A stretch of 64,000 nucleotides of DNA from assembly GCA_963702435.1 (NCBI GenBank), contig CAVPCR010000004.1, positions 370,829 through 434,828 on the forward strand, given 5' to 3'. Under the pieces are notes generated by a model. The model saw only the letters and a program-made list of their open reading frames with translations, did no database searches and had not been told where the DNA came from. Numbering within the stretch: the first letter of the stretch is position 1; each line of letters begins with the position of its first letter. A program made the translations under genes and the position numbers. Shown here piece by piece: positions 1-64,000 of this stretch. Origin of the DNA: Candidatus Eiseniibacteriota bacterium (GTDB taxonomy: Bacteria; Eisenbacteria; RBG-16-71-46; CAVPCR01).

Positions 1-198
1 GAGATCACGACCGCCCACGACGCCGACGTCGGGGAGCGGATCTTCGCCCTCGCGGTGGAGAACCGCTGGCCGCTCAGCGAGCTCTCCGCCGAGGCCTCGA
101 CCCTCGAGGACGTCTTCATCCAGCTCACGCAGTCGGATGCGGGAGCGGGCGCAGGCGAAGCGGCGGCATCTCGAGCGCAGCAAGGGCAAAGCAGATGA
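1..198 (+). CDS. ABC transporter ATP-binding protein, C-terminal fragment (5' end outside window)
   Basis: Frame 1 is open from base 1 to TGA at 196-198. The tail (...LSELSAEASTLEDVFIQLT...) is typical of ABC-2/GldA-type ATPases. Its stop overlaps the ATG of the next gene (ATGA at 195-198). Confidence 0.6.
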   Translation, partial: EITTAHDADVGERIFALAVENRWPLSELSAEASTLEDVFIQLTQSDAGAGAGEAAASRAQQGQSR

Positions 199-908
199 AC
201 ACGATCCTCGCCATCTTCAAGCGGGAGTTCAAGAGCTACTTCCGCTCGCCCATCGCCTACATCTTCATCTGCGCCTTCCAGGGCCTGTCGGCCTGGTTCT
301 TCTACCAGACCTTCTTCGTGCTCGATCAGGCGTCGATGCGCAACTACTTCGACATCCTGCCCTGGATCTTCCTCCTCTTCGTGCCCCTCGTCACCATGCG
401 GCTGTGGGCCGAGGAGCGGAAGATGGGGACCATGGAAGTGCTGATGACGCTGCCCGTGCGCGATCACGAGGCAGTCCTCGGCAAGTACCTGGCGAGCATC
501 GCCTTCCTCGCCGTCGCCCTCGCCCTGACCATCCCCATCCCGCTCACGGTGGCCTGGCTCGGGGATCCCGACATCGGGGTGATGGCGGCCGGCTATATCG
601 GGAGCCTGCTCATGGGTGCCGCCTACCTCGCCATCGGGATCTTCATCTCGAGCATGAGCTCGAACCAGATCGTGGCCGCCATCCTCGGCATGCTCCTTTG
701 CTTCATCCTCTTCTTCATCGGCAACGATCTGGTGCTGTTCAGCGCGCCGAAGGCGCTGGTGCCGCTCCTCGATTACCTCGGGCTCGGCAACCACTTCGAC
801 TCGATCGGGCGCGGAGTTCTCGACTCGCGCGACCTGATCTACTACCTGTCGGTGATCGTCTTCTTCCTCTTCCTGAACGTCCGTGTGATCGAGACGCGGA
901 AGGCCTAG
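195..908 (+). CDS. ABC-2 type transporter permease (GldF-like)
   Basis: 237-aa ORF with about 6 hydrophobic segments. The N-terminus MNTILAIFKREFKSYFRSPIAYIF is characteristic of ABC-2/GldF permeases, and the start is coupled to the upstream ATPase. Confidence 0.85.
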   Translation: MNTILAIFKREFKSYFRSPIAYIFICAFQGLSAWFFYQTFFVLDQASMRNYFDILPWIFLLFVPLVTMRLWAEERKMGTMEVLMTLPVRDHEAVLGKYLASIAFLAVALALTIPIPLTVAWLGDPDIGVMAAGYIGSLLMGAAYLAIGIFISSMSSNQIVAAILGMLLCFILFFIGNDLVLFSAPKALVPLLDYLGLGNHFDSIGRGVLDSRDLIYYLSVIVFFLFLNVRVIETRKA

Positions 909-941
909 CGGACCCCTCCGGAACGTTACGAGGTCGAACCC

Positions 942-2609
942 ATGAGCTCGCGCAATGTCAAGGCCGGACGGAACGCGGTGATCGCGTCGCTCCTTTTCCT
1001 GGCCATCCTGGTCATCGTCAACTTCCTCGCCGCCAAGAGCTTCTTCCGCATCGACCTGACCGCGAACAAGGAGTTCACGATCTCGCCCGCGACCAGGGCC
1101 ATCCTCGGACGCATGGACGACATCGTGAACCTGAAGGTCTACTTCTCGAAGGACTTGCCGTCCTACCTGGCGACCCTCGAGGGCGAGGTGGCCGACCTCC
1201 TCGACGAGTTCCGGGCCTACGCCAAGGGCAACCTGGTCGTCGACTTCGAGGATCCGTCCGCCGACACCGCGGTCGAGGAGCGAGTGCGCCGGCTCGGTAT
1301 CCCGCAGATCCAGCTCGACGTGATCCAGAGCGACAGCCGCTCGATCCAGAACGCCTACCTCGGCATGGCGGCCCTCTACGAGGACCGGAGCGAGACCATC
1401 CCGGTCGTCTACTCGACCGAGAACCTCGAGTACGAGCTGGCCTCGTCGATCGTGAAGGTGCTCGAGAAGGAGCAGAAGGTCGTCGGCTTCCTGACCGGGC
1501 ACGGCGAGCCGGGGTTGCAGGAGCAGTACGACGGCGTCCGCCAGACGATCGAGAAGCAGTACCTGGTCCAGCCTGTCGATCTTGAGGGCGGGCGGGCGCC
1601 GGTGCCGGCGAACGTGAAGGTGCTCGTCATCGCCGGCTCCGTGGACATCACCGAGCGCGAGAAGTACCTGATCGACCAGTACCTGATGGGTGGCGGGCGG
1701 CTCGTGGTGCTCGAGGACGCATTCCAGCTCGTCGGCGGCCAGCTCCAGGCCCGACCGATCCGCTCCGGGCTCGAGAACCTGCTCCCCGCCTACGGGGCGC
1801 GCGTCGAAGAGGAGATCGCGCTCGAGATCCCGCCGCGCTCGGCGACAGCCGGCTTCACCTCCGGGTTCATGCGTTTCATGGTGCGCTATCCCCTCTGGCC
1901 GATGATCGCCAAGGAGGGCTTGAGCCAGGAGAACCCGGTGGTGAGCAAGCTCGAGAGCCTGATCCTGCCGTGGGTGAGCCCGATCTCCGAGTCCGACATG
2001 AAGCCCGCCGGGGTCACCTTCCAGAAGCTCGCCTGGACCTCGGATCAGGCCTGGACCATGAGCGGTTTCTACGACCTGAACCCGCAGCAGGAATGGCAGC
2101 GTCCCCCCGAGAAGATCAAGAGCTACACGGTGGCGGCGGCTCTCACCGGCAAGTTCAGGAGCTACTTCGCCGACAGGGAGGTGCCGGCGGCGCCCGCCGA
2201 CACCATGCCCGGCGCCGCGCCGGTCCCGCCCGATGCGCCGAAGCTCACGGAGAGCCCGGATACGCAGATCCTCGTCGTCGGGACCTCGCACTTCATCACC
2301 GCCAACTTCCTGACCCAGTACCCGGGCAACGTCACCTTCTTCCAGAACGCGCTCGACTGGATGGCGCTCGGGAACGATCTCATCGCGATCCGTTCGCGGG
2401 CGGTGAGCGACCGGCCGCTCAAGCCGGAGATCCAGATGGACGAGGCGGCGCGCAAGCGCGACGCCATCAAGTACGCGGGCATCTTCGGCATGCCGATCCT
2501 GCTCACCCTCTTCGGCGTGAGCCAGTGGATGGCGCGGCGGCGCGCGAAGCAGGCATTCGAGACCTCGCTGCGCGGGCCGCGACCGGACGACAGACCAGAA
2601 GGATCGTAG
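942..2609 (+). CDS. GldG-family ABC-transporter auxiliary protein
   Basis: 555-aa ORF with N- and C-terminal TM anchors and a large periplasmic part. The motif ...RIDLTANKEFTISPATRAIL...VYFS... and its position after a GldF-like permease match GldG. Confidence 0.8.
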   Translation: MSSRNVKAGRNAVIASLLFLAILVIVNFLAAKSFFRIDLTANKEFTISPATRAILGRMDDIVNLKVYFSKDLPSYLATLEGEVADLLDEFRAYAKGNLVVDFEDPSADTAVEERVRRLGIPQIQLDVIQSDSRSIQNAYLGMAALYEDRSETIPVVYSTENLEYELASSIVKVLEKEQKVVGFLTGHGEPGLQEQYDGVRQTIEKQYLVQPVDLEGGRAPVPANVKVLVIAGSVDITEREKYLIDQYLMGGGRLVVLEDAFQLVGGQLQARPIRSGLENLLPAYGARVEEEIALEIPPRSATAGFTSGFMRFMVRYPLWPMIAKEGLSQENPVVSKLESLILPWVSPISESDMKPAGVTFQKLAWTSDQAWTMSGFYDLNPQQEWQRPPEKIKSYTVAAALTGKFRSYFADREVPAAPADTMPGAAPVPPDAPKLTESPDTQILVVGTSHFITANFLTQYPGNVTFFQNALDWMALGNDLIAIRSRAVSDRPLKPEIQMDEAARKRDAIKYAGIFGMPILLTLFGVSQWMARRRAKQAFETSLRGPRPDDRPEGS

Positions 2610-2623
2610 GGGAGGCGATCGCC

Positions 2624-3613
2624 ATGGAAGCCAAACACATGCGCAACATGGCCCTCGTGCTCGTTGCCCTGGTCCTCGTCGCCCTCGTTCTCGAGCGGCC
2701 GTGGTCGCGCCGGGGCCCGGGCAACGACGAGCGGCTCTATCCCGACTACAAGGCGGAGAAGATCGATCGCATCCGCATCGTGAACCGCGCCGATACGGTC
2801 GATCTGGTCCGCCGCGACGACGTGTGGCTCGTCGACGGACCGCGTCCTCTCCCCGCCGACACGGCGATGATCAACCGGGCGCTCGAGTCGGTCGTCAAGT
2901 TCGAGACGACGCAGCTCGTCTCGAAGAACACGAGCAAGTTCGAGGTCTTCCAGGTCGATTCGACGAGCGCCGCCCATGTCGAGCTCTATGCCGGCGGCGA
3001 CCGGCCGGTCGTGGGCGTGCTTATCGGCAAGATGACGCCGGACGGCGGCACCTACTTCCGGCCGGCCGGGGAGGACAAGGTCTACTCGGCTCCCGATCGC
3101 GTGCGCGTGTACTTCGCGCGCGGCTCGCGGCAATGGCCCGATCGCAAGATCTTTGCGGCCGATCCGACGACCATCACCAAGCTCACGATCGTGCGTGGCG
3201 ACTCGACCATCGTGTTCGAGAAGGGAACGGACGGGACCTGGGCGCTCAAGCAGCCGCTCGCCTTCCCGGTCAAGACCGAGGAGCTGGACCAGCTCGTGCG
3301 GACTGCGGCCACCCTCACCGCGACGAGCTTCCCGGATTCCGAGGTGACGGTCGCCGCCGCGGGCCTCGACCGGCCGGCGCTGCGCGTCAAGGCGGAGCGC
3401 CTCGACGGCGTCGCGAGCGAGCTCCTGGTCGGAGCCTCGTCCGCGAACAACCTCTACTACGCGAAGGCGGCCGACCGCGACTGGATCTACATGCTCGGCG
3501 CCTACCAGCGCGACCTCTTCTACAAGGACCTCCTGAGTCTCAAGGCGGAGACGCCGCCGCCGGCCGCTCCATCCGATACCACGAGCGCCGGACGGCCCGG
3601 TGATTCCGGCTAG
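2624..3613 (+). CDS. DUF4340-like membrane-anchored protein
   Basis: Internal ATG at 2624 (MEAKHMRNMALVLVALVLV...) gives a signal anchor 15 nt after the GldG stop. GldG plus DUF4340 is the usual gene order. Confidence 0.6.
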   Translation: MEAKHMRNMALVLVALVLVALVLERPWSRRGPGNDERLYPDYKAEKIDRIRIVNRADTVDLVRRDDVWLVDGPRPLPADTAMINRALESVVKFETTQLVSKNTSKFEVFQVDSTSAAHVELYAGGDRPVVGVLIGKMTPDGGTYFRPAGEDKVYSAPDRVRVYFARGSRQWPDRKIFAADPTTITKLTIVRGDSTIVFEKGTDGTWALKQPLAFPVKTEELDQLVRTAATLTATSFPDSEVTVAAAGLDRPALRVKAERLDGVASELLVGASSANNLYYAKAADRDWIYMLGAYQRDLFYKDLLSLKAETPPPAAPSDTTSAGRPGDSG

Positions 3614-4883
3614 CGCGATCGAGCGCCAGCGCTCTCGCCGCCGCGGATCACGCGGCCCGGTGCTCGCCGTCCTCGCGGCGGTGGCGCTCGCGGGAGTCGC
3701 GCTCGGGTTCGCCGCCGCACCGTGCGCGGCGGCCGAGCCGCCGCGGCATGCCGAGCCGCCGCGGCGCGCGGTCGCCGACTCGACGCTCGCGCGGCTCGAC
3801 GCAGAGGCCGGCGCTGCCCTTGCCGCGCGCGATCTCGCGGCGATCTTCCGGGTCGGCGATGAGGCGCGGCTTCTCCCGCCCGGACACGGCACCCCGCGGA
3901 CCGAGCTCGCCGCCGGGATCGCCGACGTGCGCGCGCACGATCTCGCTGGCGCCGTCGCCCGCTTCCGGGCGGTGAGCCCGGCGGGGCTCGTCCTCGTCAT
4001 CCTCGGGCTCGCCGGCCTCGCCGTGCTCCTCGGTGTCACGCTCTACGGCCCGGTCGCGGCCTGCGTGTGGGTGGCGGGCGAGCGCTGGCGGCAGACCGCG
4101 CTCACGCCGTTCGCCGCGGCAGACACTGCCCTCTTACCCATCAGGAACCGCGTCTCGTGGCGCGCGCCGCTCGGTCTCCGGGCGGGACTCCTCCTCACGG
4201 TGGCCGATGATGCGATCGGCCTCCTCGCCGCCTTCGCCCTCGCCTGGCTTGTCTACGGCTCGCCGGGCGCCGTGCTCGCGATCGAGACGGCGACCCGCGC
4301 CGGCGCCATCTCGACCCTCGCCGGCACCGCGGCCGGGAACCTCGGCGCGCTGCTCGTGACCGCGCTGCTCCTTCGTGCGCGCGGCGCGGGTGTCCGCGCC
4401 GCGGGGTTCGTGCCGGTCCCCGTCGCGCGCACCCTCATGATCGCAGCCGGTCTTGCGCTGCCGCTGCTCTTCCTCTCCGCGGCGCACGATCTCCTGTTCG
4501 TGAAGGTCATGGGGCGTGAGCCGCACTCGAACGCGGAGCCGATCCTCGAGTTGCTGCTCGGCCCGACGGGAGGCTGGCTCGGGCTCGCCGCGACCATCCT
4601 GACCGTCGCCGTCAGCGCGCCCATCGTCGAGGAGGTGGTCTACCGCGGGGTCGTTTACCGCGCCTTCCGCGATCGTGCCGGCGTGCCGCTCGCCATCCTC
4701 GCCTCGGGGTTCGTGTTCGCGATCGCCCACCTCGAGGTGGACCACATCCTGCCCCTGTGGTGGATCGGCATGGCGCTTGCAATGGTCGTCGAGCGCACCG
4801 GATCGATCATCCCGGCCATCGCGCTGCACGCGCTCTACAACTCGCTCTCGCTCGGGGTCTACTTGAGCGGGCGAGGCGGGTGA
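3600..4883 (+). CDS. CPBP (CAAX/Abi) family intramembrane protease
   Basis: Polytopic membrane ORF with the CPBP motifs EEVVYRG ... FAIAHL ... HALYN. The GTG start overlaps the upstream stop. Confidence 0.75.
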   Translation: MIPASAIERQRSRRRGSRGPVLAVLAAVALAGVALGFAAAPCAAAEPPRHAEPPRRAVADSTLARLDAEAGAALAARDLAAIFRVGDEARLLPPGHGTPRTELAAGIADVRAHDLAGAVARFRAVSPAGLVLVILGLAGLAVLLGVTLYGPVAACVWVAGERWRQTALTPFAAADTALLPIRNRVSWRAPLGLRAGLLLTVADDAIGLLAAFALAWLVYGSPGAVLAIETATRAGAISTLAGTAAGNLGALLVTALLLRARGAGVRAAGFVPVPVARTLMIAAGLALPLLFLSAAHDLLFVKVMGREPHSNAEPILELLLGPTGGWLGLAATILTVAVSAPIVEEVVYRGVVYRAFRDRAGVPLAILASGFVFAIAHLEVDHILPLWWIGMALAMVVERTGSIIPAIALHALYNSLSLGVYLSGRGG

Positions 4884-4908
4884 GGTCGGTTGCGCCCGTG
4901 CCTGCGGC

Positions 4909-6951
4909 TCAGCGGTCGACGACGACGACGCGCTGGACCGCCGATTCGGTGCCGGCGGTGAGCTGCAAGAAATAGACGCCAGGCGCGAGATCCTGCGCCA
5001 AGGCGAAGCGATGGGTGCCGCTCGCCTGCTCGCCGTCGGCGAGCCGCGCGGCGACGCGGCCGGCGACATCCACCACGCGGAGCGCGACGCGCCCGGAGCG
5101 AGGCAGCGTGTACTCGCCGGCAAAGGGGCCCGGGGCGGGGTTCGGGTGGATCGGCGCGAGACTCAAGGCCAACCCGGGCGCGCCCGGCGCGGCGGGGTCG
5201 GCGGGCCCGATCGCCACCGGCGGCACCTCGACCGCGCCGCGGAGGATCCAGAAGTACGGGTCGAAGAGGAGCGCTACCGGTTCGCCGCCCGCGGGCACCG
5301 TGAAGGTCTGGACCTCGAGGCTGTCGGCGATCACCGACCACGTCGTGTCTCCGCCGGCCGTCACCACCCCGATGTCGATCGGCATCTTGAACGGCGGGGC
5401 ATCGATCTGCTCCTGCTCGACGTTCAACGTCACCGCCCAGGCGCCGCCGCCCAGGTTCACGGGCAGCCACCAGTAGGCGTAGAGGGGCTTCCCCGGGTTG
5501 TACACCCACTCGGCGAAGAACCAGTCGAGGCTCTGCCCGTGGAGGTTCTCGGCGAGGGTTTGGAAGTCGGCGGTCACCGCGTTCCCGTAGGCGTACCGGA
5601 TCGCCCACTCCCGCAGGAGCTGGCTGAAGAGCGCATCGCCCATCACGTGGCGCAGCATGTGCAGCACCCAGGCGCCCTTCTTGTAGACCGTGCTGCTGAA
5701 CAGATAGGTGGGGTCGTACACCGGGCCCTGGAACGAACCGACGTCGAGACTCCGCATGTAGTAAACGTAGGCGGCAAAGCCCTGCTGATCCTCGACCCAC
5801 ACCGCCTCCGAGAAGGTGGCGAAGCCCTCGTTGAGCCAGATGTCCCGCCAGTCGCCGAGCGTGACCAGGTCGCCCCACCACTGGTGGGCGAGCTCGTGCG
5901 CGACCACCCAGTCGTAGGTGTGATCGCCGCGCACGAGCCCCGCCGAGTAGCTCGTGCAGGTCTGATGCTCCATGGCCCCGCCCCACTGGAACATGGCCAT
6001 GCCGTACTTCTCGTCGAGGAACGGGTACTCGCCGAAGCGGGCGGCGAAGGTCTCGATCATGGGAACGGTGACGCTCCAGTCCTCCTGGGCCTGCGCTAGC
6101 CGCTCCGGATACGAGTAGAAGACGACCGGCATCGGGTCGTGGCCGGGGACGACGTACTCGTCCTGGAAGACGACGTAGTTGGTGGCGGTGACGCTCACGA
6201 GGTAGGTCGCGATCGGATAGGACTCGACCCAGTGGAACGTGGTCAGGCCGGGGGCCGACGAGGTCTGCCCGAGGAGCGTGCCGTTCGACGCGACGACCAT
6301 GGTGTCGGGCACCGTGAAGTGGAGCGTGGCGGTGGCCTTGTCGTTGGGCACGTCCTTGCACGGCCACCAGTTCCGGGCGTAGGTGGGCTCGGAGAGCGAG
6401 GCCACGATCTGGGCGCCGGAATGCAGGCCGAAATCGAACGCGAGGAATCCGCCGACCGCCGGCTGGCCGGCGTAGGCCACCCGCACGGTGAACGGCTCGC
6501 CGGGGGCGAACGAGCGGTCGAGCGTGATGGTGAGGAGATCGTTCGCGTGCGTGTAGGCGAGCGGCGTGCCGTTGCGATCGACCTGGCTCACGGTCAACGC
6601 GTTGTGCAGATCGAGCACGACCATGGCGAGCGCCGGCACCGTGCTCTCGCTCGTCATGGTGAGGAGGCCGGACACCGCTTCGGTCGTGAAGTCGATGTCG
6701 AGCGCGAGATCGTAGTGGCGGACGTCGAAGTCCTCCTGGCCTTCCGCCGGCTGAAAGCGGTCCGGATCGCGCAGCAGCTCGAGCGAGTGCTTGGCGTCGA
6801 TGAGCGGATGCGGTTCCTCGGGAATCGCCATCCCGGCCGTGGCTGATCCGCCCGCGGTCACCGGGAGGAGGAGCGCCGTGCACAGCAGCGCGCGAGCGGT
6901 CCCCCCCGAGTGGAAGAGCCGAGGAACCTTCATGGACGGGAGAACCTCCAT
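4909..6951 (-). CDS. M1-family zinc aminopeptidase with C-terminal FlgD-Ig/T9SS-type sorting domain
   Basis: Signal peptide, GAMEH exopeptidase motif and HELAHQWWG...WLNEGFATF (HEXXH-18-E). The C-terminal about 80 aa (...VALRVVDVAGRVAARL...GVYFLQLTAG...VVVVDR) form a CTD. Confidence 0.9.
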   Translation of the reverse strand: MEVLPSMKVPRLFHSGGTARALLCTALLLPVTAGGSATAGMAIPEEPHPLIDAKHSLELLRDPDRFQPAEGQEDFDVRHYDLALDIDFTTEAVSGLLTMTSESTVPALAMVVLDLHNALTVSQVDRNGTPLAYTHANDLLTITLDRSFAPGEPFTVRVAYAGQPAVGGFLAFDFGLHSGAQIVASLSEPTYARNWWPCKDVPNDKATATLHFTVPDTMVVASNGTLLGQTSSAPGLTTFHWVESYPIATYLVSVTATNYVVFQDEYVVPGHDPMPVVFYSYPERLAQAQEDWSVTVPMIETFAARFGEYPFLDEKYGMAMFQWGGAMEHQTCTSYSAGLVRGDHTYDWVVAHELAHQWWGDLVTLGDWRDIWLNEGFATFSEAVWVEDQQGFAAYVYYMRSLDVGSFQGPVYDPTYLFSSTVYKKGAWVLHMLRHVMGDALFSQLLREWAIRYAYGNAVTADFQTLAENLHGQSLDWFFAEWVYNPGKPLYAYWWLPVNLGGGAWAVTLNVEQEQIDAPPFKMPIDIGVVTAGGDTTWSVIADSLEVQTFTVPAGGEPVALLFDPYFWILRGAVEVPPVAIGPADPAAPGAPGLALSLAPIHPNPAPGPFAGEYTLPRSGRVALRVVDVAGRVAARLADGEQASGTHRFALAQDLAPGVYFLQLTAGTESAVQRVVVVDR

Positions 6952-7398
6952 CGGGAGCCGGGGGTGAATCGCGCCGGGACGGATCGCGGGGGCGGGGCGA
7001 TCGCGAGGGCGCGAGCAGGGCGCGGTCCCGTCGCTCGAGCTGCCGGTGCGGAACCCAAGTGCAGCGACGGGATGCCGCGAGACGCACTCGACGCTGATAC
7101 ATTATACACCACGCGCGAACCACGAGACGGACAGGGTGGTTCGGGGGCCGCCGGCCCGGGATCGCAGCGCGCCGCGGGCGGCCGGATGGCCCGGCGCGAG
7201 CGGGGTTTGGGTTGACGCACCCGGGCTTGCGGAGGACAATCGTGGGGTTAAGTCACCTTATCGGCCACCGATGCGCCGCAGCGAGCGGCGGCTCCCGGTG
7301 CCCGTGAGTTCGGCGCCCGGCTCCCCCACGGGTGCGGCCGCGTGCGGGCGCCGGGTCGGCATCGTGGGCGGCCCCGGGCCGCGGCCTCCGTCAAGACC

Positions 7399-8760
7399 AT
7401 GTCCCAATCCTGTCCCCCCAACGCCCGTCGCAGAGCGCGCCTGATCCTCCTCCTGGTGCTCGTCCCGGCTTTCGCCGGGACGGCCTGTGTTCCGGTCTAC
7501 GAGCGGCGACTCGACGCGCTCCGCGACGCGGGCGATCTCGCTTCCGCCGCCGACCTCCTGGCCGATGCTGGGGCCCGCGCTCCCGAGAACCCCGGCATCC
7601 GCCGGGAGACGGGGATTCTCTTCTTCGAGCGCGGCGAGACGGAGGAGGCGATCGCGGAGCTCGAGAAGTCCCTGGCGCTGGACCCGACCGATGCGCGCGC
7701 CGCGGTCTACCTCGGTGCTGCGTACGAAACGGCGGGACGCTTCAGCGAGGCCGCGGCGTGCTACCGGCAGGCGGCTGCTACATCCACGGCAGACGCCGGC
7801 GTCGCGGCGGCCCTCGCCTGCCAGCGGAGTCTCGTCGAGTCGCGCCATCTCGGGGATCTGATCGCCGCACGCCTCGCCGCGGAGAAGGCCGGCACCCTGC
7901 CCGCGGCAGAGCGGATCCTCTTCCTGCCGTTCTCCGTGTACGGCACGAACCCGGAGGCGATGACCCTCCGCCTCGGGCTCGCGGCGGTGGCGAGCGCCGA
8001 CTGGCGGGGGACTCCGCCGGCAGTCCCATTCGCCGAGCTGGATGCCTTGTTCGCGGCGCTCGGTGTGCCGACCGAACGCACGATCGACGCGGAGATGCAG
8101 GAGCGCCTCGCGCGTCTCACCGGCGCGCGCTATGTGATCACCGGTCAGATCTCGGAGCTGCGCGAGCTCGTTTCGGTGGCTCCGGTCCTCATCGATCGCG
8201 GCGCTCCGGCCGGCGCGGATTCGTCGGGGGCGGAATCCGGCGCAGCATCGGCGCAGGAGACGCGTCTCGCCTACCAGCAGGAGCATGTCGGTGCGCTCGT
8301 GGTGCTCGAGGAGGAGCTCCTGCAGAATGTCGCCTCGGCCCTCGCCGTCGAGCTCGCGGCGGCGGATGCCGCTGCCGCCCGCCGCTTCTCGGCGCGCAGC
8401 GGCCAGGCCATCGCCCTCTACGGTGAGGCGCTCTTCCTCGAGCGATCGGGGGATCCGGCCGCCGCCGCCGAGCGACTTGCCGCGGCGACCGCTCTCGATC
8501 CGGAGTTCGATCTCGCGCGTGATGCGAGTCTCCGTCTCTCATCCTGCCCTGGCGCGGCCGGGGACCCGGCCGCTCTCATCAGCTCCTACGAGCGCGCGCG
8601 CCGGGAGATGGCCGGAGACGACCGCGAGCGCGAGCTCCTCGCCGGGACCACGGAGACCGTGGGGCGCGTCGGCGGCGCGGAGGGCGAGAGCGACAACTAC
8701 TCGGTCAACCGGGCGGGTTCCTCGGGGTCGGCGGTGTTCCCGGTGCGGCTGCCGCGATGA
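7399..8760 (+). CDS. TPR-repeat lipoprotein with CsgG/LpoB-like central segment
   Basis: ORF 7342-8760; I prefer the ATG at 7399 (MSQS...LILLLVLVPAFAGTAC lipobox). TPR-like helices (EEAIAELEKSLALDPTDARAAVYLGAAYE). The central ILFLPFSVYG...ARYVITGQISEL resembles CsgG/LpoB-type lipoproteins, but weakly. Confidence 0.6.
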   Translation: MSQSCPPNARRRARLILLLVLVPAFAGTACVPVYERRLDALRDAGDLASAADLLADAGARAPENPGIRRETGILFFERGETEEAIAELEKSLALDPTDARAAVYLGAAYETAGRFSEAAACYRQAAATSTADAGVAAALACQRSLVESRHLGDLIAARLAAEKAGTLPAAERILFLPFSVYGTNPEAMTLRLGLAAVASADWRGTPPAVPFAELDALFAALGVPTERTIDAEMQERLARLTGARYVITGQISELRELVSVAPVLIDRGAPAGADSSGAESGAASAQETRLAYQQEHVGALVVLEEELLQNVASALAVELAAADAAAARRFSARSGQAIALYGEALFLERSGDPAAAAERLAAATALDPEFDLARDASLRLSSCPGAAGDPAALISSYERARREMAGDDRERELLAGTTETVGRVGGAEGESDNYSVNRAGSSGSAVFPVRLPR

Positions 8761-9950
8761 AGCGGATCAGCACATGCTTCGCGCTCGCCGGGCTCGTGCT
8801 GGCGATGCCTGCGGTCGCCGACCAACCCGGACCGGAGCCGCTGGTCATGGCCCCCGCGTCCGAGCTCCTGCCCGGGGATCGCGTGTTCCCGCTGGCGGTG
8901 GCCGCGACCGAGGTCGAGATGGCCCTCGACTACCGGACGTGGTCGGTCGAGGAGGAGAACGGCGAGTCGAGCGTCGACCAACTCGCGTTCCCCGTGGTCG
9001 TGCGAAGCCGGCTCCACGCCAATCTCGATTTCTCCTACCTCTTCACCGTCGCCTCGTCCTCGCTCGACTTCGAGAGCGGGGGCGACGATCTCTCCGGCAT
9101 CACCGACGGCAAGCTCGGCGTGACCTATCTCCTGCCCGATCGCCGCTTCTCGCTCGGCTTCGGCCTGCGCATCCCGTCCGGCGAGAGCGAGCTCGATCCC
9201 GGCGAGGAGACCGTGGCGCAGGTCCTGAACGACCGCATCCTCGGCTTTCGCGTGAAGCGGTACGGCGAGGGTCTCGACGTCGAGATGCGCGGCGGCTACG
9301 CGACGACCCTGGGCAGCCGGACGGCGGTGGCCGCCGCCGTCTCGTACCTGGTGAAGGGGAACTTCCCGATCCTCGACCCCTCGACTGAGGCGGAGTCCAC
9401 CTACGAGCCGGGGAGCGAGTTCTCCGTCGTGGGGCAGATCAGCTCCCGCGCTGCGGCCCGCGACTTGAGCGGCCGGCTCCGCATCGCCGCCTACGGCCGC
9501 GACCGGCGGGACGGGGTGGACGAGATCGAGGAGGCAGCCGAGGTGGAGCTCGACCTCGGCGTGGTCGAGGAGCACCTGGCCGGCGTCGTGGTGCTCGACA
9601 CATCGTTCCTGCTCAAGGGGAACACGCAGATCCTGAGCGCGGACGGGCTCACTCCGGTGCGCGATGTCGGCGGCAACATCTGGCGTCTCGGCGGCGGATT
9701 CTACGGAAAGCTCGATGCACGGAGCGAGCTCGGAGGGCGGGCCGACCTGAGCCTGTACGGAGAAGGCGAGCAAGGGACCGGCGACGGTCTCGTCTTCGCG
9801 ATCGGCCCCCGTTACCGCCGCGACCTGGGCGGCGGTCTTGCCGCGGGTCTCGGCTACACCTTCTCCGTGGGCAACACCGAGGACGGCACGATCGATCTGA
9901 CCGGGCACGATCTGACGGTCACGCTCGGCTACGGCTGGGGGCGGCGATGA
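8757..9950 (+). CDS. Putative outer-membrane beta-barrel protein
   Basis: Signal peptide MKRISTCFALAGLVLAMPAVA followed by alternating hydrophobic beta-strand-like pattern throughout. ATGA overlap with the upstream gene. Confidence 0.5.
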   Translation: MKRISTCFALAGLVLAMPAVADQPGPEPLVMAPASELLPGDRVFPLAVAATEVEMALDYRTWSVEEENGESSVDQLAFPVVVRSRLHANLDFSYLFTVASSSLDFESGGDDLSGITDGKLGVTYLLPDRRFSLGFGLRIPSGESELDPGEETVAQVLNDRILGFRVKRYGEGLDVEMRGGYATTLGSRTAVAAAVSYLVKGNFPILDPSTEAESTYEPGSEFSVVGQISSRAAARDLSGRLRIAAYGRDRRDGVDEIEEAAEVELDLGVVEEHLAGVVVLDTSFLLKGNTQILSADGLTPVRDVGGNIWRLGGGFYGKLDARSELGGRADLSLYGEGEQGTGDGLVFAIGPRYRRDLGGGLAAGLGYTFSVGNTEDGTIDLTGHDLTVTLGYGWGRR

Positions 9951-10897
9951 TCCCGCGCGCGGCGACGGTCCTGCGCGCAGCGATGATCCCGCGCGCGGCG
10001 ATGGTCCTGCGCACGAGGCCCCGGCGCGCGCGTTGCGTTACCGCGCTCGGCCTCCTGGCCGTCCTGCTCCTCGCCGCGCGCTGCGCCGACGATCCCGCCG
10101 TCGCTCCCTTCCTGCCGCCCGGCGAGGCGGCGATCGAGCTCCGGCTCCTGGCCGGCGAGCTGGCGCCTCCTCCCGCGCCCGGCGCCCCGGCGGGGCCGGG
10201 GGTCGCCCCCTGCGAGCCGCCGCTGCCGGGTCTCGGGGACGTGGTCGCGGTCGAGATCGTGCTGCGCGCCGGGAGCGGCGAGGCGCAAACGCACAGCTTC
10301 GAGATCCCGGCCCACACCGAGTCGAGCGAGCTCGTGATCGACGGACTCGCGGCCGGCAACGGCTATCGCGCGACCGTTACCGCGAGCGTGGACAAGGAGC
10401 CGCTGTTCACGGGCGAGAGCGGCGTCTTCGCGGTGCAGCCGGGCAGCCGCGCCACCGTCGCCGTCCCCCTCCTGCCGGTCGGCCGCCGCGCCGTGCTCGC
10501 GGTCGGGAAGCCCGCTCCCTCCGGGGACGACGTGATCCTGCCCATCCTGGCTGCGAACTCGCTCCCGCTCCGCGGGGTCGAGCTCGATCTCTGCTACGAC
10601 CCCGCCGTGCTCCTCCCGATCGGGGCGGCGGCGGCAGGATCGCGCGTCGCCGCCTTTCGCGGCGCCGGCGGCGAGCCCGTGGAGAGCGGTATCTATCGCG
10701 CCGTTCTGTGGTCGGAGGACGGCGCGGCGCGCATCGGTGCCGGGCAGGACCAGGTTCTCGAGCTCCGTTTCCGTTTCCAGGCCGGTGTGCCGGCCGGCAC
10801 CGTGACCGACCTCGTCTTCGTCGCTGCCCTGGTCGCCGATGATGCTGCGGCGCCGCCGTTCGCGACGTACTTCCTCGACGGGCAGGTGACGCGATGA
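9947..10897 (+). CDS. Cohesin-like domain protein
   Basis: The N-terminal hydrophobic segment is followed by a C-terminal half (VILPILAANSLPLRGVELDLCYDPAVLLP...LELRFRFQAG...) that fits the cohesin pattern. ATGA overlaps on both sides. Confidence 0.5.
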   Translation: MIPRAATVLRAAMIPRAAMVLRTRPRRARCVTALGLLAVLLLAARCADDPAVAPFLPPGEAAIELRLLAGELAPPPAPGAPAGPGVAPCEPPLPGLGDVVAVEIVLRAGSGEAQTHSFEIPAHTESSELVIDGLAAGNGYRATVTASVDKEPLFTGESGVFAVQPGSRATVAVPLLPVGRRAVLAVGKPAPSGDDVILPILAANSLPLRGVELDLCYDPAVLLPIGAAAAGSRVAAFRGAGGEPVESGIYRAVLWSEDGAARIGAGQDQVLELRFRFQAGVPAGTVTDLVFVAALVADDAAAPPFATYFLDGQVTR

Positions 10898-13800
10898 ACG
10901 CCTCGTGCGGTCCGCGCCGCGCACTCAGGGCGTTGCCCGTCTGTCTGATGCTCGTGGCCACCGGTCTCGCGGCGGCCGCTGCGCCGGCCCGCGCCCAGAG
11001 CCCGCCCGTCTCGGTGCCCGGCGGACCCTATGCCGGCAACGAGGGCGAACTGATCGCCTTCGACGGCACGGGCTCCTTCGATCCCGACGGCGGCGCGCTG
11101 ACCTACCTCTGGGATTTCGGCGACGGCGGGACCGCCACCGAGGCCGCGCCCACTCACACCTTCACGACCGGCGGCCTTTTCACGGTGACGCTCGTCGTGA
11201 CTGACGGTGAAGACCTCTCCGATACCGGTACGACGTCGGCCGGCGTGAACGGGACGCCGGTGGCGGAGGCGAACGGGCCGTACACGGGAAACGAGGGAGC
11301 GGCCATCAGCTTCTCGTCGGCGGGGTCGAGCGATCCGGACGGGGATGCGCTCACGTACCGGTGGACGTTCGGGGACGGGGCGACCTCGACGGCGGCGAAC
11401 CCGACGCACACCTACGTGACGGGCGGGCCGTTCACGGCGACGCTGCAGGTGACGGATCCGGGCGGGCTGTTCAACGAAGACACGGCGGCGGTTACGGTGA
11501 ACGGGACGCCGGTGGCGGAGGCGAACGGGCCGTACACGGGAAACGAGGGAGCGGCCATCAGCTTCTCGTCGGCGGGGTCGAGCGATCCGGACGGGCAGCC
11601 GCTCACCTATCGGTGGGACTTCGGGGATGGGGGGACATCCACCCAGGCCAATCCGAACCACACGTACACAACCGGTGGGACCTTCGCAGTGACGCTCCGC
11701 GTCACCGATCCCGACGACCTCTTCGACGAAGACACGACGACGGCAACCGTGAATCGGCCGCCGGTGGCGGAGGCGAACGGGCCGTACACGGGGAACCAGG
11801 GCCAGTCGATCGCGTTCTCATCGGCGGGGTCGAGCGATCCCGACGGGGATGCGCTCACGTACCTGTGGACGTTCGGGGACGGGGCGACGTCGACGGCGGC
11901 GAATCCGAGCCACACCTACGCGACGGGCGGGGTATTCAGTGTCGTCCTCCGCGTCACCGACCCTGACAATCTGTTCGATGAGGACACGGCGACGGCGACG
12001 GTGAACCGGCCGCCGGTGGCGGAGGCGAACGGGCCGTACGCGGGGAACGAGGGAGCGTCCATCAGCTTCTCGTCGGCGGGATCGAGCGATCCCGAGGGGC
12101 AGGCGCTCGCCTATCTGTGGACGTTCGGGGACGGGACGACGTCGACGGCGGCCAATCCCAGTCATGCTTACACGCCGGGCGGCGCCTTCAACGTGACGCT
12201 CCGCGTGACCGATCCCGGTGGGCTCTTCAGCGAGGACACGGCGACGGCGACGGTGAACCGGCCGCCGGTGGCGGATGCGAACGGGCCGTACACGGGGAAC
12301 GAGGGAGCGTCCATCAGCTTCTCGTCGGCGGGATCGGGCGACCCGGACGGGGGCGCCGTGACCTATCGCTGGAACTTCGGGGACGGGTCGACCTCGACGG
12401 TGGCGAACCCGAGCCATACCTACGCGACCGGGGGCGTGTACACGGTGACGCTCGTGGTCACCGATCCAGGCGGGTTGACCGCGACGGATCTCACGAGCGC
12501 GACGGTGAGCGGGACGCCGGTAGCGGAGGCGAACGGGCCGTACACAGGGAACCTGGGCCAGGCGATCGCGTTCTCGTCGGCGGGGTCGAGCGATCCCGAC
12601 GGGCAGCCGCTCACGTATCTGTGGACGTTCGGGGACGGGACGACGTCGACGGCGGCGAATCCGAGCCACACCTACGCGACGGGCGGGGTATTCAATGCCA
12701 TCCTTCGCGTGACCGACCCGGGCGGGTTGTTCGATGAGGACACGGCGACGGCGACGGTGAACCGGCCGCCGGTGGCGGAGGCGAACGGGCCGTACGCTGG
12801 GAACCAGGGCGCACCGATCGCGTTCTCGTCGGCGGGATCGAGCGACCCGGAGGGGCAGGCGCTCACGTACCTGTGGACGTTCGGAGACGGGACGACGTCG
12901 ACGGCGGCCAATCCCAGTCACGCTTACACGCCGGGCGGCACCTTCGACGTGACGCTCCGCGTGACGGACCCGGGGGGGCTCTTCAGCGAGGACACGGCGA
13001 CGGCGACGGTGAACCGGCCGCCGGTGGCGGAGGCGAACGGGCCGTACACGGGAAACGAGGGAGCGACCATCAGCTTCTCGTCGGCGGGATCGGGCGACCC
13101 GGACGGGGGCGCCGTGACCTATCGCTGGAACTTCGGGGACGGGTCGACCTCGACGGTGGCGAACCCGAGCCATACGTATGCGACCGGGGGCGTGTACACG
13201 GTGGCGCTCGTGGTCACCGATCCAGGCGGGTTGACCGCGACGGATCTCACGAGCGCGACGGTGAGCGGGACGCCGGTAGCGGAGGCGAACGGTCCTTACG
13301 GAGCGAACCTGGGCCAGGCGATCGCGTTCTCGTCGGCGGGCTCGATCGATCCGGACGGGCAGGCGCTCACGTACCTGTGGACGTTCGGAGATGGGACGAC
13401 CTCGACCGGGGAGAACCCGAGCCACACCTACGCGACGGGCGGGGTATTCAATGTCGTCCTTCGCGTGACCGACCCGGGCGGGTTGTTTGATGAGGACACG
13501 GCGACGGCGACGGTGAACCGGCCGCCGGTGGCGGAGGCGAACGGGCCGTACGCTGGGAACCAGGGCGCGCCGATCGCGTTCTCGTCGGCGGGATCGAGCG
13601 ACCCGGAGGGGCAGGCGCTCGCCTATCTGTGGACGTTCGGGGACGGGACGACGTCGACGGCGGCCAATCCCAGTCACGCTTACACGCCGGGCGGCACCTT
13701 CAACGTGACGCTGCGCGTGACGGACCCGGGCGGGCTCTTCAGCGAGGACACGGCGACGGCGACGGTGAACCGGCCGCCGGTGGCGGAGGCGAACGGGCCG

Positions 13801-16800
13801 TACGCGGGGAACCAGGGTGCACCGATCGCGTTCTCGTCGGCGGGATCGAGCGACCCGGAGGGGCAGGCGCTCGCCTATCTGTGGACGTTCGGGGACGGGA
13901 CGACGTCGACGGCGGCCAATCCCAGTCACGCCTACACGCCGGGCGGGACGTTCACGGTGACGCTGCGCGTCACGGACCCGGGCGGGCTCTTCAGCGAGGA
14001 CACGGCGACGGCGACGGTGAACCGGCCGCCGGTCGCCGATGCGAACGGGCCGTACGCGGGGAACGAGGGCCAGCCGATCGTATTCTCATCGGCGGGATCG
14101 AGCGACCCGGAGGGACAGGCGCTCACGTACCTGTGGACGTTCGGGGACGGAGCGACGTCGACCGCGGCGAATCCGAGCCACACCTACGTGACGGGCGGGA
14201 CGTTCAACGTGACGCTTCGCGTCACCGATCCGGGCGGTCTCTTCACCGAGGACGCGACACAGGCCGCCGTCGGCCGCACCCCCGTCGCCAACGCGAACGG
14301 GCCGTACACGGGGAACGAGGGCCAGCCGATCGCGTTCTCATCGGCGGGTTCGGGCGATCCCGACGGGCAGCAGATCACGTACCTGTGGACGTTCGGGGAC
14401 GGAGCGACCTCGACCGCGGCGAATCCGAGCCACACCTACGTGACGGGCGGGACGTTCACGGTGACCTTGCGCGTCACCGATCCCGACAATCTCTTCGCCG
14501 AGGACACGGCGCAGGCGCGGGTGAACCGGACGCCGGCGGCGGAGGCGAACGGGCCGTACAGCGGCAACCCCGGCGCTCCGATCGCGTTCTCGTCGGCAGG
14601 GTCGAGCGATCCGGACGGCGACGGGCTCACCTACCGCTGGAGCTTCGGGGACGGGGCGACCTCGACGCAGGCGAACCCGAGCCACGCGTACGCGGCGGGC
14701 GGGACGTACACGGTCACGCTCCGCGTGACCGACCCCGGCGGCCTGTTCAACGAGGATACGGCGCAGGCCGTGGTGAACCGCCCGCCGGTGGCCGAGGCGA
14801 ACGGGCCGTACGCGGGGAACCAGGGAGCAGCCATCAGCTTCTCGTCAACGGGGTCGAGCGATCCGGACGGGCAGGCACTCACGTATCTGTGGACCTTCGG
14901 CGACGGCACGACCTCGACCGCGGCGAACCCGACGCACTCCTACACACCGGGCGGCTCGTTCATCGCGACGCTCCGCGTCACCGATGCCGGCGGCCTGTTC
15001 GCCGAGGACACGGCGCCGGTGGCGGTGAATCGCCCGCCCGTCGCCGACGCCGGACCGGCTCTCTACACCACCGATCGCGGCGTCCCGGCGAGCTTCTCGT
15101 CCGCGGGGTCGAGCGATCCGGACGGCGATCCGCTCACCTATCTCTGGGAGTTCGGGGACGGGACGACCTCGACCCAGGCGAACCCGACGCACATCTACAC
15201 CGCGGGCGGGGCCTTCACGGTGAACCTCCGGGTGCGCGATCCGGGAGGTCTCACCGGCACCGACCTGGCAGCCATGTCCGTGAACGACCTCGCGGTCACT
15301 GCACCGGCGACGGGTGCGGTGTGGTCGGAGGGCTCGACCCAGACCATCACCTGGAGCGTCGTCGGCACGGTGGACACCGTCGTCGTCGAGTATCGGACCG
15401 GCGCCGCCCTGCCCTGGATCCCGCTCGGCACGGTGATCCGCGACACCGAGCTAGAGTGGCAGGTGCCCGACATCGGCACCAGCGACGAGACGGGCGTGCG
15501 GGTCCGCGTGCGCCGCCCGAACGGATTGCTCTCCGACCCGAGCGATCCCTTCACCATCCGGAACCGCGTGCTCCTCGTCACCGCGCCCGGGGGCGATGCG
15601 ATCTACGAGACGGAGGGGACCAACATCGCGTGGACGAGCGTCGGTTTCATCGAGCGGGTGAATCTCCAGTACCGTCTCGCGCCGGGGAGCCCGTGGCTCC
15701 CGATCGCGGCCGATGAACCGGATGACGGGAGCTTCGCCTGGACCCTCCCCGAGGTGACGTCGGATCAGGAGCGCGCGCAGGTCCGGGTGCTCGATGCCGC
15801 CGATACGCTCGCCACATCGGACGCGAGCGCGGAGTTCGCGATCCTCGATCGCACGCTCGCCGTCGATTCGCCTGACCTTGGCGTCGTCTGGTCGGAGGGG
15901 ACCACGCAGACGATCGCCTGGACCGTGGACGGGCCGGTGGACTCGGTGGCGATCGAGTTCCGCCGGAGTCCCCTCGACGGCTACGAGCAGATCGCGCGCC
16001 GCCGGGCGAGCGCGGGCAGCTACTCCTGGTCGGTGGCGGGAGTCACGGCCGACGCCCCCGAGGCGCAGGTACGCGTGCGCGAGACCGCAACGCGCATCGA
16101 TCCGGTCGCCGGCGTGTCCCCGGTGTTCACGATCCAGAACCGCACGCTCGCGATCACCGCCCCGGTCGCCGGCGAGGAGATCTCCGAGCGCGCGCCGTAC
16201 ACGATCCGCTGGCAGAGCGCGGGACGTATCGACAACGTGCGCGTCGAGTACCGGCTGCAATCGGCCGCTCCGTGGCAGGAGATCGCGGCGTCGGCGCCGA
16301 ACACGGGTGCCTACCTGTGGGCCGACCCGCCGGAGGTGACGAGCGACGAGAGCGCGGCGGAGATCCGGGTGACCGATGTGGCCACGGTTCCCGATCTCAC
16401 GCAGACCGTGAGTCCGCCGTTCACGCTCGTCGACCGCGTGCTCGCGCCGACCGCGCCCGCGCCCGGAGCCGTCGCCTGCGAGGCGGATACGCTCACGATC
16501 GCCTGGGGCTCGCGCGGGGCGATCCCGAACGTGACGATCGAGTGGCGGCTCGATCAGGGCTCGCCGTGGCAGCCGGTGGCGACGAACATCTCGAACACGG
16601 GATCGGCAGTCTGGTCGACGCCGGATCTCCCGGCGACAGCAGATGCGGTCGAGCTCCGCCTGCGCCATGCGACCGACCCGAGCGTGGTCGCCGCCTGGGG
16701 GCCCGTAACGCTCCGGAACCGCACGCTCGCGTTCCTCCGGCCGCTCGGCGGCGAGGTCTACTCAGAGGGCGACGCGGTGCCGGTGAGCTGGAGCTCCGAT

Positions 16801-19059
16801 TGCATCGATTCGGTGCGCGTCGAGGCCCGCGTCGACGCCGAGTCACCGTGGCAGCTCCAGGGCCCCGGCGTGTGGTCCAACACGGGCCAGATCATCTGGA
16901 GTGTCATCCGCGTCGACACCAACCAGAACGCGGTCCAGCTCCGCATCGCCGACGCCTCCGACCCCGATCTGGTCGTCGCCGTGTCGCAGCCGTTCACCGT
17001 GCTCAACCGGGTGCTCGACGTCGTGCGCCCGACGGTCACCGACAGCCTGTCGGAGACCGCGACCTTCCCGATCGCCTGGGACTGGGTCGGCACGTTGCAG
17101 CGCGTGACGATCGATTACCGTCTCGATCCCGCGCTCGACTGGGTGCCGATCATCAGCAACATCGTGAACACCGGCACCTACACTTGGACCGTGCCGCTCG
17201 TGGATCGCGACCACCGGAGCGCCCAGATCCGGGTCTTCGACACCAACAACCCGAACACGATCGACGAGGGGGACTCCTTCATCATCATCAACCGGGCTCT
17301 TGCGCTGACGCGCCCGGCGCCGGGCGACACCCTGACCGAGGCGACGGCCGACACGATCCGCTGGTCGACGCGCGGCGTCGTGCCGACGGTGAATGTGAGC
17401 TATCGCGAGCAGCCGGTCGGCGCCTGGCAGGTGATCGCGGCGGGCATTTCGAACACCGGCGTTCTGGCCTGGTCGGTGCCCGAGGTGAGCGGCGATGTCG
17501 TGGGCGCCCAGGTGCGGGTCGAGTCCGCCACGGCGCTTGAGGTGTCCGCCGTGAGCCTGCCCTTCGTCATCCTCGATCGCTCCTTCGCCGTGCTCTCGCC
17601 CGCCGGCGGCGAGAGCTGGTCCGAGGCGACGACCCAGACGATCCGCTGGCAGTCGGTGGGCACCATCGAGTCGGTGAAGATCGAGCTCCTGCTCCCGGGC
17701 GGCGGGACGCAGCTCATCGTCGCCTCGACTCCGAACGACGGCGCCGAGACGTGGTTCATTCCCGATGTCCCGGCGGGCATCGCCGGCGCCCGGATCCGCT
17801 TGACCGACACGCGCCCGCCCTCGGCCAGCGCCACCTCGGCCCCGTTCGACATCGTGAACCGCGCGCTGGCCTTCACCGCGCCGCCCCCCGAGCCTGGGGT
17901 CCAGTGGCGGATCGGGTCGGCCCAGGTCATCCGCTGGACCTCGACCGGGGCCATCGATTCGGTGGCGATCGAGCTCGGCCGGAACGGCCCGGGAGGCGCC
18001 TTCGAGACCCTGATGCCGGCGACGATCAATGACGGGGACTTCGCCTGGGAGGTGACCGGTCCCGAGACGTGGAATGCGGTGCTTCGCGTGCGCGACCTGC
18101 GCGTCGCCGATATTCGCACAGAGACGCCGCTTCTTGCGCTCTATGATCTGGTGCCGCCGGATCTGTGCGCCGATTTCGACCACTCGGGCGGCGTATCGCT
18201 CGACGAGATCGTGCGCGTCGAGGGCATCATCGTCGGCGCGCTCGCGGCCAGCGAGGCGGACTCGCTCGCCGCGGACGGGACGCGTGACGCGGCGATCGAT
18301 ATCCGCGACATCCTGTGCGGCGTGGACGAGATGATTGCGGGCGAACGCGCCGGGAAGGGGCGGCCGTTCGTCGATGCGGGAGTGGAGGAGGCGGCCGCGC
18401 GCGGCGTCGTCGTCGGTGTCGGGGCGGTGGCGGAATCCGGGAGCGTGCCGATCACGGTCGAGGCGCGGGTGCTGCTCGCCGGCCTCCTCGTCGCGATCGA
18501 GATCGACGGCGGGAGCGGCGAGCCCGCGCTCGGGGCGGAGGGCGCAGGGCTCGCCCTCGCCTGGACCGCGACCGGACCCGGCCGTTTCACGGCGACCGTG
18601 CGCCGCGAACCCGGCGGCGCGGGGCTTGCGGCCGGGACGAGCACGCCGCTCCGCGTGCTCGTGCCGGCGAGCGGCGGGGGCGGGGCGGTCGTGCGCATCG
18701 TGCGCGCCGAGGCGGTGGCAATGGACGCGACCCTTCTCCCCGTGCACATCGCCGGCGGGGCCGCGGCCGTCGTGCCGCCCCGGGTCGCCCTCGGCCAGAA
18801 CCGGCCGAATCCGTTCAATCCGGTGACCGTGATCCCCTTCGAGCTGCCGGCGGCCGCGCGCGTCACGCTCGCGGTGCACGACGTGAGCGGACGCCTGGTC
18901 TCGCGTCTCGTCGATGGTGCGGTGTTGCCGGCCGGCTACCACGCCGTGCGCTGGGACGGCCACGACGCGCGCGGCGCCGTCGTGCCGAGCGGCATCTACT
19001 TCGCCACGCTCCGCGCCGGCGGCGAGACCATCACCCGCAAGATGACCGTCATCCGCTGA
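10894..19059 (+). CDS. Giant secreted surface protein: 17 PKD repeats, ten 95-aa repeats, dockerin-like and cohesin-like segments, FlgD-Ig/T9SS-type CTD
   Basis: 2,721-aa uninterrupted ORF with a signal peptide (...AAPARA/QS). PKD consensus WDFGDG...TH.Y...G.Y.V.L.V.D is repeated. C-terminal ...NRPNPFNPVTVIPFELP...VHDVSGRLVSRL...WDGHDARGAVVPSGIYFATL...KMTVIR. Confidence 0.9.
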   Translation: MNASCGPRRALRALPVCLMLVATGLAAAAAPARAQSPPVSVPGGPYAGNEGELIAFDGTGSFDPDGGALTYLWDFGDGGTATEAAPTHTFTTGGLFTVTLVVTDGEDLSDTGTTSAGVNGTPVAEANGPYTGNEGAAISFSSAGSSDPDGDALTYRWTFGDGATSTAANPTHTYVTGGPFTATLQVTDPGGLFNEDTAAVTVNGTPVAEANGPYTGNEGAAISFSSAGSSDPDGQPLTYRWDFGDGGTSTQANPNHTYTTGGTFAVTLRVTDPDDLFDEDTTTATVNRPPVAEANGPYTGNQGQSIAFSSAGSSDPDGDALTYLWTFGDGATSTAANPSHTYATGGVFSVVLRVTDPDNLFDEDTATATVNRPPVAEANGPYAGNEGASISFSSAGSSDPEGQALAYLWTFGDGTTSTAANPSHAYTPGGAFNVTLRVTDPGGLFSEDTATATVNRPPVADANGPYTGNEGASISFSSAGSGDPDGGAVTYRWNFGDGSTSTVANPSHTYATGGVYTVTLVVTDPGGLTATDLTSATVSGTPVAEANGPYTGNLGQAIAFSSAGSSDPDGQPLTYLWTFGDGTTSTAANPSHTYATGGVFNAILRVTDPGGLFDEDTATATVNRPPVAEANGPYAGNQGAPIAFSSAGSSDPEGQALTYLWTFGDGTTSTAANPSHAYTPGGTFDVTLRVTDPGGLFSEDTATATVNRPPVAEANGPYTGNEGATISFSSAGSGDPDGGAVTYRWNFGDGSTSTVANPSHTYATGGVYTVALVVTDPGGLTATDLTSATVSGTPVAEANGPYGANLGQAIAFSSAGSIDPDGQALTYLWTFGDGTTSTGENPSHTYATGGVFNVVLRVTDPGGLFDEDTATATVNRPPVAEANGPYAGNQGAPIAFSSAGSSDPEGQALAYLWTFGDGTTSTAANPSHAYTPGGTFNVTLRVTDPGGLFSEDTATATVNRPPVAEANGPYAGNQGAPIAFSSAGSSDPEGQALAYLWTFGDGTTSTAANPSHAYTPGGTFTVTLRVTDPGGLFSEDTATATVNRPPVADANGPYAGNEGQPIVFSSAGSSDPEGQALTYLWTFGDGATSTAANPSHTYVTGGTFNVTLRVTDPGGLFTEDATQAAVGRTPVANANGPYTGNEGQPIAFSSAGSGDPDGQQITYLWTFGDGATSTAANPSHTYVTGGTFTVTLRVTDPDNLFAEDTAQARVNRTPAAEANGPYSGNPGAPIAFSSAGSSDPDGDGLTYRWSFGDGATSTQANPSHAYAAGGTYTVTLRVTDPGGLFNEDTAQAVVNRPPVAEANGPYAGNQGAAISFSSTGSSDPDGQALTYLWTFGDGTTSTAANPTHSYTPGGSFIATLRVTDAGGLFAEDTAPVAVNRPPVADAGPALYTTDRGVPASFSSAGSSDPDGDPLTYLWEFGDGTTSTQANPTHIYTAGGAFTVNLRVRDPGGLTGTDLAAMSVNDLAVTAPATGAVWSEGSTQTITWSVVGTVDTVVVEYRTGAALPWIPLGTVIRDTELEWQVPDIGTSDETGVRVRVRRPNGLLSDPSDPFTIRNRVLLVTAPGGDAIYETEGTNIAWTSVGFIERVNLQYRLAPGSPWLPIAADEPDDGSFAWTLPEVTSDQERAQVRVLDAADTLATSDASAEFAILDRTLAVDSPDLGVVWSEGTTQTIAWTVDGPVDSVAIEFRRSPLDGYEQIARRRASAGSYSWSVAGVTADAPEAQVRVRETATRIDPVAGVSPVFTIQNRTLAITAPVAGEEISERAPYTIRWQSAGRIDNVRVEYRLQSAAPWQEIAASAPNTGAYLWADPPEVTSDESAAEIRVTDVATVPDLTQTVSPPFTLVDRVLAPTAPAPGAVACEADTLTIAWGSRGAIPNVTIEWRLDQGSPWQPVATNISNTGSAVWSTPDLPATADAVELRLRHATDPSVVAAWGPVTLRNRTLAFLRPLGGEVYSEGDAVPVSWSSDCIDSVRVEARVDAESPWQLQGPGVWSNTGQIIWSVIRVDTNQNAVQLRIADASDPDLVVAVSQPFTVLNRVLDVVRPTVTDSLSETATFPIAWDWVGTLQRVTIDYRLDPALDWVPIISNIVNTGTYTWTVPLVDRDHRSAQIRVFDTNNPNTIDEGDSFIIINRALALTRPAPGDTLTEATADTIRWSTRGVVPTVNVSYREQPVGAWQVIAAGISNTGVLAWSVPEVSGDVVGAQVRVESATALEVSAVSLPFVILDRSFAVLSPAGGESWSEATTQTIRWQSVGTIESVKIELLLPGGGTQLIVASTPNDGAETWFIPDVPAGIAGARIRLTDTRPPSASATSAPFDIVNRALAFTAPPPEPGVQWRIGSAQVIRWTSTGAIDSVAIELGRNGPGGAFETLMPATINDGDFAWEVTGPETWNAVLRVRDLRVADIRTETPLLALYDLVPPDLCADFDHSGGVSLDEIVRVEGIIVGALAASEADSLAADGTRDAAIDIRDILCGVDEMIAGERAGKGRPFVDAGVEEAAARGVVVGVGAVAESGSVPITVEARVLLAGLLVAIEIDGGSGEPALGAEGAGLALAWTATGPGRFTATVRREPGGAGLAAGTSTPLRVLVPASGGGGAVVRIVRAEAVAMDATLLPVHIAGGAAAVVPPRVALGQNRPNPFNPVTVIPFELPAAARVTLAVHDVSGRLVSRLVDGAVLPAGYHAVRWDGHDARGAVVPSGIYFATLRAGGETITRKMTVIR
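10999..15291 (+). repeat. Tandem array of 17 PKD-domain coding repeats (252 bp / 84 aa each)
   Basis: I counted 17 units, each starting (A)NGPY.GN.G..I.F and ending ...TV(N/S)(R/G)(P/T)PVAE. The length of 4,293 bp is 17.0 x 252. Confidence 0.9.
12001..14016 (+). repeat. 756-bp higher-order repeat (3 PKD units), 2 full copies plus a partial third
   Basis: Blocks start at 12001, 12757 and 13513 with the same GTGAACCGGCCGCCGGTGGCGGAGGCGAACGGGCCGTACGC. Units 5-6-7 match units 8-9-10 at roughly 90-95% nt identity by eye. Shadow ORFs recur at a 756-bp offset (12117, 12873, 13629). Confidence 0.85.
15292..18147 (+). repeat. Ten divergent about 95-aa repeats of an unassigned Ig-like module
   Basis: Each unit follows the pattern L.(V/I)..P..G..W..G....I.W...G.I..V.IEYR......W..I......G.Y.W.VP.V.S....(V/I)RV.......S..F.I.NR. 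2,856 bp is 10 x 95 aa. Confidence 0.8.
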
Positions 19060-19105
19060 GGGCCACCGCCGAGATCCCGGTCGCGCGTACGACCGCGGTC
19101 AGGGC

Positions 19106-20464
19106 TCAGAACATGAGCGAGTACGCGACCGAGACCGTGCTGCCCGTCTGTCCCGCCGTGTAGTACCCGAACGTGCTCCCCACCGGGGAGCGGTTGACGC
19201 CGATGTACTGGATGTTCAGGCGGGTATCGCGCGTCTTGAACGGGTAGAAGTTGCTGCCGATCAGGTACTCGTTGGAATTGCCGAAACCGGCATCCTCGTC
19301 ACCATAGATCTGGGATGTGGCGACATAGGCTTCCAGCTTCCTGGGCACGGGAAAGCAGGAGGCCTGGACGTAGAAGCCGTGGTCCACGATCTGGTCGATG
19401 GGCAGGGGGGCGTCGGCCTCGAACTGGTCGAGCCAGCGCACGTAATGCTCGAACTGCACGAAGAACCCCTTGTACTTCGCGCCGATGTCGGCGGCCACGA
19501 TTCGGTAGTCGAGGTTGTCGACCGTCGCGCCGGGAGCGAGGGCCCCCGTGTCGAAGACGTTGGTGGCATCGGCCAGCTTGATGGTGGTGTTCTTGGACGT
19601 CCCGGTGCCGTTGAAGCTCTGCTCCGGGCTGTAGCAGGCCGAGACGCCGAAGCGCGTGGCGATCTGCTCGTGCATCTCATAGTCGCCGTAGGCGCCGCGC
19701 GGTCCGAACTCGCCCGTCGGCATGTACCACGCGGAACCGCTGAACGTCGCGTTGCGGTCGAGATCGGAGGCCTTGACTCCGAGGATGCTGTTGCTGTTGC
19801 CGGCCATGGCGCTGTACCAGAAGCCACGGAAGAGCTCGCCGTTGGCATAGATGCCGGCGCCGAAGAAGGGCCGGAAGAACTCGTCGGCCATCACGCGGTC
19901 ATGACCGAGCCAGTAGGGATGCGAGCCGAGGATCGAGCGGGTGCCGGCATTCCCGGCGATGCCACCGTAGAGGTTGAAGTAGCGACTGAACTGGTAGCCG
20001 ACGTTCCCGAAGAGAGCGTCCTGGTCGGTGGTGTTCACGGTCCAGATGGTGAAAGTGTAGATCAGCTTCGGATCGAACATCCAGCCCTTGAGCCAGATGA
20101 TGATGCGGTGCGGGTAGAAGTCCTGGCGAGCATCGACCGGATGCTGGTTGCCCAGATGGTCGGTGTAGGTCTGCTCGCCCGGCATCTGGTTCATGTACCG
20201 CAGGACGGCGTAGGCGCTGATCGCCAGTTCCCCGCTGGACGTACGGGCGACCAGGAATCCCCGGCCGGGGTCATAGGTGCCATATGTCTCATGCTCCGGG
20301 AGAGTGGGAGCATCCTTCCCGCCGGCCGTCGAATCGGACGGTGCGGCGTTCACGGCGGCCGCCGAATCAGGCCTCGCGGATTCGTTTCCGGCGGCGATCG
20401 CGGGGGTCATCCAGAGGACAGTGCAGACCACCATCACCGGCCACAGCTTGGAACCAGCATTCAT
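19106..20464 (-). CDS. Outer-membrane porin (phosphate-selective-porin-like beta-barrel)
   Basis: ORF 19106-20629; I prefer the ATG at 20464 (MNAGSKLWPVMVVCTVLWMTPAIAA signal peptide). It is aromatic- and Gly-rich with beta-strand periodicity and a terminal ...VAYSLMF. Confidence 0.7.
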   Translation of the reverse strand: MNAGSKLWPVMVVCTVLWMTPAIAAGNESARPDSAAAVNAAPSDSTAGGKDAPTLPEHETYGTYDPGRGFLVARTSSGELAISAYAVLRYMNQMPGEQTYTDHLGNQHPVDARQDFYPHRIIIWLKGWMFDPKLIYTFTIWTVNTTDQDALFGNVGYQFSRYFNLYGGIAGNAGTRSILGSHPYWLGHDRVMADEFFRPFFGAGIYANGELFRGFWYSAMAGNSNSILGVKASDLDRNATFSGSAWYMPTGEFGPRGAYGDYEMHEQIATRFGVSACYSPEQSFNGTGTSKNTTIKLADATNVFDTGALAPGATVDNLDYRIVAADIGAKYKGFFVQFEHYVRWLDQFEADAPLPIDQIVDHGFYVQASCFPVPRKLEAYVATSQIYGDEDAGFGNSNEYLIGSNFYPFKTRDTRLNIQYIGVNRSPVGSTFGYYTAGQTGSTVSVAYSLMF

Positions 20465-20988
20465 GACGACGACCCTTTCTGTTGACGGGCGGCGGGGGCC
20501 ATTGGCATCCTCTCTCCGGTTGGTCGCGGCGCGAAGACGGTTGGGGCAACGTTCCGTGCCATGCTTCTTTCTCCGTCGGGGAGGCATTCTAGTCTCGTCC
20601 ACCCTGATCATCAACCGGACAGATGACACGCCGCGGCGGCTCGTGATCCTTGCACACGCGAGCTGCCCCCAGACCTGGTGCGCAGATGGCCGCGGTGTAC
20701 GGTGACCCGGCCCGCCTGCTGCGCCGGGGATTCCTGCGCCGGCGCGCTGGTCGAGCCCGTCATCGGATCGATTCCACTACGCGGCTGGTCTGGGCGGCAC
20801 CATCCGGTCAGCGGCGGGATGGATTCCCCGGCCCTGACGGGCCGGGAGTCCGACAGGCCGAGAACAGGAAGGTTGGCATGTTTGATGCTCATCGCGGGCG
20901 AAGTTTTCCCGCCTCCGCCACGAGGTCTCGTATATCATTGCGCGCCGTCACGAGGGCGGCGATTGCGGCCAACGGCCGAGAGCTCCCT

Positions 20989-22149
20989 ATGAGTCGAGAG
21001 AGGTGTCCATTGGAAACGCGATCCAAGGTCCAGCCGGCAGCGGTCCTGGTTCTTGCGGCCCTGTGTCTACATGTCGCAGCCGGCCAGGCGCGCGCCCAGT
21101 CGAGCGCCGCGGCGGGGGACGGATACCTCTTCCACGACGCGCATTTCCACCTCACGAACTACATCCAGGAAGGGACCGATATCCATGACTTCCTGAAGAT
21201 CATGGGGGACAAGGTAGGGCGGGTGGCGGTGTTCGGGATCCCGCTCCAGCAGCAGTGGGCCTATGAGGTCACCGGCGACTACGCCCCCACCTACTACCTG
21301 CAGACGGACGCGCCGCTCTATTACTACTCGTTCACCGACGCCCACATCGCCATGGCGTACAAGTCGTTGACTCCGGCCGAGCAGGCGCGCTTCGACCCGA
21401 TGATCACGGGTTTCAATCCGACCGACATGTACGCCGCGGATCACATCAAGCGCGTGCTTCGCACTTTCCCGGGCGTGTTCTCGGGCATCGGCGAGTTCAC
21501 GATCCACAAGGAGTTCGTCTCGTCGAAGATCTCGGGTGAGGTGGCGAGCCTCAAGAATCCGGCGCTCGATCGCATCCTCGACTTCGCCGGCGAGTCCGGG
21601 CTTGTCGTGATTCTGCACAACGACATCAACATGCCGTTTCCGAAGCCGAACCAGGATCCGTACATGGTCCTGCAGCTGAAGGAGCTCTTCGAGCGGCACA
21701 GCGGGACCACCATCATCTGGGCGCACCTGGGGCTCGGCCGGATCGTGCGGCCGGTCGAGAATCAAGTCGGGATGATCGAGCGGGCCGTCCAGAACCCGAA
21801 GCTCAACCACGTGTACTTCGACATCTCGTGGGACGAGGTCGCCAAGTATCTGGTGGCGACCCCCGAGTCGATCAAGCGATCGGCCGATCTGATCAACCGC
21901 TACCCCGACCGCTTCCTCTTCGGGACGGACGAGGTGGCGCCCACCGAGCAGGCAAAGTACCTGAAGGTCTACGACATGTACGCGCCGCTCCTGGCGGCCC
22001 TCACGCCGGAGGCGAGGGCGAAGGTCCTCAAGGGGAACTACGAGCGGCTCTTCGACGCGGCGCGGCAGAAGGTGCGGGCCTGGGAGGCGGCGAACGTGGG
22101 GAAGCCGCTGCCGCCGCCGACGCCGACACCCATTTCTGGTTACAAGTAG
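20989..22149 (+). CDS. Secreted amidohydrolase-family protein
   Basis: Internal ATG at 20989 gives a signal peptide (…AAVLVLAALCLHVAAGQARA). FHDAHFHL is a metal-binding HxH motif, with TIM-barrel hydrolase-like remainder. The 113-aa upstream extension looks non-coding. Confidence 0.7.
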   Translation: MSRERCPLETRSKVQPAAVLVLAALCLHVAAGQARAQSSAAAGDGYLFHDAHFHLTNYIQEGTDIHDFLKIMGDKVGRVAVFGIPLQQQWAYEVTGDYAPTYYLQTDAPLYYYSFTDAHIAMAYKSLTPAEQARFDPMITGFNPTDMYAADHIKRVLRTFPGVFSGIGEFTIHKEFVSSKISGEVASLKNPALDRILDFAGESGLVVILHNDINMPFPKPNQDPYMVLQLKELFERHSGTTIIWAHLGLGRIVRPVENQVGMIERAVQNPKLNHVYFDISWDEVAKYLVATPESIKRSADLINRYPDRFLFGTDEVAPTEQAKYLKVYDMYAPLLAALTPEARAKVLKGNYERLFDAARQKVRAWEAANVGKPLPPPTPTPISGYK

Positions 22150-22223
22150 CGAAGGGTGCCCGCCGGGGATGAGATTCCCGGCTCGACGACGCCACGGACG
22201 TGGCGAACACAGGGAGGAAGGCG

Positions 22224-23450
22224 ATGAAGAGACAGAGAGTCGGCGAGCGAATGAGCGCTTGCTGGATGGTCGTTCTGTTCGTGCTCCTGGCCTTGGTGCC
22301 GGCAGCCCGCGCCGAGAGCCCGCGCCTGGACATCTACGGGTTCGCGATGCTCGACATGGGCTACCAGTTCAAGCAGAACGACCCGAGCTGGTTCGACGTC
22401 CTGCGGCCGACCAAGTTGCCGGCCTTCGAGGACCAGTTCGGGCAGGACGGCCGCTTTTTCTCCGGAGTCCGCCAGAGCCGCCTCGGTGTGAAGGGCTACT
22501 TCCCCACCGAACTCGGGGAGATCAAGACGACCTTCGAGTTCGAGCTCTTCGGGGTCGGCGTCGACGCCGGCCAGACCACCTTCCGGCTCCGCCACGCCTA
22601 CGGCGAACTCGGCAAGTTCGGCGCGGGCCAGACCTGGAGCCCGTTCATGGACATCGACGTGTTCCCGAACTCGATCGAGTACTGGGGACCGAACGGCATG
22701 GTCTTCTTCCGTAACGTGCAGTTCCGCTACATGCCGATCCAGGGCGACACCCGCATGACGATCGCCATCGAGCGGCCGGGCGCGAGCGGCGACCTCGGTG
22801 AGTTCCGCTCCGGCCTCGAGGTGGAAGGCGTGCAGGCCCGCTTCCCGGCTCCGGATCTCTCGGCGGAGTACCACCGGGCGTTCGGCATGGGCTATGTCGA
22901 GGTCGCCGGGATCCTCCGCTACATCAAGTGGGACGACAATGTGGACAACCAGTTCGACCTCGAGGGCGACGAGATCGGCTGGGGCGTGAACGTGAGCTCG
23001 AACATCAACATCGACACGGCGGCCGAGGCCAACGACACGATCCGGCTCCAGGTCGTCTACGGCGAGGGGATCCAGAACTACATGAACGACGCGCCGGCCG
23101 ACATCGGCGTCGTCCCGACCGACGATCCGGTGACGCCGGTCGACGGGGAAGCGCTCCCGGTGCTCGGCCTCGTGGCCTTCTACGATCACTACTGGAACAA
23201 CAAGTGGAGCACCTCGGGCGGCTACTCGATGGTCGACATCGAGCCGTCGGAGGGGATGTCCGACGACTCCTTCGCCCGCGGCCACTATGCACTGGCCAAT
23301 CTGCTGTACTATCCGGTGAAGAACGTGATGATGGGCGGCGAGTTCCAGTGGGGTCGCCGCGAGAACCACGACGATGGATGGACCGCGGATGACTACCGCA
23401 TCCAGTTCTCGGCCAAGTACAACTTCTCGCATACGCTCGGAGGCATGTAA
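22224..23450 (+). CDS. Outer-membrane porin (DcaP-like)
   Basis: ATG at 22224 follows GGGAGGAAGG. Signal peptide ...LALVPAARA, then LDIYGFAMLDMGYQF...RQSRLGVKG... typical of this porin family. Confidence 0.7.
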   Translation: MKRQRVGERMSACWMVVLFVLLALVPAARAESPRLDIYGFAMLDMGYQFKQNDPSWFDVLRPTKLPAFEDQFGQDGRFFSGVRQSRLGVKGYFPTELGEIKTTFEFELFGVGVDAGQTTFRLRHAYGELGKFGAGQTWSPFMDIDVFPNSIEYWGPNGMVFFRNVQFRYMPIQGDTRMTIAIERPGASGDLGEFRSGLEVEGVQARFPAPDLSAEYHRAFGMGYVEVAGILRYIKWDDNVDNQFDLEGDEIGWGVNVSSNINIDTAAEANDTIRLQVVYGEGIQNYMNDAPADIGVVPTDDPVTPVDGEALPVLGLVAFYDHYWNNKWSTSGGYSMVDIEPSEGMSDDSFARGHYALANLLYYPVKNVMMGGEFQWGRRENHDDGWTADDYRIQFSAKYNFSHTLGGM

Positions 23451-24479
23451 ATGAAACCGTGCAGGAATCAGGTGATGAAGTCGGGGCTGGTCGGGCTCGC
23501 GGTCGCCGCGATCGCGTTCACGGCGGTCGCGGCCTGCGCGCAGACGCCGGCCGAGATCGAGGCGGCGCTCAAGGCCGCCCAGGACAAGTACAAGGATCTG
23601 AAGGAGGGCGCGAACGCCGACTACATTCCCGCCCTCGCCAAGGTCGACTCGAAGATCTATGGCATCGCGCTCGTGACTGTGGACGGGAAGGCGTACACGT
23701 CCGGAGACATCACCTCGGAGGTCTCGATCCAGTCGATCTCCAAGGTCTTCACCATGGCCAAGGTGATGGAGGAGCAGGGGACGGAAGCGATCGAGAAGAA
23801 CATGGGGGTCGACGCCACCGGGCAGGTGTTCAATTCGATCAACGCGGTCGAGCAGTACAAGGGCGCCGAGATGAATGCCCTGGTCAACCCGGGCGCCATC
23901 ACCGCGACGAGCATGGTCAAGGGCGGTTCGCGGGACGAGATCTGGAACAAGATCCTCGCCTACCACTCGGACTTCGCCGGGCGGCCGCTCAAGGTGAACC
24001 AGGAGGTCTACGAGTCCGAGGCGGCGACCAACCAGCGGAACCAGGCCATCGCGTCTCTCATGTTCGCCTATGGCCACATCAAGGAGAACCCGGCGCAGGC
24101 CTGCGACATCTACACCGAACAGTGCTCGATCAGCGTGAACGCCAAGGACCTGGCGACGATGGCCGCCACGCTCGCCAACGGCGGCAAGAACCCGGTCACC
24201 GGGAAGCAGGTCCTGGATGCGAAGCACGTCCCGGAAGTGCTGGCGGTGATGGCCACGGCCGGGCTCTATGACGACTCGGGCAAGTGGCTCTACAGGACCG
24301 GGCTCCCCGCCAAGAGCGGGGTCGGCGGCGGCATCATCGCCGTCTCCCCCGGCAAGTTCGGGATCGCGGTGATCTCGCCGCCGCTCGACGCGGCGGGCAA
24401 CAGCGTGAAGGCCCAGAAGGCGATCGCCGACATCTCGAACGCGCTCGGCGGCAATCCGTACGCGGCGACGCCGAAGTAG
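23451..24479 (+). CDS. glsA: Glutaminase A with signal peptide
   Basis: YIPALAKVD...IALVTVDG...SIQSISKVFT and ...GLPAKSGVGGGIIAV... are hallmark glutaminase motifs. The gene starts 1 nt after the porin stop. Confidence 0.9.
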   Translation: MKPCRNQVMKSGLVGLAVAAIAFTAVAACAQTPAEIEAALKAAQDKYKDLKEGANADYIPALAKVDSKIYGIALVTVDGKAYTSGDITSEVSIQSISKVFTMAKVMEEQGTEAIEKNMGVDATGQVFNSINAVEQYKGAEMNALVNPGAITATSMVKGGSRDEIWNKILAYHSDFAGRPLKVNQEVYESEAATNQRNQAIASLMFAYGHIKENPAQACDIYTEQCSISVNAKDLATMAATLANGGKNPVTGKQVLDAKHVPEVLAVMATAGLYDDSGKWLYRTGLPAKSGVGGGIIAVSPGKFGIAVISPPLDAAGNSVKAQKAIADISNALGGNPYAATPK

Positions 24480-24599
24480 CGCGCGGCGACGCCGGCGGTC
24501 GGACAGGAACACATTGAGGGCGGGCTCGAGCCCCTGCCCTCCCGGCTCAGACACTCGCCGGCCGACACACTGGTGTGCTCATAGCATCCCGGGTGCCGG

Positions 24600-24616
24600 C
24601 CGGCGAAACTCGCCGG
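24600..24616. terminator. Short GC hairpin between convergent glsA and the IMPase gene
   Basis: CCGGCGA-AAC-TCGCCGG is a perfect 7-bp stem. There is no U-tract, so its function is uncertain. Confidence 0.3.
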
Positions 24617-24658
24617 GGAGGGCAGGGCTCGTCGCCCGCCCTGTTCGTTGCGCCGCGG

Positions 24659-25474
24659 CTACTCGGTGGGGAGAGAGAGTTTGAGGACGGCGAGCATCTC
24701 GTCGTGGATGAGACCGTTTGAGGCGCAGATGCCGGGACACGTGAGGTGGAATGGTGTGCCGTCGATGGCGGTGATGCGGCCGCCTGCCTCCTGGATGAGT
24801 AGGGCGCCGGCGGCGAGATCCCACGGCTTGAGGCGGAGCTCCCAGAAGCCGTCGAAGCGGCCGCAGGCGACATAGGCGAGATCGATGGCGGCGGCGCCGG
24901 CGCGGCGGATGGCGAGGGCGCGGGTCGCGAAGCGGGCAAAGTGATCGAGGTTGTTGTCGGGGTTGGTGCGGATGTCGTAGGGGAAGCCGGTGGCGAGGAA
25001 GCCGCGGTCGAGGTGACCGGTCCCGGAGGCCTGGATGGATCTGCCGTTGAGGGTTGCCCCGGAGCCGAGGGCCGCGGTGAACATCTCCTCGAGCATGGGT
25101 ATGTAGACTGCCCCTGCGACGAGCTGATGATCGCGCTCGACGCCCACCGATACCGCGAACATGGGGAACGAGCGGGCGAAGTTGGTGGTGCCGTCGAGGG
25201 GGTCGATGATCCAGCGGATGCTGGTGGCCGGGTTGCCGTCGGCCCCGCGTTCCTCGGCGAGCACGGAGTCCAGGGGCCGCTCGGCGCGGATGGTCGAGAC
25301 GGCAATCTCCTCCGCCGCGTGATCGGCCTCGGTCACGAGATCGATCGCGCCTTTCTGGTCCACGCGCCCGGCGTCACCGAAGCGCGCCCGGAGGTGGTCG
25401 CCGGCGGCGCGGGCCGCGCGCTCGGCGAGGGTGCGGAGTGGCTGTAAGATGATAGGGTCTCCCGAGTCAGACAC
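24659..25474 (-). CDS. Inositol monophosphatase family protein
   Basis: WIIDPLDGTTNF and the ...WDLAAG... motifs of the IMPase/SuhB family, in a 271-aa ORF. Confidence 0.9.
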   Translation of the reverse strand: MSDSGDPIILQPLRTLAERAARAAGDHLRARFGDAGRVDQKGAIDLVTEADHAAEEIAVSTIRAERPLDSVLAEERGADGNPATSIRWIIDPLDGTTNFARSFPMFAVSVGVERDHQLVAGAVYIPMLEEMFTAALGSGATLNGRSIQASGTGHLDRGFLATGFPYDIRTNPDNNLDHFARFATRALAIRRAGAAAIDLAYVACGRFDGFWELRLKPWDLAAGALLIQEAGGRITAIDGTPFHLTCPGICASNGLIHDEMLAVLKLSLPTE

Positions 25475-25522
25475 GCGCGGAGCCTACGCAGAGGCCGGCC
25501 GCGCTGCAAGGGGGAGGACATC

Positions 25523-26209
25523 GTGCCCGGAGGCGAGTTGCTCCTGCCGCCGTTCACCGTGGAGGGAGAACTGGCGGCACTGGTTGACATCGGTCTCCTC
25601 ACCGCGGGCGGGCTCGAGGTCACGCCGGCGGGTGCAGCCATCGGGGCGGCGATTGCGGCCGAGGCGGCGGCCAAGCGCGCGTTCGCCGGTGACCGCGCGA
25701 TCGGGGACGTCCCGGGCGTCGCGCCGGTCCGGCGGCTCATGAGCGCCCTCGGCACCGATCCCACGAAGACGCGCCCGTCCTCGGAGGCGCTGCTGCGCCG
25801 TGTGCTCAGGGGGCAGGGTCTCTACGCGGTGAACAACGTGGTCGACACGGTGAACCTGGCGTCGCTCCGCTGGCTCCTGCCCATGGGCCTCTACGATCTT
25901 GCGGCATTGCGCGGGAATCTGCGGCTTGCGCGCGGCGGTTCCGGCGACGGCTACTCCGGCATCGGCAAGGAGCACGTGAGCCTCGCGGACCGGCCGGCGC
26001 TCTACGACGACGAGGGGCCGTTCGGGGCTCCGACCTCCGATTCGTTCCGGACGCGGGTCCACGCCGGAACGACGCGCATCCTCCTCGTCGTCTTCGCGCC
26101 CCGCGACATCCACGCCGACATGCTCCCGCGGTGTCTCGCCGATACCAGGGACCTCCTCGTCAATCTCTGCGGGGCGCGCCCGGGCTCCGAGCGACTTCTC
26201 CGCGGCTAG
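25523..26209 (+). CDS. B3/B4 tRNA-binding-domain protein
   Basis: ...TKTRPSSEALLRRVLRGQGLYAVNNVVDTVNLASLRWLLPMGLYD... matches the B3/4 domain pattern. Confidence 0.7.
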   Translation: MPGGELLLPPFTVEGELAALVDIGLLTAGGLEVTPAGAAIGAAIAAEAAAKRAFAGDRAIGDVPGVAPVRRLMSALGTDPTKTRPSSEALLRRVLRGQGLYAVNNVVDTVNLASLRWLLPMGLYDLAALRGNLRLARGGSGDGYSGIGKEHVSLADRPALYDDEGPFGAPTSDSFRTRVHAGTTRILLVVFAPRDIHADMLPRCLADTRDLLVNLCGARPGSERLLRG

Positions 26210-26329
26210 TCCTGGAACGGCCGGCGCCCGCCGCCGAACGCGCCTCGCGGGTCGCCGCGCCGCCGAGCGCGACCCAGTGACCCTCGAAACCGCGCGGACC
26301 GCCCTGGCGACGGGTGCTATCCTCGGCCC

Positions 26330-27742
26330 ATGGTGCGCCTCGATCGCCTCCTCGTCGCCGGCCCGCGGAGCGGCGCCGGCAAGACCACGATCACCCTCGG
26401 GCTCCTCGCCGGCGCGGTCGAGCGCGGACGGAAGGTGCAGCCGTTCAAGGTGGGGCCCGACTTCATCGACACCGGGTTCCACGCGGCGCTCACCCGTCGC
26501 CCCTGCTACAACCTCGACGGCTGGATGATGCCGGGCGAGCGGCTCGCCGACACCTTCCGCCGCGCCATGCGCCGCGGCGCCGATCTCGCCGTGGTCGAGG
26601 GCATGATGGGCCTCTACGACGGCGCGGGCGCGGGTGAGGAGGGCACTGCGAGCGCCGACATCGCCAGGCGGCTCGGGCTCCCGGTGATCCTGGTCCTCGA
26701 CGTATTCGCCATGGCCGGCTCGGCCGGCGCCGCGGCGCTCGGCTACCGGCTCTACGATCCCGACGTCAACGTGGCCGGCGTCATCCTGAACCGGGTCGTC
26801 GGGGAGCGGCATGCGGCGGCCTGCAAGGAATCGCTCGACCGCGCCGGTTTTCGCGTCCTGGGCGTGGTGCCGGCGGACGATGCCCTCGTCCTCCCGGAGC
26901 GGCATCTCGGCCTGGTGCCGGCGTGGGAGCAGGCAGGAGCAGGGAAGGCGCTCGCCTCGATGGCGCGCGCGGTCGCCCAGCACCTCGACATGGACGCGAT
27001 CCTCGCCCTCGCGGCCTCCGCGCCGCCCCTGGGAGATCTTGCCGCCGGCGACTTGCAGGGGAACGGCGGCGCCAAGCCGGCGCCGGTCACGATCGGTCTC
27101 GCTCGCGACGAGGCCTTCGGTTTCTACTACCAGGACACGCTCGATGCGCTTGCCGCCGCCGGGGCATCGCTCGTCCCGTTCGCGCCTTCGCGCGATGAGG
27201 AGCTGCCCGCCACCCTCGGCGGCCTCTATCTCGGCGGCGGCTTTCCCGAGCGCCACCTCGATGCGCTCGAGGCCAATGTGACGCTTCGCTCGGAGATCGC
27301 GCGGCTCGCCCGGGCAGGCCTGCCGATCTACGCCGAGTGCGGCGGGCTCATGTATCTCTGCCGGTCGATCGCGCCCGAGCGGGGCGCGCGCCGGGCGATG
27401 GCCGGGGTGCTCGACGGGCACGTGCGCATGGGCGGCCGGCAGGCGATCGCCTACGTCGGCGTGGAGGTGCGGGAAGACACGCCGCTCGCACCGCAGGGGA
27501 CGCACCTCCGCGGCCATGTCTTCCACAACTCGGTGGTCGAGCGGATCGGACCCGACGCGCGCTTCACCTACCGGCTCGCGCCCGGGCCGGGGATCAGGGA
27601 TCTCGAAGACGGCTGGCTCTCGGGGAACGTGCTGGCGAGCTACACCCACCTGCCGCTCGCCGCCTACCCGGAGCTGGTCGCACGCTGGCTCGCCGCGTGC
27701 CGGCACTTTCGTGACCGGCAAGCTGCAGCTGGTGGTGCATAG
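26330..27742 (+). CDS. cbiA: Cobyrinate a,c-diamide synthase
   Basis: The N-terminal P-loop GPRSGAGKTTITLGL...FKVGPDFID is followed by a C-terminal GATase-like ...YAECGGLMYL... Confidence 0.85.
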   Translation: MVRLDRLLVAGPRSGAGKTTITLGLLAGAVERGRKVQPFKVGPDFIDTGFHAALTRRPCYNLDGWMMPGERLADTFRRAMRRGADLAVVEGMMGLYDGAGAGEEGTASADIARRLGLPVILVLDVFAMAGSAGAAALGYRLYDPDVNVAGVILNRVVGERHAAACKESLDRAGFRVLGVVPADDALVLPERHLGLVPAWEQAGAGKALASMARAVAQHLDMDAILALAASAPPLGDLAAGDLQGNGGAKPAPVTIGLARDEAFGFYYQDTLDALAAAGASLVPFAPSRDEELPATLGGLYLGGGFPERHLDALEANVTLRSEIARLARAGLPIYAECGGLMYLCRSIAPERGARRAMAGVLDGHVRMGGRQAIAYVGVEVREDTPLAPQGTHLRGHVFHNSVVERIGPDARFTYRLAPGPGIRDLEDGWLSGNVLASYTHLPLAAYPELVARWLAACRHFRDRQAAAGGA

Positions 27743-27915
27743 CGAGCCACCCCGTTACCCGCCGCGGGCGGGAAACGGCAGCCAGGAGGCGACTTAGCGC
27801 CGGGACGCGGCTGGCACCGACCTTGCTCTCTCCCGGTCGGGGTGCTCTTGCCCCCGAGTTGATCTGGGCAATTTGGCGCGGAAGAAGGTCCACCGCGGAG
27901 AAGGAGAGGAACGTG

Positions 27916-28845
27916 ATGAGCGCTCGCACCTGCTGGCGCCGGAGGGCGCGTGTATCTATCGCCGGGCTCGTGCTGGCCCTCGTCGCCGGCGGATTCGGCG
28001 GCTGCGATGAGACCGGCACGAGCACGGTGGGTGAGGACGAGCTCGCTCCCCCGCTCGGACTCACCAGCATCACGGGGAATCGGGAAGTGACCCTCATCTG
28101 GTACACGAGCAACTTCGAGTCGGGATTCGAGGGTTACATCGTGTACCAGCGCAACGGCGACTACGAGACGGACCGGTCGTCGCCGCTGCCCACGGGCTTC
28201 GTCGAGGTGGATCGCATGCCGCTCGGCCAGTCCGGCACACAGCAGAGCGTTCTGGTCCAGGATCTCGAGAACGGTACGACCTTCAGCTTCGCGATCTGCG
28301 CCTACCGCGACGGCGGAAACGAGGTGAGCCTCGCGAGCAACATCGTCGCCGACACCCCGCGTCCCGAGATCACGAGCGTCACTCTGACCTCGGCCTCGAC
28401 CGGCGATGTGTCCGGCAACGACGCCACGGCGGGCTTCGACTTCGCGGGCTTCGCCATCGAGAGCGTGCCTCTCGATCTCAGCGGATCCAACTACACCAAC
28501 AACTCGGGGACCGATGTCGTGCACGAGGCCTTCGATCCCGGCCAGGCCAACCTGAACATCCGCTCGTGGCTCGCCGGGATGAACGGCGGCGGGGTGCAGG
28601 ATCTGGGCTGGATGGGGAATCTCGACGGTTCCTCCGAGGCGCCGCCCGAAGGGTATGCCGATTCGGGCGAGTCGGTGCTCCTGACCGTGGGGCATGTCTA
28701 TGCCGTCCGGACCGGCGACGGTCACTACGGCAAGCTGATCGTGACGAGCGTCCAGGGGGCGCCTGCGCACCTCGTGACGTTCAATGCGGCCTACCAGACC
28801 AAGCCCGACGAACCGAACTACTTCCCGGCGCTCGGCATCCACTAG
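27916..28845 (+). CDS. Lipoprotein with fibronectin-III-like domain
   Basis: ATG at 27916 follows AAGGAGAGG. Lipobox ...LVAGGFGGC, then ...LTSITGNREVTLIWYTS...GYIVYQR..., which is FN3-like. Confidence 0.55.
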   Translation: MSARTCWRRRARVSIAGLVLALVAGGFGGCDETGTSTVGEDELAPPLGLTSITGNREVTLIWYTSNFESGFEGYIVYQRNGDYETDRSSPLPTGFVEVDRMPLGQSGTQQSVLVQDLENGTTFSFAICAYRDGGNEVSLASNIVADTPRPEITSVTLTSASTGDVSGNDATAGFDFAGFAIESVPLDLSGSNYTNNSGTDVVHEAFDPGQANLNIRSWLAGMNGGGVQDLGWMGNLDGSSEAPPEGYADSGESVLLTVGHVYAVRTGDGHYGKLIVTSVQGAPAHLVTFNAAYQTKPDEPNYFPALGIH

Positions 28846-28974
28846 AGGCGGCAGCCGGGCGCTCACCAGGCGCCTGCACGCGCTGGCGGCGCGCTCCCGG
28901 AACGGGCGGCGGTGCTCTCGCATCGCCGCCCGTTCCATGTCATCCTTCCGCCGGCAACGGAAGGATGGGGGAGC

Positions 28975-29676
28975 ATGAGACGCCAGCGATCGCCGGCCTT
29001 GTGGTATGGCCTCCTGCTGCTCGCCGCGCTCGCCATCGCGGTGTGGCGTCTCTCCGCAGGGGGCATCTCGCCCTTCCCGGATTCCCTCCTCCAGCCCGCG
29101 CCGCGAGTCGCGCTCGTGGACGCCTTCGCCCGCGCCGGCGTGCGCTACCCGCCGGCCGAGGTCGCCCTGCTCGGGTTCAAGGCGGAGAAGTCCCTCGAGG
29201 TGTGGGCGGCCGACGGCGGACCGTGGCGATTCATCACGAGCTACCCGATCCGCGCCGCGAGCGGCCGGGCCGGCCCCAAGCTCCGCGAGGGCGACCGGCA
29301 GGTTCCGGAGGGTGTCTACCGGATCGTCTGGCTCAATCCCCACTCGAGCTTTCACCTGTCCATGCAGCTCGACTATCCGAATGCCTTCGATCGTCGCCGC
29401 GCCCGCGCCGACGGGCGCACGCAGCCCGGCAGCGACATCTTCATCCACGGCGCTGCGGTGTCGATCGGCTGCCTCGCCATGGGCGACCGGGCGATCGAGG
29501 AGCTCTATGCGCTGGTCGAGAAGACCGGACTCGCCGGCGCCCGCGTCCTCCTCGCTCCGCACGATCCACGGGTGCGGCCGCTCCCGCGCACGCTCGGCGG
29601 GGCGCCGGCGTGGCTGCCGGAACTGTACGACCAGCTCGAGGCGGAGTTCGCTGCCTTCAAGAAGGACGCGGGTTGA
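28975..29676 (+). CDS. L,D-transpeptidase (YkuD-like) family protein
   Basis: A signal anchor is followed by ...SDIFIHGAAVSIGCLAM..., which fits the H-G-x-S-x-GC catalytic motif. Confidence 0.65.
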   Translation: MRRQRSPALWYGLLLLAALAIAVWRLSAGGISPFPDSLLQPAPRVALVDAFARAGVRYPPAEVALLGFKAEKSLEVWAADGGPWRFITSYPIRAASGRAGPKLREGDRQVPEGVYRIVWLNPHSSFHLSMQLDYPNAFDRRRARADGRTQPGSDIFIHGAAVSIGCLAMGDRAIEELYALVEKTGLAGARVLLAPHDPRVRPLPRTLGGAPAWLPELYDQLEAEFAAFKKDAG

Positions 29677-29703
29677 CTTCCACCGGCGGGCGCCGCCGGC
29701 TCT

Positions 29704-30123
29704 CTACTCCCCGATGATCTTGACGAGCACGCGCTTCGGGCGGCGGCCGTCGAACTCCCCGTAGAAGATCTGCTCCCACGGGCCGAAGTCGAGCCTCCCG
29801 CCGGTGATCGCCACCACCACCTCGCGGCCCATCAGCTGCCGCTTGATGTGCGCGTCGGCATTGTCCTCGCCGGTCAGGTGATGGCGGTAGTCGGTTCCGG
29901 GCCGGTAGGGGGCGAACGCCTCGAGCCAGCGCGCGAAGTCGGCATGGAGGCCTGACTCGTCGTCGTTGATGAAGACGCTCGAGGTGATGTGCATCGAGTT
30001 GACGAGGCAGAGCCCCTCCTGGACGCCGCTTGCGCGCACGGCGGCTTCTACCTCCGAAGTGATGTTCACGAACTCGAGCCGCTCGGGCGTGGTGATCCTG
30101 ATCTCGTGGCGATGGGTCTTCAC
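29704..30123 (-). CDS. yjbQ: YjbQ/UPF0047 family protein (secondary thiamine-phosphate synthase)
   Basis: 139 aa. ...FVNITSEV...[20 protein letters not shown]...H...GEDNADAH... is the family signature. Confidence 0.85.
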
Positions 30124-30986
30124 GGGAAAAGCCTCCGGGCCACCGCCGCCCAGCCGGCGGGGCCGGGCGCCGGGGCGAGCGCGGCGCGGGGGACGCCGCG
30201 CCGGAGATCGGGGTCGGGCGCGCCGTCTCGGCGCGGCACGATGACCGGATGATCCACGGCGCCGAGCAGCGCCACGTCGTGCGGGCCGTCGCCGAAGCCG
30301 ATCGTCACCGGAGCCCAGCCGGCACGGCGGAACCAGTCGATGACGATGCGGGTTGCATGCCCCTTGTCGGTGCGACCGTGCAGGTGGTGCATGATCGCCC
30401 CGCGCGTGATCGTGAGGCCGCGGCGGGCGAGGACCCGGCGGATGGCCGCCGCGTGTCCGCGCGGGTGGCGGAGGAAGACGAAGGGCTCGTCGAACTGGCG
30501 GCGGCGGGCGAGGCGGATCGCGGCCGGGGCGAGGCCGGTGAGCGCGCGGAGTTCCGCCTCGCTCATCGCGCCGAGGCCTCGCACGCCGTTCCCGAGGAGG
30601 GTGCCGATCTCGGCGAGGCCGGCCCGCACCTCGTCGATCCCGACTGCGAGCGGGATGAGGAGCCCCTCGCGCGTGCGCCGGCGGGGGATGCCGGGAGGCA
30701 GCGGAACCGGCAGCGAGCCCGCGGGGATCACGACCGCTCCGCCGCTCTCGACGATCGCGGGCAGGCGGAATCCGATCGCGCGCTCGAGCGCGCGCACCTC
30801 GGCCTCCGTCTTGCTGGTGCAGAGGATGACGGGCACGCCAGCGCGGTGGAGGCGCCGGAGCACGGTCCGCGCCGGCCCCAGGCGATAGGTGCGCGCGTCG
30901 AGGAGGCAGCCGTCGACGTCGGTGAAGACGAGGAGTCGGGGTGACATCATCGCGGCGAGCTTAGAGCGGGGTGCGGGGTCCGGCAA
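30120..30986 (-). CDS. HAD-IIB hydrolase, mannosyl-3-phosphoglycerate phosphatase-like
   Basis: Motif I is [11 protein letters not shown], followed by ...[10 protein letters not shown]..., as in MPGP/YedP-type phosphatases. The stop overlaps the yjbQ start. Confidence 0.65.
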
Positions 30987-31088
30987 GCGGGCATCGGCGC
31001 ATCTTCGCGCGTGTCAAGGGGTCGCATCTCGCCTATTCTCTCTTCGCGCGCGGCGCCCGGCCCGGCCGTTGCCGCTCCAGGAACCCGG

Positions 31089-33071
31089 ATGCTGACACCT
31101 TTCCTCCGCGATCTCGCCATCCTCCTCGCGCTCGGCGTCGTGGTGGTCCTCGCCTTCCACCGCCTGCGCCTGCCGGCGATCGTCGGCTTCCTCCTCGCCG
31201 GTGTGATCGCGGGTCCGCACGGGCTCCGGCTGATCGACAACGTGCACGCGGTCGAGAGCCTGGCCGAGGTCGGGGTCATCGTGCTCATGTTCACGATCGG
31301 TCTCGAGTTCTCGGTCGGCGAGCTCAAGCGGATCCGCACGGTCGCGCTGACCGCCGGCACCGTGCAGGTCGCCGGCACGATCGCCGCCGTCGCCGGGCTC
31401 GGCGTCGCGTTCCTCGGTCTCTCGCTCGCCGAGGGCCTCTTCGCCGGCATGCTCGTCGCGCTGAGCTCGACCGTCATCGTCCTGAAGATCCTCGGCGACC
31501 GCGGCGAGCTGACCGCCCCGCACGGGAAGATCGCGGTCGCCGTGCTCATCTTCCAGGACCTCTGCGTCGTGCCGATGATGCTCGTGGCCCCGCTCCTCGC
31601 CGGCGGGGAGACGTCGCTCACCCGCATCGCCCTCGTTCTGGGCCAGGCGCTTCTCGTCGTGGTCCTGACCGTCGTGCTCTCACGGCGGGTGGTGCCGCGA
31701 CTTCTCCATCTCGCCGCCGGGACGCGGAGCCGCGAGGTGTTCATCCTCACCGTCATCCTCGTCTGCATCGGCACCGCCTGGATCTCCCAGCGCATCGGGC
31801 TCTCGCTCGCGCTCGGCGCCTTCATCGCCGGGATCGTGATCTCCGAGTCGGAGTACAGCCACCAGGCGATGAGCGACGTGCTTCCCTTCCGCGACACCCT
31901 GGCCAGCGTCTTCTTCCTCGCGGCGGGCATGCTCCTCGATCTGGGCGCGATCGGGCGCGCGCCGGGCTTCGTCTTCGGGCTCGCCGTCGTCCTCATCGCG
32001 CTCAAGGCGATCGTGGCGGGGATCGCCGTCCTCGTGCTCCTTCGCTATCCGCTCCGGGTCGTCGTCCTCTCCGCGCTCGCGCTGGCCCAGCTCGGCGAGT
32101 TCTCGTTCGTGCTGGCGGCGGTCGGTACCGATCTGGGTCTCACCCCGCCGGCGTTGCGCCAGCCCCTCCTCGCCGCGATCGTGCTCAGCATGGTGGTCAC
32201 TCCCTTCCTGATCGCCGGCGGCCGGCGGCTGGCCGAGCGGATCGCGACCCGCGCTGCCGACTCCGGGGGGCGCGCCGACCAGGGCGTGCTCGCCCAGTCG
32301 CCGTCCCGGCTCCACGATCACACGATCATCATCGGCTTCGGTCTCAACGGGCGGAACGTCGCTCGCGTCCTCGACGAGGCCGACATCCGCTACGTCGCGG
32401 TCGAGATGAACGCGCAGACCGTGGCCGGCGAGCGGCAGCGCGGAGTGCCCATCGTCTACGGGGACGCCTGTCAGGCCAACGTGCTCGAGGGCGTCGGCGC
32501 GCGGGCGGCGCGCGTCATCGTGATCGCGATTTCCGATCCGGCGGCGACCCGCCGCATCACGCAAACCGCGCGCCGCCTGAATCCGGCGGCGGAGATCATC
32601 GTGCGCACGCGCTACGTCGAGGAGGTCGAGGCGCTGGCGCTGGCGGGGGCGAGCGACGTGGTGCCGGAGGAGTTCGAGACCTCGATCGAGATCTTCTCGC
32701 GGGTGCTCCGCACCTACATGGTGCCGGGCGAGGTGATCGAGGACCTGATCCGCGCCATCCGCCAGGACGAGTACGTGATGCTCCGCTATCGCGATCTGCC
32801 CGGGGTGAGTCTCGTCGGGAACCTCGCCGGCCTGAAGACCGAGATCGTCCGCGTCGAGCGCGGCGCGCCGATCGCAGGGCTCACGCTCCAGGAGAGCCAG
32901 ATCCGGTCGACCACCGGGACCGCGGTCGTCGCCATCCGGCGTGGCGAGGAGACCATCTCGAACCCGCCGCCGGAGACGCGCCTCGAGCCGGACGACGTGG
33001 CGCTCCTCCTCGGGAAGGCCGAGCAGGTGCTGGCGGCGGCGGTGCTCTTCCGCGGCGGGCGGGGCGCGTAG
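31089..33071 (+). CDS. CPA2-family cation:proton antiporter with RCK (TrkA-N/TrkA-C) domains
   Basis: ATG at 31089 (MLTPFLRDLAILLALG...), about 12 TM segments, a Rossmann motif IIIGFGLNGRNVA and a C-terminal TrkA-C-like domain. Confidence 0.85.
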   Translation: MLTPFLRDLAILLALGVVVVLAFHRLRLPAIVGFLLAGVIAGPHGLRLIDNVHAVESLAEVGVIVLMFTIGLEFSVGELKRIRTVALTAGTVQVAGTIAAVAGLGVAFLGLSLAEGLFAGMLVALSSTVIVLKILGDRGELTAPHGKIAVAVLIFQDLCVVPMMLVAPLLAGGETSLTRIALVLGQALLVVVLTVVLSRRVVPRLLHLAAGTRSREVFILTVILVCIGTAWISQRIGLSLALGAFIAGIVISESEYSHQAMSDVLPFRDTLASVFFLAAGMLLDLGAIGRAPGFVFGLAVVLIALKAIVAGIAVLVLLRYPLRVVVLSALALAQLGEFSFVLAAVGTDLGLTPPALRQPLLAAIVLSMVVTPFLIAGGRRLAERIATRAADSGGRADQGVLAQSPSRLHDHTIIIGFGLNGRNVARVLDEADIRYVAVEMNAQTVAGERQRGVPIVYGDACQANVLEGVGARAARVIVIAISDPAATRRITQTARRLNPAAEIIVRTRYVEEVEALALAGASDVVPEEFETSIEIFSRVLRTYMVPGEVIEDLIRAIRQDEYVMLRYRDLPGVSLVGNLAGLKTEIVRVERGAPIAGLTLQESQIRSTTGTAVVAIRRGEETISNPPPETRLEPDDVALLLGKAEQVLAAAVLFRGGRGA

Positions 33072-33099
33072 CTCCCTCCGGCGAGCGACCGATCTGATC

Positions 33100-33315
33100 A
33101 TGGTGCTCAGTCAAGCGATGACCGGCGCGAGCCAGCGGGACTTCAACCTGTACAGCGAGCTCGCCTCGGCCTACCATGAACTCGGGATTCCTGATCCTAT
33201 GAAGTTCTCGCCGGGGCCGCTGACCAAGCTGGCAGAGCAGACGAAACCCTTGATCCGGCATGCAGACGGAATCGATGCGATGGCGGGGTGCACAGGTGCC
33301 TTGAGGAGACGCTGA
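33100..33315 (+). CDS. Small hypothetical ORF (71 aa)
   Basis: The ATG at 33100 opens an AT-richer stretch. The stop overlaps the next ATG (TGATG at 33313-33317). No recognisable motif. Confidence 0.25.
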   Translation: MVLSQAMTGASQRDFNLYSELASAYHELGIPDPMKFSPGPLTKLAEQTKPLIRHADGIDAMAGCTGALRRR

Positions 33316-33674
33316 TGCTCATGGGCAGTCGGAGAGCGATGGTCATTGCCGTGTCATGGCTCGGGATTGGCGGGCTGTTGCTGGGGTGCGAGGATGACGG
33401 GGGTGGTCCAGACACGGGCTTCCTGTCGGTCTCAGTGCTGGACCAGGAAGTCGGCCCGGTAAGCGGACAAGCGATCTCGGTTTCGCCGGCAGGCATGGAC
33501 GGGGAGACGAACGCAGAGGGCATCGCGATGTTCGAGCTGGCCGCTGGCGAGTACGTCGTCGATGCCGACGTGTGCTGTGTCGGTCCCGGGTTCATCCAGT
33601 ATCACGTGCCGGTCACCGTGGTGGCCGGGGACACGACAAAGGTCACCCTGGATGCGTGCATGTCATGTGAGTGA
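33315..33674 (+). CDS. Small lipoprotein, carboxypeptidase-regulatory-like fold
   Basis: Lipobox ...GGLLLGC. The pattern ...VLDQEVGPVSGQAISVSP...TNAEGIAMFELAAGEYVV... resembles CarboxypepD_reg domains. Confidence 0.45.
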   Translation: MLMGSRRAMVIAVSWLGIGGLLLGCEDDGGGPDTGFLSVSVLDQEVGPVSGQAISVSPAGMDGETNAEGIAMFELAAGEYVVDADVCCVGPGFIQYHVPVTVVAGDTTKVTLDACMSCE

Positions 33675-34275
33675 GCCACTGCCGGCCAGTGGTGTCCTGC
33701 CGACGGCGCTGCGGTTGTTCCTGGTCGCCGCGCTCTGCCTCGTCGGCGTCACCGCTGCGAATGCGGCAGACAAGAGCGACCAGCCCTGGCAGTCAGTCGT
33801 TCGCGCCGTCCGGGATCCCGACACCGGGGCCAGCTCGATCAAGGTCAACGGTTACCTGCTGCAGAAGGCCGGCGAGCCCAGAACGTTCCACTTTCTCAGC
33901 CTCTGGCAGTACGACGTGACGGCAGGCAGGTGGCGGAGAATCATCATCGTGCGCGCCGGAGAACCCATCACTCTCGAGCCAGAAGCAGGTACGATCTACT
34001 CTGCGCGGCAGGACCGCGAGCTGGTTGTCATGCCGGACCAGAGCGGCCTCTTCTGGTGCGAGTGGGAAGAGGACGGCCGGCAGACAGGCACCCTGGTCCA
34101 TTCCGGTCCCATTCTCTGCAACGATCTGCACATCGGTCCTCCTCCGGAGGGAATGATCGCTGCGTGCGTTCCATCCTCCAGTGGGGCCAGGGCGATGTTT
34201 GTTCCGGATCCGCAGTCGCATTGTCGGGAGCCGGCCCGGTCGAGCCAGGCCGTGATCCTCGAGGTGGCGCCGTGA
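33652..34275 (+). CDS. Hypothetical secreted protein
   Basis: The start is ATG at 33652 or GTG at 33667, overlapping the previous stop. Signal peptide ...LFLVAALCLVGVTAANA. No recognised domain. Confidence 0.4.
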   Translation: MRACHVSEPLPASGVLPTALRLFLVAALCLVGVTAANAADKSDQPWQSVVRAVRDPDTGASSIKVNGYLLQKAGEPRTFHFLSLWQYDVTAGRWRRIIIVRAGEPITLEPEAGTIYSARQDRELVVMPDQSGLFWCEWEEDGRQTGTLVHSGPILCNDLHIGPPPEGMIAACVPSSSGARAMFVPDPQSHCREPARSSQAVILEVAP

Positions 34276-35450
34276 ACGACGAACGGCATGTTCCGGTGAG
34301 GCGAACTGCCGGCGCCGAACGGGCGATCGCGCTCGCCGCAGCCCTGATCGTGGCGATCGCTGCCGCCGGCTGCGATGACGAAGAGACGCCCTATCAGCCG
34401 GTGCCCGTGGACGTCGCCGGCATCTGGCAGCAGGTCGCCGGGGCCCATCTCCTCCATCCCCGGGACGACATCACGGCAACCGGCGACGCGCTCTACCTCC
34501 GGCTCGATGACGGCACCGGCCGGCTCCAGATCCGGGACTGGACCAACGGGATCGTCGACTGCATCCCGGTCCTCTATGCGCTCGCCCCGCCCCGGGCGCT
34601 CATCCTCGAAGCCGCGGAGTGGTCGGACATCTACCGCGTCGACCGCAGTGCCGGCGACACCCTCAAGCTTGCCGATCCGGAGGGGCGCGAGTCGGTCTTC
34701 GCGCTCTGCGCGACACTTCCCGACTCGGTGCGTTGCGGCGAGATCGAGGTGGTGCGGCGCTTCGATCTCCCCGACTCGGTCTCCGCCACCGGCGGACTCG
34801 CCTTCGACGGCACCTTGCTCTGGTTCACCTCATCCGGATGCGAGCAGCTCTACGGCGTCGATCCGGAGAGCGGCGCGATCGCCGCGGTCCGCCCCGTGCT
34901 CGCCTCGCCGGCCACTCTCGTCACGGGCGCCGAGGGCCCTGATCTCTGGCGCCTGTATGGATGCGGCGTGGTGGGCGACAATCCCATGCGCAGCAAGGTC
35001 TGGCGCATCGCGCCCGACGAGTCGATCCGGGACGAGGTGGACACGGCGGATCTCGCGCCCTGGAACGCGGTGGGTTCTGCGGCGCACGATCCGGCGACGG
35101 GCCACCTGTGGACGTTCCGGGCCACATTCCCGGGGCAGGTGGAATTCGTCGTGATCGACACCGCCGCCGAACCGGACCGGCTGGTGCTCACGCGCGATGC
35201 CCGGTTGATCGTCTCCGAGATGTGCTGGCAGGGGGAGCGGCTCCTTGCGCTCACCCGCGGCGAGGAATCGCTGCTCCTGACCGAGATCGACACCGAGACA
35301 TTCATGGTGAGCCGCACCTATGCGTCCCTCGCGGGTCTCTGGCTCGGCGGCGTGGCCGCCGTGGGCGACAGGATCTTCCTGCTCGCGGCTCCGGAGCGGG
35401 AACGCCGGGCCGTCCTGCTCGAGGTGAAGCTCGTATGGCCCGGTCCGTGA
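34272..35450 (+). CDS. Lipoprotein, paralog 1 (beta-propeller-like)
   Basis: GTG at 34272 overlaps the upstream TGA (GTGA). Lipobox ...AIAAAGC. GLAFDGTLLWFTSSG...LYGVDPESG is reminiscent of glutaminyl-cyclase-type propeller blades. Confidence 0.6.
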   Translation: MNDERHVPVRRTAGAERAIALAAALIVAIAAAGCDDEETPYQPVPVDVAGIWQQVAGAHLLHPRDDITATGDALYLRLDDGTGRLQIRDWTNGIVDCIPVLYALAPPRALILEAAEWSDIYRVDRSAGDTLKLADPEGRESVFALCATLPDSVRCGEIEVVRRFDLPDSVSATGGLAFDGTLLWFTSSGCEQLYGVDPESGAIAAVRPVLASPATLVTGAEGPDLWRLYGCGVVGDNPMRSKVWRIAPDESIRDEVDTADLAPWNAVGSAAHDPATGHLWTFRATFPGQVEFVVIDTAAEPDRLVLTRDARLIVSEMCWQGERLLALTRGEESLLLTEIDTETFMVSRTYASLAGLWLGGVAAVGDRIFLLAAPERERRAVLLEVKLVWPGP

Positions 35451-36574
35451 GCGGGTCTCGAGGCCGTCCCGGACGGCGAGTCGGGGCCGGCGCGGCGGCG
35501 CTTCTCCTCGCCGCCCTGGTCGCCTCGTGCGATGAGGACGATCCGGTCCGGCCGCTCCTTCCGGATGTGGCCGGGATCTGGATGCAGGTCGGCGGGCAGT
35601 ATCTCCTGGATCCCGATGTCGCGGCCGAGGCCGCCGGTGTCGCGCTCGTCCTCGAGATCGATGATGACTCCGGCGGGAGCCTCCACCGGAGAGCCCTGGC
35701 GAGCGGGGTCGTCACCTGCATCTCGATCATCTACGGCTTGCCGGCAGCCGATCAGATGCTCGCCTCCCTCGGCCGCGGGACGACCCTCTACGGGGTCGCC
35801 AGACCGCATGCCGACTCGCTCGTGCTCACCGACGCCGCGGGACACCTGACGGTCTTCGCGCGGATCGCGGCTCCTCCCGACTCCATGCTCTGCTCCTCAC
35901 TCCCGATCGTGCGGCGCCACGATCTGAGCCTCGATTGCGACGGGCGCACCGGGCTCGCCTTCGACGGAACGTTTCTCTGGTTCACCGGGATCACCGCCCA
36001 CGATCTTATCCCGGTCGAGCCCGCGAGCGGCGCCGTCGCCGCGCCGCGGCGCATCGACGTCGCCGATGCCAGCGTCGTCGAGAGCGCACAGGGTGCGGAT
36101 CTCTGGCGCACCTGCGGGTGTGATCCCTATGATCCCGGATTCGGGAAGGTGTTCCGGATCACTCCGGAGGAGACGATCGCCGAGAAGGTGAGCAGTCGCG
36201 CCTTCGGCACATGGGATACGCCGCGCTGCGTGGCCTACGATCCCGGCGCCGGTTCGCTGTGGATCCATGGATTCGGGCGGCACGGGCCGTTCACGCTCCT
36301 CGAGATCGATGCCGAGGCCGATCCGGACGAGCTGCTCCGATCCTTCAGCCTGGGGTTTGCGGTCGATGCCATGTGCTGGCGCGGAAGCGAGCTCCTCGCC
36401 TTGATCGGGAACCGCGTGGTGCGGATCGACGGGTCGACGTTCCGCGTGCTCCGGACCTACGACCCGCCCGCCGATCTCGAGCTCTCCGGGATCGCGGTGG
36501 CCGGAGCGCAGGTTTTTGCCCTCGCCACCCCCTGGGCATCGAGTCAGGCCATCATCCTCGAGCTCGGGCTCTGA
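35435..36574 (+). CDS. Lipoprotein, paralog 2 of the preceding gene
   Basis: ATG at 35435 overlaps the upstream gene by 16 nt. Lipobox ...ALVASC. It is colinear with paralog 1 (DVAGIWMQVGG / DVAGIWQQVAG; GLAFDGTFLWFTG / GLAFDGTLLWFTS). Confidence 0.6.
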   Translation: MARSVSGSRGRPGRRVGAGAAALLLAALVASCDEDDPVRPLLPDVAGIWMQVGGQYLLDPDVAAEAAGVALVLEIDDDSGGSLHRRALASGVVTCISIIYGLPAADQMLASLGRGTTLYGVARPHADSLVLTDAAGHLTVFARIAAPPDSMLCSSLPIVRRHDLSLDCDGRTGLAFDGTFLWFTGITAHDLIPVEPASGAVAAPRRIDVADASVVESAQGADLWRTCGCDPYDPGFGKVFRITPEETIAEKVSSRAFGTWDTPRCVAYDPGAGSLWIHGFGRHGPFTLLEIDAEADPDELLRSFSLGFAVDAMCWRGSELLALIGNRVVRIDGSTFRVLRTYDPPADLELSGIAVAGAQVFALATPWASSQAIILELGL

Positions 36575-36596
36575 CCGATGATGCGGCGGCTGCCGC

Positions 36597-36630
36597 GCCG
36601 GCGCCGTATCGGCGCCGTATCGGCGCCGGC
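36597..36630 (+). terminator. GC-rich hairpin after the lipoprotein cluster
   Basis: GCCGGCGCCG-(14 nt)-CGGCGCCGGC is a perfect 10-bp stem 23 nt after the stop. The loop contains a tandem GGCGCCGTATC. No U-tract. Confidence 0.4.
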
Positions 36631-36681
36631 TCCGCGGTGGTAATGTAAGCACGGATCTCCCCGGCGGCGCGGAGTCGAGCC

Positions 36682-37944
36682 ATGCCCTATGCGATCGACA
36701 CGATCGTCCGCGGTCTTCTCCAGGCGCTCGCGATCGGCTTCCTGATCGGCGCCGAGCGCGAGAGCCGCGCCCTCGAGTCGCCGCGCGCGGTGGCGCCCGG
36801 GCTCCGCGACTTCATCCTGATCGCCCTCACCGGTAGCGTGGCCGGTTTTCTCGGCGCGACGCTGTTCACCGCGCTCGCCTTCGCCGCCATCGTCGCGGTC
36901 ATCCTCGTCCGGCGGCTCAAGGATCCCAGCGAGCACGGGATCACGACCGAGATCGCCGCGCTCCTCACCTTCTGGCTCGGGCTCCTCACCCAGCGCCCGC
37001 CCTTCGGCATGCTCGCTCTCGGGAGCGCGGTCGGGGTCACCATCATCCTCATGGTGAAGGACCCGATCACCCGTCTCGTGCGCGAGGTCATTTCGAAGAC
37101 CGAGTTCTACGACACGGTCAAGTTCCTCGCCATCGTCTTCATCGTGTATCCACTCCTCCCGGCCGGCGAGTACGGGCCGTACGGCTTCTTCGCACCGCGC
37201 ACGATCTGGAAGTTCGTGATCCTCGTGTCGTCGGTTTCCTACGTCGGCTATTTCCTCACCCGCTTCATCGGGGGGTCGCGCGGTCTCCTCCTGACCGGCG
37301 TGGTCGGGGCGCTCGCCTCGACCACCGCCACGACCTCGGCCTTCGCCGAGGGGGCCCGCGAGTTTCCCGAGCGCTGGCGGGAATACGCCTGGGCGACCAC
37401 CATCTCGAACGCCATACAGTTTCCGCGGGTCGCCGCCATCATCTACGTGATGAACCCGGGGCTCTCGCTCGCCGCACTGCGGCCGCTGCTCGCCATGTTC
37501 GCAGCCGGGCTCCTCGTCGGCCTCTGGCAGGCGCGAGCCGCCCGCCGCTCGCAGGAGAGCGCGCCGGCCGCGGCGCGGCCGCTCGTCAGGAACCCGTTCT
37601 CCTTGTGGCCGGCGGTCCAGTTCGGCCTCATCTTCACCGTGATCCTCTTCATCGCCAGGTTCGGGGCGATGCGCTTCGGCGCGCGCGGCGCCCTGAGTTC
37701 GAGCCTGGTCGGCGGGCTCATCGATGTCGACGCCATCACGATCTCGCTCGCCAATCTGGTGGCCGCGGGCGAGCTGGCGCCGGCGGTGGGCCTGCTCGCG
37801 GTGCTTCTCGCCCTCCTCGCCAACGCCGCGTTCAAGACGGGGCTCGCGTTCACGGCGGGCGGGCGGCGGTTCGGGTGGGCGCTCGCCCTCGCCTTCGGCG
37901 CGATGTTCGCGATCGGCTTCGCGGTGGCGTTTGCGGTCCGCTGA
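36682..37944 (+). CDS. MgtC/SapB family plus DUF4010 membrane protein
   Basis: The N-terminus ...LLQALAIGFLIGAERE...GLRDF.LIAL.G is MgtC-like, and the rest is a polytopic DUF4010-like C-terminal half. Confidence 0.8.
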   Translation: MPYAIDTIVRGLLQALAIGFLIGAERESRALESPRAVAPGLRDFILIALTGSVAGFLGATLFTALAFAAIVAVILVRRLKDPSEHGITTEIAALLTFWLGLLTQRPPFGMLALGSAVGVTIILMVKDPITRLVREVISKTEFYDTVKFLAIVFIVYPLLPAGEYGPYGFFAPRTIWKFVILVSSVSYVGYFLTRFIGGSRGLLLTGVVGALASTTATTSAFAEGAREFPERWREYAWATTISNAIQFPRVAAIIYVMNPGLSLAALRPLLAMFAAGLLVGLWQARAARRSQESAPAAARPLVRNPFSLWPAVQFGLIFTVILFIARFGAMRFGARGALSSSLVGGLIDVDAITISLANLVAAGELAPAVGLLAVLLALLANAAFKTGLAFTAGGRRFGWALALAFGAMFAIGFAVAFAVR

Positions 37945-37961
37945 CCGACGCGGCGCTGGCG

Positions 37962-38321
37962 ATGGCCGCTTCCTCCCCCTCGTTGGTCGAGCGTCCCCTG
38001 CGCTTTGTCGCTTGGGCTCTTCTCGCTCTGGCGATGAGCCCGAGCCCGACACCGGCAGACCAGGACTCTGTGCTCCTGGTCCCCGGCGTGGAGTACACGA
38101 CCCCGATCCACTTCGGCGTCGCCGGGATCCCGCATTCGCTCGATAGCTTCGCCTACCAATCGGGGACCGTTCCCCCCTATGCCGCCGTCGCGGCCGATCT
38201 CCGGAGCGTGGTCTGGGATGGAAGGGACGGCCGCGGCCTCCCAGTGTCATCCGGAATGTACGTCCTGCGGTTGAGCACCGGCGGGCGCACCTGGACCAGC
38301 CGGCTCATGGTCAATCGCTAG
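37962..38321 (+). pseudogene. Short ORF carrying only the last about 35 aa of a CTD (probable 3' remnant)
   Basis: It ends ...VWDGRDGRGLPVSSGMYVLRLSTGGRTWTSRLMVNR, but the N-terminal strands of the CTD are missing. It lies in a patchwork region. Confidence 0.35.
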
Positions 38322-38394
38322 GACCGGGTCGGCGCCATCACGATCTGGCTCGCCAATCTGGCGGCCGCAGGCGAGGCGCCGGTCGGCGCCAGCG

Positions 38395-38496
38395 GGCCAG
38401 CACCACCTCGGTGGTCCGTTCACCCCCCGGCGTGGTGACCGGCGCGAAGTAGACGCCGGATGACACCGGTGGTCCGGAGTCATCGCGCCCGTCCCA
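38395..38496 (-). pseudogene. CTD remnant on the minus strand
   Basis: The minus strand reads WDGRDDSGPPVSSGVYFAPVTTPGGERTTEVVLA with a stop codon 12 codons upstream and no start, so it is a gene fragment. Confidence 0.4.
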
Positions 38497-38692
38497 GCGG
38501 CCGGGATCCTCCCGTAGCCAGCGAGACGCCCGGCGCTATGTGCCGCCGCCGGCCTGGATCACCGAGCCCGCGAACGAGGAGGCGTCTCGCTGAGACCGCC
38601 TGGATGTCGTTGATCTATCTCTCCACGGCCGACTGGTCCGCATACGTGCCGACCGCGCGGGTTGCGGGCCCTGGCTCCCGTTGCGATCCACG

Positions 38693-40909
38693 CTACTCGT
38701 TGAGGAGCCAGCGGATCGAGGCCGCCATCACGGCGTTCACCTCATCGGGTGGATAGAAGTAGAACGGGAAACCGTACATCATGAGCCGGCCCTGCCCCGG
38801 CCCGGAGTAACGGAGCGCGCATGCCCCGTCGTCCATGTAGGAAGCGCTGGGCGGGCCGATCTGCGCGCGGGCATTCGAAATGTAGAAGTACAGCGTGTCG
38901 AGCTGCCCGCCGAAGAGCCGGAGCCGCGGATTGATGTCGAGCCCGCAGCACACCACCATGGCCTCGCAGTCCGGGATTCCGGTCGATCCGGACCCCGGAG
39001 TTGAATACGGAGGGCGGAAGACGATGAGGTCCGGATACCCCTCCGCCGCTGCCTGCCCATGCGCGTAGGCCCCGTCCATGCCGTTCGTACGCCTGATGCG
39101 AGGGCTTCCCCCGCCACTCCGGAAGCAGCCGTTCACGCACATTGCATCCTCGAAGGCCGACTCGATCTTGAGGAAATCGTAGGCTAGGTCCCCGGGCTTG
39201 AATCCGAATGAACCCAGCCCCACGGCATCGGGTGGGGGGTAGATGCTCCGTGAGAAGGCGCCTGTTCCCATCAGCAGCACCGGCCCGCCAGACTCGAGGA
39301 AGATCCCCAGGAAGTTGTCCTCCCCCACCCGGTACATCCTGGAGAGCTGGGTGGTGCCTTCCGACCTGGTGTTCCAGATGACGAGCTTGTACCGGGCGAG
39401 AACTTCGAGCGTCACCCGACCCGAGTAGACCCAGTAGGAATACGTCGTCGAGTCGATAACGACATCGCTGCGGCTCGTGAGCTGGCCGGTGCGTGGATCC
39501 AGGGGCTCGCAGCGGTCGACACCCCAGTCCGGATGTCCGATCCGGGCCAGCGCATCGGCGATCCGCTCCTGGAGGTACTGGTCATGGCACTGATCATGCG
39601 GTTCGTCGCTGCCCACGCTGATCTCGTCAGCCGGCGGCGGCGGAATGCAGTCGGCCGGAGCACCACCGCGCACATCGGGACCGAAGTCGTCGATGTAGAG
39701 GACGTCCCGCTCTCGGCTCAGCGGCACCACGACGAGATTGAGATCGGCGATGACCGTGGTCCCGACGTCATCCCGAACCCGCACGTACAGAATGTGCTCT
39801 TCGGTACGCCCGCCCGGAGGCAGCTCGAAGCGGAGGACGGCGCGCGTGAGCGTGGCGTTTTCCGGCGTCCAGCCGGGGCCGTCAGCGAACGGGTCGAGAA
39901 GATCGAGGCCGTACGAGTATCCTGTGATGCGGCCGCCATAGCGGGAGGCATCCCCACCCCAGGTGAAGGTCACACTCGAGCCGGCCGGAATCTGAAAGGT
40001 CTTCTTCCGCTCGTCCGCCGTCGGGTAGCAGGTGGTCTTGACCGAGCTCGAGACGCAGAGATCGGGCAGGCCGCCCGCTTCGCGCGCCCGGATGCGAAGC
40101 GTATTGATCGGCCCCGGCGACCCCGCGGTGCGGAGTCGGGGCTCCACCGCTCCGGCCTGGTCGAGCGCCCGCACTCCAAAGACGTAGTCCAAAGGCACGC
40201 CGAGCGGCCCGATGGGAACGGATGTGCGGGCTTCGAATGGGCTCCACGGATCTCCGCGGGAGTCCGGGTCGTAGAGAGCCGCCTCGACCTGCTCGGGAGT
40301 CAGGAACACGACGTCATCGACCGCGACGATACGATAGGAGTAGGCCACGGGGTTCTCTGTGCCGTCGAGGTCGGTACCTTCCCAGCTCACCGTGAACCTG
40401 GGGCCGAGCGCGGCGATGACCGAAGTCGAGGGGATCAGGATCCCAGTCTCGGGGGCGATGGTCTCCGCGGTGAAGGAGATGGACACCGGCGCGGACATGT
40501 CCTCGTCGTCATCGATGGCCCTCAGAAAGAGAGTGTGCGCACCGCGGTAGCGATAGCGCTCGATGGGCACGGTGGAGACACCGACATAGATGGAGTCGAC
40601 CCCGGTCGAGTCGCCGGCCGCGAACAGGAGCGTGATCTCGTAGGCGGTGGTCGCAATCCAGGCGTCCGGACCCAGGGTGTCGTCAATCGCATACTCGAAG
40701 CGTTCGACCCTTCCGTCCGTGTCGGTGGCGTTCCAGTTGAACGTCATGATGAAGACGCTGACCGAATCGCGAATCGGCCCGGCCGAAATGGCGACCGTGG
40801 GTCGCTGATTCGGTATGAGGAAACCCGACGGTGACTCGGCGCAGGAGCCGATGAGCCAGGCGGCAAGGATCGCCGCGACGAGCCCGAGGAGCGGGACATG
40901 CAGGCGCAT
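38693..40909 (-). CDS. Large lipoprotein of unknown function (739 aa)
   Basis: ORF 38693-41617; I prefer the ATG at 40909 (MRLHVPLLGLVAAILAAWLIGSC lipobox). Three Ig-like units carry recurring (F/Y)(E/S)Y.(I/L)D motifs, followed by an about 330-aa C-terminal domain. Confidence 0.7.
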   Translation of the reverse strand: MRLHVPLLGLVAAILAAWLIGSCAESPSGFLIPNQRPTVAISAGPIRDSVSVFIMTFNWNATDTDGRVERFEYAIDDTLGPDAWIATTAYEITLLFAAGDSTGVDSIYVGVSTVPIERYRYRGAHTLFLRAIDDDEDMSAPVSISFTAETIAPETGILIPSTSVIAALGPRFTVSWEGTDLDGTENPVAYSYRIVAVDDVVFLTPEQVEAALYDPDSRGDPWSPFEARTSVPIGPLGVPLDYVFGVRALDQAGAVEPRLRTAGSPGPINTLRIRAREAGGLPDLCVSSSVKTTCYPTADERKKTFQIPAGSSVTFTWGGDASRYGGRITGYSYGLDLLDPFADGPGWTPENATLTRAVLRFELPPGGRTEEHILYVRVRDDVGTTVIADLNLVVVPLSRERDVLYIDDFGPDVRGGAPADCIPPPPADEISVGSDEPHDQCHDQYLQERIADALARIGHPDWGVDRCEPLDPRTGQLTSRSDVVIDSTTYSYWVYSGRVTLEVLARYKLVIWNTRSEGTTQLSRMYRVGEDNFLGIFLESGGPVLLMGTGAFSRSIYPPPDAVGLGSFGFKPGDLAYDFLKIESAFEDAMCVNGCFRSGGGSPRIRRTNGMDGAYAHGQAAAEGYPDLIVFRPPYSTPGSGSTGIPDCEAMVVCCGLDINPRLRLFGGQLDTLYFYISNARAQIGPPSASYMDDGACALRYSGPGQGRLMMYGFPFYFYPPDEVNAVMAASIRWLLNE

Positions 40910-41058
40910 CTTGCTCTTCCTCGGGGGATTCCACCAACCACCAAAGAGACCAAGGACCCGGTGAGCAAGGCCGGTCGCTGTCCGGGATCGGTAACCGCGT
41001 GGTGGATTGTCAGCGTGCCGGTCAGCGTGCCGGCGTGGGCGACTCGGCCCCTCCGCGC

Positions 41059-41178
41059 GGATCGAGCCACCGAGAATCGAGCCGCTGAGATCCGAGCTAT
41101 CGAGATCCGAGCCGCCGAGATCCGAGCCGCCGAGATCCGAGCTATCGAGATCCGAGCCGCCGAGATCCGAGCCGCGGT
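41059..41178. repeat. 15-bp tandem repeat x 8 (GATCCGAGCCGCCGA consensus)
   Basis: Read directly: two degenerate units, then GATCCGAGC(TAT/CGC)CGA units in phase. It lies 150-270 bp upstream of the 40909 start codon. Confidence 0.9.
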
Positions 41179-41538
41179 CCTGGTCGATCGCCGACAACCT
41201 GATCCGAGTGCTCGATCCCGCAACCGGCATGGTGTTGTCGGCCGAGCGCGCGTCGAATCCGGTTCGCCCTCGTCGAGAGGGCAGCCCCCGGCCAGCGACG
41301 CTCCCCGCTACCACCCTTTGTCCAGTCCGGCCCGGCAACCCGGGACATCCGGCCGTGACCGGCCATGAAGGTCGTAACGGAACGAACTCCTGGGTTTCGG
41401 ACCGGGGGGCGCGGTGCTGGTGGCCGTCGCTGGCCCTTACCACGCGGCAACCGTGTCGTTGCGGTGAACGCCTGTGATGGACCGCGGGCTCCTGCATTGA
41501 TACTGATTGGACTACAGCGCCGATGCGGGCGGTGACCG

Positions 41539-41585
41539 CAAGGGATAGGAGTTTCCATTCGTCGCTGCGCCGGGCGGGGGCTTCG
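41539..41585 (-). repeat. Terminal fragment (copy E) of the GACGAAAGGAAATTCCTATCCCT repeat unit
   Basis: The reverse complement reads CCCGGCGCAGCGACGAATGGAAACTCCTATCCCTTG, close to copy C (CCCGGCGCCGCGACGAAAGGAAATTCCTATCCCT). Confidence 0.7.
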
Positions 41586-41669
41586 CCTGAGAAGTGCGCG
41601 GATGGAGAGCGCCACAACCCCGCATGCGCCGCCTGATGGGCGACCGTGCCACCGGCCCAGCGACCGGCT

Positions 41670-41890
41670 CTTTCGGCGATGAGGCTTCGGTGCTGCAGCC
41701 CGTCGCCGATATCTACATCCGCCTGATGCAGATGCCGGTGCTGCCCTATCTCGTGCTGGCCTGATCATCGGGTTCGGCCAGCTCGAGGCGGAGCAGGCAC
41801 GGCGGTTCGCGAAGCGCGCACCAGCGCTCCTGCTCCTGACCTTGGGGCTGACCTTCGCAGTCATCGTTGCCATGCCTGTGTTGAAGGCCG
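41670..41890 (+). pseudogene. Fragment of a dicarboxylate/amino-acid:cation symporter (DAACS) gene
   Basis: ...VLQPVADIYIRLMQMPVLPYLVLA(stop/shift)LIIGFGQL... resembles the conserved TM2-3 region of GltP-type carriers. It is interrupted and lacks both ends. Confidence 0.35.
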
Positions 41891-41984
41891 GGGTCATGGC
41901 AGCCGGCGGGCTGTAGGGAGGCAAGGCGAGCTCCCGAGGCCTCGTGCCTGAGGAGCTGGGCGACAACTGCAGCTGAGTTGGGAG

Positions 41985-42315
41985 GTTTCATCGAGCCGCA
42001 CGGCGTTGTGGACATGGAAGCCGGAGTAGGGCCAGGCGGGCATGGAGGCGGCCACGTCGTCGCTGAACAGTCCGCGCTGGACGAAGGCGCGGAGCACGGC
42101 CCGGCGGAAGGCCTCGGTCAGCACCGCGAGCGCGTGGGTGCCGAGCGGCACAAAGGTGCCGTCGAGGCGAAAGGCGCCGTCGGTAGCGAGCACGAGCAGG
42201 CGGGGGTGCCAGTTGGTGAGCGTGCCATGGGTCTGGATCGAGGAGATGACGCCGGGGACGGCGCCGTCCGCACCGAGAGTGGCCCGCCCGCTGGTGCCGA
42301 TAGCGGGATAGAATG
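41985..42315 (-). pseudogene. IS91-family (HUH/Y2) transposase internal fragment, diverged copy
   Basis: ...GVISSIQTHGTLTNWHPRLLVLATDGAFRLDGTFVPLGTHALAVLTEAFRRAVLRAFVQRGLF... is colinear with the copies at 48049 and 56318. The HUH motif is degraded (HPRLLV versus HPHLHV). Confidence 0.7.
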
Positions 42316-42530
42316 CCGCTCAGGCCCAAGGTGCGCTATCGGACCCCGTGTCGCGAGTGAAAATCGCGTAACCTCCTGGAGAGGCGCCCTGCGGTGAGAA
42401 ACCGCCGTCGCTCATGCCAGTGGTCTATCCCGGCTGAGGCGCCAGGTTGCTGTGACACGCGGCTGCCGCGGAGCCCGGTGCGGGAGCGGGGCGAACGGAG
42501 CGCGAGGTTCTGAGAGGGAGAGCGGAAAGG

Positions 42531-43385
42531 GTGATCGAGATCATGTCGCCGCGGGATGCGATCCAGTCCGAGTTCGCGCTCGGCGCGGCGGAGTCCGATC
42601 CGGGGCCGCCGCCGGCCTGGATCACCGAGCCCGCGAACGAGGAGGCGATCGCGAGCGCGCTCGCCGAGCTCGATCCTGAGCAGCAGGCGGCGGTCACGCA
42701 CGGCGAAGGGCCGCTCCTCATTGTCGCCGGCGCCGGCACCGGGAAGACGCGCGTCATTGCGCATCGCATCGCCTATCTCATCGCCGCCAGGAAGGCCGAG
42801 CCGTCCGAGATCCTCGCGCTCACCTTCACCGAGCGCGCCGCGGCGGAGATGGAGGCGCGGGTCGATCTCCTCGTCCCCTATGGCTACACGGACATGTGGA
42901 TCTCGACCTTCCATGCCTTCGGCGACCGTATCTACCGCGAGTACGCGCTCGAGATGGGGCTCTCCGATGCGGCGGTCGTCCTGAACGAGGCGGAGCGGCT
43001 CGTCTTCTTCCGCGAGCGGCTCTTCCGCCTCCCGCTCCGGCGCTTGCTGCCGCTCGGAAACCCGGTGCGCCACCTGGCGGCGCTCCTGCGCGTCGTCGCG
43101 CGGGCGAAGGACGAGGGGGTGACGCCCGAACGCTACGTCGAGCACGCGCGCATCGAGCTCGATGCAGCGGCGGCGGAGGCGGCGGCCGCCGCCGATGATC
43201 TCGACGCCGGCGCCCGCCTCGCCGCGGCGCGCCGACAGCTCGAGATCGCCGAGACCTACCGGGCCATGGACGAGGAGCTGCACGCGGCCGATCGCATCGA
43301 CTTCGGCGATCAGCTCCTCCTCACGCTCCGCCTCCTCCGCGAGCAGGAGCACGTCCTCGCCCAGGTGCGCCGCCGCTTCCGCTAA
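42531..43385 (+). pseudogene. UvrD/PcrA-like helicase, N-terminal 284 aa only
   Basis: Walker A LLIVAGAGTGKT and motif Ia ILALTFTERAA are present. The ORF stops right after ...VRRRFR, where helicases continue with the DExx box. Repeat copy C follows. Confidence 0.8.
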
Positions 43386-43436
43386 TCGCGGTCGCCGATC
43401 GCGTGCACGCCTTCGTCGATCACCTCGAGCTCCTGG

Positions 43437-43675
43437 TGGATGCCGATCATCCTCGGCAGCGCGAGGGGAGAGGTGCGCCCAGCGGGGACCGGGGGTCGGT
43501 CCGCGGGACCGCCTCGCCGCGCGGCGGCCGTGGCCACCCCGCGCCAACACCACACGCTGACGCGCGGCCGCCGCTCACGCCACCGATTAGATGCGCCGCC
43601 GCCGCCGGTCACGCCGCTTCGCCCCCCGTTCCCCGCCTCCTCCCGGCGCCGCGACGAAAGGAAATTCCTATCCCT
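43437..43675 (+). repeat. Repeat unit copy C (about 240 bp, no adjacent transposase)
   Basis: It shares with copies A, B and B' the hairpin TGCCGA-TCATCC-TCGGCA, GAGGGGAGAGGTGCGCCCAGC, the hairpin GGACCG-GGGGT-CGGTCC, GCGGCGGCCG.GGCCACCCCGCG, and the terminus GACGAAAGGAAATTCCTATCCCT. Confidence 0.85.
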
Positions 43676-43686
43676 ATCCCTTCGAC

Positions 43687-44925
43687 TCACAGCACTCTCC
43701 ACCAGGGTACGGCCAGCACGTCGGGAGCCAGCCACTCGATCGTCCTTCCCGTGTGCAGCACGAGCCCAGCGCGCGCCTTCTTGCCGTACTCTGCACGGAA
43801 GGTTCGCACATGGGCCGCGTCGCCGAGCCGGGGCCGGCCTGTCGCCTTGACCTCGACAGGCAACAAGCGCCCGCCCGCCTCGATCACGAAGTCCACCTCC
43901 TCGCCGACGCTCGTTCGCCAGTAGAAGACATCGGCTCGCTCCAGGCGCGCGTCCCGCCACGCCAGAAGATCGTGAAGGACGATGTTCTCGAGATGGGGGC
44001 CGCCGGGCTCGGCGCCCCCCCCGAGATGCAGCGCCACTCCCGTGTCACCCCAGTAGAGCTTCGGAGACTTGATGAGCCGCTTGGTGCGATTCACCGCGTA
44101 CGCGGGCACCCGCACCAGCAGGTAAGAAGTCTCGAGGAGATTCAAGTAGCGGTGCACGGTCGGCTGGGGCAGCGCGACATCTCGGCCTAGTTCCGTCTGG
44201 TTGACGAGCTGGCCCAGCCGCTGGCCGGCCGCGCGCATGAGGCGGCGGAAGTCCGGCAGTGCCGCGACCGCGGAGAGATCCGGCAAGTCGCGCTCGAGGT
44301 AGGTGCGAACGTAGCCGTCGAACCACACCGCCCGCTGCCGGTCCGTCTTCAGGTGAACGGCCGGCGTCGGAAAGCCGCCGCGGCGCGCCAGGGCACGCCA
44401 GTCCTCCGGCTCGTCGGGCTCTGCCGACATGAGGTCGAGCCATTGCTCGTCACGGGCGGCAAGCAACTCGTCCCAGAGCCCGCAGCGGCCGAGCCCGCGC
44501 TGCTCCCGGCGCGTCATCGGCCACAGGGTGAGATAGCTCGCTCGACCGGCCAGCGACTCGGAAACCCGGCGCATCAGGAGTAGATTGGCCGACCCGGTGA
44601 GCAGAAAATGCCCCGGCCGCCGGCGGCGGTCGATCGCCCGCTTGACGGCGCGCAAGAGATCCGGCTCGCGTTGCACCTCGTCGAGCGTGACCGGCTGCGG
44701 ACCGCCGAGAAGCACCTCGGGATCGCGCCGTGCCGCATCGACCGTATCCAGATCGTCGAGGGAAAGGTAACGCCTCCCCGCCGGGGCGAGATCCTGCACC
44801 AAGGTGCTCTTCCCGGTCTGGCGGGCGCCGGTCACTACGACAGCGGGCATGGTGCTGAGGCATTCGTCGAGACTGCGGCCGACAAGCCGCGGAAGGGTGG
44901 CATCCATGCCGCGAATGATAATCAT
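43687..44925 (-). CDS. AAA-type ATPase with DUF4143 C-terminal domain
   Basis: Walker A VVTGARQTGKST and Walker B-like VTLDEVQ. The overall layout matches the widespread ATPase-DUF4143 family. The ORF is intact (412 aa). Confidence 0.85.
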   Translation of the reverse strand: MIIIRGMDATLPRLVGRSLDECLSTMPAVVVTGARQTGKSTLVQDLAPAGRRYLSLDDLDTVDAARRDPEVLLGGPQPVTLDEVQREPDLLRAVKRAIDRRRRPGHFLLTGSANLLLMRRVSESLAGRASYLTLWPMTRREQRGLGRCGLWDELLAARDEQWLDLMSAEPDEPEDWRALARRGGFPTPAVHLKTDRQRAVWFDGYVRTYLERDLPDLSAVAALPDFRRLMRAAGQRLGQLVNQTELGRDVALPQPTVHRYLNLLETSYLLVRVPAYAVNRTKRLIKSPKLYWGDTGVALHLGGGAEPGGPHLENIVLHDLLAWRDARLERADVFYWRTSVGEEVDFVIEAGGRLLPVEVKATGRPRLGDAAHVRTFRAEYGKKARAGLVLHTGRTIEWLAPDVLAVPWWRVL

Positions 44926-45084
44926 TCACGCTGTGAATAGACAAGGGCCAAGCGGGATCCCGGGCGGGCGGCGTCCGCGGCCGGCCCGCGGGAGCCACGG
45001 GCCGGGGGCTCGCTCCTTCTGTGTCGCCCAGCCATTCCTTCCGCACCGCGGCCTGGATCCCGGCGTGGGCGTCGGAGATGCACA

Positions 45085-45182
45085 AGGGATAGGAATCTCC
45101 TTTCGTCAATAGCCCGGGAGGAGGAGGAGAACGGGGAGCCAAGCCGCGCGCGCGACCGACCGGGAGGCGTCCGCGGCGTGGC
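45085..45182 (-). repeat. Repeat unit copy D (terminal about 98 bp, inverted relative to C)
   Basis: The reverse complement reads ...GCCACGCCGCGGACGCCTCCCGGTCGGTCGCGCGCGCGGCTTGGCTCCCCGTTCTCCTCCTCCTCCCGGGCTATTGACGAAAGGAGATTCCTATCCCTTG, nearly identical to the end of copies A and B'. Confidence 0.85.
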
Positions 45183-45185
45183 GGC

Positions 45186-45471
45186 GGCAGCTCGCTCTCG
45201 CGGTCCTCTGTCTCCGGTCGCGTGCAGAGCGCCGTGACGAAGCGGCTGCCGAACTCGCGCCAATGGCTGAACACCGGCGGAAGGACACCTGCCCCACCTC
45301 GGCGGCTCCGAGCCGGAGGAGGCCATGCCCGGCTCCGCGATGGAACGCCCGTCGGATTCGTTCGCCGAGCACCGGGCCGAGCAAGGGGGCATCGTCCTGC
45401 GGCACGATCACCAGGCGACCGTGGGGCGTGAGAGAAGGGGTCAGTCCAAGCTCGGTCGAGGTGGACGTCAT
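45186..45471 (-). pseudogene. N-terminal fragment of an SNF2-family helicase (SNF2-associated N-domain), frameshifted
   Basis: MTSTSTELGLTPSLTPHGRLVIVPQDDAPLLGPVLGERIRRAFHRGAGHGLLRLGAAEVGQV, then in another frame FSHWREFGSRFVTALCTRPE. This matches my recollection of the conserved N-terminus of bacterial SNF2/HepA-like helicases. It ends at repeat copy D. Confidence 0.5.
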
Positions 45472-45788
45472 CTCTGCGCGCCCTTGCCGAGGTGGCGCAT
45501 GAGATCGTCGATGAACCACGAGGGGGGAGGTGCTCCGGCAGACCGGTACTCGACAGGGACGACGACGTAGAAGCCGCGCTTCGGGACGACCAGGCGGCCC
45601 TTGCCGGCGAGCCGCATCACTGCCTTCTTGAGCATCACGGCGCTCGTCCCGAGCGCGGCCAGCGCCTCGGTGCGATCGAAGGTGTACCGACCTGCGCCCT
45701 GCAGGTCGTTCACAAGATCGGCCAGCGCTCGGTGTCTTGGTTCGTTGTCAGCCACGTCAGCTCCCCCAGGGACCATTGTCGGATGCAC
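45468..45788 (-). pseudogene. AbiEi-like wHTH protein, truncated after about 100 aa
   Basis: ...YTFDRTEALAALGTSAVMLKKAVMRLAGKGRLVVPKRGFYVVVPVEYRSAGAPPPSWFIDDLMRHLG... matches the N-terminal part of AbiEi-family antitoxins, which normally continue for 100 or more further aa. Confidence 0.5.
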
Positions 45789-46578
45789 AAAGCACCTCGG
45801 AGAGGGCCTTTTTGCAATCGTTATCGCGATTCAGCCTTGACCTGCCGGCGGGCGAAATGCGGTGGCTGCGCGGTTGCGCGCCGAGGTCCAAGGGGCTCAA
45901 GCGCCCTGAGTTCGGCGTTCGGCGGCGAGGTTGCCCTTCAAGCGACGGCCGCCTCTCCCACCGGGAGCCGTCAACCCGGCGTCACAAGGAGGTCTCAGTT
46001 CATCGCGTGATTCGAACCTGCAACCGGTGCCGTCGCTTTGGGCAGCAAGCTCAGGGCGGGCACGAAGCCGCAGGTACCTCATGGCCCGAATCGCCGCCGG
46101 TTCGGTGAGGAAGTCCATGTGTGCTCCTCTCTGGCTGAAGAAGCAGGTGGGGACTGGCTCCGGCGGCTGGAACGGGAGAGGCGTCATAGGCCCTGCCGAA
46201 GCTAGTGACCACGACGCCTTTCGCGATGCAGCCGGGACGCCGTCTGGCGGCAGCGCTTCTTCTTTGGCCGTCGTGTCTACCGCTGACGCTGCTGTACGGC
46301 TCCCGTACCCGCCCCGCCTCGCAGACCGGCACATATGGCTCCCCATCTTGGACGGTGTGCGAACGATTCTCGTTCTTCGAGTCCCCCGGGTCATCCGGCC
46401 GGACCATCCGCCTCCCCCCGCGGCCGAGGGCCCCATCCATCCCGAGGCGACCAGGGAGATGGCATGGAGCAGGGCCGATCGGACGTGCTGCGTCCAGCTT
46501 CTCGGCAGCGCGACGCGGTGCGAGACGTGAGAGGACGTCATCCTGCGCTCCCGGTAACTCCGCTGCCGCTCTTCGCAG

Positions 46579-46607
46579 TGGACCCGCCGCCCGTGCCAAG
46601 GTAGAAT
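46579..46607 (+). promoter_or_regulatory. Possible sigma70-like promoter for the nucleotidyltransferase pair
   Basis: TAGAAT at 46602-46607 with TGGACC 17 bp upstream. The ATG at 46617 is only 10 nt downstream, which implies a leaderless or near-leaderless mRNA. Confidence 0.25.
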
Positions 46608-46616
46608 CGGTTCCGC

Positions 46617-47093
46617 ATGGACTTCGGTGAAGCCAAACGAATCCTGGCCGCCTTCGAGCGAGAGGGAGTCCGTTACGTGCTCGTGGGCTCGATGGCCATG
46701 GCCGCGCAGGGGCTCATCCGAGCCACGCGGGACATGGACTTGTTCGTGGCTGCCGACCCGGAGAACATCGCCCGTCTCCGCTGTGCGCTCAAGACGCTCT
46801 TCCCTGAGGATCCCAATGTGGACCTGATCACGGCAGAGGACCTCGGGGGAAGCTATCCCGCGATCGAGTACACACCACCTCATGGCCTCTACTCGCTCGA
46901 CATCCTGACCCGGCTTGGCGAGGCGTTCCGGTTCGAGGACTTGGAGGCGGAGGCGATCGTCGTGGAGGGCATCACGATCCGGGTTGCCACGCCGCGCACG
47001 CTTTACCGCATGAAGAGGGGGACGGCCCGGCCGCAGGACCGCATTGACGCCGCCGCTATCCGTGAACGATTCGATCTCCCGGAGGATGCCTGA
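46617..47093 (+). CDS. Nucleotidyltransferase-fold protein (MNT/DUF6036-like)
   Basis: ...VRYVLVGSMAMAAQGLIRATRDMDLFV... fits the G[SG]-x(9-13)-DxD minimal NTase motif. 158 aa, intact. Confidence 0.7.
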   Translation: MDFGEAKRILAAFEREGVRYVLVGSMAMAAQGLIRATRDMDLFVAADPENIARLRCALKTLFPEDPNVDLITAEDLGGSYPAIEYTPPHGLYSLDILTRLGEAFRFEDLEAEAIVVEGITIRVATPRTLYRMKRGTARPQDRIDAAAIRERFDLPEDA

Positions 47094-47404
47094 TGGGAGT
47101 GCGGCGATACCGATCCGTGGAGGACATGCCCGCGGGCTCTCCCCGCCGCCCGCTGGATCCCGAGAACCTGGTGATTGCTTTCGGGCTCATGGATCTCGCG
47201 CACCGCATCGCCGCATTGTCATTCCCGCCCGGCATCAAGAAGTACCGCTCCCATGACGAAATGCTGCGCGCGCGCGAACGGTGGGCGGCGGCCGGGACCC
47301 ACGGGTCACGCGACGGAGACGATTGCGGACTTCAAGGCCGCGGGGATCCGCACCTACATCCCCGAACCCAAAACCCCCGGGGGCCGTCGCCGCTGGAAGG
47401 GTAA
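47093..47404 (+). CDS. Small partner ORF of the NTase (C-terminus probably altered)
   Basis: The ATG overlaps the NTase stop (TGATG). RRYRSVEDMP...PPGIKKYRSHDEMLRARERW resembles small proteins I recall next to such NTases. The last about 35 aa run into a transposase remnant. Confidence 0.45.
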   Translation: MGVRRYRSVEDMPAGSPRRPLDPENLVIAFGLMDLAHRIAALSFPPGIKKYRSHDEMLRARERWAAAGTHGSRDGDDCGLQGRGDPHLHPRTQNPRGPSPLEG

Positions 47405-47420
47405 ACCACCGGCCCCGTAG
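47290..47420 (+). pseudogene. IS5/IS1182-like DDE transposase fragment
   Basis: An alternate frame reads ...ETIADFKAAGIRTYIPEPKTPGGRRRWKGK..., resembling the conserved ...GI..YI.EP......W.G... block of these transposases. Only about 40 aa. Confidence 0.3.
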
Positions 47421-47604
47421 TATCTGCCTGTGCCTCCCGAAAACTGTCTCTCTGTCCCTCCCGAAAACCCCGTAGCCGCCTGCCCCAATTGAGTATGCGC
47501 CCGCTCGGCCTCGCCGTCCTGCCGTTCTTCCCGTGCCGACCAGCGGAATCGGGTACTCCCTTGCGTCGTGGTAGTCTCCCTGCTCTCCCCGCAGGCCCGA
47601 GCGG

Positions 47605-48048
47605 TTGCCGCGACCCATGACGCCTATCTTCGCCGCCCTCTTCGCGTTCCTCGGCGCCAGCCTTCGTTCCCGGGCCTCGATGCAGCTTGAGATCCTCGCG
47701 CTCCGGCATCAGTTGGCCGTCTGCCAGCGATCTCTGAAGCGACCGCGTCTCCGGCCCGCCGACCGCCTCCTCTGGCCCTGGCTCGCCCGCCTCTGGCCGC
47801 GCTGGCGAGAAGCCCTCATGATCGTTCAGCCGAGAACCGTCATCACCTGGCAACGGCGCCGCTTCCGCGAGCACTGGACCCGTCTCTGCCGCTCGGGGAA
47901 ACCTGGACGGCCGTTGGTAGCGAAAGAAGTGCGTGTTCTCATCCGGCGGCTGTCGGCCGCCAATCCACTCTGGGGAGCACCGAGGATTGTCGGCGAGCTC
48001 GCCAAGATCGGAATCGCCGTGACCAAGGCCACGGTCGAGAAGTACACG
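47605..48048 (+). pseudogene. N-terminal 148 aa of an rve-type integrase/transposase (HTH part only)
   Basis: ...LEILALRHQLAVCQRSLKRPRLRPADRLLW...IVQPRTVITWQRRRFREHW...LIRRLSAANPLWGAPRIVGELAKIGIAVTKATVEKYT is the usual N-terminus of this transposase class. The DDE core is absent. Confidence 0.65.
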
Positions 48049-49193
48049 CTCGCCAACTGGCATCCCCACCTGCACGTGCTCGCCACCGACGGCGCCTTTC
48101 GGCCCGACGGCACGTTCGTGCCGCTCGGTGTTCACTCGCTCGCGGTGCTGACCGAGGCGTTCCGCCGCGCCGTGCTCCGCGCCTTCGTCCAGCGCGGCCT
48201 GTTCAGCGCCGAGGTGGCCGCCTCCATGCGCGCCTGGCCCCACTCCGGCTTCCATGTCCACAACGCCGTGCGGCTCGATGGGGATGACCTCGGCGGCCTC
48301 TTGCCGCTCGCTCGCTACGCAGCCCGCGCCCCCCTCGCCCTCACCCGCATCACCTACGACGCTGCAAAGCCGCAGGTCCTGGTTGCCTCCGACAAGGCCG
48401 AAGGGCCCACCGCCGGGACGCATGCCTTCGCTCCTCTCGACTTCCTTGCCCAGCTCCTCACCCACATCCCGCGCCAGGGCGAACACCTCGTGCGCTACTA
48501 CGGCGCGTATGCGAGCCGCACCCGCGGCACCTGGCGCCGGCAAGGGATCGGCCCCTGGGTCGAGCGGCAGCGCGGCGAGGGGGACCAAGAGGACGAGCCA
48601 CCGGGTGCACCCCGCGATGCCAACGCTGATCCTGGCGGTGACCCGGTGGTGCCACCTCCGGAACCGCTATCCCCATCGCGGGCCGCGCTCAGGAAGCGCT
48701 GGGCGGAACTCCTCCGTCGCCTCTACGAGGTCGATCCGCTGAGTTGCCCGCGGTGCGGGGGCGAGATGCGGATCATCGCCTTCCTCCTCGATCCACCGGT
48801 GATCGACGCCATCCTCCGCCACCTCCGCCGCGCTGCCTACGACGCGCGGGCCGGCCCGTGGGCGGAGGTGGTTGGGAGCAATGCGGTGGCGGGGGACGCC
48901 GGCCCGGCGGGGTGCGGCTAGCCCGGCCGGCCGCGGCCAGCGCGCGGTTTGGGGTGCTGCCGATCACCATCGGCAGCGCAAGGGGAGAGGTGCGCCCAGC
49001 CGCGACCGGGCGTCGGTCGGCGGGGCCGCATCGCGGTGCGGCGGCCGCGGCCACCCCGCGGCAACGTCGGGCCACGACGCGCAGTCGCCGGTCACGCCAC
49101 GCCGCGGACGCCTCCCGGTCGGTCGCGCGCGCGGCTTGGCTCCCCCTTCTCCTCCTCCTCCCAGGCTATTGACGAAAGGAAATTCCTATCCCT
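47939..49193 (+). repeat. Direct repeat copy A (1,255 bp): integrase remnant, IS91 transposase fragment and 272-bp structured tail
   Basis: It matches 56211-57465 at a constant +8272 offset. I found 5 differing bases by eye (48161, 48229, 48586-48588). It ends ...GACGAAAGGAAATTCCTATCCCT followed by TG (CTTG). Confidence 0.9.
48049..48921 (+). pseudogene. IS91-family HUH/Y2 transposase, C-terminal about 290 aa, fused in frame to the integrase fragment
   Basis: HUH motif WHPHLHVLATDG, tyrosine motif HLVRYYGAYASRTRG and C-terminal CPRCGGEM zinc ribbon are present. The N-terminal zinc-binding region is missing. Confidence 0.75.
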
Positions 49194-49195
49194 TG

Positions 49196-49428
49196 ATCGG
49201 CTGTACGACGCTGAGGGCCAGAACGTCGGGTACTTTCGCGGTGATGTCGCGTATTCGCTTCAGGGAGATTACCTCGGCGAGCTATACGACGACGAGCGCA
49301 TCGGGAAGCGCACGACGCGCATGCAGAGCAGAGGAAGCGCGATGATGGGGCACGTCGGGATCGCCCTGATGAGGCAAGTCGGACGCGTCGGCCTGTCGGT
49401 TGCTGGGTGGTCAGACCCGGATTTCTAA
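49196..49428 (+). pseudogene. C-terminal part of a 4-fold-beta-flower-like protein
   Basis: ...LYDAEGQNVGYFRGDVAYSLQGDYLGELYDDERIG...WSDPDF has only about 2 of the expected 4 repeats. It begins directly at the end of repeat A without its own start. Confidence 0.35.
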
Positions 49429-49482
49429 CCTCGAGGCAGCTCTGACGCGGGAGTTGGGGTAATGGAGTTGCGGAGGGACGCT

Positions 49483-49517
49483 AAAAAGGGCCCCAGGTGA
49501 GTGCCTGGAGCCCTTTT
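49483..49517. terminator. Canonical bidirectional intrinsic terminator
   Basis: AAAAA-GGGCCCCAGG-TGAGTG-CCTGGAGCCC-TTTT lies between convergent ORFs. This A/T-flanked form is unusual in this window. Confidence 0.7.
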
Positions 49518-49534
49518 CGAGGCGTGTTCAGTGA

Positions 49535-50269
49535 CTAAGGACCGGATGGTTGACACGTGTCAATGCCGGGGACCTCTACGCCGATGGCTCCTCGCTGATC
49601 TTGTGGAATGGGCGTGGGCATGTTTCCACCGGCGGTTATAACATGGGTCCCGAGGGGGAACTCAGCCTCGGCGATGGTGAGCATCGTTCCTGGATTCCCA
49701 GCTCGGATGAGCAGGCGGCCGATAGGAGCAAGATCTCCACCACGCAGAGGGTTGAAAGCGACGGCATAGTTACCATTGCCAGTACAGGGCGTGACCACCT
49801 CGATGGCTCCTGATCGGCAGCTGCCGATCCATCCGTAGCAAGTCCAGCTTGGATCCCATGAGAGGCGCAGCTGGATGCCGGTCACGGCCTCGTAGTCAAT
49901 GAGGTAGACGTACACGATGACGAGCGCTGCGGAGTCGACCGTGGTGGTCGCGGTCTGCGTGGCGCAGTCGAGTCCCTGGAGCTGCGGCGTCTCACAAGTG
50001 GAGGCCGGATCGTAGGACACAGCGTGGAGGACGATGCGCGTATCTGCGTTGGGTGTGCTTGGTGGCGCCTCGACGGGGGTGGGGGTGACATCGGTGACTC
50101 CAGACGTGTCGATGACGACGCCTACGGAGTCATCTACCTGTAGATGGCCGTCGCCTGGCACCACCGCTGGGGGGTTGATGGCTTTGTTCCCGGGAGGGGC
50201 GCCGGGATCAAGACAGCTCAGTGCGGCCATGAGGCCCAGGAGCACTGAGACCAGAGTAAGGTTTTTCAT
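49535..50269 (-). CDS. Cys-rich lipoprotein of unknown function
   Basis: ATG at 50269 follows GGAG. Lipobox LMAALSC. 244 aa with 8 Cys after the lipobox Cys, 17 nt downstream of the protease pseudogene, in an AT-richer region. Confidence 0.55.
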   Translation of the reverse strand: MKNLTLVSVLLGLMAALSCLDPGAPPGNKAINPPAVVPGDGHLQVDDSVGVVIDTSGVTDVTPTPVEAPPSTPNADTRIVLHAVSYDPASTCETPQLQGLDCATQTATTTVDSAALVIVYVYLIDYEAVTGIQLRLSWDPSWTCYGWIGSCRSGAIEVVTPCTGNGNYAVAFNPLRGGDLAPIGRLLIRAGNPGTMLTIAEAEFPLGTHVITAGGNMPTPIPQDQRGAIGVEVPGIDTCQPSGP

Positions 50270-50285
50270 TTCGGTACTCCTTTGC

Positions 50286-51557
50286 TTACCTGAGGACAAT
50301 GGCCTTATGGGTGAGGTCTCGGCCGGCGGCGTGGATGCGGTAGAAGTAGACGCCGGAGGAGACCGGTTGCCCGCCATCAGTGCGGCCGTCCCAGGTGGCG
50401 GCGTGCTCGCCGGGGTCTTCGAAACGGTCGACGAGCCGGCGGATGAGGCGACCACTGGGCGTGAGGACATCGAGAGTTACGTGCCCGCGAGTCGGGAGCT
50501 GGTAGGTGATGCGGGCAGATCCGGGCGAGGGGTTCGGCGCTATCCCGCGAAGCGCAAACGGTGGGGCCATCGGCACGTGATCCCGGACGGCGTAGACGAG
50601 TCCGAGACAGTTCGTGCCCTTGGGGACGCCGATGTCGAGAAAGATGTTCCCTGGTTCGTTCGCAAAGGGGTACCCGAAGGTGTCCCATCCTTCGCAGAAC
50701 TCAGAGAATTCATAGATGAAGTGCCCGCCGATCATGTAGTTGACCGAGACATCGGCGATCTCAGTTATCCCGGTATAGAAGGTGGTGCTGTTGTCGTCAT
50801 CGTTATAGGCGTCGTGGTCGTTGGGAAGGTCGTAGATGTCCCAGAGGTGGGTGGCGACGGCACGCTCCGCCGATTCCCCGCGCGGGTAAGGGGTGTTTCC
50901 GCCCCATTCGAGGTCGTAGGTCTCGGGCAGCGTGTCGTTGAGGGCACCGTTGTAGACGTAATCTTCGAACAGGAAATCGTTGGTGGCCCCGCACGGGTAG
51001 AACCACGCCCAGCCTTCACTGTACGCGCAGTATGGGTCGGTGACAGCCCCCCAGTGATGGCTGTTGCAGGGGGTGGTCGGCGGTGGGAGGGCCGCAAGGG
51101 TGTTCAACACGTGATGGGCATATTCATGGCCGATGATGTCGAAGTCCCACTCATCGAATCGAATGTCGCTTGGTGGATTGCTGTAGCCATCGAGGTGGAT
51201 GATCGCATCTAGGCGTGTGTAGTAGGAGTATGTTTGTGGTAGCGTGCGGTCCCAAATGCACTGGACTGGCGGGGCAGTGTAACCGGTCGCCGTCTCGGTG
51301 AAGTGGGCGAGGTCGTAAAGGTCGTATGTGATGTTGAAAGCACCGCGCTCGGTGCCGGTATAGGTGAAGGCCCCATAGAGGCCTTCGAGATCGATGAAGT
51401 TGGCGTTGTTGACGTACCGGGCCGCAAGGGGAAGCCAGACGCCATATCCATAGAGGTAGTCGTCTTGATCGACAACGGTCCGGTAGTCGACCAGGTCGGT
51501 GGTCCATGTCGGGATGAAGAGCTGTGAGCGTGGGCGCGGTGTTTGATGGCATTTGAG
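50286..51557 (-). pseudogene. HEXXH zinc metalloprotease with CTD, 5'-truncated
   Basis: The frame is open from 51557 to 50286 and contains IIGHEYAHHV and a complete CTD (...ITYQLPTRGHVTLDVLTPSGRLIRRL...SGVYFYRIHAAG...AIVLR). There is no ATG, GTG or TTG upstream of 51110 and no signal peptide. It abuts the transposon end. Confidence 0.6.
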
Positions 51558-51579
51558 TCACGCATGTCGAGGGGAGTGT

Positions 51580-52419
51580 TTATCGCGCCTTGGCGCGGCC
51601 GCGGTCGGGGACCTTCGGCACGGTGAAGACCTCGAGGTAGAGCTTTTCGTCGAGCTGGCGTGCATCACGCTGAACGGCAGCATCGAGGAGCTCTCCGGCC
51701 ATGGTCATGAGGATGCGGTAGTTGCCGGCGGCGTGCTCGCAGAGCGTGGTCATGAGCTCGGTCGTCATCAAGTGCGGGTTTCCGGTCTGGTTGAGGGCGT
51801 GACGCAAGCATTCGAGCAGTTCCTGTGGAGTGGCGGGCTGGAGGACGAGGCGAACACGCATCCGGCTGCCGAGGGGAAGGAGCTCCTCGCCGCGGAAGTT
51901 CTCGGTCAGGCGAGAGTCACCGCCGAGGACGACGGTGAGGAGCGCGCGGGAGTCGAGCTCGGTGGCGCAGAGCAGGCGGAGCTCGTTGAGCACGGCGGGC
52001 CGCATCTCCTGTGCCTCGTCGACGATGAGCACGGGACGGAGGAGAGCGGCTTCGATGTGCGCTTGCCAGCGTTCGCGGAGCACCCGGGCTCCGGCCCAGC
52101 GGTTGTGGGGTGAGAGCTGAACGCCGAACAGGTCGCCGAGCTCGCGGTAGAAGTCGGGGACGCCGCTCTGGGGACGGGTGAGGATCCCGACCATGAGGTC
52201 ACGATGTCCGGAGAGCTTGTCGACGAGGAGCCGCAGCGCGACCGACTTGCCGAGTCCGGGATCGCCGGTGATCAGGGCGAAGCCTCCTTCGCGGGTCAGG
52301 TTCTCGACGCGCCACGAGAAGTGCTCGAGCTTGGGAGTGAGGAGGAGCGCCTCGATGGGGACCTCGGGCGAGAAGGGGTTCCACTTGAGGCCATGGAGCG
52401 AGAGGAGCTTCGGGTTCAT
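51580..52419 (-). CDS. TniB/ExeA-like AAA+ transposition ATPase
   Basis: Walker A ITGDPGLGKS and Walker B VLIVDEAQ. The ATG overlaps the transposase stop (ATGA at 52416-52419). Confidence 0.85.
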   Translation of the reverse strand: MNPKLLSLHGLKWNPFSPEVPIEALLLTPKLEHFSWRVENLTREGGFALITGDPGLGKSVALRLLVDKLSGHRDLMVGILTRPQSGVPDFYRELGDLFGVQLSPHNRWAGARVLRERWQAHIEAALLRPVLIVDEAQEMRPAVLNELRLLCATELDSRALLTVVLGGDSRLTENFRGEELLPLGSRMRVRLVLQPATPQELLECLRHALNQTGNPHLMTTELMTTLCEHAAGNYRILMTMAGELLDAAVQRDARQLDEKLYLEVFTVPKVPDRGRAKAR

Positions 52420-53936
52420 GGCTGGTCCTCCTGGAGAGTGGTCTGCGGGGGCGGCGCGTGGTGCGCGGCGAGTGGATACGGTGCGGGTTTCGGGAGATAG
52501 GCCGGCGGGAGGCCGGTGGCGGCGTAATCTTTCATCAGCTGGCGCATCAACGGCGCCATGCCGGACTCGGTCGGCGGATCCTGATCGCGGGTGGCGAGGG
52601 GATCTTCAGGCAGTCGACGCCTGAGGCCGTCAGCGTTACGTGCCTTGTCGAGGGGGTAAAGTTGACAGAGTACCGCTCCCGTGCGTTCGTCGACGAGGTG
52701 AACCTGAGAGAGGTCCCAGGTGGCGTAGCGCACGGCGACGCGTTCGAGGGTGCGGTAGTGCGCGGGGATCTCGAAGCGGCATCCCTCGAGCGTCAGGGTG
52801 CCGTCGCTACGGCGCTGAGTGCGCCGCACTTCGATCGTGAAGGCGAGGCGCAGCGGCTGGCTGTCGGGGCTCGATCGGCCGACGTCGGGTCCTTGGAGGT
52901 AGCGTTCGACGGGGGACTGGTGGATCTCGGAGTGCACGGTGCGGTTGTACTCCATCTCGGCCCAAGCCTGGGTGGCCTCGTTGAGAAGCGGCAGCGTCAG
53001 GTCGCGCACTCCTTCGAGCATGGCGATCAGCCGTCCTTCGAGCTGGGCCCAGAAGACTTCTTGTTTGGCGTTCTGGTAGGCGGAGTAGGGCAAGGTCAGG
53101 TGATGGAGGATGCCGAGCCGGGCCAGGCCCTGGGTCACCTCGCCAGCCTTCATGGCGGTGCCGTTGTCGCTCATCAACGACCTCGGCAACGAGCGCTTCT
53201 GAATCGCCTGCGAGAGACCATGCACGAGGTTCTCCGCGTTCTCAGCGTGGTACCATTGCGCGTGACAGACCAATCGTGAGCGATCATCGAGGATCGCCAG
53301 AACCTGCGGGATCACCCACTCGCCGTCGGGCGTGAGCACCTTCTTCGAGCCGGCGTGGAAGTCGAGATGCCAAAGCCCGTGGACGTACTCGGCCTCGAAG
53401 CTACGCACCTCGCGCTCATCGAGCCGTGCTTCGGCGCGTCGCACCCCGGTGGTGTCGGCGCTGGAGACCCGGCGCCGCTTCCACAGCCCGTTGGCCTTCA
53501 TGAACCGACGGACGGTCGAGTACGAGGGTAGCGGCCCGAGGGTCGGATCCGCACCCGCCAGCACTGCGAGGTTGTCGTAGTGCAGCGCGTAGCTCCAACC
53601 GCGGTGGGCCTTGTACAGTTCGTGAATCGCCTGCTTGAGCCCGTCCCCGATCGCGAGCGCCCGGCCGGAGTCCTTGCGGATCTTGCGCCGAAGCACCCTG
53701 ACTGGATCGAACCGCTCCCGCTTCGCCTGGTGATACCAACGTTCGATGGTCGACACCCCGAACTGCATCGGTCGAGCGGTCACGGGGTGGAGCCACTGCT
53801 TCTCGGCCAGCTTCCGGAGCTCGCCCTGAAGCTCGCCACGCGCCGGCGGCGCCGCCAGGAGCGGGCCGATCACCGAGAAGCGCAGATGCGCCCAGCGTTC
53901 GTGGACCGTGAGCTTACGGTTCTCGTCGTCTGCCAT
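52416..53936 (-). CDS. DDE (rve-type, Mu-like) transposase
   Basis: The catalytic blocks are WHLDFH, LMSDNGTAM and YQNAKQEVFW (D, D, 35-E spacing). The N-terminal HTH region is present. 506 aa, intact. Confidence 0.9.
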   Translation of the reverse strand: MADDENRKLTVHERWAHLRFSVIGPLLAAPPARGELQGELRKLAEKQWLHPVTARPMQFGVSTIERWYHQAKRERFDPVRVLRRKIRKDSGRALAIGDGLKQAIHELYKAHRGWSYALHYDNLAVLAGADPTLGPLPSYSTVRRFMKANGLWKRRRVSSADTTGVRRAEARLDEREVRSFEAEYVHGLWHLDFHAGSKKVLTPDGEWVIPQVLAILDDRSRLVCHAQWYHAENAENLVHGLSQAIQKRSLPRSLMSDNGTAMKAGEVTQGLARLGILHHLTLPYSAYQNAKQEVFWAQLEGRLIAMLEGVRDLTLPLLNEATQAWAEMEYNRTVHSEIHQSPVERYLQGPDVGRSSPDSQPLRLAFTIEVRRTQRRSDGTLTLEGCRFEIPAHYRTLERVAVRYATWDLSQVHLVDERTGAVLCQLYPLDKARNADGLRRRLPEDPLATRDQDPPTESGMAPLMRQLMKDYAATGLPPAYLPKPAPYPLAAHHAPPPQTTLQEDQP

Positions 53937-53993
53937 CGCGTTCGCCTCCCTTTCGGGCGGCCGAGCCTGGCCGCCGTGATGTGGGAGCGGACG

Positions 53994-54638
53994 CTAATCG
54001 CGGTCACCCTCGGCCCGCACCGCGCGTCTTCTGCGGGTGGCCCGCGGGGTCACCCGGCGCCGCACATAGCTTGCGCATTCCGGCGCCGACGCGGTGGTGA
54101 TCGGGGAGAGGAATCGCAGGAGGGCGATCAGCCGGGAACGGTCATCGCCAGGGAAGCGACCGAGGAGCACGCGGGGTAGATCCATCGCGAGCAGGCGTCC
54201 GGTGAACCGGCCGCGGGCCACGCTCCAGAACCGGCTACGCGCGAAGGTGGTGCGCCACCACCGGCGCCACCGGGCCAGGGTCCGGGAGCTCACCCCCAGC
54301 CATTGCCGAAGCTGCCGTTGAGCGCGCCCCCGCCCTCGCATCGCCGCCAGGACGACCACCGCCGCGGAGTAAACCCGCCGGCCCAAGAAGCGTACCGAAG
54401 GTGGCGTCAGCCGCCGCCGGCACCCCTCCACGGCGCAGCACAAGCTCAGTCGGAGGTCATACCGGACCGCCAACCGCTCTGGAAGACCCCGCGGCTTACG
54501 GGGGTAGTTCGCCTGGTCGACCCTCCCGCCGCACCACCCGCACCCCCCGCGGCGGGCCGCCCGGGCGAGATCCTGGTCGTACTGAAAAAGGACCTCGTAG
54601 AGCCGCTCGTCCCTGAGCAGATCCTGGTACAATCCCAT
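53994..54638 (-). CDS. Cys-rich (zinc-finger-like) accessory protein of the transposon
   Basis: GGCGWCGGRVDQANYPRKPRG...CCAVEGC... It is the first gene of the element. I recall similar ORFs next to such transposases, but their function is unknown. Confidence 0.5.
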   Translation of the reverse strand: MGLYQDLLRDERLYEVLFQYDQDLARAARRGGCGWCGGRVDQANYPRKPRGLPERLAVRYDLRLSLCCAVEGCRRRLTPPSVRFLGRRVYSAAVVVLAAMRGRGRAQRQLRQWLGVSSRTLARWRRWWRTTFARSRFWSVARGRFTGRLLAMDLPRVLLGRFPGDDRSRLIALLRFLSPITTASAPECASYVRRRVTPRATRRRRAVRAEGDRD

Positions 54639-54795
54639 CCTCCTTCGTCTTTGCTGGACTGAAGGAGGAAACCCCCTCGGGGCGCTTGAATCAAGCTCCT
54701 TGAGGGGGTTCTGCTTGCACTCCCTGATGGCGCCTCGGACGATTCCATCAGTGATCGTGATCCGAAACGCCGTCCCCGACCATCAACTTTCTTGC

Positions 54796-56046
54796 TTACG
54801 CTGACTGATCGACTGATACGTTGTACATGCCCCAACTGCCAGAGCCGTCCGTCTCGGTCGCCTGGTCAAATCGGAAGTAGAATGTGCCGCCGGGGACGGT
54901 AAACTGGTACTGTCCGTTGGGGTGAGTGTAGTAAAGTTCAGTAAGAAGATACTTCATCGCCCTATTGGTCTGTGGCCCTGTCACGTTGTCGTAGTCCTGG
55001 TAGAGATACCTTCCCAAGATGTCGAAGTCGCGGACGACGCGCACGGGATAAGGATCCACGGTGAAGCCGGTTTTGCGGGCGCGGATCTCGCCGGTCATCG
55101 CGGCGGTGCCGGCAGTGAAGCGGGCTTTGTGATCGGGAAGCTCGGTGATGGTGCCTAAAGATGCCGGGACGAGCCACCACTCCTCCATGTCGAGGATCGT
55201 ACCCGGAGGATACTCGTACCAGAAGAGCATGCAGTATCCGCTTGTGACTTGAAAGTATGGGAAGTTAACGGAACGGACAGGACCGGCTGTGCAATCACCC
55301 TGGTAGCGGGGACTCAGGGATCCGTGGTCACGGGCAGGGGGCTGGGAATGCGGGGGATCGATGCAACAAGGGTCAGGGCGCTTGTTGACCTGGGGTGCGA
55401 CGTCTGGTTCGGGGGGAACAGAGACGGTGGGTGGTGGGGGAGTGGTGACGGGGTGGCTTGTGCTATCGCTTCGAGGTGCACCCTCTGGGTATGCCTGGAG
55501 GATGTCGTAGGCAAATGGCGGCGTGGGGGAGGAGGGATCAGGGGCGCGTGGACGGTAACCGTGGATGCAAACAGGAAGGGATGCCGCTGCCAGAGGGGTA
55601 TCGGGAGATGCAGGCCCGTCGGCCGTGCAGGACCACGGACGGATGGGGTTGATGCACTGTGCGCGGATGGTGTCGCTTCCGCAAGTGGTGGCAACGAAAC
55701 GCACAGAGAGTTGGAGGGGCGTATGTGGCTTGAATGAACCACGCCAGTGCTTGCCCTTCCGCGTCAAGAGGACACCGCCCTCACGCGTCCAGACGGTGCG
55801 CGACGTGGTGTCTTGGGGCGCAGCGATAGCTATGCCCGGACAACCGAGTGATGCCAGGGCAAGATCCATTGGCGCATCAGCGGTAAAGCTCGCAGTTACC
55901 GAGACCGTGTCCCCGACGCTAATCTCGGTCTTGGAAGCAGTGAGTTGAACGCGAACGTTCGGAGCAGGCTCTTGGGGCGCTGCGGAGGTCGAGGAGATTG
56001 CCAAAACAAATGCAGCGCAAGCAAGGGCCGGGTTGAGATGCTTCAT
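54796..56046 (-). CDS. Secreted Pro/Cys-rich protein of unknown function
   Basis: ATG at 56046 follows AGGAGG. Signal peptide MKHLNPALACAAFVLAISSTSAA. 416 aa with a Pro-rich linker, in an AT-richer region. Confidence 0.6.
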   Translation of the reverse strand: MKHLNPALACAAFVLAISSTSAAPQEPAPNVRVQLTASKTEISVGDTVSVTASFTADAPMDLALASLGCPGIAIAAPQDTTSRTVWTREGGVLLTRKGKHWRGSFKPHTPLQLSVRFVATTCGSDTIRAQCINPIRPWSCTADGPASPDTPLAAASLPVCIHGYRPRAPDPSSPTPPFAYDILQAYPEGAPRSDSTSHPVTTPPPPTVSVPPEPDVAPQVNKRPDPCCIDPPHSQPPARDHGSLSPRYQGDCTAGPVRSVNFPYFQVTSGYCMLFWYEYPPGTILDMEEWWLVPASLGTITELPDHKARFTAGTAAMTGEIRARKTGFTVDPYPVRVVRDFDILGRYLYQDYDNVTGPQTNRAMKYLLTELYYTHPNGQYQFTVPGGTFYFRFDQATETDGSGSWGMYNVSVDQSA

Positions 56047-56210
56047 ATCGGCCTCCTGCCTGCCGGGATGGGTCCCTGAATGATACTCCTGCGAAGAGCG
56101 GGGCAAGAAGAAATTGTGTATCCGCTAAGACGCTGCAACAACGACGGTTGCAATAGGCAGTGAAACGAGCGGACCACGAGAGAAGAGACCGAAGGGACCG
56201 ACCGATCATT

Positions 56211-57465
56211 TCATCCGGCGGCTGTCGGCCGCCAATCCACTCTGGGGAGCACCGAGGATTGTCGGCGAGCTCGCCAAGATCGGAATCGCCGTGACCAAGG
56301 CCACGGTCGAGAAGTACACGCTCGCCAACTGGCATCCCCACCTGCACGTGCTCGCCACCGACGGCGCCTTTCGGCCCGACGGCACGTTCGTGCCGCTCGG
56401 TGTTCACTCGCTCGCGGTGCTGACCGAGGCTTTCCGCCGCGCCGTGCTCCGCGCCTTCGTCCAGCGCGGCCTGTTCAGCGCCGAGGTGGCCGCCTCCATG
56501 CTCGCCTGGCCCCACTCCGGCTTCCATGTCCACAACGCCGTGCGGCTCGATGGGGATGACCTCGGCGGCCTCTTGCCGCTCGCTCGCTACGCAGCCCGCG
56601 CCCCCCTCGCCCTCACCCGCATCACCTACGACGCTGCAAAGCCGCAGGTCCTGGTTGCCTCCGACAAGGCCGAAGGGCCCACCGCCGGGACGCATGCCTT
56701 CGCTCCTCTCGACTTCCTTGCCCAGCTCCTCACCCACATCCCGCGCCAGGGCGAACACCTCGTGCGCTACTACGGCGCGTATGCGAGCCGCACCCGCGGC
56801 ACCTGGCGCCGGCAAGGGATCGGCCCCTGGGTCGAGCGGCAGCGCGGCGAGGGGGACGCGGAGGACGAGCCACCGGGTGCACCCCGCGATGCCAACGCTG
56901 ATCCTGGCGGTGACCCGGTGGTGCCACCTCCGGAACCGCTATCCCCATCGCGGGCCGCGCTCAGGAAGCGCTGGGCGGAACTCCTCCGTCGCCTCTACGA
57001 GGTCGATCCGCTGAGTTGCCCGCGGTGCGGGGGCGAGATGCGGATCATCGCCTTCCTCCTCGATCCACCGGTGATCGACGCCATCCTCCGCCACCTCCGC
57101 CGCGCTGCCTACGACGCGCGGGCCGGCCCGTGGGCGGAGGTGGTTGGGAGCAATGCGGTGGCGGGGGACGCCGGCCCGGCGGGGTGCGGCTAGCCCGGCC
57201 GGCCGCGGCCAGCGCGCGGTTTGGGGTGCTGCCGATCACCATCGGCAGCGCAAGGGGAGAGGTGCGCCCAGCCGCGACCGGGCGTCGGTCGGCGGGGCCG
57301 CATCGCGGTGCGGCGGCCGCGGCCACCCCGCGGCAACGTCGGGCCACGACGCGCAGTCGCCGGTCACGCCACGCCGCGGACGCCTCCCGGTCGGTCGCGC
57401 GCGCGGCTTGGCTCCCCCTTCTCCTCCTCCTCCCAGGCTATTGACGAAAGGAAATTCCTATCCCT
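56211..57465 (+). repeat. Direct repeat copy B (1,255 bp)
   Basis: See copy A. It starts inside the integrase remnant (TCATCCGGCGGCTGTCGG...) and ends ...TTCCTATCCCT. Confidence 0.9.
56291..57193 (+). pseudogene. IS91-family transposase C-terminal fragment, copy B
   Basis: 300-aa ORF identical to copy A apart from substitutions such as MRAWPH/MLAWPH and GDQED/GDAED. It begins within the residual integrase codons (MTKATVEKYT/LANWHPHLHV). Confidence 0.75.
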
Positions 57466-57896
57466 GAGATGCGGATCATCGCCTTCCTCCTCGATCCACC
57501 GGTGATCGACGCCATCCTCCGCCACCTCCGCCGCGCTGCCTACGACGCGCGGGCCGGCCCGTGGGCGGAGGTGGTTGGGAGCAATGCGGTGGCGGGGGAC
57601 GCCGGCCCGGCGGGGTGCGGCTAGCCCGGCCGGCCGCGGCCAGCGCGCGGTTGGGGGTGCTGCCGATGATGATCGGTTGCGCGAGGGGAGAGGCGCGCCC
57701 TGCGGGGATCGGGTGTCGCTCGGCGGGGCCGCTTCGCGGTGCGGCGGCCGCGGCCACCCCGCGGCAACGTCGGGCCACGACGCGCAGTCGCCGGTCACGC
57801 CACGCCGCGGTCGCCTCCCGGTCGGTCGCGCGCACCACCTCGCTCCCCGTTCTCCTCCTCCTCCCGGGCTATTGACGAAAGGAAATTCCTATCCCT
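57466..57896 (+). repeat. Partial tandem copy B' (last about 150 bp of the transposase gene plus tail), diverged
   Basis: It restarts at GAGATGCGGATCATCGCC (equivalent to 48763 in copy A) and runs to a second ...GACGAAAGGAAATTCCTATCCCT. About 90% identical to B by eye. Confidence 0.85.
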
Positions 57897-57910
57897 TATC
57901 CCTTATCCCT
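57890..57910 (+). repeat. TATCCCT x 3 microrepeat at the repeat terminus
   Basis: Read directly. Copy C has TATCCC x 2 at the equivalent point (43670-43681). Confidence 0.85.
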
Positions 57911-58625
57911 GCGGCCAGAAGGGGCTCGTCGTGATGCCCCAGGTCCTCGCGAACACCTCGGGGAGGACGAGCATCGCCATGTCGCAGCGCACCCCGTCGC
58001 ACTGGTGGGCGATACGGGACAGCTCGCCGAGCATCGCCTCCTGCAAGGCGGGGTTGCCGTAGTTCAACTGGAAGGTGTCGGGCCAGCCGTCAAAGTAAGG
58101 GTCGCGGCCGTACGCGAGGATCCGGTTCCCGGCGCGCGCCCAGTTCTGGGGCTCGGCCGCGAGCTTCGCCTCGGTCCCGGCCACGAAGTACTCGGCGTGC
58201 TCCGCCACCCACCGGTGGTCCGGCGCCATGTGGTTGGGGACGAAATCGAGGATCAGGCGGAGATCGCGGCGCCGGAGCCTCTCGCGCAGGCGGGCGAGAG
58301 CCTGATCACCGCCGAAGTCCTCGTGGACTCGGTAGTCGCGCACCGCGAAGCACGAGCCCGTGACGTCGGCCTCTGAGAAATCGGGCAGCACCCGCCGATA
58401 CTCGGCGAGCCACTCGGGCTTCGACCGGGAGACGCGCCGCGCGGCGTCCCCCGTCTGCCAAACGCCGAGGAACCAGACGAGGTCGAAGCCGTTCTCGGCC
58501 AGTTGGTCGAGCTCCTCATCCGTCACATCGTCGAGCGTCGCCGGGCGGCGGAGCTCCCGCGAGAGCTCCGCCAGCCTGACGCGCGTGTTGATCTGGAAGA
58601 GCGACGGGTACCGTGGTGAGGACAT
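57903..58625 (-). pseudogene. GH13 alpha-amylase-family glycosidase, 3'-truncated
   Basis: ...FDLVWFLGVWQTG...LILDFVPNH...GVRCDMAM... are GH13 regions I, II and III. The ORF runs into the TATCCCT repeats (…PFWPQG-stop) well before the expected end. Confidence 0.7.
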
Positions 58626-58646
58626 CGCCGCCTCCTGGCACCCGGC

Positions 58647-61389
58647 CTAGCCCCCGCCCACTTGCTGGCGGACCAGATCGGTCAGCACCTTCCCCTTCGA
58701 CTCCCGGAGCACGGTCTCGGCGTCAAGGCGTCCGAACATGTCGAGGAGGCGGGCGACGACGCCCGTCCAGCCCGTCTGGTGGCTTGCGCCGAGGCCGGCG
58801 CCGTTGTCGCCGTGGAAGTACTCGTAGAAGAGGATCAGGTCCCGCCAGTGCGGGTCGGTCTGGAACTTCTCCGTTCCTCCGTACAGGGGACGGCGGCCGT
58901 TCTCGTCACGGAGGAAGATCGACGCGAGGCGCCGCGAGATCTCCTTGGCAACCGCGAAGAGCGTCATCCGCTTCCCGGACCCCGTCGGGCACTCGACCGT
59001 GAAGTCATCGCCGTAGAAGGCATAGAGGTTGAGGAGCGCGCGGACTATCAGAGCGTTCACGGGCATCCAGATCGGGCCCCGCCAGTTCGAGTTGCCCCCG
59101 AACATCCCGGTGTCCGACTCCGCCGGCACGTACGTCACGTCGTAGCGCTGCCCCGCCACGTCGAAGACGAACGGATGGTCCTTGTGGTGCCGCGACAACG
59201 ACCGGATGCCGTACGGGCTCAGGAACTCGCGCTCGTCGAGCATGTATCCGAGGACGCGCTCGAGCTTCTTGCGGTTCAGGACGGAGAGGAGACGGCGGTT
59301 CGCGTATCCGATGAACCCCTCCTCCGTCGGGGCCACGTGCGCGAGGACCTCGGGGTGCCGCTGCCGGAAGAGCGCGATCAGATCACGGAGCTTCGGGTAA
59401 CGTTCGAGAAGATCCCCCTCGAAGACCGTGGACGAGCAGAGGGGCAGGAGCCCCACCAGCGAGCGGATCTTGAGCCGCATCGCGCCGCCGTCCGGTAGCC
59501 GCAAGAGGTCGTAGAAGAAGCCGTCCTCTTCGTCCTACATCTCGTCCTTGTGCTTGCCGGGACGGTCCATGGCGTACGAGATCCAGATGAAGTGCTGGAG
59601 GAAGCGGTAGGCGTGCTCCTCGTACACCGGGTCCTCCTCGGCGAGGACAAGGGCGGTCTCGAGCATGTTCTGGCAGTAGAAGGCCATCCAGGCGGTCCCG
59701 TCCGCCTGCTCGAGGGACCCTCCCGTGGGGAGCGGCGCACTCCGATCGAAGATGCCGATGTTGTCGAGGCCGAGGAACCCGCCCGCGAAGACGTTCCGCC
59801 CGTCGGGATCCTTCCGGTTCAACCACCAGTTGAAGTTCATCAGCAACCCCTGGAAGGCGCGCTCGAGAAAGATGACATCGGCGCGCCCGAGGTTCTGCTC
59901 GATCTGGTAGAGGAAGAGCGTCGCCCAGGCGTGAACCGGAGGGTTCACGTCGCTGAAGTTCCACTCGTAGGCGGGGATCTGCCCGTTCGGGTGAGCGTAG
60001 AGGCTCTGGAGCATCAGGAGGAGCTGTTCCTTGGCGAAGTCGAAGTCGACGAGCGCGAGCGACACGGTGTGGAATGCGAGATCCCATGCCGCGTACCACG
60101 GGTACTCCCACTTGTCGGGCATCGAGATCACGTCGCCGTTGAACATGTGGAACCACTCGGAGTTCCGGACTGAGCCCGGCCGGCTCCCGAGGAGCGGGTG
60201 CGCGTCGTGCTCGCCGAGCCACCGATCGACATCATAGAGATAGAACTGCTTCGACCAGAGCATCCCGGCGAGCGCCTGGCGGTGGACCCGCCGCTCGTCC
60301 TCGGTCAGCGTGCGAGGAGTGATCTTCTCGTAGAACTCGTCGGCGTCGGCGATCCGCGCCTCGACCGTCTCGTCGAAGCCCTTCCCGAAGTGGACCGCGG
60401 GGAGCACCGCTGCGAGGCGGAGCCGGACGACCTGGCACCCGCCCGCCGGCACGTCGAGCACGTACCGGGCTGCGGCCTTGGTGCCGGTCCGCGCGGGATT
60501 CACCGCAGCCGTCTCCCCGCCGACGACATAGCGGTGGAACGCGTCCTTCACGAACGGGGACGGATTGGGCTGTCCCCATAGGCGCTCGTTGTTCGTCTCG
60601 TTCTCAGTGAAGAGGAACTCCGGCTCGCCGTCACAGGCCAGCGTGTACGCGCCCAGCTCGGGATGCTCGACGCGGATCTTGACCGGCCCATCGGCCGCAA
60701 GCCGCGGCCGTTGCGCACCGGCGTCCCACGACCACGTGTTGCGGAACCAGAGCGTCGGGAGGAGGTGCAGGCGCGCCGGCTCGGGGCCGCGGTTGTGAAC
60801 GGTGACGCGGATCAGGAGATCCTCCGGACCCTCCTTGGCGTACTCGAGGATGACGTCGAAGTAGCGATCCTCGTGGAACGCCCCGGTGTCGATCAGCTCG
60901 TACTCCATCTCCTGGCGCGAGCGACCGCGGTTGGTCTCGACCAGGTCCCGGTAGGGGAACTCCCGCTGCGGGTACTTGTAGATGGACTTCATGTAGGAGT
61001 GCGTCTGGGGTCGAGTCGACGTAGAAGTAGTACTCCTTGACGTCCTCGCCGTGATTCGCCTCGCTGTTCGTCAGGCCGAAGAACCGCTCCTTGAGAATCG
61101 GGTCCTTCTCGTTCCAGAGAGCGAGGGCGAAGCAGAGGCGCTGCTTGTCGTCCGCGATCCCGCCGATGCCGTCCTCGCCCCACCGGTAGGCGCGCGAGCG
61201 CGACTGGTCGTGGGTGAAGTAGTCCCAGGCGTTGCCGTCCGCGCTGTAGTCCTCGCGGACGGTCCCCCACTGCCTCTCCGAGAGGTACGGCCCCCACTTC
61301 TTCCAGGGGATCCCCTCCTCGCGGGCGTCATTCAGTCGCTTCTGTTCGATGCACTCGGTCAAACCTGCAGGTCGCGGAGAGCGGTTCAT
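58647..61389 (-). pseudogene. GH63/MGH1-like glucosidase with one frameshift and one in-frame stop
   Basis: Three colinear ORF pieces. There is a +1 shift near 61005 (…[22 protein letters not shown]…). An in-frame TAG at 59535-59537 (…KHKDEM*DEEDGFFYDLL…) sits where I expect Trp (TGG). Confidence 0.75.
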
Positions 61390-61763
61390 AGGTCGCTCCT
61401 CATCTCGACGCCGCCATCGGGTCTCGGCGGCGCGACCAGTACTTCGAGCGTCCCCCCGCAGCCGGCGGCCATCGAATAGTCAGGGTACTCCGTTGCGGCC
61501 GCCGCGCAAGCCGTGTTCCCGGTGGCGGCGGTCTTGACCGCGCTCGGGTTCGACGTGCTCGTCGTCGCCCGGCGTGCCCGGGCCGACACGAGCACCTGGT
61601 GTCGAACGTCAGTTAGCGAGTCGATGACACAATCTTTGCCTTCTTGTCCGGCACTTCATCCCGCACCATGCTACGATGCTCGTGTCTTGGGGCGCGTAGT
61701 CATCACTGCGTGCGGGTTCGCGATGCACACTAAATTGGAGTTCCACAGCCTGGGAGAAACACG

Positions 61764-62513
61764 ATGAAGACACTGCCAACTTGCCTCCTCGTTGCGATCT
61801 CCGTGCTCGGCCTGGCCTCGCTGGCGGCAGCCCAGCAGACCCCGCGGCTGAACGAGATAGTAAGGAACGACGTCAGCACCGATGACCGCGAGTTCGTCGA
61901 GATCTGCGCCGAGCCAGGCACGAGCCTCGTCGACTACTGGATCATCGAGATCGAGGGTGAAGGGACCACCGGCAAGGGCCTGATCGACAAGGCGATCCGT
62001 CTTACCGGTACGGTCGGCGCGAGCGGGCTCTACACGATCGGCATGCCTCTGGTGACCTGCGCCGACCAGACGGACGCGCTCACGATCGAGAACGGCGGCG
62101 TCACAATTCTCCTGGTTCAGGGATTCACGGGTGCCGTCGGCACCGACCTCGACACCAACGACGACTGCGTCGCCGATGTTCCGTTCCCCGGGACCATCGT
62201 CGACGGCGTCGGCATGGGCATGCCGAGCGCCGGCGACTGCTACACCTACTACGGAGTACCGGGGTTCGGACCTGACACCGGCTCCGGCGGCACCGGCGAC
62301 TTCGACCCAGCGGGGCTCGCCCGCTGCCAGGACTGCACGGGCAACTGGGGCATGATCTGCCTCGATGGGACCGAGGGCACCCTGTTCTGCTTCGCCAACA
62401 ACCCGCAAGGGCTTTACAGCGTGGATGCGGCCTCGCCCTGCGCCCGCAACCTCTGCGGCGCGGTCCCCGTCGAGAACACGACCTGGGGTGCGATCAAGAA
62501 CACGTACAAGTAG
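61764..62513 (+). CDS. Secreted lamin-tail-domain (LTD) protein
   Basis: A signal peptide is followed by ...PRLNEIVRNDVSTDDREFVEICAEPGTSL..., which is the LTD N-terminal signature. The C-terminal half is Cys-rich. Confidence 0.65.
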   Translation: MKTLPTCLLVAISVLGLASLAAAQQTPRLNEIVRNDVSTDDREFVEICAEPGTSLVDYWIIEIEGEGTTGKGLIDKAIRLTGTVGASGLYTIGMPLVTCADQTDALTIENGGVTILLVQGFTGAVGTDLDTNDDCVADVPFPGTIVDGVGMGMPSAGDCYTYYGVPGFGPDTGSGGTGDFDPAGLARCQDCTGNWGMICLDGTEGTLFCFANNPQGLYSVDAASPCARNLCGAVPVENTTWGAIKNTYK

Positions 62514-62551
62514 GCAAGCAGAGGGCGCTCGATAGAGATGCGCACGAACGC

Positions 62552-62584
62552 GCAGCCCCGGCGGAGACCCTCCGCCGGGGCTGC
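62552..62584 (+). terminator. Strong hairpin after the LTD gene
   Basis: GCAGCCCCGGCGGA-GACCC-TCCGCCGGGGCTGC is a perfect 14-bp stem 39 nt after the stop. The U-tract is weak. Confidence 0.55.
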
Positions 62585-62619
62585 GTGCTGTACGAGGACC
62601 GCACGAGTGTTTCGCCCGA

Positions 62620-62822
62620 GCAACCCGCCGCCATCGATGGCATCGCCACGGACATGTGCCCGCCCTACATCGAGTCGACCAAGGCGTAGGTGCCGGATCC
62701 CGCGAAGAAGAGCGTTCTGGCCATCGCGCGGGTACCGCAACCGGGCTCGGTTCCGCAACGCGATCCTCTTCCATCCCGGAGACCTCGAGCTACATCCACG
62801 CCCCGCGGAAGTCATCCGATGA
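62620..62822 (+). pseudogene. ISL3-like transposase remnants
   Basis: ...IDGIATDMCPPYIESTKA(stop) and, in another frame, ...RGYRNRARFRNAILFHPGDLELHP... resemble two conserved ISL3 blocks. It is heavily deleted. Confidence 0.35.
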
Positions 62823-63018
62823 ACTCACCCGCACGAAAGCTGGAAGAGCCCCATTTAATGTCATCCTCGCATGAGATTCACGCTCCTATCGCACGCCGCC
62901 GCTAGCGTCATTCCCGGCAAGCGGAGGTGCCCCGAGTCCGGATGCTCGCGGCCGCGCGAGGGCCAGGCTCTCGGCTCCGCCTCCATCATGAGCAGGAACG
63001 TGGACAAGGGGGTATGTG

Positions 63019-64000
63019 ATGATGCGGCACTGGTTCGGAACTGGTTGCGTATTCCTGGCCTTCATGCTGTCGTTCACCGGTCTGGCGCAGGCGCAGGTCA
63101 AGAACTTCATCGTCATGATCAGTGACGGGTGGGGAGAATCGCAGATCGACGCCACCGCCTACTGGAACGGCTCCAACCCGGTCTACGAGACCGAGCCCGG
63201 CTGGACCAAGATCGGGATGAGCAACTACATGTACCAGCTGGGTAACGAGAACCCGCCCTACGGCAATCCGGGTTTCATCGGCATCCATGGTTACGATCCC
63301 GACTCGGCGTGGGCCGACTGGATGTACATGCAGAACTACGCTACCGACTCCGCCGCCGCCGCAACGGCCATGTCATGCGGAGAGAAGTCATACAACGGCG
63401 GCATCGGCTACAACTGGAATCATGTCTCGCTGACGCACATGTTCGAGCATGCAGAAGCGGCCGGCCTCTCCACGGGCGTCGTGACGACCGTGCCCCTGAG
63501 CCATGCCACCCCGGCGGCCTTCCGCGCGCACAACATCCACCGCAACAATTACGCCGAGATCGCGCGTGAGCTGTTCGCGTCTCCGCTCAAGGTCGTCATG
63601 GGCGGCGGCCACCCGAACTACGGCGAGAATGGCCAGTGGGAGCCGGGTAATCCCTCCGTTCCCGCCGACTGGCGGTACGTAGGCGGTTACGACCAGTGGA
63701 ACGACCTCGTGGCGGGCGTCGGCGGCTGGACCCTCATCGAGGAGAGGGCCGACTTCGAGGCGCTGGCCAACGGCACTCTGGTCGTCGACCGCGTCGCCGG
63801 CATTCCGCAGGTGGCTCAAACCGTGCAATACAATCGCGCGGGCATGCCGCCCTTCAACAGCACGGAGCCGCCCTACACTGTGCCCTTCATCGCGAACGTG
63901 CCGACTCTCGAGACCATGACCAGGGGCGCCCTCAACGTCCTGGAGCAGAATCCGCTCGGCTTCGCCCTGATGATCGAGGGCGGGGCCATCGACTGGGCCG
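63019..64000 (+). CDS. Alkaline phosphatase (PhoA family), 3' end outside window
   Basis: A signal peptide is followed by ...NFIVMISDGWG..., the nucleophile motif TDSAAAATAMSCGEK and ...VVTTVPLSHATPAAF... The frame is open to the window end. Confidence 0.85.
   Translation, partial: MMRHWFGTGCVFLAFMLSFTGLAQAQVKNFIVMISDGWGESQIDATAYWNGSNPVYETEPGWTKIGMSNYMYQLGNENPPYGNPGFIGIHGYDPDSAWADWMYMQNYATDSAAAATAMSCGEKSYNGGIGYNWNHVSLTHMFEHAEAAGLSTGVVTTVPLSHATPAAFRAHNIHRNNYAEIARELFASPLKVVMGGGHPNYGENGQWEPGNPSVPADWRYVGGYDQWNDLVAGVGGWTLIEERADFEALANGTLVVDRVAGIPQVAQTVQYNRAGMPPFNSTEPPYTVPFIANVPTLETMTRGALNVLEQNPLGFALMIEGGAIDWA

Follow-up and report, generated by a model that had tools for sequence, protein, structure and literature searches.

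Four neighbouring genes of an uncultured Eisenbacteria genome, here g1 to g4, are predicted to be translationally coupled and are conserved as a unit in this phylum, and we posit that the most likely role of the operon is to hold a giant adhesin (g4) on the cell surface and not to export it. In the specific form of this reading, which we consider plausible while giving it somewhat less than an even chance, an outer-membrane (OM) platform of g1 and g2 presents the cohesin of g3, which captures the dockerin of an adhesin secreted by way of its C-terminal sorting domain (CTD). All four open reading frames (ORFs) lie on the + strand with coding-type GC3 values (0.85–0.90); "the window" below denotes the whole stretch of 64,000 nucleotides that was analysed.

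Table 1. Features of the four-gene operon, in positions of the window
Feature	Position	Strand	Remark
Sigma-70-like promoter match	7212–7240	+	upstream of g1; consensus match only, weak
g1	7399–8760	+	alternative GTG start at 7342
g1 TPR repeats	about 7528–7818	+	within g1
g1 CsgG/LpoB-like alpha/beta core	7879–8358	+	within g1
g2	8757–9950	+	ORF
g3	9947–10897	+	ORF
g3 Ig-like sandwich	about 10121–10477	+	within g3
g3 cohesin-fold domain	about 10487–10894	+	AF2 and Foldseek
g4	10894–19059	+	ORF
g4 Sec signal peptide	10894–10995	+	ends at ARA, before Q
g4 PKD repeats (17)	10999–15288	+	84-aa (252-nt) period
g4 Ig-like repeats (ten)	15289–18111	+	about 95 aa each, Kre9/KNH-like; residues 1466–2406
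g4 dockerin-like segment	18145–18360	+	two EF-hand-type loops, helix after each
g4 conserved 148-aa module	about 18358–18801	+	unclassified; between dockerin-like segment and CTD
g4 FlgD_ig / T9SS type A-like CTD	18805–19059	+	incl. stop codon; Pfam, NCBIfam

Consistent with the original prediction, which was made from the sequence of the window, ATGA start/stop overlaps chain the four ORFs, joining g1/g2, g2/g3 and g3/g4 at exactly 8757, 9947 and 10894. All three overlaps are kept in the related loci L001, L002 and L004 and single ATGA junctions in L007, L008 and L010, and these 4-bp overlaps survive among relatives at 47–80% protein identity. The promoter match upstream of g1 is the sole sigma-70-like one between 6900 and 19300, and a terminator scan detected no terminator-like sites within the operon. 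The gene order, which the prediction had proposed to look for in relatives, recurs outside this contig: g1–g4 are present in this order in every Eisenbacteria locus recovered, and the g1 core, barrel and g3 are contiguous in all Eisenbacteria-type loci. Close relatives have an upstream flank in common (ABC transporter, DUF4340 and Rce1-like genes), so that synteny among them largely reflects vertical inheritance and is not independent evidence. Where the flanks differ (M1 peptidase, epimerase, four inserted downstream genes), g1–g4 remain together.

The first gene encodes a 453-aa lipoprotein candidate with a signal peptide ending in ...FAGTAC and a lipobox cysteine that is retained in all orthologues; its core leads into a TPR-like C-terminal part and then a conserved tail that ends in ...PVRLPR. 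The predicted TPR lipoprotein thus stands on its repeats and conserved cysteine, whereas the CsgG/LpoB-like core proposed with it was not recovered by direct matches, as no CsgG or LpoB model (Pfam, NCBIfam) matches the g1 of the window, and emerged only through distant relatives, with whose cores it aligns well (hhalign 95.7%, E=1e-8). The cores of these relatives match PF03783 and PF13036 above cut-off, and PF17680 is also among the families matched by domains homologous to the g1 core. Their CsgG matches are confined to about positions 8–108 of the 210 in the PF03783 profile, and the channel-forming hairpin region of CsgG, in the second half of the profile, is unmatched in all of them. Searches of PDB sequences returned TPR proteins only for the whole g1 profile and nothing meaningful for the core alone, and TPR_Slam matches to g1 and its relatives (E=0.016 to 1.6e-5, 16–26 bits) all fall below the cut-off of 35.2. 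From its sequence, we predict that g1 faces the periplasm as a TPR lipoprotein whose alpha/beta core is CsgG/LpoB-like.

The g2 product (397 aa) carries a signal peptide, and its AF2 model (pLDDT 80, pTM 0.76) confidently predicts an OM beta-barrel with about 16–18 strands. Foldseek with this model retrieved OM barrels exclusively, as generic fold matches, in agreement with the barrel-like strand pattern noticed originally. A loop helix and a GF-x-V-K/R-R-Y-GEG motif are conserved. Neither Pfam nor NCBIfam provides a family match, and none of the Omp85/TpsB, DUF560, PorP or CsgG models matches g2; PF11751 (PorP/SprF) likewise gave no match to the g2 of the window, and one of seven family members matched it at E=0.017. 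Since these seven members yielded only stray matches at E<=10 (Phenol_MetA_deg, PorP_SprF, OMP_b-brl), we place g2 outside the PorP, Slam and Omp85 families and reject membership in any of them. The g2 family comprises 1,120 clusters at 50% identity and has no Pfam model. Its barrel genes always come after one for a CsgG-like TPR lipoprotein and are themselves nearly always followed by a lipoprotein gene.

In the operon that following gene is g3, which encodes 316 aa including a signal peptide that ends in a conserved cysteine (…LLAARC-ADDPAVAP). The lipobox is atypical, with Arg at −1, and the protein is possibly lipidated. Its C-terminal half had been described as cohesin-like, and structure prediction bears this out: in the AF2 model (pLDDT 82, above 90 for the C-terminal domain) it adopts a cohesin jelly-roll, the nine-strand beta-sandwich of this family, superimposable on solved cohesins (TMt 0.6–0.74 over 142–150 columns, rmsd 3.1–4.2 Å in Foldseek), and the PDB matches are mainly cohesins, many of them out of cohesin–dockerin complexes. 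Sequence similarity is weaker, at 17.3 bits against PF00963 (E=0.0056; gathering cut-off 24.1) for the g3 of the window, while 12 of 17 g3 homologues match Pfam Cohesin at E<=0.1 (best 3.7e-5). Compared with single distant proteins encoded after the barrel, g3 gave nothing significant by hhalign or BLASTP; its profile aligns with the profile of these proteins in register but weakly (29.8%, E=5.6e-4), so that membership of g3 in the widespread g1–g2 envelope module is only suggested. The 5' end of g3 also contains a 36-nt duplication.

g4 is a predicted giant surface protein of 2,721 aa in which the signal peptide, the 17 PKD repeats and the ten 95-aa repeats were all found as initially described; at the DNA level, the PKD array has a period of 252 nt, 15.9 copies and 79% matches. 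Its end was rightly recognised as a FlgD-Ig/T9SS-type CTD, scoring 30.9 against PF13860 (cut-off 27) and 23.0, exactly at the cut-off of 23, against TIGR04183. Two unrelated proteins of the window, an M1 peptidase and a 274-aa protein, carry a T9SS-type CTD as well, and no T9SS core genes were seen among the scanned genes of the 64-kb window. A second cohesin-like module, claimed for about 18400–18780, is not supported by the sequence tests. The 148-aa module in this region has no Pfam match at E<=10 in five orthologues, an hhalign probability of 1.9% against the g3 cohesin, and no cohesin among the PDB matches of its profile. Used as a homologue query, the C-terminal 219 aa of g4 found a single protein, probably an effect of Ala/Gly-rich words filling up the candidate list.

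The dockerin-like segment of g4 contains the loops CADFDHSGGVSLDEI… and AADGTRDAAIDIRDILCG and two conserved cysteines. The pair of tandem units, of about 22 residues and with an EF-hand-like Ca loop ahead of a helix, that marks dockerins (PF00404) is present: DFDHSGGVSLDE followed by a helix and DGTRDAAIDIRD followed by a helix. The segment is kept in L001, L002, L020 and Caldithrix, and its profile finds dockerins as the best PDB matches with both segments aligned (4uyp_B, E=1.8e-5); in a second PDB profile search dockerin chains made up about half of 23 matches. PF00404 itself does not match the segment of the window and reaches E=0.083 in L002 and E=0.028 in Caldithrix, while the L020 orthologue matches EF-hand_1 alone. 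The two-segment EF-hand/dockerin-like stretch of the original prediction is thus supported, and of the company it was said to keep, the g3 cohesin, the lipoprotein and the barrel remain and the second cohesin is unsupported. That prediction had staked itself on similarity to cohesin, dockerin and CsgG and on co-occurrence of the genes; the g3 fold, dockerin-like sequence, co-occurrence and, by way of distant relatives, CsgG-like sequence were found.

As a surface tether, the operon could work as follows. g4 would pass the inner membrane via Sec and the OM via the general CTD-dependent route of the organism, which is the simpler export path given that two unrelated window proteins share this type of CTD. 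g1 and g2 would assemble into a platform in the OM on which g3 is positioned or exposed, and the g3 cohesin would bind the g4 dockerin non-covalently, holding the C-terminal end of the adhesin at the cell surface. With g3 on the periplasmic side, cohesin and dockerin would instead meet in transit, and their contact would not serve as the anchor. The g1–g2–g3 trio would represent a local version of a widespread module, recruited to adhesin display. By analogy of function, the tether reading also leans on PorP–PorE–PG1035 and SprF–SprB (PMC9143113) and on GltABHK/C–CglB (PMC9946355), in which retention of surface adhesins by platforms of an OM barrel and a lipoprotein/TPR protein is experimentally documented. 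The self-contained export device proposed originally finds little to sustain it, as the CTD is common to unrelated neighbours, the channel half of CsgG is unmatched, the g1–g2 module occurs elsewhere without a giant adhesin and the second cohesin is unsupported.

Relatives of these genes extend well beyond Eisenbacteria. A Caldithrix locus, from another phylum, has the same parts in a different order, including a giant protein with the same tail (dockerin-like segment, module, CTD) and a neighbouring 310-aa protein with a weak Cohesin match. In L020 a 705-aa protein with Cohesin (7e-14), Dockerin_1 (4e-4) and a CTD lies downstream of the giant, as does another cohesin protein. g1 and g2 are the local form of a widespread unnamed envelope module, and g3 probably is too. 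Elsewhere this module occurs without a giant adhesin or dockerin, and in Zixibacteria-type and other loci it adjoins Ser/Thr kinases and T6SS genes. More specifically, the distant trio of g1 core, barrel and g3-like protein in L005, L021, L023 and L025 directly follows a Ser/Thr kinase, which often has periplasmic PEGA domains, and also adjoins T6SS baseplate genes; in L015 it lies downstream of TssK–TssM–TagF, and in Caldithrix between kinases and an FHA protein. Loci elsewhere have two CsgG-like paralogues, in place of the single g1 of the Eisenbacteria operon. As distant relatives lack a giant adhesin or dockerin, the primary role of the trio may be something else, and the repeated kinase/T6SS adjacency of the barrel family suggests an uncharacterised envelope module.

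These kinase and T6SS neighbourhoods, whose arrangement resembles the logic of TagQRST–PpkA–Fha1 in the Pseudomonas T6SS, would suit trans-envelope sensing, in which g1–g2–g3 act as an OM signalling platform and g4, in Eisenbacteria, as a surface antenna whose contact or strain is relayed inward. We consider this unlikely for the operon, where the window genes scanned include no kinase, FHA or T6SS gene, g1 is single and g1–g4 have no known signalling domain, the link being gene adjacency only. The four genes might also be no functional unit at all but mere neighbours co-inherited in one lineage, as the shared upstream flank of close relatives would allow. This is very improbable in view of overlaps that persist at the protein divergence given above, of flanks that vary around four genes that stay joined, and of the recurrence of the same parts in Calditrichota.

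Two further explanations strike us as distinctly unlikely. The g3 cohesin and g4 dockerin could, instead of binding each other, each bind partners encoded elsewhere, making the operon one node of a larger, cellulosome-like surface scaffold, for which the additional cohesin, dockerin and CTD proteins after the L020 giant may speak, as may the proposal that Cloacimonadota of the FCB group build cellulosome-like assemblies with CTD-bearing scaffoldins (PMC8542988). However, g3 and g4 stand side by side with translational coupling in every Eisenbacteria locus, the window shows no further cohesin or dockerin protein, and no dockerin-bearing enzyme was seen. The operon is not itself a cellulosome, which would take a multi-cohesin scaffoldin and dockerin-bearing enzymes; it has one cohesin protein and a non-catalytic repeat protein as dockerin carrier. 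Alternatively, g1 and g2 could be a dedicated secretion channel resembling CsgG, two-partner or Slam systems, and without recourse to a general system either export g4 or flip g3, as a lipoprotein, to the surface. The cargo is indeed encoded alongside a barrel and a CsgG-like TPR lipoprotein, TPR_Slam is weakly matched, and a lipoprotein gene nearly always follows the barrel, as for Slam and its substrates, although this last point speaks for flipping of g3 more than for g4 export. Against a channel stand the CTD that g4 has in common with unrelated neighbours, a CsgG similarity that leaves out the channel-forming half, the failure of g2 to match any of the four barrel and channel models together with its generic fold matches, and the low likelihood that a folded 2,721-aa protein could pass through a monomeric barrel of 16–18 strands whose lumen holds a loop. 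Slam membership in particular is rejected, the barrel having no DUF560 match and TPR_Slam remaining below its cut-off.

A broader reading, to which we give a fairly low probability, is that g1–g2–g3 constitute a widespread, undescribed OM module, consisting of one or more CsgG/LpoB-like TPR lipoproteins, an unclassified barrel of about 16–18 strands and an Ig–cohesin-like lipoprotein, which presents a variable surface protein, couples it to the envelope and may be wired to PpkA-like Ser/Thr kinases and the T6SS in Zixibacteria-type, Calditrichota and other lineages and, via cohesin–dockerin, to a T9SS-type giant adhesin in Eisenbacteria. If the tether is real, it would be a third anchoring mode for CTD-secreted surface proteins, beside covalent A-LPS attachment and PorP-type binding, and a Gram-negative candidate phylum would be seen to use cohesin–dockerin pairing for adhesin display. 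The proposal is directly testable with small recombinant domains, and the g2 barrel family points to an uncharacterised envelope module worth defining.

The statement that no described system of this composition is known agrees with the literature on cohesin/dockerin and T9SS, which yielded none, as did that on Eisenbacteria T9SS, on CsgG-like proteins with T6SS and on the full composition of the operon. Several known systems are alike in part. The Pseudomonas TagQRST–PpkA–Fha1 system is a T6SS activation pathway with OM lipoproteins upstream of a kinase; distant g1–g2–g3 relatives are flanked by a Ser/Thr kinase and T6SS genes, a likeness of gene context, whereas among the scanned genes of the window neither a kinase nor a T6SS gene occurs. 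By hhalign, the core of g1 is related to domains matching PF03783, PF13036 and PF17680 (CsgG/LpoB/FlgO-type), but only the N-terminal alpha/beta half of CsgG is matched, the domain is fused between TPR segments, and no curli genes are present. With cohesin–dockerin systems (ScaB/ScaC and OlpA/OlpC, type I/II; Archaeoglobus 2xdh, C. perfringens 2jh2) g3 shares the jelly-roll fold and g4 the duplicated Ca-loop/helix segment with dockerin spacing. Unlike in known anchoring of this kind, the host is a Gram-negative FCB-group organism, a single cohesin resides on the small, possibly lipidated g3, the dockerin is internal, with a module and a T9SS-type CTD behind it, the protein carried is a giant non-enzymatic adhesin, and the g3 and g4 segments of the window both fall below Pfam cut-offs.

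The Cloacimonadota cellulosome-like system also comes from the FCB superphylum, and in it cohesin, dockerin and a T9SS-type CTD occur together, but it comprises a multi-cohesin scaffoldin with dockerin-bearing hydrolases (PMC8542988) and, unlike g1–g4, has no barrel/lipoprotein operon. The Myxococcus Glt platform (GltA/B/H barrels, GltK lipoprotein, GltC) likewise unites an OM barrel, a lipoprotein and a periplasmic helical-repeat protein and governs retention and exposure of the lipoprotein adhesin CglB (PMC9946355); the likeness is one of parts, with no sequence relationship seen, and the operon differs in having no motor link and another type of adhesin. PorP–PorE–PG1035 and SprF–SprB (PMC9143113), which anchor T9SS type B cargo, share with the operon a giant adhesin or CTD cargo beside a dedicated OM barrel and a TPR-containing OM-associated lipoprotein, with surface tethering as the proposed role. 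The differences are that g2 is no detectable PorP/SprF member, that the WD40 and OmpA_C domains of PorE are missing from g1, that the g4 CTD is type A/FlgD_ig-like and not type B, and that, compared with PorP-type anchoring, a cohesin–dockerin pair is interposed.

All four plus-strand ORFs of the operon (g1–g4; Table) showed GC3 values of 0.85–0.90 with ordinary GC2, codon-position G+C being used to assess ORFs because the window has a G+C content of ~70%. The motif ...cgATGAa... occurs at all three gene junctions, exactly at 8757, 9947 and 10894, confirming that start/stop overlaps chain the four genes, and the relative loci L001, L002 and L004 have identical 4-bp overlaps at three of three junctions; L007, L008 and L010 each have one at a single junction. 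One sigma-70-like match lies 5′ of g1, and no terminator-like sites were found within the 12-kb operon. Outside the window, the order g1–g2–g3–giant PKD protein recurs in L001 (852-kb contig), L002/L003, L004, L007, L008, L010 and L020 (4.58-Mb contig). Because most of these Eisenbacteria-type loci also have the ABC/DUF4340/Rce1-like flank upstream in common, vertical inheritance accounts for much of the conservation; small indels (an M1 peptidase, an epimerase and a four-gene set in the window) have nevertheless been gained or lost around the intact module. The four-gene set, extra relative to L001 and L002, lies between g4 and an inositol monophosphatase gene and comprises a 507-aa porin-like ORF (ending ...YSLMF, no Pfam match), an amidohydrolase, a DcaP-like outer membrane (OM) protein and a glutaminase. 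The window also contains a stretch rich in mobile elements.

Coordinates of features in the window and in relative loci
Sequence	Feature	Coordinates	Strand	Description
Window	M1 peptidase	4909–6951	−	T9SS-type C-terminal sorting domain (CTD); weak Por_Secre_tail match
Window	Sigma-70-like site	7212–7240		consensus match only
Window	g1	7342/7399–8760	+	ORF with coding-type GC3; ATG 7399 gives 453 aa
Window	g1 tail	8530–8757		conserved motif
Window	g2	8757–9950	+	ORF, 397 aa
Window	g3	9947–10897	+	ORF, 316 aa
Window	g3 5′ end	9947–10018		36-nt tandem duplication
Window	g4	10894–19059	+	ORF, 2,721 aa
Window	Four-gene set	19106–24479		3′ of g4
Window	Mobile-element stretch	42531–62513
Window	UvrD	42531–43385		truncated
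Window	Y2_Tnp transposases	47605–48921, 56291–57193
Window	Compositional shift	50–52 kb		lower G+C, stronger GC skew
Window	274-aa protein	50286–51110	−	T9SS-type CTD (FlgD_ig)
Window	IS21-like pair	51580–53936		rve + AAA_22
Window	GH63-like gene	58647–60992		split in two ORFs
L001	g4 orthologue	12138–19303		two overlapping ORFs, 766 + 1,625 aa
L005	Trio	7686–21116		after Ser/Thr kinase, beside TssG, TssE, VgrG
L009	Caldithrix locus	2473–7104, 17152–18873		Ser/Thr kinases (TPR- or PEGA-containing) before; FHA + FliN_C protein after
L015	Trio	400–12939		3′ of TssK, TssM, TagF, same strand
L020	705-aa protein, further cohesin protein	18642–21194		3′ of giant
L021	Trio	3743–19080		as L005
L023	Trio	5785–21140		as L005; Zixibacteria MAG
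L024	Caldithrix locus	1–6809		Ser/Thr kinases (TPR- or PEGA-containing) preceding
L025	Trio	997–16110		as L005

The cohesin-like C-terminal half of g3 is upheld by an AF2 model built from 12 sequences (pLDDT 82.3 overall, >90 in this domain), whose Foldseek matches are mostly cohesins, many of them solved in complex with a dockerin (4uyq_A, TMt 0.74, rmsd 3.2 Å), and include the non-cellulosomal cohesins 2xdh and 2jh2. Against Pfam Cohesin, the window copy scores below threshold (E=0.0056) and 12 of the 17 homologues give a match; nearly all PDB matches of the g3 profile are cohesins with marginal E-values. An Ig-like sandwich makes up the N-terminal half, preceded by a signal peptide closing with a conserved Cys and then ADDPAVAP; the lipobox is atypical because of an Arg at −1. 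The duplication at the 5′ end encodes MIPRAATVLRAA / MIPRAAMVLRTR. P0023, a 95%-identical homologue, has a single copy of the unit, by which the second ATG (9983) may be the functional start.

In g4, the Sec signal peptide, 17 PKD repeats (Pfam; DNA period 252 nt) and ten ~95-aa repeats (residues 1466–2406) were all recovered, as was the FlgD-Ig/T9SS-type CTD, which scores above the PF13860 cut-off and exactly at that of TIGR04183. Relatives vary in repeat number (2,162 to 2,721 aa), and the split L001 orthologue may reflect a frameshift or assembly problem within the PKD array. The two-segment dockerin-like stretch following the ~95-aa repeats is strongly conserved in L001, L002 and L020 and still recognisable in Caldithrix. 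Pfam Dockerin_1 has no match in the window segment and weak ones in orthologues (E=0.083 and 0.028); the best PDB matches of a four-sequence profile are solved dockerins aligned over both segments (4uyp_B 1.8e-5, 4uyq_B 1.2e-3, 5nrm_B 7e-3), and dockerin chains make up about half of those of a five-sequence profile. The conserved 148-aa module 3′ of this segment, originally taken for a second cohesin, is unsupported as such: it has no Pfam match, scores 1.9% against the g3 cohesin (hhalign) and retrieved no cohesins from PDB.

The barrel-like strand pattern of g2 is matched by an AF2 model (18 homologues; pLDDT 80.4, pTM 0.76) with ~16–18 long antiparallel strands, for which Foldseek returned only OM barrels from PDB (NalP, FadL/TodX, OccK, CymA, OmpG, FapF); with TMq at most 0.53, no specific family emerges. 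Pfam and NCBIfam gave no match, and in distant members the last residue is the canonical Phe. The family is large yet unnamed: searching 1.84 billion representatives with its profile retrieved 1,120 clusters at E<=1e-3, 757 of them also at E<=1e-10. For g1, TPR repeats (residues 44–140; Pfam) and a lipobox-like context around a signal-peptide Cys kept in all orthologues agree with the original prediction. The proposed CsgG/LpoB-like core is supported indirectly: window g1 matches no CsgG or LpoB model in Pfam or NCBIfam and its core found nothing in PDB sequence searches, while distant homologues match PF03783 (CsgG; 25–66 bits, cut-off 20.8), PF13036 (LpoB) and PF17680 (FlgO), and the Eisenbacteria core aligns to theirs (hhalign 95.7% probability, E=1e-8). 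A CsgG-type channel is unsupported, as matches are confined to profile positions ~8–108 of 210, the periplasmic alpha/beta part without channel hairpins. At its tail, g1 carries a motif, …GGPEGEG-x-N-L-S-x-NRP…GS…PV-x-LPR, that Eisenbacteria conserve and distant relatives show faintly; it may serve to contact the barrel.

Local hmmsearch across all retrieved loci placed a g1 core directly 5′ of the barrel wherever upstream sequence is present, and a g3 or g3-like gene directly 3′ in all but four loci. These downstream genes in distant relatives have a common lipoprotein signal, C-[TAS]-EKI[TV]N, and ~290 alignable residues; their profile aligns with that of Eisenbacteria g3 in register, though the match is weak (29.8%, E=5.6e-4). 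In L005, L021, L023 and L025, forward genes encode a Ser/Thr kinase, one CsgG/LpoB-like and one TPR+CsgG-like protein, the barrel and a lipoprotein; four convergent unknown genes come next, then TssG, a TssF-size gene, TssE and VgrG. In L015, this trio (g1 core, barrel, g3-like lipoprotein) lies 3′ of TssK, TssM and TagF on the same strand. Both settings suggest that the trio is a T6SS-associated OM module not described so far. In the Caldithrix loci L009 and L024, the gene order is two or three kinases, a pair of CsgG-like TPR proteins, the barrel, an fn3 giant of 1,670 aa with the tail dockerin-like – module – Por_Secre_tail, a 310-aa protein weakly matching Cohesin, and an FHA/FliN_C protein.

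As three CTD proteins are encoded within the 64-kb window, a general CTD-dependent route would be the simplest OM crossing for g4. Thus g1 and g2 need not be its exporter, and the original prediction of a self-contained export device is unsupported; we consider a dedicated or Slam-like exporter formed by g1 and g2 improbable. We tentatively posit instead that g1 and g2 would form an OM platform placing g3, whose cohesin would capture the dockerin of secreted g4, a segment that adjoins the CTD and would thus sit at the cell-proximal end. The folds, sequence features and conservation behind this tether are shown or predicted; we infer g3–g4 binding, g3 topology and T9SS dependence.

Kinase and T6SS neighbourhoods of distant relatives suggest a sensing platform of g1–g2–g3, which we consider rather unlikely; only slightly more probable is a reading of the trio as a widespread envelope module with links to T6SS and kinases. 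The L020 705-aa protein (Cohesin 7e-14, Dockerin_1 4e-4, FlgD_ig CTD; two or three cohesin modules) and the cohesin protein after it tie the locus to cohesin–dockerin biology; membership of a wider cellulosome-like network is about as improbable as a dedicated exporter. That the four genes are mere neighbours passed down together in a single lineage seems very improbable.

We found no description of a system of this composition in the literature; the component kinds are known, and their combination and the barrel family are undescribed. The closest published case is a cellulosome-like system inferred in Cloacimonadota (PMC8542988). Experimentally documented functional analogues of the platform model are PorP–PorE–type B cargo and SprF–SprB (PMC9143113), and the Glt OM platform that retains CglB (PMC9946355).

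Follow-up and report, generated by a model that had tools for sequence, protein, structure and literature searches.

The question raised by this locus is what kind of feature is represented by a GC-rich, hairpin-bearing unit that recurs six times within a 64,000-nucleotide stretch of DNA from a Candidatus Eiseniibacteriota bacterium (the window), partly behind transposase genes and partly on its own. With a probability of roughly 0.88, it is the 3' non-coding region plus the origin end (oriIS) of an IS91-family rolling-circle element, of which the window holds remnants only.

Copies of the unit and their common terminus

A mismatch-tolerant search with the 23-mer terminus GACGAAAGGAAATTCCTATCCCT returned six matches in the window at ≤3 mismatches, compared with none in 100 shuffles (Table 1). 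They lie at the places given in the original prediction, which had claimed six unit copies ending in a common terminus, and the 3' boundary is identical to the nucleotide in all six. Some limits had to be redrawn: the start of copy C moves from 43437 to about 43441, the unit of B' does not begin at 57614, because 57614-57624 are still coding, and instead starts at 57625 after the TAG stop, and the span to 57910 reaches beyond the unit, 57897-57910 being two additional TATCCCT heptamers. Within copy A the order is hairpin 1 (GCTGCCGAT-CACC-ATCGGCAGC, 48956-48977), a GGGGAGAGGTGCGCCC block, a GC-rich middle part, a polypyrimidine tract and the oriIS terminus; all conserved blocks named earlier, i.e. 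hairpin 1, GGGGAGAGGTGCGCCC, a second hairpin, the CTCCTCCTCCTCCC tract and the terminus, were recovered.

Table 1. IS91-family remnants and associated features in the window
Feature	Position	Strand	Description
Copy E	41541-41585	-	Solo oriIS-terminus remnant of ~45 nt, C-like lineage; terminus 41541-41563
Internal IS91-family tnpA fragment	41989-42287	-	Equals L016 1239-1537 at 90% identity; lacks both ends
Copy C	43441-43675	+	235-nt 3' unit alone, hairpin 1 to terminus; followed by ATCCCT at 43676-43681
Copy D	45085-45183	-	Last 99 nt of the element; 5' side adjoins an N-terminal gene fragment
DDE-type (IS3/IS481-like) transposase, N-terminal fragment	47605-48044	+	Weak IS3 match, E=0.0097; unrelated to the IS91-family gene
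Copy A, coding part	48045-48921	+	C-terminal 291 codons of the IS91-family transposase, Y2_Tnp
Copy A, non-coding unit	48922-49193	+	272 nt; terminus 49171-49193
Copy B	56211-57465	+	1255 nt: 106 nt of DDE fragment, tnpA remnant 56317-57193, unit 57194-57465
Copy B'	57466-57896	+	Last 431 nt of the element: 159 nt of tnpA 3' end, unit 57625-57896
Terminal micro-reiteration	57897-57910	+	Two extra TATCCCT heptamers right after the B' terminus
23-mer terminus sites	41541-41563, 43653-43675, 45085-45107, 49171-49193, 57443-57465, 57874-57896	-, +, -, +, +, +	Mismatch-tolerant search

The units of A and B are identical, and the larger repeat to which they belong (47939-49193 and copy B, 8.3 kb apart) has 5 differences over its 1255 nt (99.6% identity). 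B' matches A at 94.7% over its 431 nt, D matches both A and the parent element described below at 97-98% over 99 nt, and C matches A at 77%, while E, with only ~45 nt and 21 of 23 positions matching the 23-mer, is closer to C than to A. A repeat such as that of A and B is prone to mis-assembly, and the copies might be read as assembly artefacts or plain segmental duplications that involved no transposition. This reading is most improbable, as the copies diverge from one another by 0.4%, 5%, 23% and so on, lie on both strands between different flanks, share one exact end nucleotide, and carry a terminus that closes elements at 15 public loci in unrelated genomes.

A, B and B' directly follow the stop codons of N-terminally truncated transposase genes, as had been predicted (Y2_Tnp, PF04986, E=1e-17). 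The remnants in A and B cover only profile positions 13-178 of 183; the coding part of copy A lacks ~190 N-terminal residues and with them the Zn-finger domain, with HPHLHVL, RYYGAY and CPRCGG motifs recognized by inspection. The DDE fragment is joined in frame to copy A, and its final 106 nt (47939-48044) recur in copy B, which shows that they travelled with the IS91 remnant. Copies C and D had been described as abutting truncated host-type genes. For C this holds, its fusion partner being a UvrD-like gene (42531-43385) that matches PF00580 with E=8e-43 and breaks off at profile position 214 of 271. The fragment beside D resembles SNF2 on visual inspection only; searches of Pfam and of NCBIfam gave no match. 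The internal tnpA fragment lies beside the UvrD-like gene, and the public contig L016 has an intact element at the equivalent place. On its 5' side, copy E adjoins a frameshifted fragment of a glutamate/aspartate-symporter-like gene (weak GltP match, E=1.8e-4).

The parent element and its origin end

Contig L016 provides a full-length parent of ~1.85 kb, in which tnpA (727-2178), coding for a 483-aa IS91-family transposase, is followed by the 272-nt unit at 98% identity, ending at 2450. With the same unit positioned directly 3' of tnpA in L016, the unit is the stretch from the tnpA stop codon to the 3' terminus of the element. Copies A, B, B', C and D are equivalent to L016 1302-2450, 1302-2451, 2020-2450, 2215-2450 and 2352-2450, respectively, and the whole of copy A (48045-49193) is 98.3% identical to its counterpart. 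The parent starts with GCTGCCTGATCC, ends with ...GGAAATTCCTATCCCT / ...TTCCTATCCCT and is flanked by GCAATC and GCTACT; its 5' boundary is shared with L018, and another one is common to L007 and L014/L012. Neither an intact copy nor an element 5' end was found within the window. The protein nearest to the window fragments (P0001, 483 aa, 98% identical) combines PF14319 (Zn_Tnp_IS91) with PF04986 (Y2_Tnp) and passes the NCBIfam model transpos_IS91 (NF033538) with 161.9 bits at a cut-off of 125.

The terminus is homologous to known oriIS sites. Its motif, TTCCTAT(A/C)CC, lies ~220-270 nt past the stop codon and is like the published oriIS of ISCR1 (GTGGTTTATACTTCCTATACCC, right end; PMC13023784) and of ISCR27 (GCGGTTGAACTTCCTATACC, 236 bp past the stop codon; PMC8894482); the window-type terminus ...GAAAGGAAATTCCTATCCCT ends 272 nt downstream of the stop. 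A plasmid ISVsa3/ISCR2 and an ISCR3-like copy, read directly, show GAAAAGG...TTCCTATACG; their motif ends 235-244 nt past the stop codon. In a Trichlorobacter IS91-like element, GAAAAAGCAAATTCCTATTCCT ends 235 nt past the stop. About 20 metagenome relatives with 51-61% identity end in ...GAAATTCCTATCCCG. MAGs of Acidobacteriota, Eisenbacteria and Terriglobia contain the terminal 22-mer at 15 loci. The elements that it closes there have unrelated subterminal DNA and transposases with only ~36% identity to this one; the Acidobacteriota elements agree exactly in the last ~20 nt, and across subfamilies nothing but these ~20 nt is kept. The original prediction of an oriIS-type end of an IS91/ISCR-like rolling-circle element is thus upheld by a full-length parent and by the family oriIS motif at a family-typical distance, and the proposed search of related genomes produced further copies (L016, L006 in an Eisenbacteria MAG, and the terminus in the 15 loci).

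The hairpins invite another reading, a structured RNA (small RNA or 3' UTR element) in which they are the selected feature. Hairpin 1 has a perfect stem of 9 bp, the top strand folds slightly better than shuffles (z=-2.15 as DNA, z=-1.86 as RNA), and the predicted stems contain 4 pairs with two-sided changes versus 1.9 expected, a number reached in 14 of 500 shuffles. Against this, paired cells amount to 85.9% compared with 84.8% in shuffles, and the covariation score was equalled in 135 of 500, so that the predicted hairpins do not rise above shuffle controls in the covariation check. The swapped closing pair noticed in the second hairpin is an isolated instance; no pair forms at that position in three of the five sequences, and a long-range pairing is missing in L018. 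An Rfam scan of 41000-58500 at E≤1 gave nothing on the unit and two chance matches elsewhere in the stretch; with no family match, no pattern of a terminator or promoter and fold z-scores between -2.2 and -0.5, the RNA alternative is left unsupported. Moreover, the remnants of 45 and 99 nt contain no hairpin at all, and the last ~20 nt, the only part conserved across subfamilies, behave as expected for a predicted DNA cleavage site. A structured RNA is therefore highly improbable.

Truncation pattern and proposed mobilization

The six terminus-bearing remnants are cut on their 5' side at ~45, 99, 235, 431, 1149 and 1149+106 nt from the terminus, while the seventh remnant of the window is the internal tnpA fragment. 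Ori-end remnants that have lost their 5' part and measure 97-400 nt are likewise frequent in Sulfomarinibacteraceae relatives, where the cut points are scattered; other genomes were searched with the terminus as anchor, which biases the result towards copies that keep it. For IS91, oriIS and terIS differ in function, one-ended transposition occurs frequently, a right-end segment of 82 bp is sufficient, and the intermediate is a single-stranded circle of the bottom strand (PMC13181058).

From this arrangement of ends we infer that the remnants arose via origin-first rolling-circle transposition. The transposase would nick at oriIS to begin transposition, and strand displacement would run from there towards the 5' end of tnpA, as in IS91 and ISCR elements; where displacement stopped at non-canonical sites, in one-ended or prematurely terminated events, 5'-truncated remnants would result. 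Copy B is the clearest example: it duplicates the A remnant plus 106 nt of the foreign gene joined to it, ends exactly at the terminus, and for this reason would have been mobilized from the ori end. The transposase would have acted in trans, because B's own gene is N-terminally truncated, and with no intact copy in the window its source is assumed to lie elsewhere in the genome. A constant ori end, a variable other end and the co-mobilized flank of copy B are consistent with one-ended transposition. The 5' break points, when compared, revealed no convincing common motif, so some truncations could be later deletions or rearrangements instead of premature terminations.

The hairpin 1-to-terminus piece of ~240 nt might alternatively be a MITE-like non-autonomous mini-element moved in trans by the full-length element, in which hairpin 1 and GCTGCCGATC would stand in for terIS and the terminus would be oriIS. 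It can be argued that the 5' ends of two independent solo copies, C (43441) and L006, both fall at hairpin 1 and differ by about 6 nt at most, and that the relatives L018 and L101, whose transposases are 66-73% identical, also have hairpin 1 together with the GGGAGAGGTG(C/T)GCCC block. Yet these two are the only copies with the same 5' boundary among the matches listed, and by our estimate two of ~7 truncation points over 1.8 kb would fall within 6 nt by chance with a probability of ~0.1-0.15. The opening stretch of the unit, GCTGCC-GATCACCA, looks like GCTGCCTGATC-CCA at the 5' end of the L016 element (14 of 2000 shuffles were as good), a similarity that was not reproduced in L018 (555 of 2000). 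The remaining remnants begin elsewhere, at 45, 99, 431 and 1149 nt from the terminus, and truncation points are scattered in the better-sampled Sulfomarinibacteraceae subfamily. Mobilization of such a mini-element in trans is possible, though unlikely on this balance.

Returning to origin-first transposition, B' abuts the terminus of B without a gap, and the junction (57465/57466) has the form of an ori-ter junction, a likeness of form only. The ori-flank junction may be a favoured landing site, with B' placed on B's terminus and terminus pieces of 6-9 nt stacked behind several termini. The CTTG flank had been noted as one of the two tetranucleotides (GTTC/CTTG) that flank the ori end of IS91; it occurs at A, D and E only and is not general among ~43 termini from relatives, in which the two bases after the terminus are unconserved. 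TG follows the terminus in 3 of 8 termini of the window element's subfamily and in 1 of ~38 others, and there may be another, weaker target preference at the ori end.

A separate observation concerns the 6-9 nt of the terminus that are often repeated right behind it. Rasooly and Novick reportedly found in 1993 that RepC* of pT181, once termination is complete, bears a short oligonucleotide derived from the sequence immediately 3' of the nick. By analogy, such an oligonucleotide rejoined at the nick would yield the 6-9-nt repeats; pT181-type initiators (RepC/RepC*) serve plasmid replication and belong to no transposon, so the parallel would extend to the micro-reiterations only.

Relation to known rolling-circle elements

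The element resembles IS91, IS801 and IS1294 in its single tnpA, whose product unites an N-terminal Zn-binding domain with Y2_Tnp and passes the NCBI IS91 model, in an origin end downstream of tnpA, and in footprints that look one-ended and origin-first. Its ends are dissimilar, and no terminal inverted repeats and no target-site duplication were seen on inspection of the two to three independent full-length insertions (L016, L007/L014). In contrast to the enterobacterial IS91 members, to which its transposase is only ~27-34% identical, it belongs to uncultivated soil or sediment lineages with ~70% G+C. It lacks the orf121 of IS91, GTTC/CTTG is not consistently found beside its origin end, and the subterminal palindromes of IS91 and IS801 were not confidently recognized; the short palindromes just 5' of the terminus differ from subfamily to subfamily, and the ends fold no better than shuffles.

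With the ISCR elements (ISCR1, ISCR2/ISVsa3, ISCR3-like and ISCR27) it shares TTCCTAT(A/C)C after a GAAA(A)GG box, a terminal motif ending ~235-255 nt past the stop codon, truncated copies that keep the terminus, and neighbouring gene fragments joined to the 5' side of the remnants. On the other hand, its transposase stays below the NCBI ISCR clade Ia model (144 bits, cut-off 925), its GAAAGG box and TTCCTAT are separated by 3 nt instead of 12 nt, no resistance genes are attached, and a conserved 5' end is present (L016/L018; L007/L014), while terIS of ISCR is described as lacking or unclear.

Eukaryotic Helitrons also follow an HUH rolling-circle logic, with asymmetric ends, capture of gene fragments and truncated copies that have one end in common; they possess a Rep-helicase fusion and a 3' hairpin with a CTRR end. 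The likeness would be one of general rolling-circle features, by description, and no sequence relation is expected. As the oriIS end of 5'-truncated IS91/ISCR-family remnants, the unit most probably represents an ordinary mobile-element feature rather than a new kind of element or an RNA.

The repeated unit and its parent element

The six copies of a GC-rich 3' unit with one common terminus, claimed for the window in the original prediction, are borne out: the terminal 23-mer GACGAAAGGAAATTCCTATCCCT has six matches at three or fewer mismatches, each exactly at a predicted copy, and is absent from all 100 dinucleotide-preserving shuffles of the window. Repeat finding and alignment established a graded series of copies, which is compiled in the table with its surroundings. 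As predicted, A, B and B' each lie 3' of the TAG stop codon of an N-terminally truncated Y2_Tnp gene, and C is fused to a truncated UvrD-like gene that is cut within its helicase domain. Copy D does follow a gene fragment, but the SNF2-like nature ascribed to the latter is visible by eye only. At 44947-44995, a degenerate stretch may represent a seventh fragment of the unit, matching at 71-74% both 45143-45191 and the reverse-complemented 49101-49135; this resemblance may be due to chance in such GC-rich DNA.

Copies of the unit, their mapping onto the parent element in L016, and neighboring features of the window
Feature	Window position	Strand	Description	Position in L016
A (unit)	48922-49193	+	reference	
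B (unit)	57194-57465	+	unit identical to A	
Whole repeat, A and B	47939-49193 vs 56211-57465	+	1255 nt, 5 differences	tnpA remnant and unit: 1302-2450 (B to 2451)
B'	57466-57896	+	94.7% to A over 431 nt	2020-2450
C	43441-43675	+	77% to A	2215-2450
D	45085-45183	-	97-98% to A over 99 nt	2352-2450
E	41541-41585	-	~45 nt, nearer C than A	
Extra fragment	41989-42287	-		1239-1537
TATCCCT x2 after B'	57897-57910		micro-reiteration	
ATCCCT after C	43676-43681		micro-reiteration	
Truncated UvrD-like gene	42531-43385		part of 41-58 kb mosaic	
DUF4143 ATPase			part of 41-58 kb mosaic	
Symporter fragment			part of 41-58 kb mosaic	
DDE-transposase fragment			part of 41-58 kb mosaic	
Tn7/Mu-like module between A and B	51580-53936	-	506-aa protein (rve, HTH_32, Mu-transpos_C) and 279-aa AAA_22 ATPase	
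Truncated alpha-amylase-like ORF			past B'	

More than 1000 relatives were retrieved with the 291-aa transposase fragment of A; the best match, P0001 (98% identical), is a full-length transposase of 483 aa with Zn_Tnp_IS91 and Y2_Tnp domains. P0001 passed the curated IS91 model of NCBI (161.9 bits, cut-off 125); the NCBI model for ISCR clade Ia was not passed. In its public contig, L016, tnpA (727-2178) is followed by the same 272-nt unit, ending ...GGAAATTCCTATCCCT at 2450, with unrelated DNA beyond; the unit is the whole 3' non-coding region of an IS91-family element. Comparison of L016 with L017 and L018 (protein identities of 82% and 66%) placed the 5' end of the element near L016 604-624, at GCTGCCTGATCCCACAGAAGTCACTTCCGTGAACC, such that the intact element measures about 1.85 kb (about 604-2450). 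A search of the window for this 5' end found none. When more unit sequences were sought among closer relatives, the contigs of P0004, P0008, and P0011 proved too short to hold the unit. By eye, the stretch past the terminus of the intact element (L016 2451-2640) resembles part of a gene of the phage terminase type (YYAMGVDTGRDLHVVILK...), and the element in L016 may sit in a prophage.

Alternatively, a non-autonomous structured element or RNA had been proposed. Hairpin 1, the 5' hairpin of the unit (48956-48977 in A), is a perfect 9-bp stem, of which altered versions recur in L018 and L101. Over the four predicted hairpins and five distinct unit sequences, covariation did not rise above shuffled or slid controls: 85.9% of the cells were paired, versus 84.8% after shuffling, and the observed covariation score was reached by 135 of 500 shuffles. 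The supposed swapped closing pair comes down to a single C-G pair replaced by G-C, at a position that is unpaired in three of the five sequences. Whole-unit fold z-scores (-0.5, -2.15, and -1.86) are unremarkable for 75% G+C, Rfam at a permissive threshold returned nothing over the unit, and promoter or terminator patterns sought in the unit were not found. A small ORF (GTG at 48990 to TGA at 49170-49172), open in A, C, and L018, was rejected as coding, since the three peptides are, by inspection, unrelated past 'VRPA'. With the formal tests on the unit this weak and the ORF not conserved as protein, the structured-RNA reading is unsupported.

The terminus as origin end

In ISCR1, the oriIS reads 5'-GTGGTTTATACTTCCTATACCC and lies at the right end (PMC13023784); in ISCR27 it reads GCGGTTGAACTTCCTATACC, 236 bp past the stop codon (PMC8894482). 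Annotated plasmids provided ISVsa3/ISCR2, with GAAAAGGGCGTTTATTCTTCCTATACG and its end 235 nt past the stop, and an ISCR3-like copy beside tet(G), with GAAAAGGGCGTTTGAACTTCCTATACG and its end at 244 nt, while an IS91-like element (40% identity) on a Trichlorobacter plasmid carries GAAAAAGCAAATTCCTATTCCT, again ending 235 nt past the stop. The window element, with GAAAGGAAATTCCTATCCCT and its end 272 nt past the stop, has the same layout as all of these. With each species represented by one genome, exact matching found the last 22 nt of the window element in 15 loci, hosted by MAGs of Sulfomarinibacteraceae, Holophagae, Thermoanaerobaculales, and Terriglobia, and by one Eisenbacteria MAG. At the Sulfomarinibacteraceae loci the 22-mer terminates a complete element of 1833 bp (L007 6913 to 5081), whose transposase is only ~36% identical to that of the window and whose subterminal DNA is unrelated. 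About 20 metagenome relatives at 51-61% identity, obtained by a scan that was protein-anchored and hence unbiased towards the terminus, end in ...GA(T/A)TGAAATTCCTATCCCG. The conservation of the last ~20 nt thus far exceeds that of the protein or of the rest of the unit, as expected of the recognition and nicking site of a transposase, and the terminus is, by sequence comparison, the oriIS. Among the viral contigs searched, the terminus had no match; the 15-mer GGGAGAGGYGCGCCC gave 120 matches there, all attributable to chance, with no terminus near any of them.

The first interpretation in the original prediction, an oriIS-type end of an undescribed IS91/ISCR-like element, was therefore right, on the strength of the parent element in L016 and the oriIS motif. 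The element is a member of the IS91/ISCR family, apparently undescribed, and is present in the window as decayed origin-end remnants. Of the CTTG flank also predicted, the TG after the terminus is seen at A, D, and E only, while the following bases are not conserved among ~43 termini; with these, the canonical IS91 target tetranucleotide (CTTG/GTTC) was not demonstrated for this branch.

Truncated copies and their surroundings

Transposition of IS91 begins at oriIS and stops at terIS, the right-end 82 bp are sufficient, the functional intermediate is a bottom-strand single-stranded circle, and frequent failure of termination leads to one-ended transposition (PMC13181058). The remnants in the window show a matching footprint, with the 3' end at the same nucleotide in all and a different 5' cut point in each. 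The clearest case is copy B, which repeats the A remnant along with 106 nt from the end of an unrelated DDE-transposase fragment fused to A; the identity between A and B stops exactly at the terminus, where A continues with TGATCGG and B with GAGATGC. Plain segmental duplication is an unlikely origin for this pair, as it would not stop precisely at an IS terminus. Both copies lack the first ~190 tnpA codons, so the transposase would have been supplied in trans by an intact copy elsewhere. Among relatives, too, remnants of 97-400 nt that keep the origin end are frequent, as retrieved by a search anchored on the terminus; some of the truncations may be later deletions. A shared motif at the 5' break points was considered, with CAC(T/G) at two and GCTGCC at two, too few to convince. 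In Sulfomarinibacteraceae MAGs, the 1833-bp element also occurs as internally deleted two-ended derivatives and as 97-400-nt origin-end remnants (L003 1550-2685; L012 489-1803; L010, L009, L004, L008, L011).

Copy C and a solo copy in L006 both start within ~6 nt of hairpin 1, and the start of the unit (GCTGCC-GATCACCA) resembles the true 5' end of the element (GCTGCCTGATC-CCA), at a score reached by 14 of 2000 shuffles; this would fit a discrete non-autonomous form of ~240 nt, in which the region of hairpin 1 acts as a surrogate terIS. However, two copies carry the whole case, the likeness to the 5' end is not reproduced in L018, and the remaining remnants begin at other points, such that a mini-element of this kind is improbable.

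The region of 41-58 kb is pieced together, as a mosaic, from fragments of mobile and defence-type genes. At 41048-41190, a 15-nt unit (CGAGCCGCCGAGATC) is repeated in tandem about nine times, inside a 974-codon ORF (38693-41617, minus strand) with a weak pentapeptide-repeat match. The source of L016 is a close relative of the organism of the window, and divergence between the two is itself mosaic (window 42240-42919 vs L016 1-640): identity is ~99% in the UvrD coding part but only ~85-90% in the intergenic DNA beside it, which has two indels, and in the extra IS fragment. Recent horizontal spread, as read from 98% (IS) versus 88% (flank) identity to L016, was withdrawn because only the intergenic patch has diverged. 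UvrD-like genes adjoin IS91-like elements in three places, namely in the window, in L016 (3-389), and on the Trichlorobacter plasmid (L102 2498-3576). A role as cargo or partner was rejected, the gene being located outside the element boundaries; since the window fragment has no sequence relation to the plasmid locus, the association is probably a coincidence.

Reiterations at the ori-flank junction

Pieces of the terminus of 6-9 nt (TATCCCT, ATCCCT, CCTATCCCT, ATCCCG) are reiterated directly 3' of it, with similar tails in L006, L020, L022, L034, L042, and L045. At 7 of the 43 termini, the final five bases are found again in the next 14 nt, versus 0.46 expected (binomial p=4e-7), and simple slippage would not readily explain the irregular spacing in L020. 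The 5'-truncated start of B', which is from a lineage diverged by 5%, is joined directly to the terminus of B (57465/57466); from its sequence, this junction looks like that of a rolling circle, with an ori end followed by a truncated 5' start, and the abutment repeats the form of the micro-reiterations at the 431-nt scale. The circle junctions expected for a rolling circle are ...TTCCTATCCCT/GCTGCCTGATCC for the full element and /GAGATGCGG and /GCTGCCGATC for truncated forms. Another mosaic of stacked remnants is L101 (1-829), from a relative at 73% protein identity, where the contig opens with hairpin 1 and the GGGAGAGGTGTGCCC block, followed by a truncated tnpA and hairpin 1 again.

With a probability of roughly one in four, the nicked ori-flank junction is in this branch a preferred integration site, at which origin-first strands of any length would be stacked: full or 5'-truncated copies (B'), possibly a ~240-nt mini-element with a ter-like hairpin, and even oligonucleotides of 6-9 nt. 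Short origin-proximal strands may be re-joined at this junction, for which RepC* of pT181, with the oligonucleotide that it carries, would be a parallel. If true, B/B'/TATCCCT/TATCCCT, C/ATCCCT, and the tails in L006, L020, L022, and L042 would be footprints of abortive rolling-circle transposition, and such arrays would provide a read-out, by sequence alone, of initiation and termination by Y2 transposases.

A conspicuous repeat is now tied to a known mechanism and is no longer a candidate for a new structured element. For what appears to be an undescribed IS91-family element, the ends are now defined, which helps to annotate MAGs of Acidobacteriota, Eisenbacteria, and Terriglobia; the oriIS core TTCCTAT(A/C)CC emerges as deeply conserved, and the last ~20 nt are common to elements in MAGs of these three groups. 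As natural footprints of origin-first transposition, the graded truncations anchored at the origin and the short reiterations of the terminus could guide experiments on initiation and termination by Y2 transposases, processes still little understood for ISCR elements, by which antibiotic-resistance genes are moved.

What the first reader, a model, noticed from the sequence alone, without database searches (positions are those of the whole stretch)
45085..49193. Two segments bounded by inverted copies of the repeat terminus carry mostly gene fragments
The termini of D (45085, facing left) and A (49193, facing right) point outward and bound a 4.1-kb segment. That segment holds, in order:
- an SNF2 N-terminal fragment
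- an AbiEi-like fragment
- an about 830-bp stretch with no convincing gene
- an intact NTase two-gene pair
- an IS5-like scrap
- an integrase N-terminal fragment fused to an IS91 transposase fragment

In the same way, E (41541) and C (43675) bound a 2.1-kb segment holding a symporter scrap, an IS91 fragment and a UvrD-like fragment.

IS91-family elements are not supposed to have long terminal inverted repeats. Two independent inverted-repeat-bounded, fragment-collecting units therefore suggest a different or hybrid mobilisation mode. One-ended rolling-circle capture followed by inversion is one possibility, and a transposon using these ends as inverted repeats is another.
Basis: inference. Interest (0 to 1): 0.6.

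Follow-up and report, generated by a model that had tools for sequence, protein, structure and literature searches.

The report
Leftover IS91-type origin ends, not a new transposon
The inverted repeats are real, but they are leftover origin-side ends of ordinary rolling-circle (IS91-family) jumping genes piled up in a defence-gene island, and nothing suggests the two bracketed segments move as units.

Summary
The 23-nt terminus GACGAAAGGAAATTCCTATCCCT occurs six times in the window: E 41541(-), C 43675(+), D 45085(-), A 49193(+), B 57465(+) and F 57896(+). E/C and D/A do point outward around 2.1-kb and 4.1-kb stretches of mostly broken genes.

The terminus is the oriIS (origin) end of an IS91-family rolling-circle element. 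A full-length relative on a public contig (L003) is about 1.83 kb. It encodes a 483-aa Zn_Tnp_IS91 + Y2_Tnp transposase 98% identical to A's remnant. It carries this terminus once, about 270 bp after the transposase stop, and its left end is unrelated, so the intact element has no long inverted repeats.

The window holds six origin ends and no termination (terIS) end. Inner break points differ: about 40, 99-101, 235, 431 and 1255 bp.
- E lies in the same order as a decayed transposase remnant and the helicase-gene flank found next to the intact element in L003.
- C and a copy on another contig (L002) start at the same internal CTGC-plus-hairpin site.
- B starts immediately after a GTTC in A.

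This matches the known IS801/IS91 pattern of right-end "miniatures", read-through capture and later rearrangement. No second copy, empty site or target signature supports the segments as mobile units.

The parts
41541..41580 (-). E: last ~40 nt of an oriIS end of the C/E subfamily, with the terminus facing left
   Evidence: E matches C at 35/40 nt and A at 30/40 nt. It is in the same order and orientation as L003 2411-2450.
41581..41988 (.). Filler with no homology to the element. It replaces about 874 bp of the intact element. The 'symporter scrap' claim is not significant.
   Evidence: One search shows no alignment to L003 1538-2410. One search gives SDF E = 0.057 at about 41660-41788(+).
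41989..42287 (-). IS91 transposase remnant (codons ~172-270), belonging to the same decayed copy as E
   Evidence: 90% nt identity to L003 1239-1537 and 88% aa identity to P0001 172-270.
42285..42489 (-). DNA that flanks the terIS side of the intact element in L003. The terIS end itself and the 5' part of tnpA (641 bp) are deleted here.
   Evidence: L003 395-597 aligns at 81-87%. L003 598-1238 is absent from the window.
42531..43384 (+). 5' fragment of a UvrD/GajB-like helicase gene, cut just before its DExx box
   Evidence: In one search, relatives in other runs continue after 43384 with CATCCTGGTCGACGAG. Window 42513-42919 equals L003 407-1 at 98.5%.
43385..43437 (.). 53-bp scrap of another gene, lying between the helicase fragment and C
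   Evidence: separate contigs in four runs match it exactly and continue differently on both sides.
43441..43675 (+). C: solo 235-bp oriIS 'miniature' of the C/E subfamily. It starts at the internal hairpin site and has no transposase.
   Evidence: 78% identity to A and 38/40 nt to L008.
43687..44925 (-). Intact AAA_14/DUF4143 ATPase (PADLOC candidate defence family PDC-S01), lying between the two segments and outside both elements
   Evidence: Junctions with C and D are confirmed by Logan contig L001.
45085..45183 (-). D: last 99-101 nt of an A-type oriIS end, with the terminus facing left
   Evidence: 97% identity to A and B, 98% to L003.
45283..45471 (-). N-terminal fragment of an SNF2-family helicase gene. 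It is frameshifted and cut at D.
   Evidence: hits P0308 and P0331 carry SNF2-rel_dom and DUF3670.
45483..45725 (-). N-terminal 81 codons of an AbiEi antitoxin-type gene
   Evidence: (PADLOC AbiEi E = 1.7e-22, profile 3-83 of 258).
46326..47456 (+). Module also present in L002 at 98.5% identity: the 3' end of an unknown gene, a small NTase (46617-47093) and a 103-aa partner (47093-47404)
47457..48044 (+). Left end and first ~157 codons of an IS3/IS481-like 'integrase' IS
   Evidence: Searches give weak HTH_32, IS3 and IS481 hits. The boundary is set by L002 and L007 and by the X1 loose end at 47452.
48045..48921 (+). IS91-family transposase codons 193-483, with the HUH and Y2 motifs kept and the Zn-binding N-terminus lost. 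It is fused in frame to the integrase fragment.
   Evidence: The junction is present in an X5 contig.
48952..49193 (+). A: oriIS unit running from the hairpin CTGCCGAT-cacc-ATCGGCAG to the terminus, followed by TG (CTTG spans the junction)
56211..57465 (+). B: copy of 47939-49193 at 99.6% identity. Its left boundary in A lies directly after GTTC.
57466..57896 (+). F: 431-bp right-end fragment set in tandem behind B. Its terminus is followed by two extra TATCCCT heptamers, and it cuts an alpha-amylase gene.

Best explanation
**What the terminus is.** It is the oriIS (origin, right-hand) end of an IS91-family rolling-circle insertion sequence of about 1.83 kb. The order is terIS, then a Zn-finger + HUH/Y2 transposase gene, then a roughly 270-bp tail ending in ...GGAAATTCCTATCCCT.

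**What the window holds.** It lies in a defence-gene island of a probable Candidatus Eisenbacteria MAG. It contains six decayed copies from two subfamilies (C/E and A/B/D/F).

**Why origin ends survive.** Transposition starts at oriIS and copies towards terIS. Products that stop early keep the origin end and lose the rest. Products that read through terIS carry neighbouring DNA along. Later deletions and insertions erode the copies further.

**What the two 'inverted-repeat-bounded units' are.** Each is the DNA between two separate copies that happen to lie back to back.
- E is the end of a decayed minus-strand copy whose terIS side adjoins the UvrD-like fragment.
- C is a solo 235-bp miniature.
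- D is a remnant of about 100 bp.
- A is a 5'-truncated copy fused to an integrase-IS fragment.

**Shown:** the family identity, the single-terminus structure of the intact element, the polarity of the remnants, and the fact that E, its transposase remnant and the helicase flank lie in the same order as in L003.

**Inferred:** which copies arose by early termination (C, L002, B) and which by rearrangement (D, E), and whether the helicase fragment was captured by read-through.
For: **Family identity**
- A's ORF has Y2_Tnp (3.8e-17) and NCBIfam transpos_IS91.
- P0001 is full length, 98% identical over A's part, and carries Zn_Tnp_IS91 and Y2_Tnp.

**Structure of the intact element**
- In L003 the transposase gene is at 727-2178 and the terminus at 2450.
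- The left end is at about 622-624, where homology with the independent copy L004 begins.
- There is no inverted copy of the terminus and no duplicated target sequence.
- The gene order, the lack of target duplication, the tetranucleotide next to oriIS and the subterminal palindromes match the family description in PMC13181058.
- The junction reads CTTG at A, D and E. Folding shows a GGAAnTTCC palindrome near the terminus and a 9-bp hairpin at the inner end.
- The 23-nt core is kept in diverged subfamilies from other metagenomes.

**Polarity of the remnants**
- The window has six origin ends and no terIS end. L003 598-1238 has no match in the window.

**E belongs to one decayed copy**
- L003 395-597, 1239-1537 and 2411-2450 align in the same order and orientation to window 42489-42285, 42287-41989 and 41580-41541.

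**Discrete inner boundaries**
- A, C and L002 share a boundary at CTGC plus a hairpin.
- B begins right after GTTC in A.

**Precedent**
- IS801 right-end fragments of 229, 360 and 679 nt, each bordered by a left-end-like tetranucleotide, made up 26% of observed IS801 transposition events.
- IS801 also carried 290-1431 nt of upstream DNA in some events.
- Most genomic IS801 fragments were attributed to reorganisation rather than one-ended transposition (PMC3189936).

**Junctions seen in independent short-read contigs**
- C|ATPase|D in L001 at 100% identity.
- The integrase|IS91 junction in X5.
Against: - The inner boundaries of D and F show no left-end-like tetranucleotide, so not every copy fits early termination.
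- The bases after the terminus vary. Only 'CT' is constant across 12 contexts, so a CTTG-type target is not established.
- The helicase flank shared with L003 has very uneven identity: 98.5% in one part against 81-90% in the rest. That could reflect a shared ancestral locus plus recombination rather than capture by read-through.
- L003's terIS side runs off the contig end, so this cannot be resolved.
- Both inverted pairs are matched by subfamily, which is mildly suggestive of pairing. Local hopping explains it equally well.
Confidence: 0.78

Rival explanations
1. Each segment is a composite rolling-circle transposon. One oriIS starts transfer and the inverted oriIS at the other end acts as the stop signal, so the enclosed fragments move together.
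For: - Two outward-facing pairs, each matched by subfamily.
- D keeps about 100 nt, more than the 82 nt of right end reported as sufficient for IS91.
- The natural left end (CACTTCCGTGAAC...) has a faint resemblance to the inverted terminus.
Against: - E keeps only about 40 diverged nt.
- The intact element has no such inverted end.
- No unit recurs. Only an internal 1.1-kb piece of D-A recurs in L002, in a different arrangement.
- None of the five other loci with the terminus has a second copy.
- No window copy has a complete transposase.
- An inverted oriIS lies on the other strand from the one that is transferred.
Confidence: 0.06
2. The arrangement is an assembly artefact: repeat-induced chimeric joins in a metagenome-assembled contig.
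For: - The region holds six copies of a repeat within 16 kb.
- It comes from a MAG.
- No public run holds more than 25% of the sampled words of 41000-49500, so most junctions could not be checked.
Against: - An independent short-read contig spans C-end|ATPase|D-end at 100% identity.
- An X5 contig spans the integrase|IS91 junction and begins at the A/B repeat boundary.
- The copies differ in sequence (76-99.6% identity) and in length, which collapsed or mis-joined repeats would not produce.
- X7 and X4 show the same ATPase-terminus neighbourhood with small differences.
Confidence: 0.05
3. The inverted copies arose when homologous recombination between IS copies, or replication template switching, inverted DNA after insertion. 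On this view the fragments record inversion and deletion break points rather than transposition products.
For: - Bardaji et al. concluded that most genomic IS801 fragments come from reorganisation.
- The inner boundaries of D and E show no stop-site signature.
- The island is a patchwork that also holds a 53-bp scrap and a Tn7/Mu-like module.
Against: - An inversion with a break inside an ori unit should leave the complementary, hairpin-side piece somewhere nearby. No such piece is in the window.
- C, L002 and B have discrete boundaries resembling stop sites.
- This reading overlaps with the best explanation and differs only in emphasis.
Confidence: 0.1

Closest known systems
IS801 right-end 'miniature' fragments and IS801-mediated capture of upstream DNA in Pseudomonas syringae pv. 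phaseolicola (Bardaji et al. 2011, PMC3189936)
   Same: - Transposase-less fragments that keep the intact origin end.
- Discrete inner start points (229, 360 and 679 nt there; about 235-248, 431 and 1255 nt here).
- Neighbouring DNA on the terIS side carried along.
- Many genomic fragments are better explained by rearrangement.
   Different: - Different host phylum and a distant element.
- Mobility is not demonstrated here.
- Only some boundaries (C/L002 at CTGC plus a hairpin, B next to GTTC) show a tetranucleotide that resembles a stop site.
IS91 / IS1294 (IS91 family; HUH-Y2 rolling-circle insertion sequences; PMC13181058)
   Same: - Transposase with a Zn-binding N-terminal domain and a Y2 HUH domain.
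- Order terIS, tnpA, oriIS.
- No long terminal inverted repeats and no target duplication.
- CTTG at three junctions, subterminal palindromes, and a size of about 1.83 kb.
   Different: - No orf121.
- The terminus and left-end sequences are specific to this lineage.
- Target preference is unresolved (CTNN).
- A's transposase remnant is 29% identical to the second IS91-family remnant in L002, so at least two lineages are present.
ISCR elements and eukaryotic Helitrons (rolling-circle elements that collect gene fragments)
   Same: - Copies keep one defined end and have ragged other ends.
- Gene fragments accumulate beside them.
- Ends are found in tandem.
   Different: - No resistance genes and no integron context.
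- The transposase is the IS91 type with a Zn domain, not a Rep/helicase fusion.
- Capture is inferred, not shown.

Membership tests
IS91 family | Transposase with the Y2 HUH domain (PF04986) and the N-terminal zinc-binding domain (PF14319) | tested here: met
   P0001 on L003 has both domains. The window copies keep only the Y2 part, P0001 codons 193-483.
IS91 family | Two different ends (terIS and oriIS), with no long terminal inverted repeats | tested here: met
   L003 has one terminus, at 2450. Its left end at about 622-624 (defined against L004) is unrelated, and there is no inverted copy in 12 kb.
IS91 family | tnpA transcribed towards oriIS, which lies a short distance downstream | tested here: met
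   The stop codon is at 48921 and the terminus at 49193, a gap of 272 bp. L003 has the stop at 2178 and the terminus at 2450.
IS91 family | No target-site duplication | tested here: met
   The flanks of L003...CCCACAGAA and GCTACTACG..., share no repeat. This rests on one intact copy.
IS91 family | Specific target tetranucleotide (CTTG or GTTC) adjacent to oriIS | tested here: inconclusive
   CTTG spans the junction at A, D and E. Across 12 contexts only CT is constant.
IS91 family | Subterminal palindromes at the ends | tested here: met
   There is a GGAAnTTCC palindrome near the terminus, a 9-bp hairpin at the inner boundary of the unit, and GAACC...GGTTC at the L003 left end.
IS91 family | One-ended or early-terminated transposition that gives origin-anchored products | tested here: inconclusive
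   The window has 6 origin ends and 0 terIS ends. Some boundaries are discrete and B abuts GTTC. This is consistent, but mobility is not observable from sequence.
   E has about 40 nt against C's 235 nt. D has 99-101 nt against A's 1149 nt or more.
   The genome and metagenome scans gave five loci, each with a single terminus. No 45084-49194 or 41540-43676 joint was seen in the runs laid across those sites. The search was limited because the own genome could not be scanned.
   The flanks are ...GATGCACA | unit | TGATCGG... for D-A and ...GACCGCA | unit | ATCCCTTC... for E-C. Neither shows a direct repeat.

The most novel reading that the evidence does not exclude
The ~240-bp hairpin-to-terminus unit may be a self-contained non-autonomous 'mini-IS91' that full-length relatives mobilise in trans. 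It would tend to insert beside existing origin ends, as in the B|F tandem and in L002 beside another IS91's own end. Solo units in either orientation could then seed repeated read-through capture, so that back-to-back pairs such as D-A act as growing, occasionally mobile collections of defence-gene fragments.
Probability: 0.1. Interest if true: 0.5.

Novelty: new member of a known kind. Interest (0 to 1): 0.2.

Why it matters
The main value is correct annotation. These repeats mark the origin ends of an IS91-family element in a poorly studied phylum, probably Candidatus Eisenbacteria. They explain why neighbouring defence genes (UvrD/GajB-like, SNF2, AbiEi) are broken.

The locus is also a clean natural example of the origin-end polarity of rolling-circle IS debris. 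It offers a candidate internal stop site (CTGC plus a hairpin) that could be tested. It does not point to a new transposition mechanism.

Tried and rejected
- **Genome tools.** Copy number and empty sites in the window's own genome and its relatives could not be examined.
- **Six-frame translation.** Reading stops as X solved this.
- **Read validation.** No public run holds more than 25% of the sampled words of 41000-49500. Logan contigs are short and shallow. Only three junctions could be confirmed, and no empty-site joint was seen.
- **Collection scans.** The genome contigs and metagenome-contig scans with the terminus pattern gave only 1 and 4 loci, each with one terminus.
- **Failed look-ups.** P0002 was not on record. 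Toleman et al. 2006 was not in the paper library, so the published oriIS consensus was not compared directly.
- **Is the ATPase cargo of these ends?** Rejected. It lies beyond oriIS for both C and D. An 85%-identical homologue in another context has no such motif nearby.
- **Is L003 the orthologous locus?** Its origin-side flank has no nucleotide or protein similarity to the window.
- **SNF2 fragment.** Pfam found nothing, even for a peptide read through the frameshift. The identification rests on the profile-free search.
- **Unfiltered tblastx.** One run gave only noise.

Full report
**Observation**

The 23-nt terminus GACGAAAGGAAATTCCTATCCCT occurs six times in the window with at most two mismatches, against 0 expected by chance. 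The copies are E 41541(-), C 43675(+), D 45085(-), A 49193(+), B 57465(+) and F 57896(+).

Self-comparison shows how much of the repeat each copy keeps.
- A (47939-49193) and B (56211-57465) are 99.6% identical over 1255 bp.
- F is a 431-bp right-end piece set in tandem behind B, at 94.7% identity.
- C keeps 235 bp, at 78% identity to A.
- D keeps 99-101 bp, at 97% identity.
- E keeps about 40 bp.

E and C share a sequence variant (35 of 40 nt). D groups with A, B, F, L002 and L003.

**What the terminus is**

A's ORF (47575-48918) carries the Y2_Tnp domain and matches NCBIfam transpos_IS91. A homology search found P0001, 483 aa and 98% identical over A's part, with both Zn_Tnp_IS91 and Y2_Tnp. 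Its contig L003 (ENA assembly, 24.9 kb) holds a full-length element.
- The transposase gene is at 727-2178 and the terminus at 2450.
- The left end is at about 622-624, where homology with an independent, 87%-identical copy (L004) begins.
- That gives about 1.83 kb, one terminus, an unrelated left end (CACTTCCGTGAACC..., with a GAACC/GGTTC palindrome) and no duplicated flanks.

This is the IS91-family plan described in PMC13181058. That paper describes terIS, tnpA and oriIS in that order, no long inverted repeats, no target duplication, a target tetranucleotide (CTTG or GTTC) next to oriIS, subterminal palindromes, and read-through of terIS in 1-14% of events.

In the window the junction reads CTTG at A, D and E. 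A GGAAnTTCC palindrome sits near the terminus, and a 9-bp hairpin sits at the inner end of the ~240-bp tail. Diverged subfamilies in other metagenomes keep the same 23-nt core. The terminus is therefore the origin end, oriIS.

**Anatomy of the E-C segment**

Three blocks of L003 align in the same order and orientation to the window's minus strand.
- L003 395-597 aligns to 42489-42285.
- L003 1239-1537 aligns to 42287-41989.
- L003 2411-2450 aligns to 41580-41541.

E is therefore the origin end of one decayed minus-strand copy. That copy lost 641 bp, including terIS and the 5' part of the transposase gene. About 874 bp of it was replaced by 408 bp of unrelated DNA.

Its terIS side adjoins a UvrD/GajB-like helicase gene fragment (Pfam 4.8e-41). 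The same flank sits next to terIS in L003: L003 1-407 equals window 42919-42513 at 98.5%. L003's origin-side flank is unrelated to the window. This fits co-transfer of the helicase 5' region by read-through. However, the uneven identity along the shared flank leaves a shared ancestral locus plus recombination open.

The helicase gene stops at 43384. Relatives in other runs continue there with the DExx box. A 53-bp scrap of another gene follows at 43385-43437. Then comes C, a solo 235-bp origin unit.

**Anatomy of the D-A segment**

From left to right the segment holds the following.
- D, a remnant of about 100 bp.
- An SNF2 N-terminal fragment. It matches the N-termini of two SNF2-rel_dom/DUF3670 proteins, although Pfam gave no direct hit.
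- The first 81 codons of an AbiEi gene (PADLOC E = 1.7e-22).
- About 600 bp with no identified content.
- A 1131-bp module (46326-47456) that recurs at 98.5% identity in L002, where its first gene is whole.
- The left end and N-terminus of an IS3/IS481-like IS. The boundary at 47456/47457 is fixed by L002, by L007 and by a loose end in run X1.
- IS91 transposase codons 193-483, fused in frame to the integrase fragment.
- The origin unit A.

Between the two segments lies an intact AAA_14/DUF4143 ATPase of the PADLOC family PDC-S01. It lies beyond oriIS for both C and D, so it is not their cargo. An 85%-identical homologue in another context has no such ends nearby.

**Why this is ordinary IS91 biology**

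- The window has six origin ends and no terIS end. If each remnant kept one end at random, this would happen about 1 time in 64.
- Copies from three different contexts (A after its own transposase gene, C after the helicase debris, L002 after a different IS91-family remnant that is only 29% identical) begin at the same internal point. That point is a CTGC followed by the hairpin CTGCCGAT-cacc-ATCGGCAG, which resembles a terIS, that is, a tetranucleotide plus a subterminal palindrome.
- B's left boundary in A lies directly after GTTC.
- Bardaji et al. (PMC3189936) trapped IS801 right-end fragments of 229, 360 and 679 nt, each bordered by a left-end-like tetranucleotide. These made up 26% of IS801 transposition events. 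They also saw IS801 carry 290-1431 nt of upstream DNA. They concluded that most fragments found in genomes come from reorganisation.
- D and F lack any stop-site signature and fit that last class.

**Why the inverted pairs are not units**

- The intact element has no inverted end.
- The two ends of each pair are unequal remnants.
- D is as close to B, L002 and L003 as it is to A.
- With six copies in mixed orientation, two outward-facing neighbour pairs out of five is unremarkable, since each pair has a one-in-four chance.
- No target duplication flanks either unit.
- Only an internal piece of D-A recurs (L002), and it does so in a different arrangement relative to IS91 debris.
- The five other loci that carry the terminus each have a single copy.
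- No window copy has a complete transposase.

**Assembly**

- An independent short-read contig, L001, spans C-end|ATPase|D-end at 100% identity.
- An X5 contig spans the integrase|IS91 junction and starts at the A/B repeat boundary.
- X7 and X4 show the ATPase next to origin ends with small differences: no ATCCCT duplication in X7, and 40 extra nt in X4.
- The other junctions could not be checked, because no run holds more than 25% of the sampled words of the region.

**Limits**

L002 comes from 'Candidatus Eisenbacteria bacterium MFD09779.bin.1.77', on a contig of 725,716 bp. The window's contig is 758,751 bp. They probably belong to the same MAG, but this is inferred.

**Verdict**

This is a new member of a known kind, with interest 0.2.

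Noticed in passing
window 57890-57915; L002 4940-4990; window 43669-43690: The terminus is followed by two extra tandem copies of its last 7 nt (TATCCCT) in F and in L002. In C it is followed by one extra ATCCCT, and a variant in run X7 lacks that extra copy. These may be slippage or repeated nick-and-rejoin footprints at the oriIS cleavage site.
   Followed up: partly
window 47575-48918 and 56129-57190: There is an in-frame chimeric ORF. The HTH N-terminus of an IS3/IS481-like transposase is fused to the HUH/Y2 catalytic part of the IS91 transposase, with the zinc domain lost. It is present in both A and B. It may be chance (1 in 3 for the reading frame) or a functional hybrid.
   Followed up: no
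window 43687-44925: The DUF4143 ATPase (PADLOC PDC-S01) belongs to a very large and very conserved family: 6803 proteins at E <= 1e-100, and the best 120 hits are 81-86% identical to it. Near-identical copies occur in sediment, soil and freshwater metagenomes from many studies, which suggests frequent horizontal spread.
   Followed up: partly
window 51583-54782: A Tn7/Mu-like module lies on the minus strand between A and B: an HTH protein, an rve/Mu-transpos_C transposase and an AAA_22 (TnsC/TniB-like) ATPase.
   Followed up: no
window 10843-19056: A giant ORF of 2738 aa contains about 17 tandem 252-bp (84-aa) repeats at 75-93% identity.
   Followed up: no
window 41048-41190: A 15-bp tandem repeat (about 8 units) lies just left of terminus E, upstream of a long minus-strand ORF.
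   Followed up: no
window 57906-58646: An alpha-amylase catalytic-domain fragment (Pfam profile positions 51-193 of 446) is cut off by terminus F. This marks the right edge of the IS91-riddled island.
   Followed up: no
L007 326-579; window 47455-47712: In an unrelated metagenome contig, an IS91 origin end abuts the same integrase-type IS (78% identity), but in the opposite orientation and at a different internal position. The two IS types meet repeatedly.
   Followed up: partly
L002 5206-5260: The 248-bp origin unit in L002 sits directly behind an AT-rich sequence that resembles an origin end (ATGAAATATCTTATGC) and belongs to a different IS91-family remnant. Like the B|F tandem, this hints that new copies tend to land beside existing origin ends.
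   Followed up: partly
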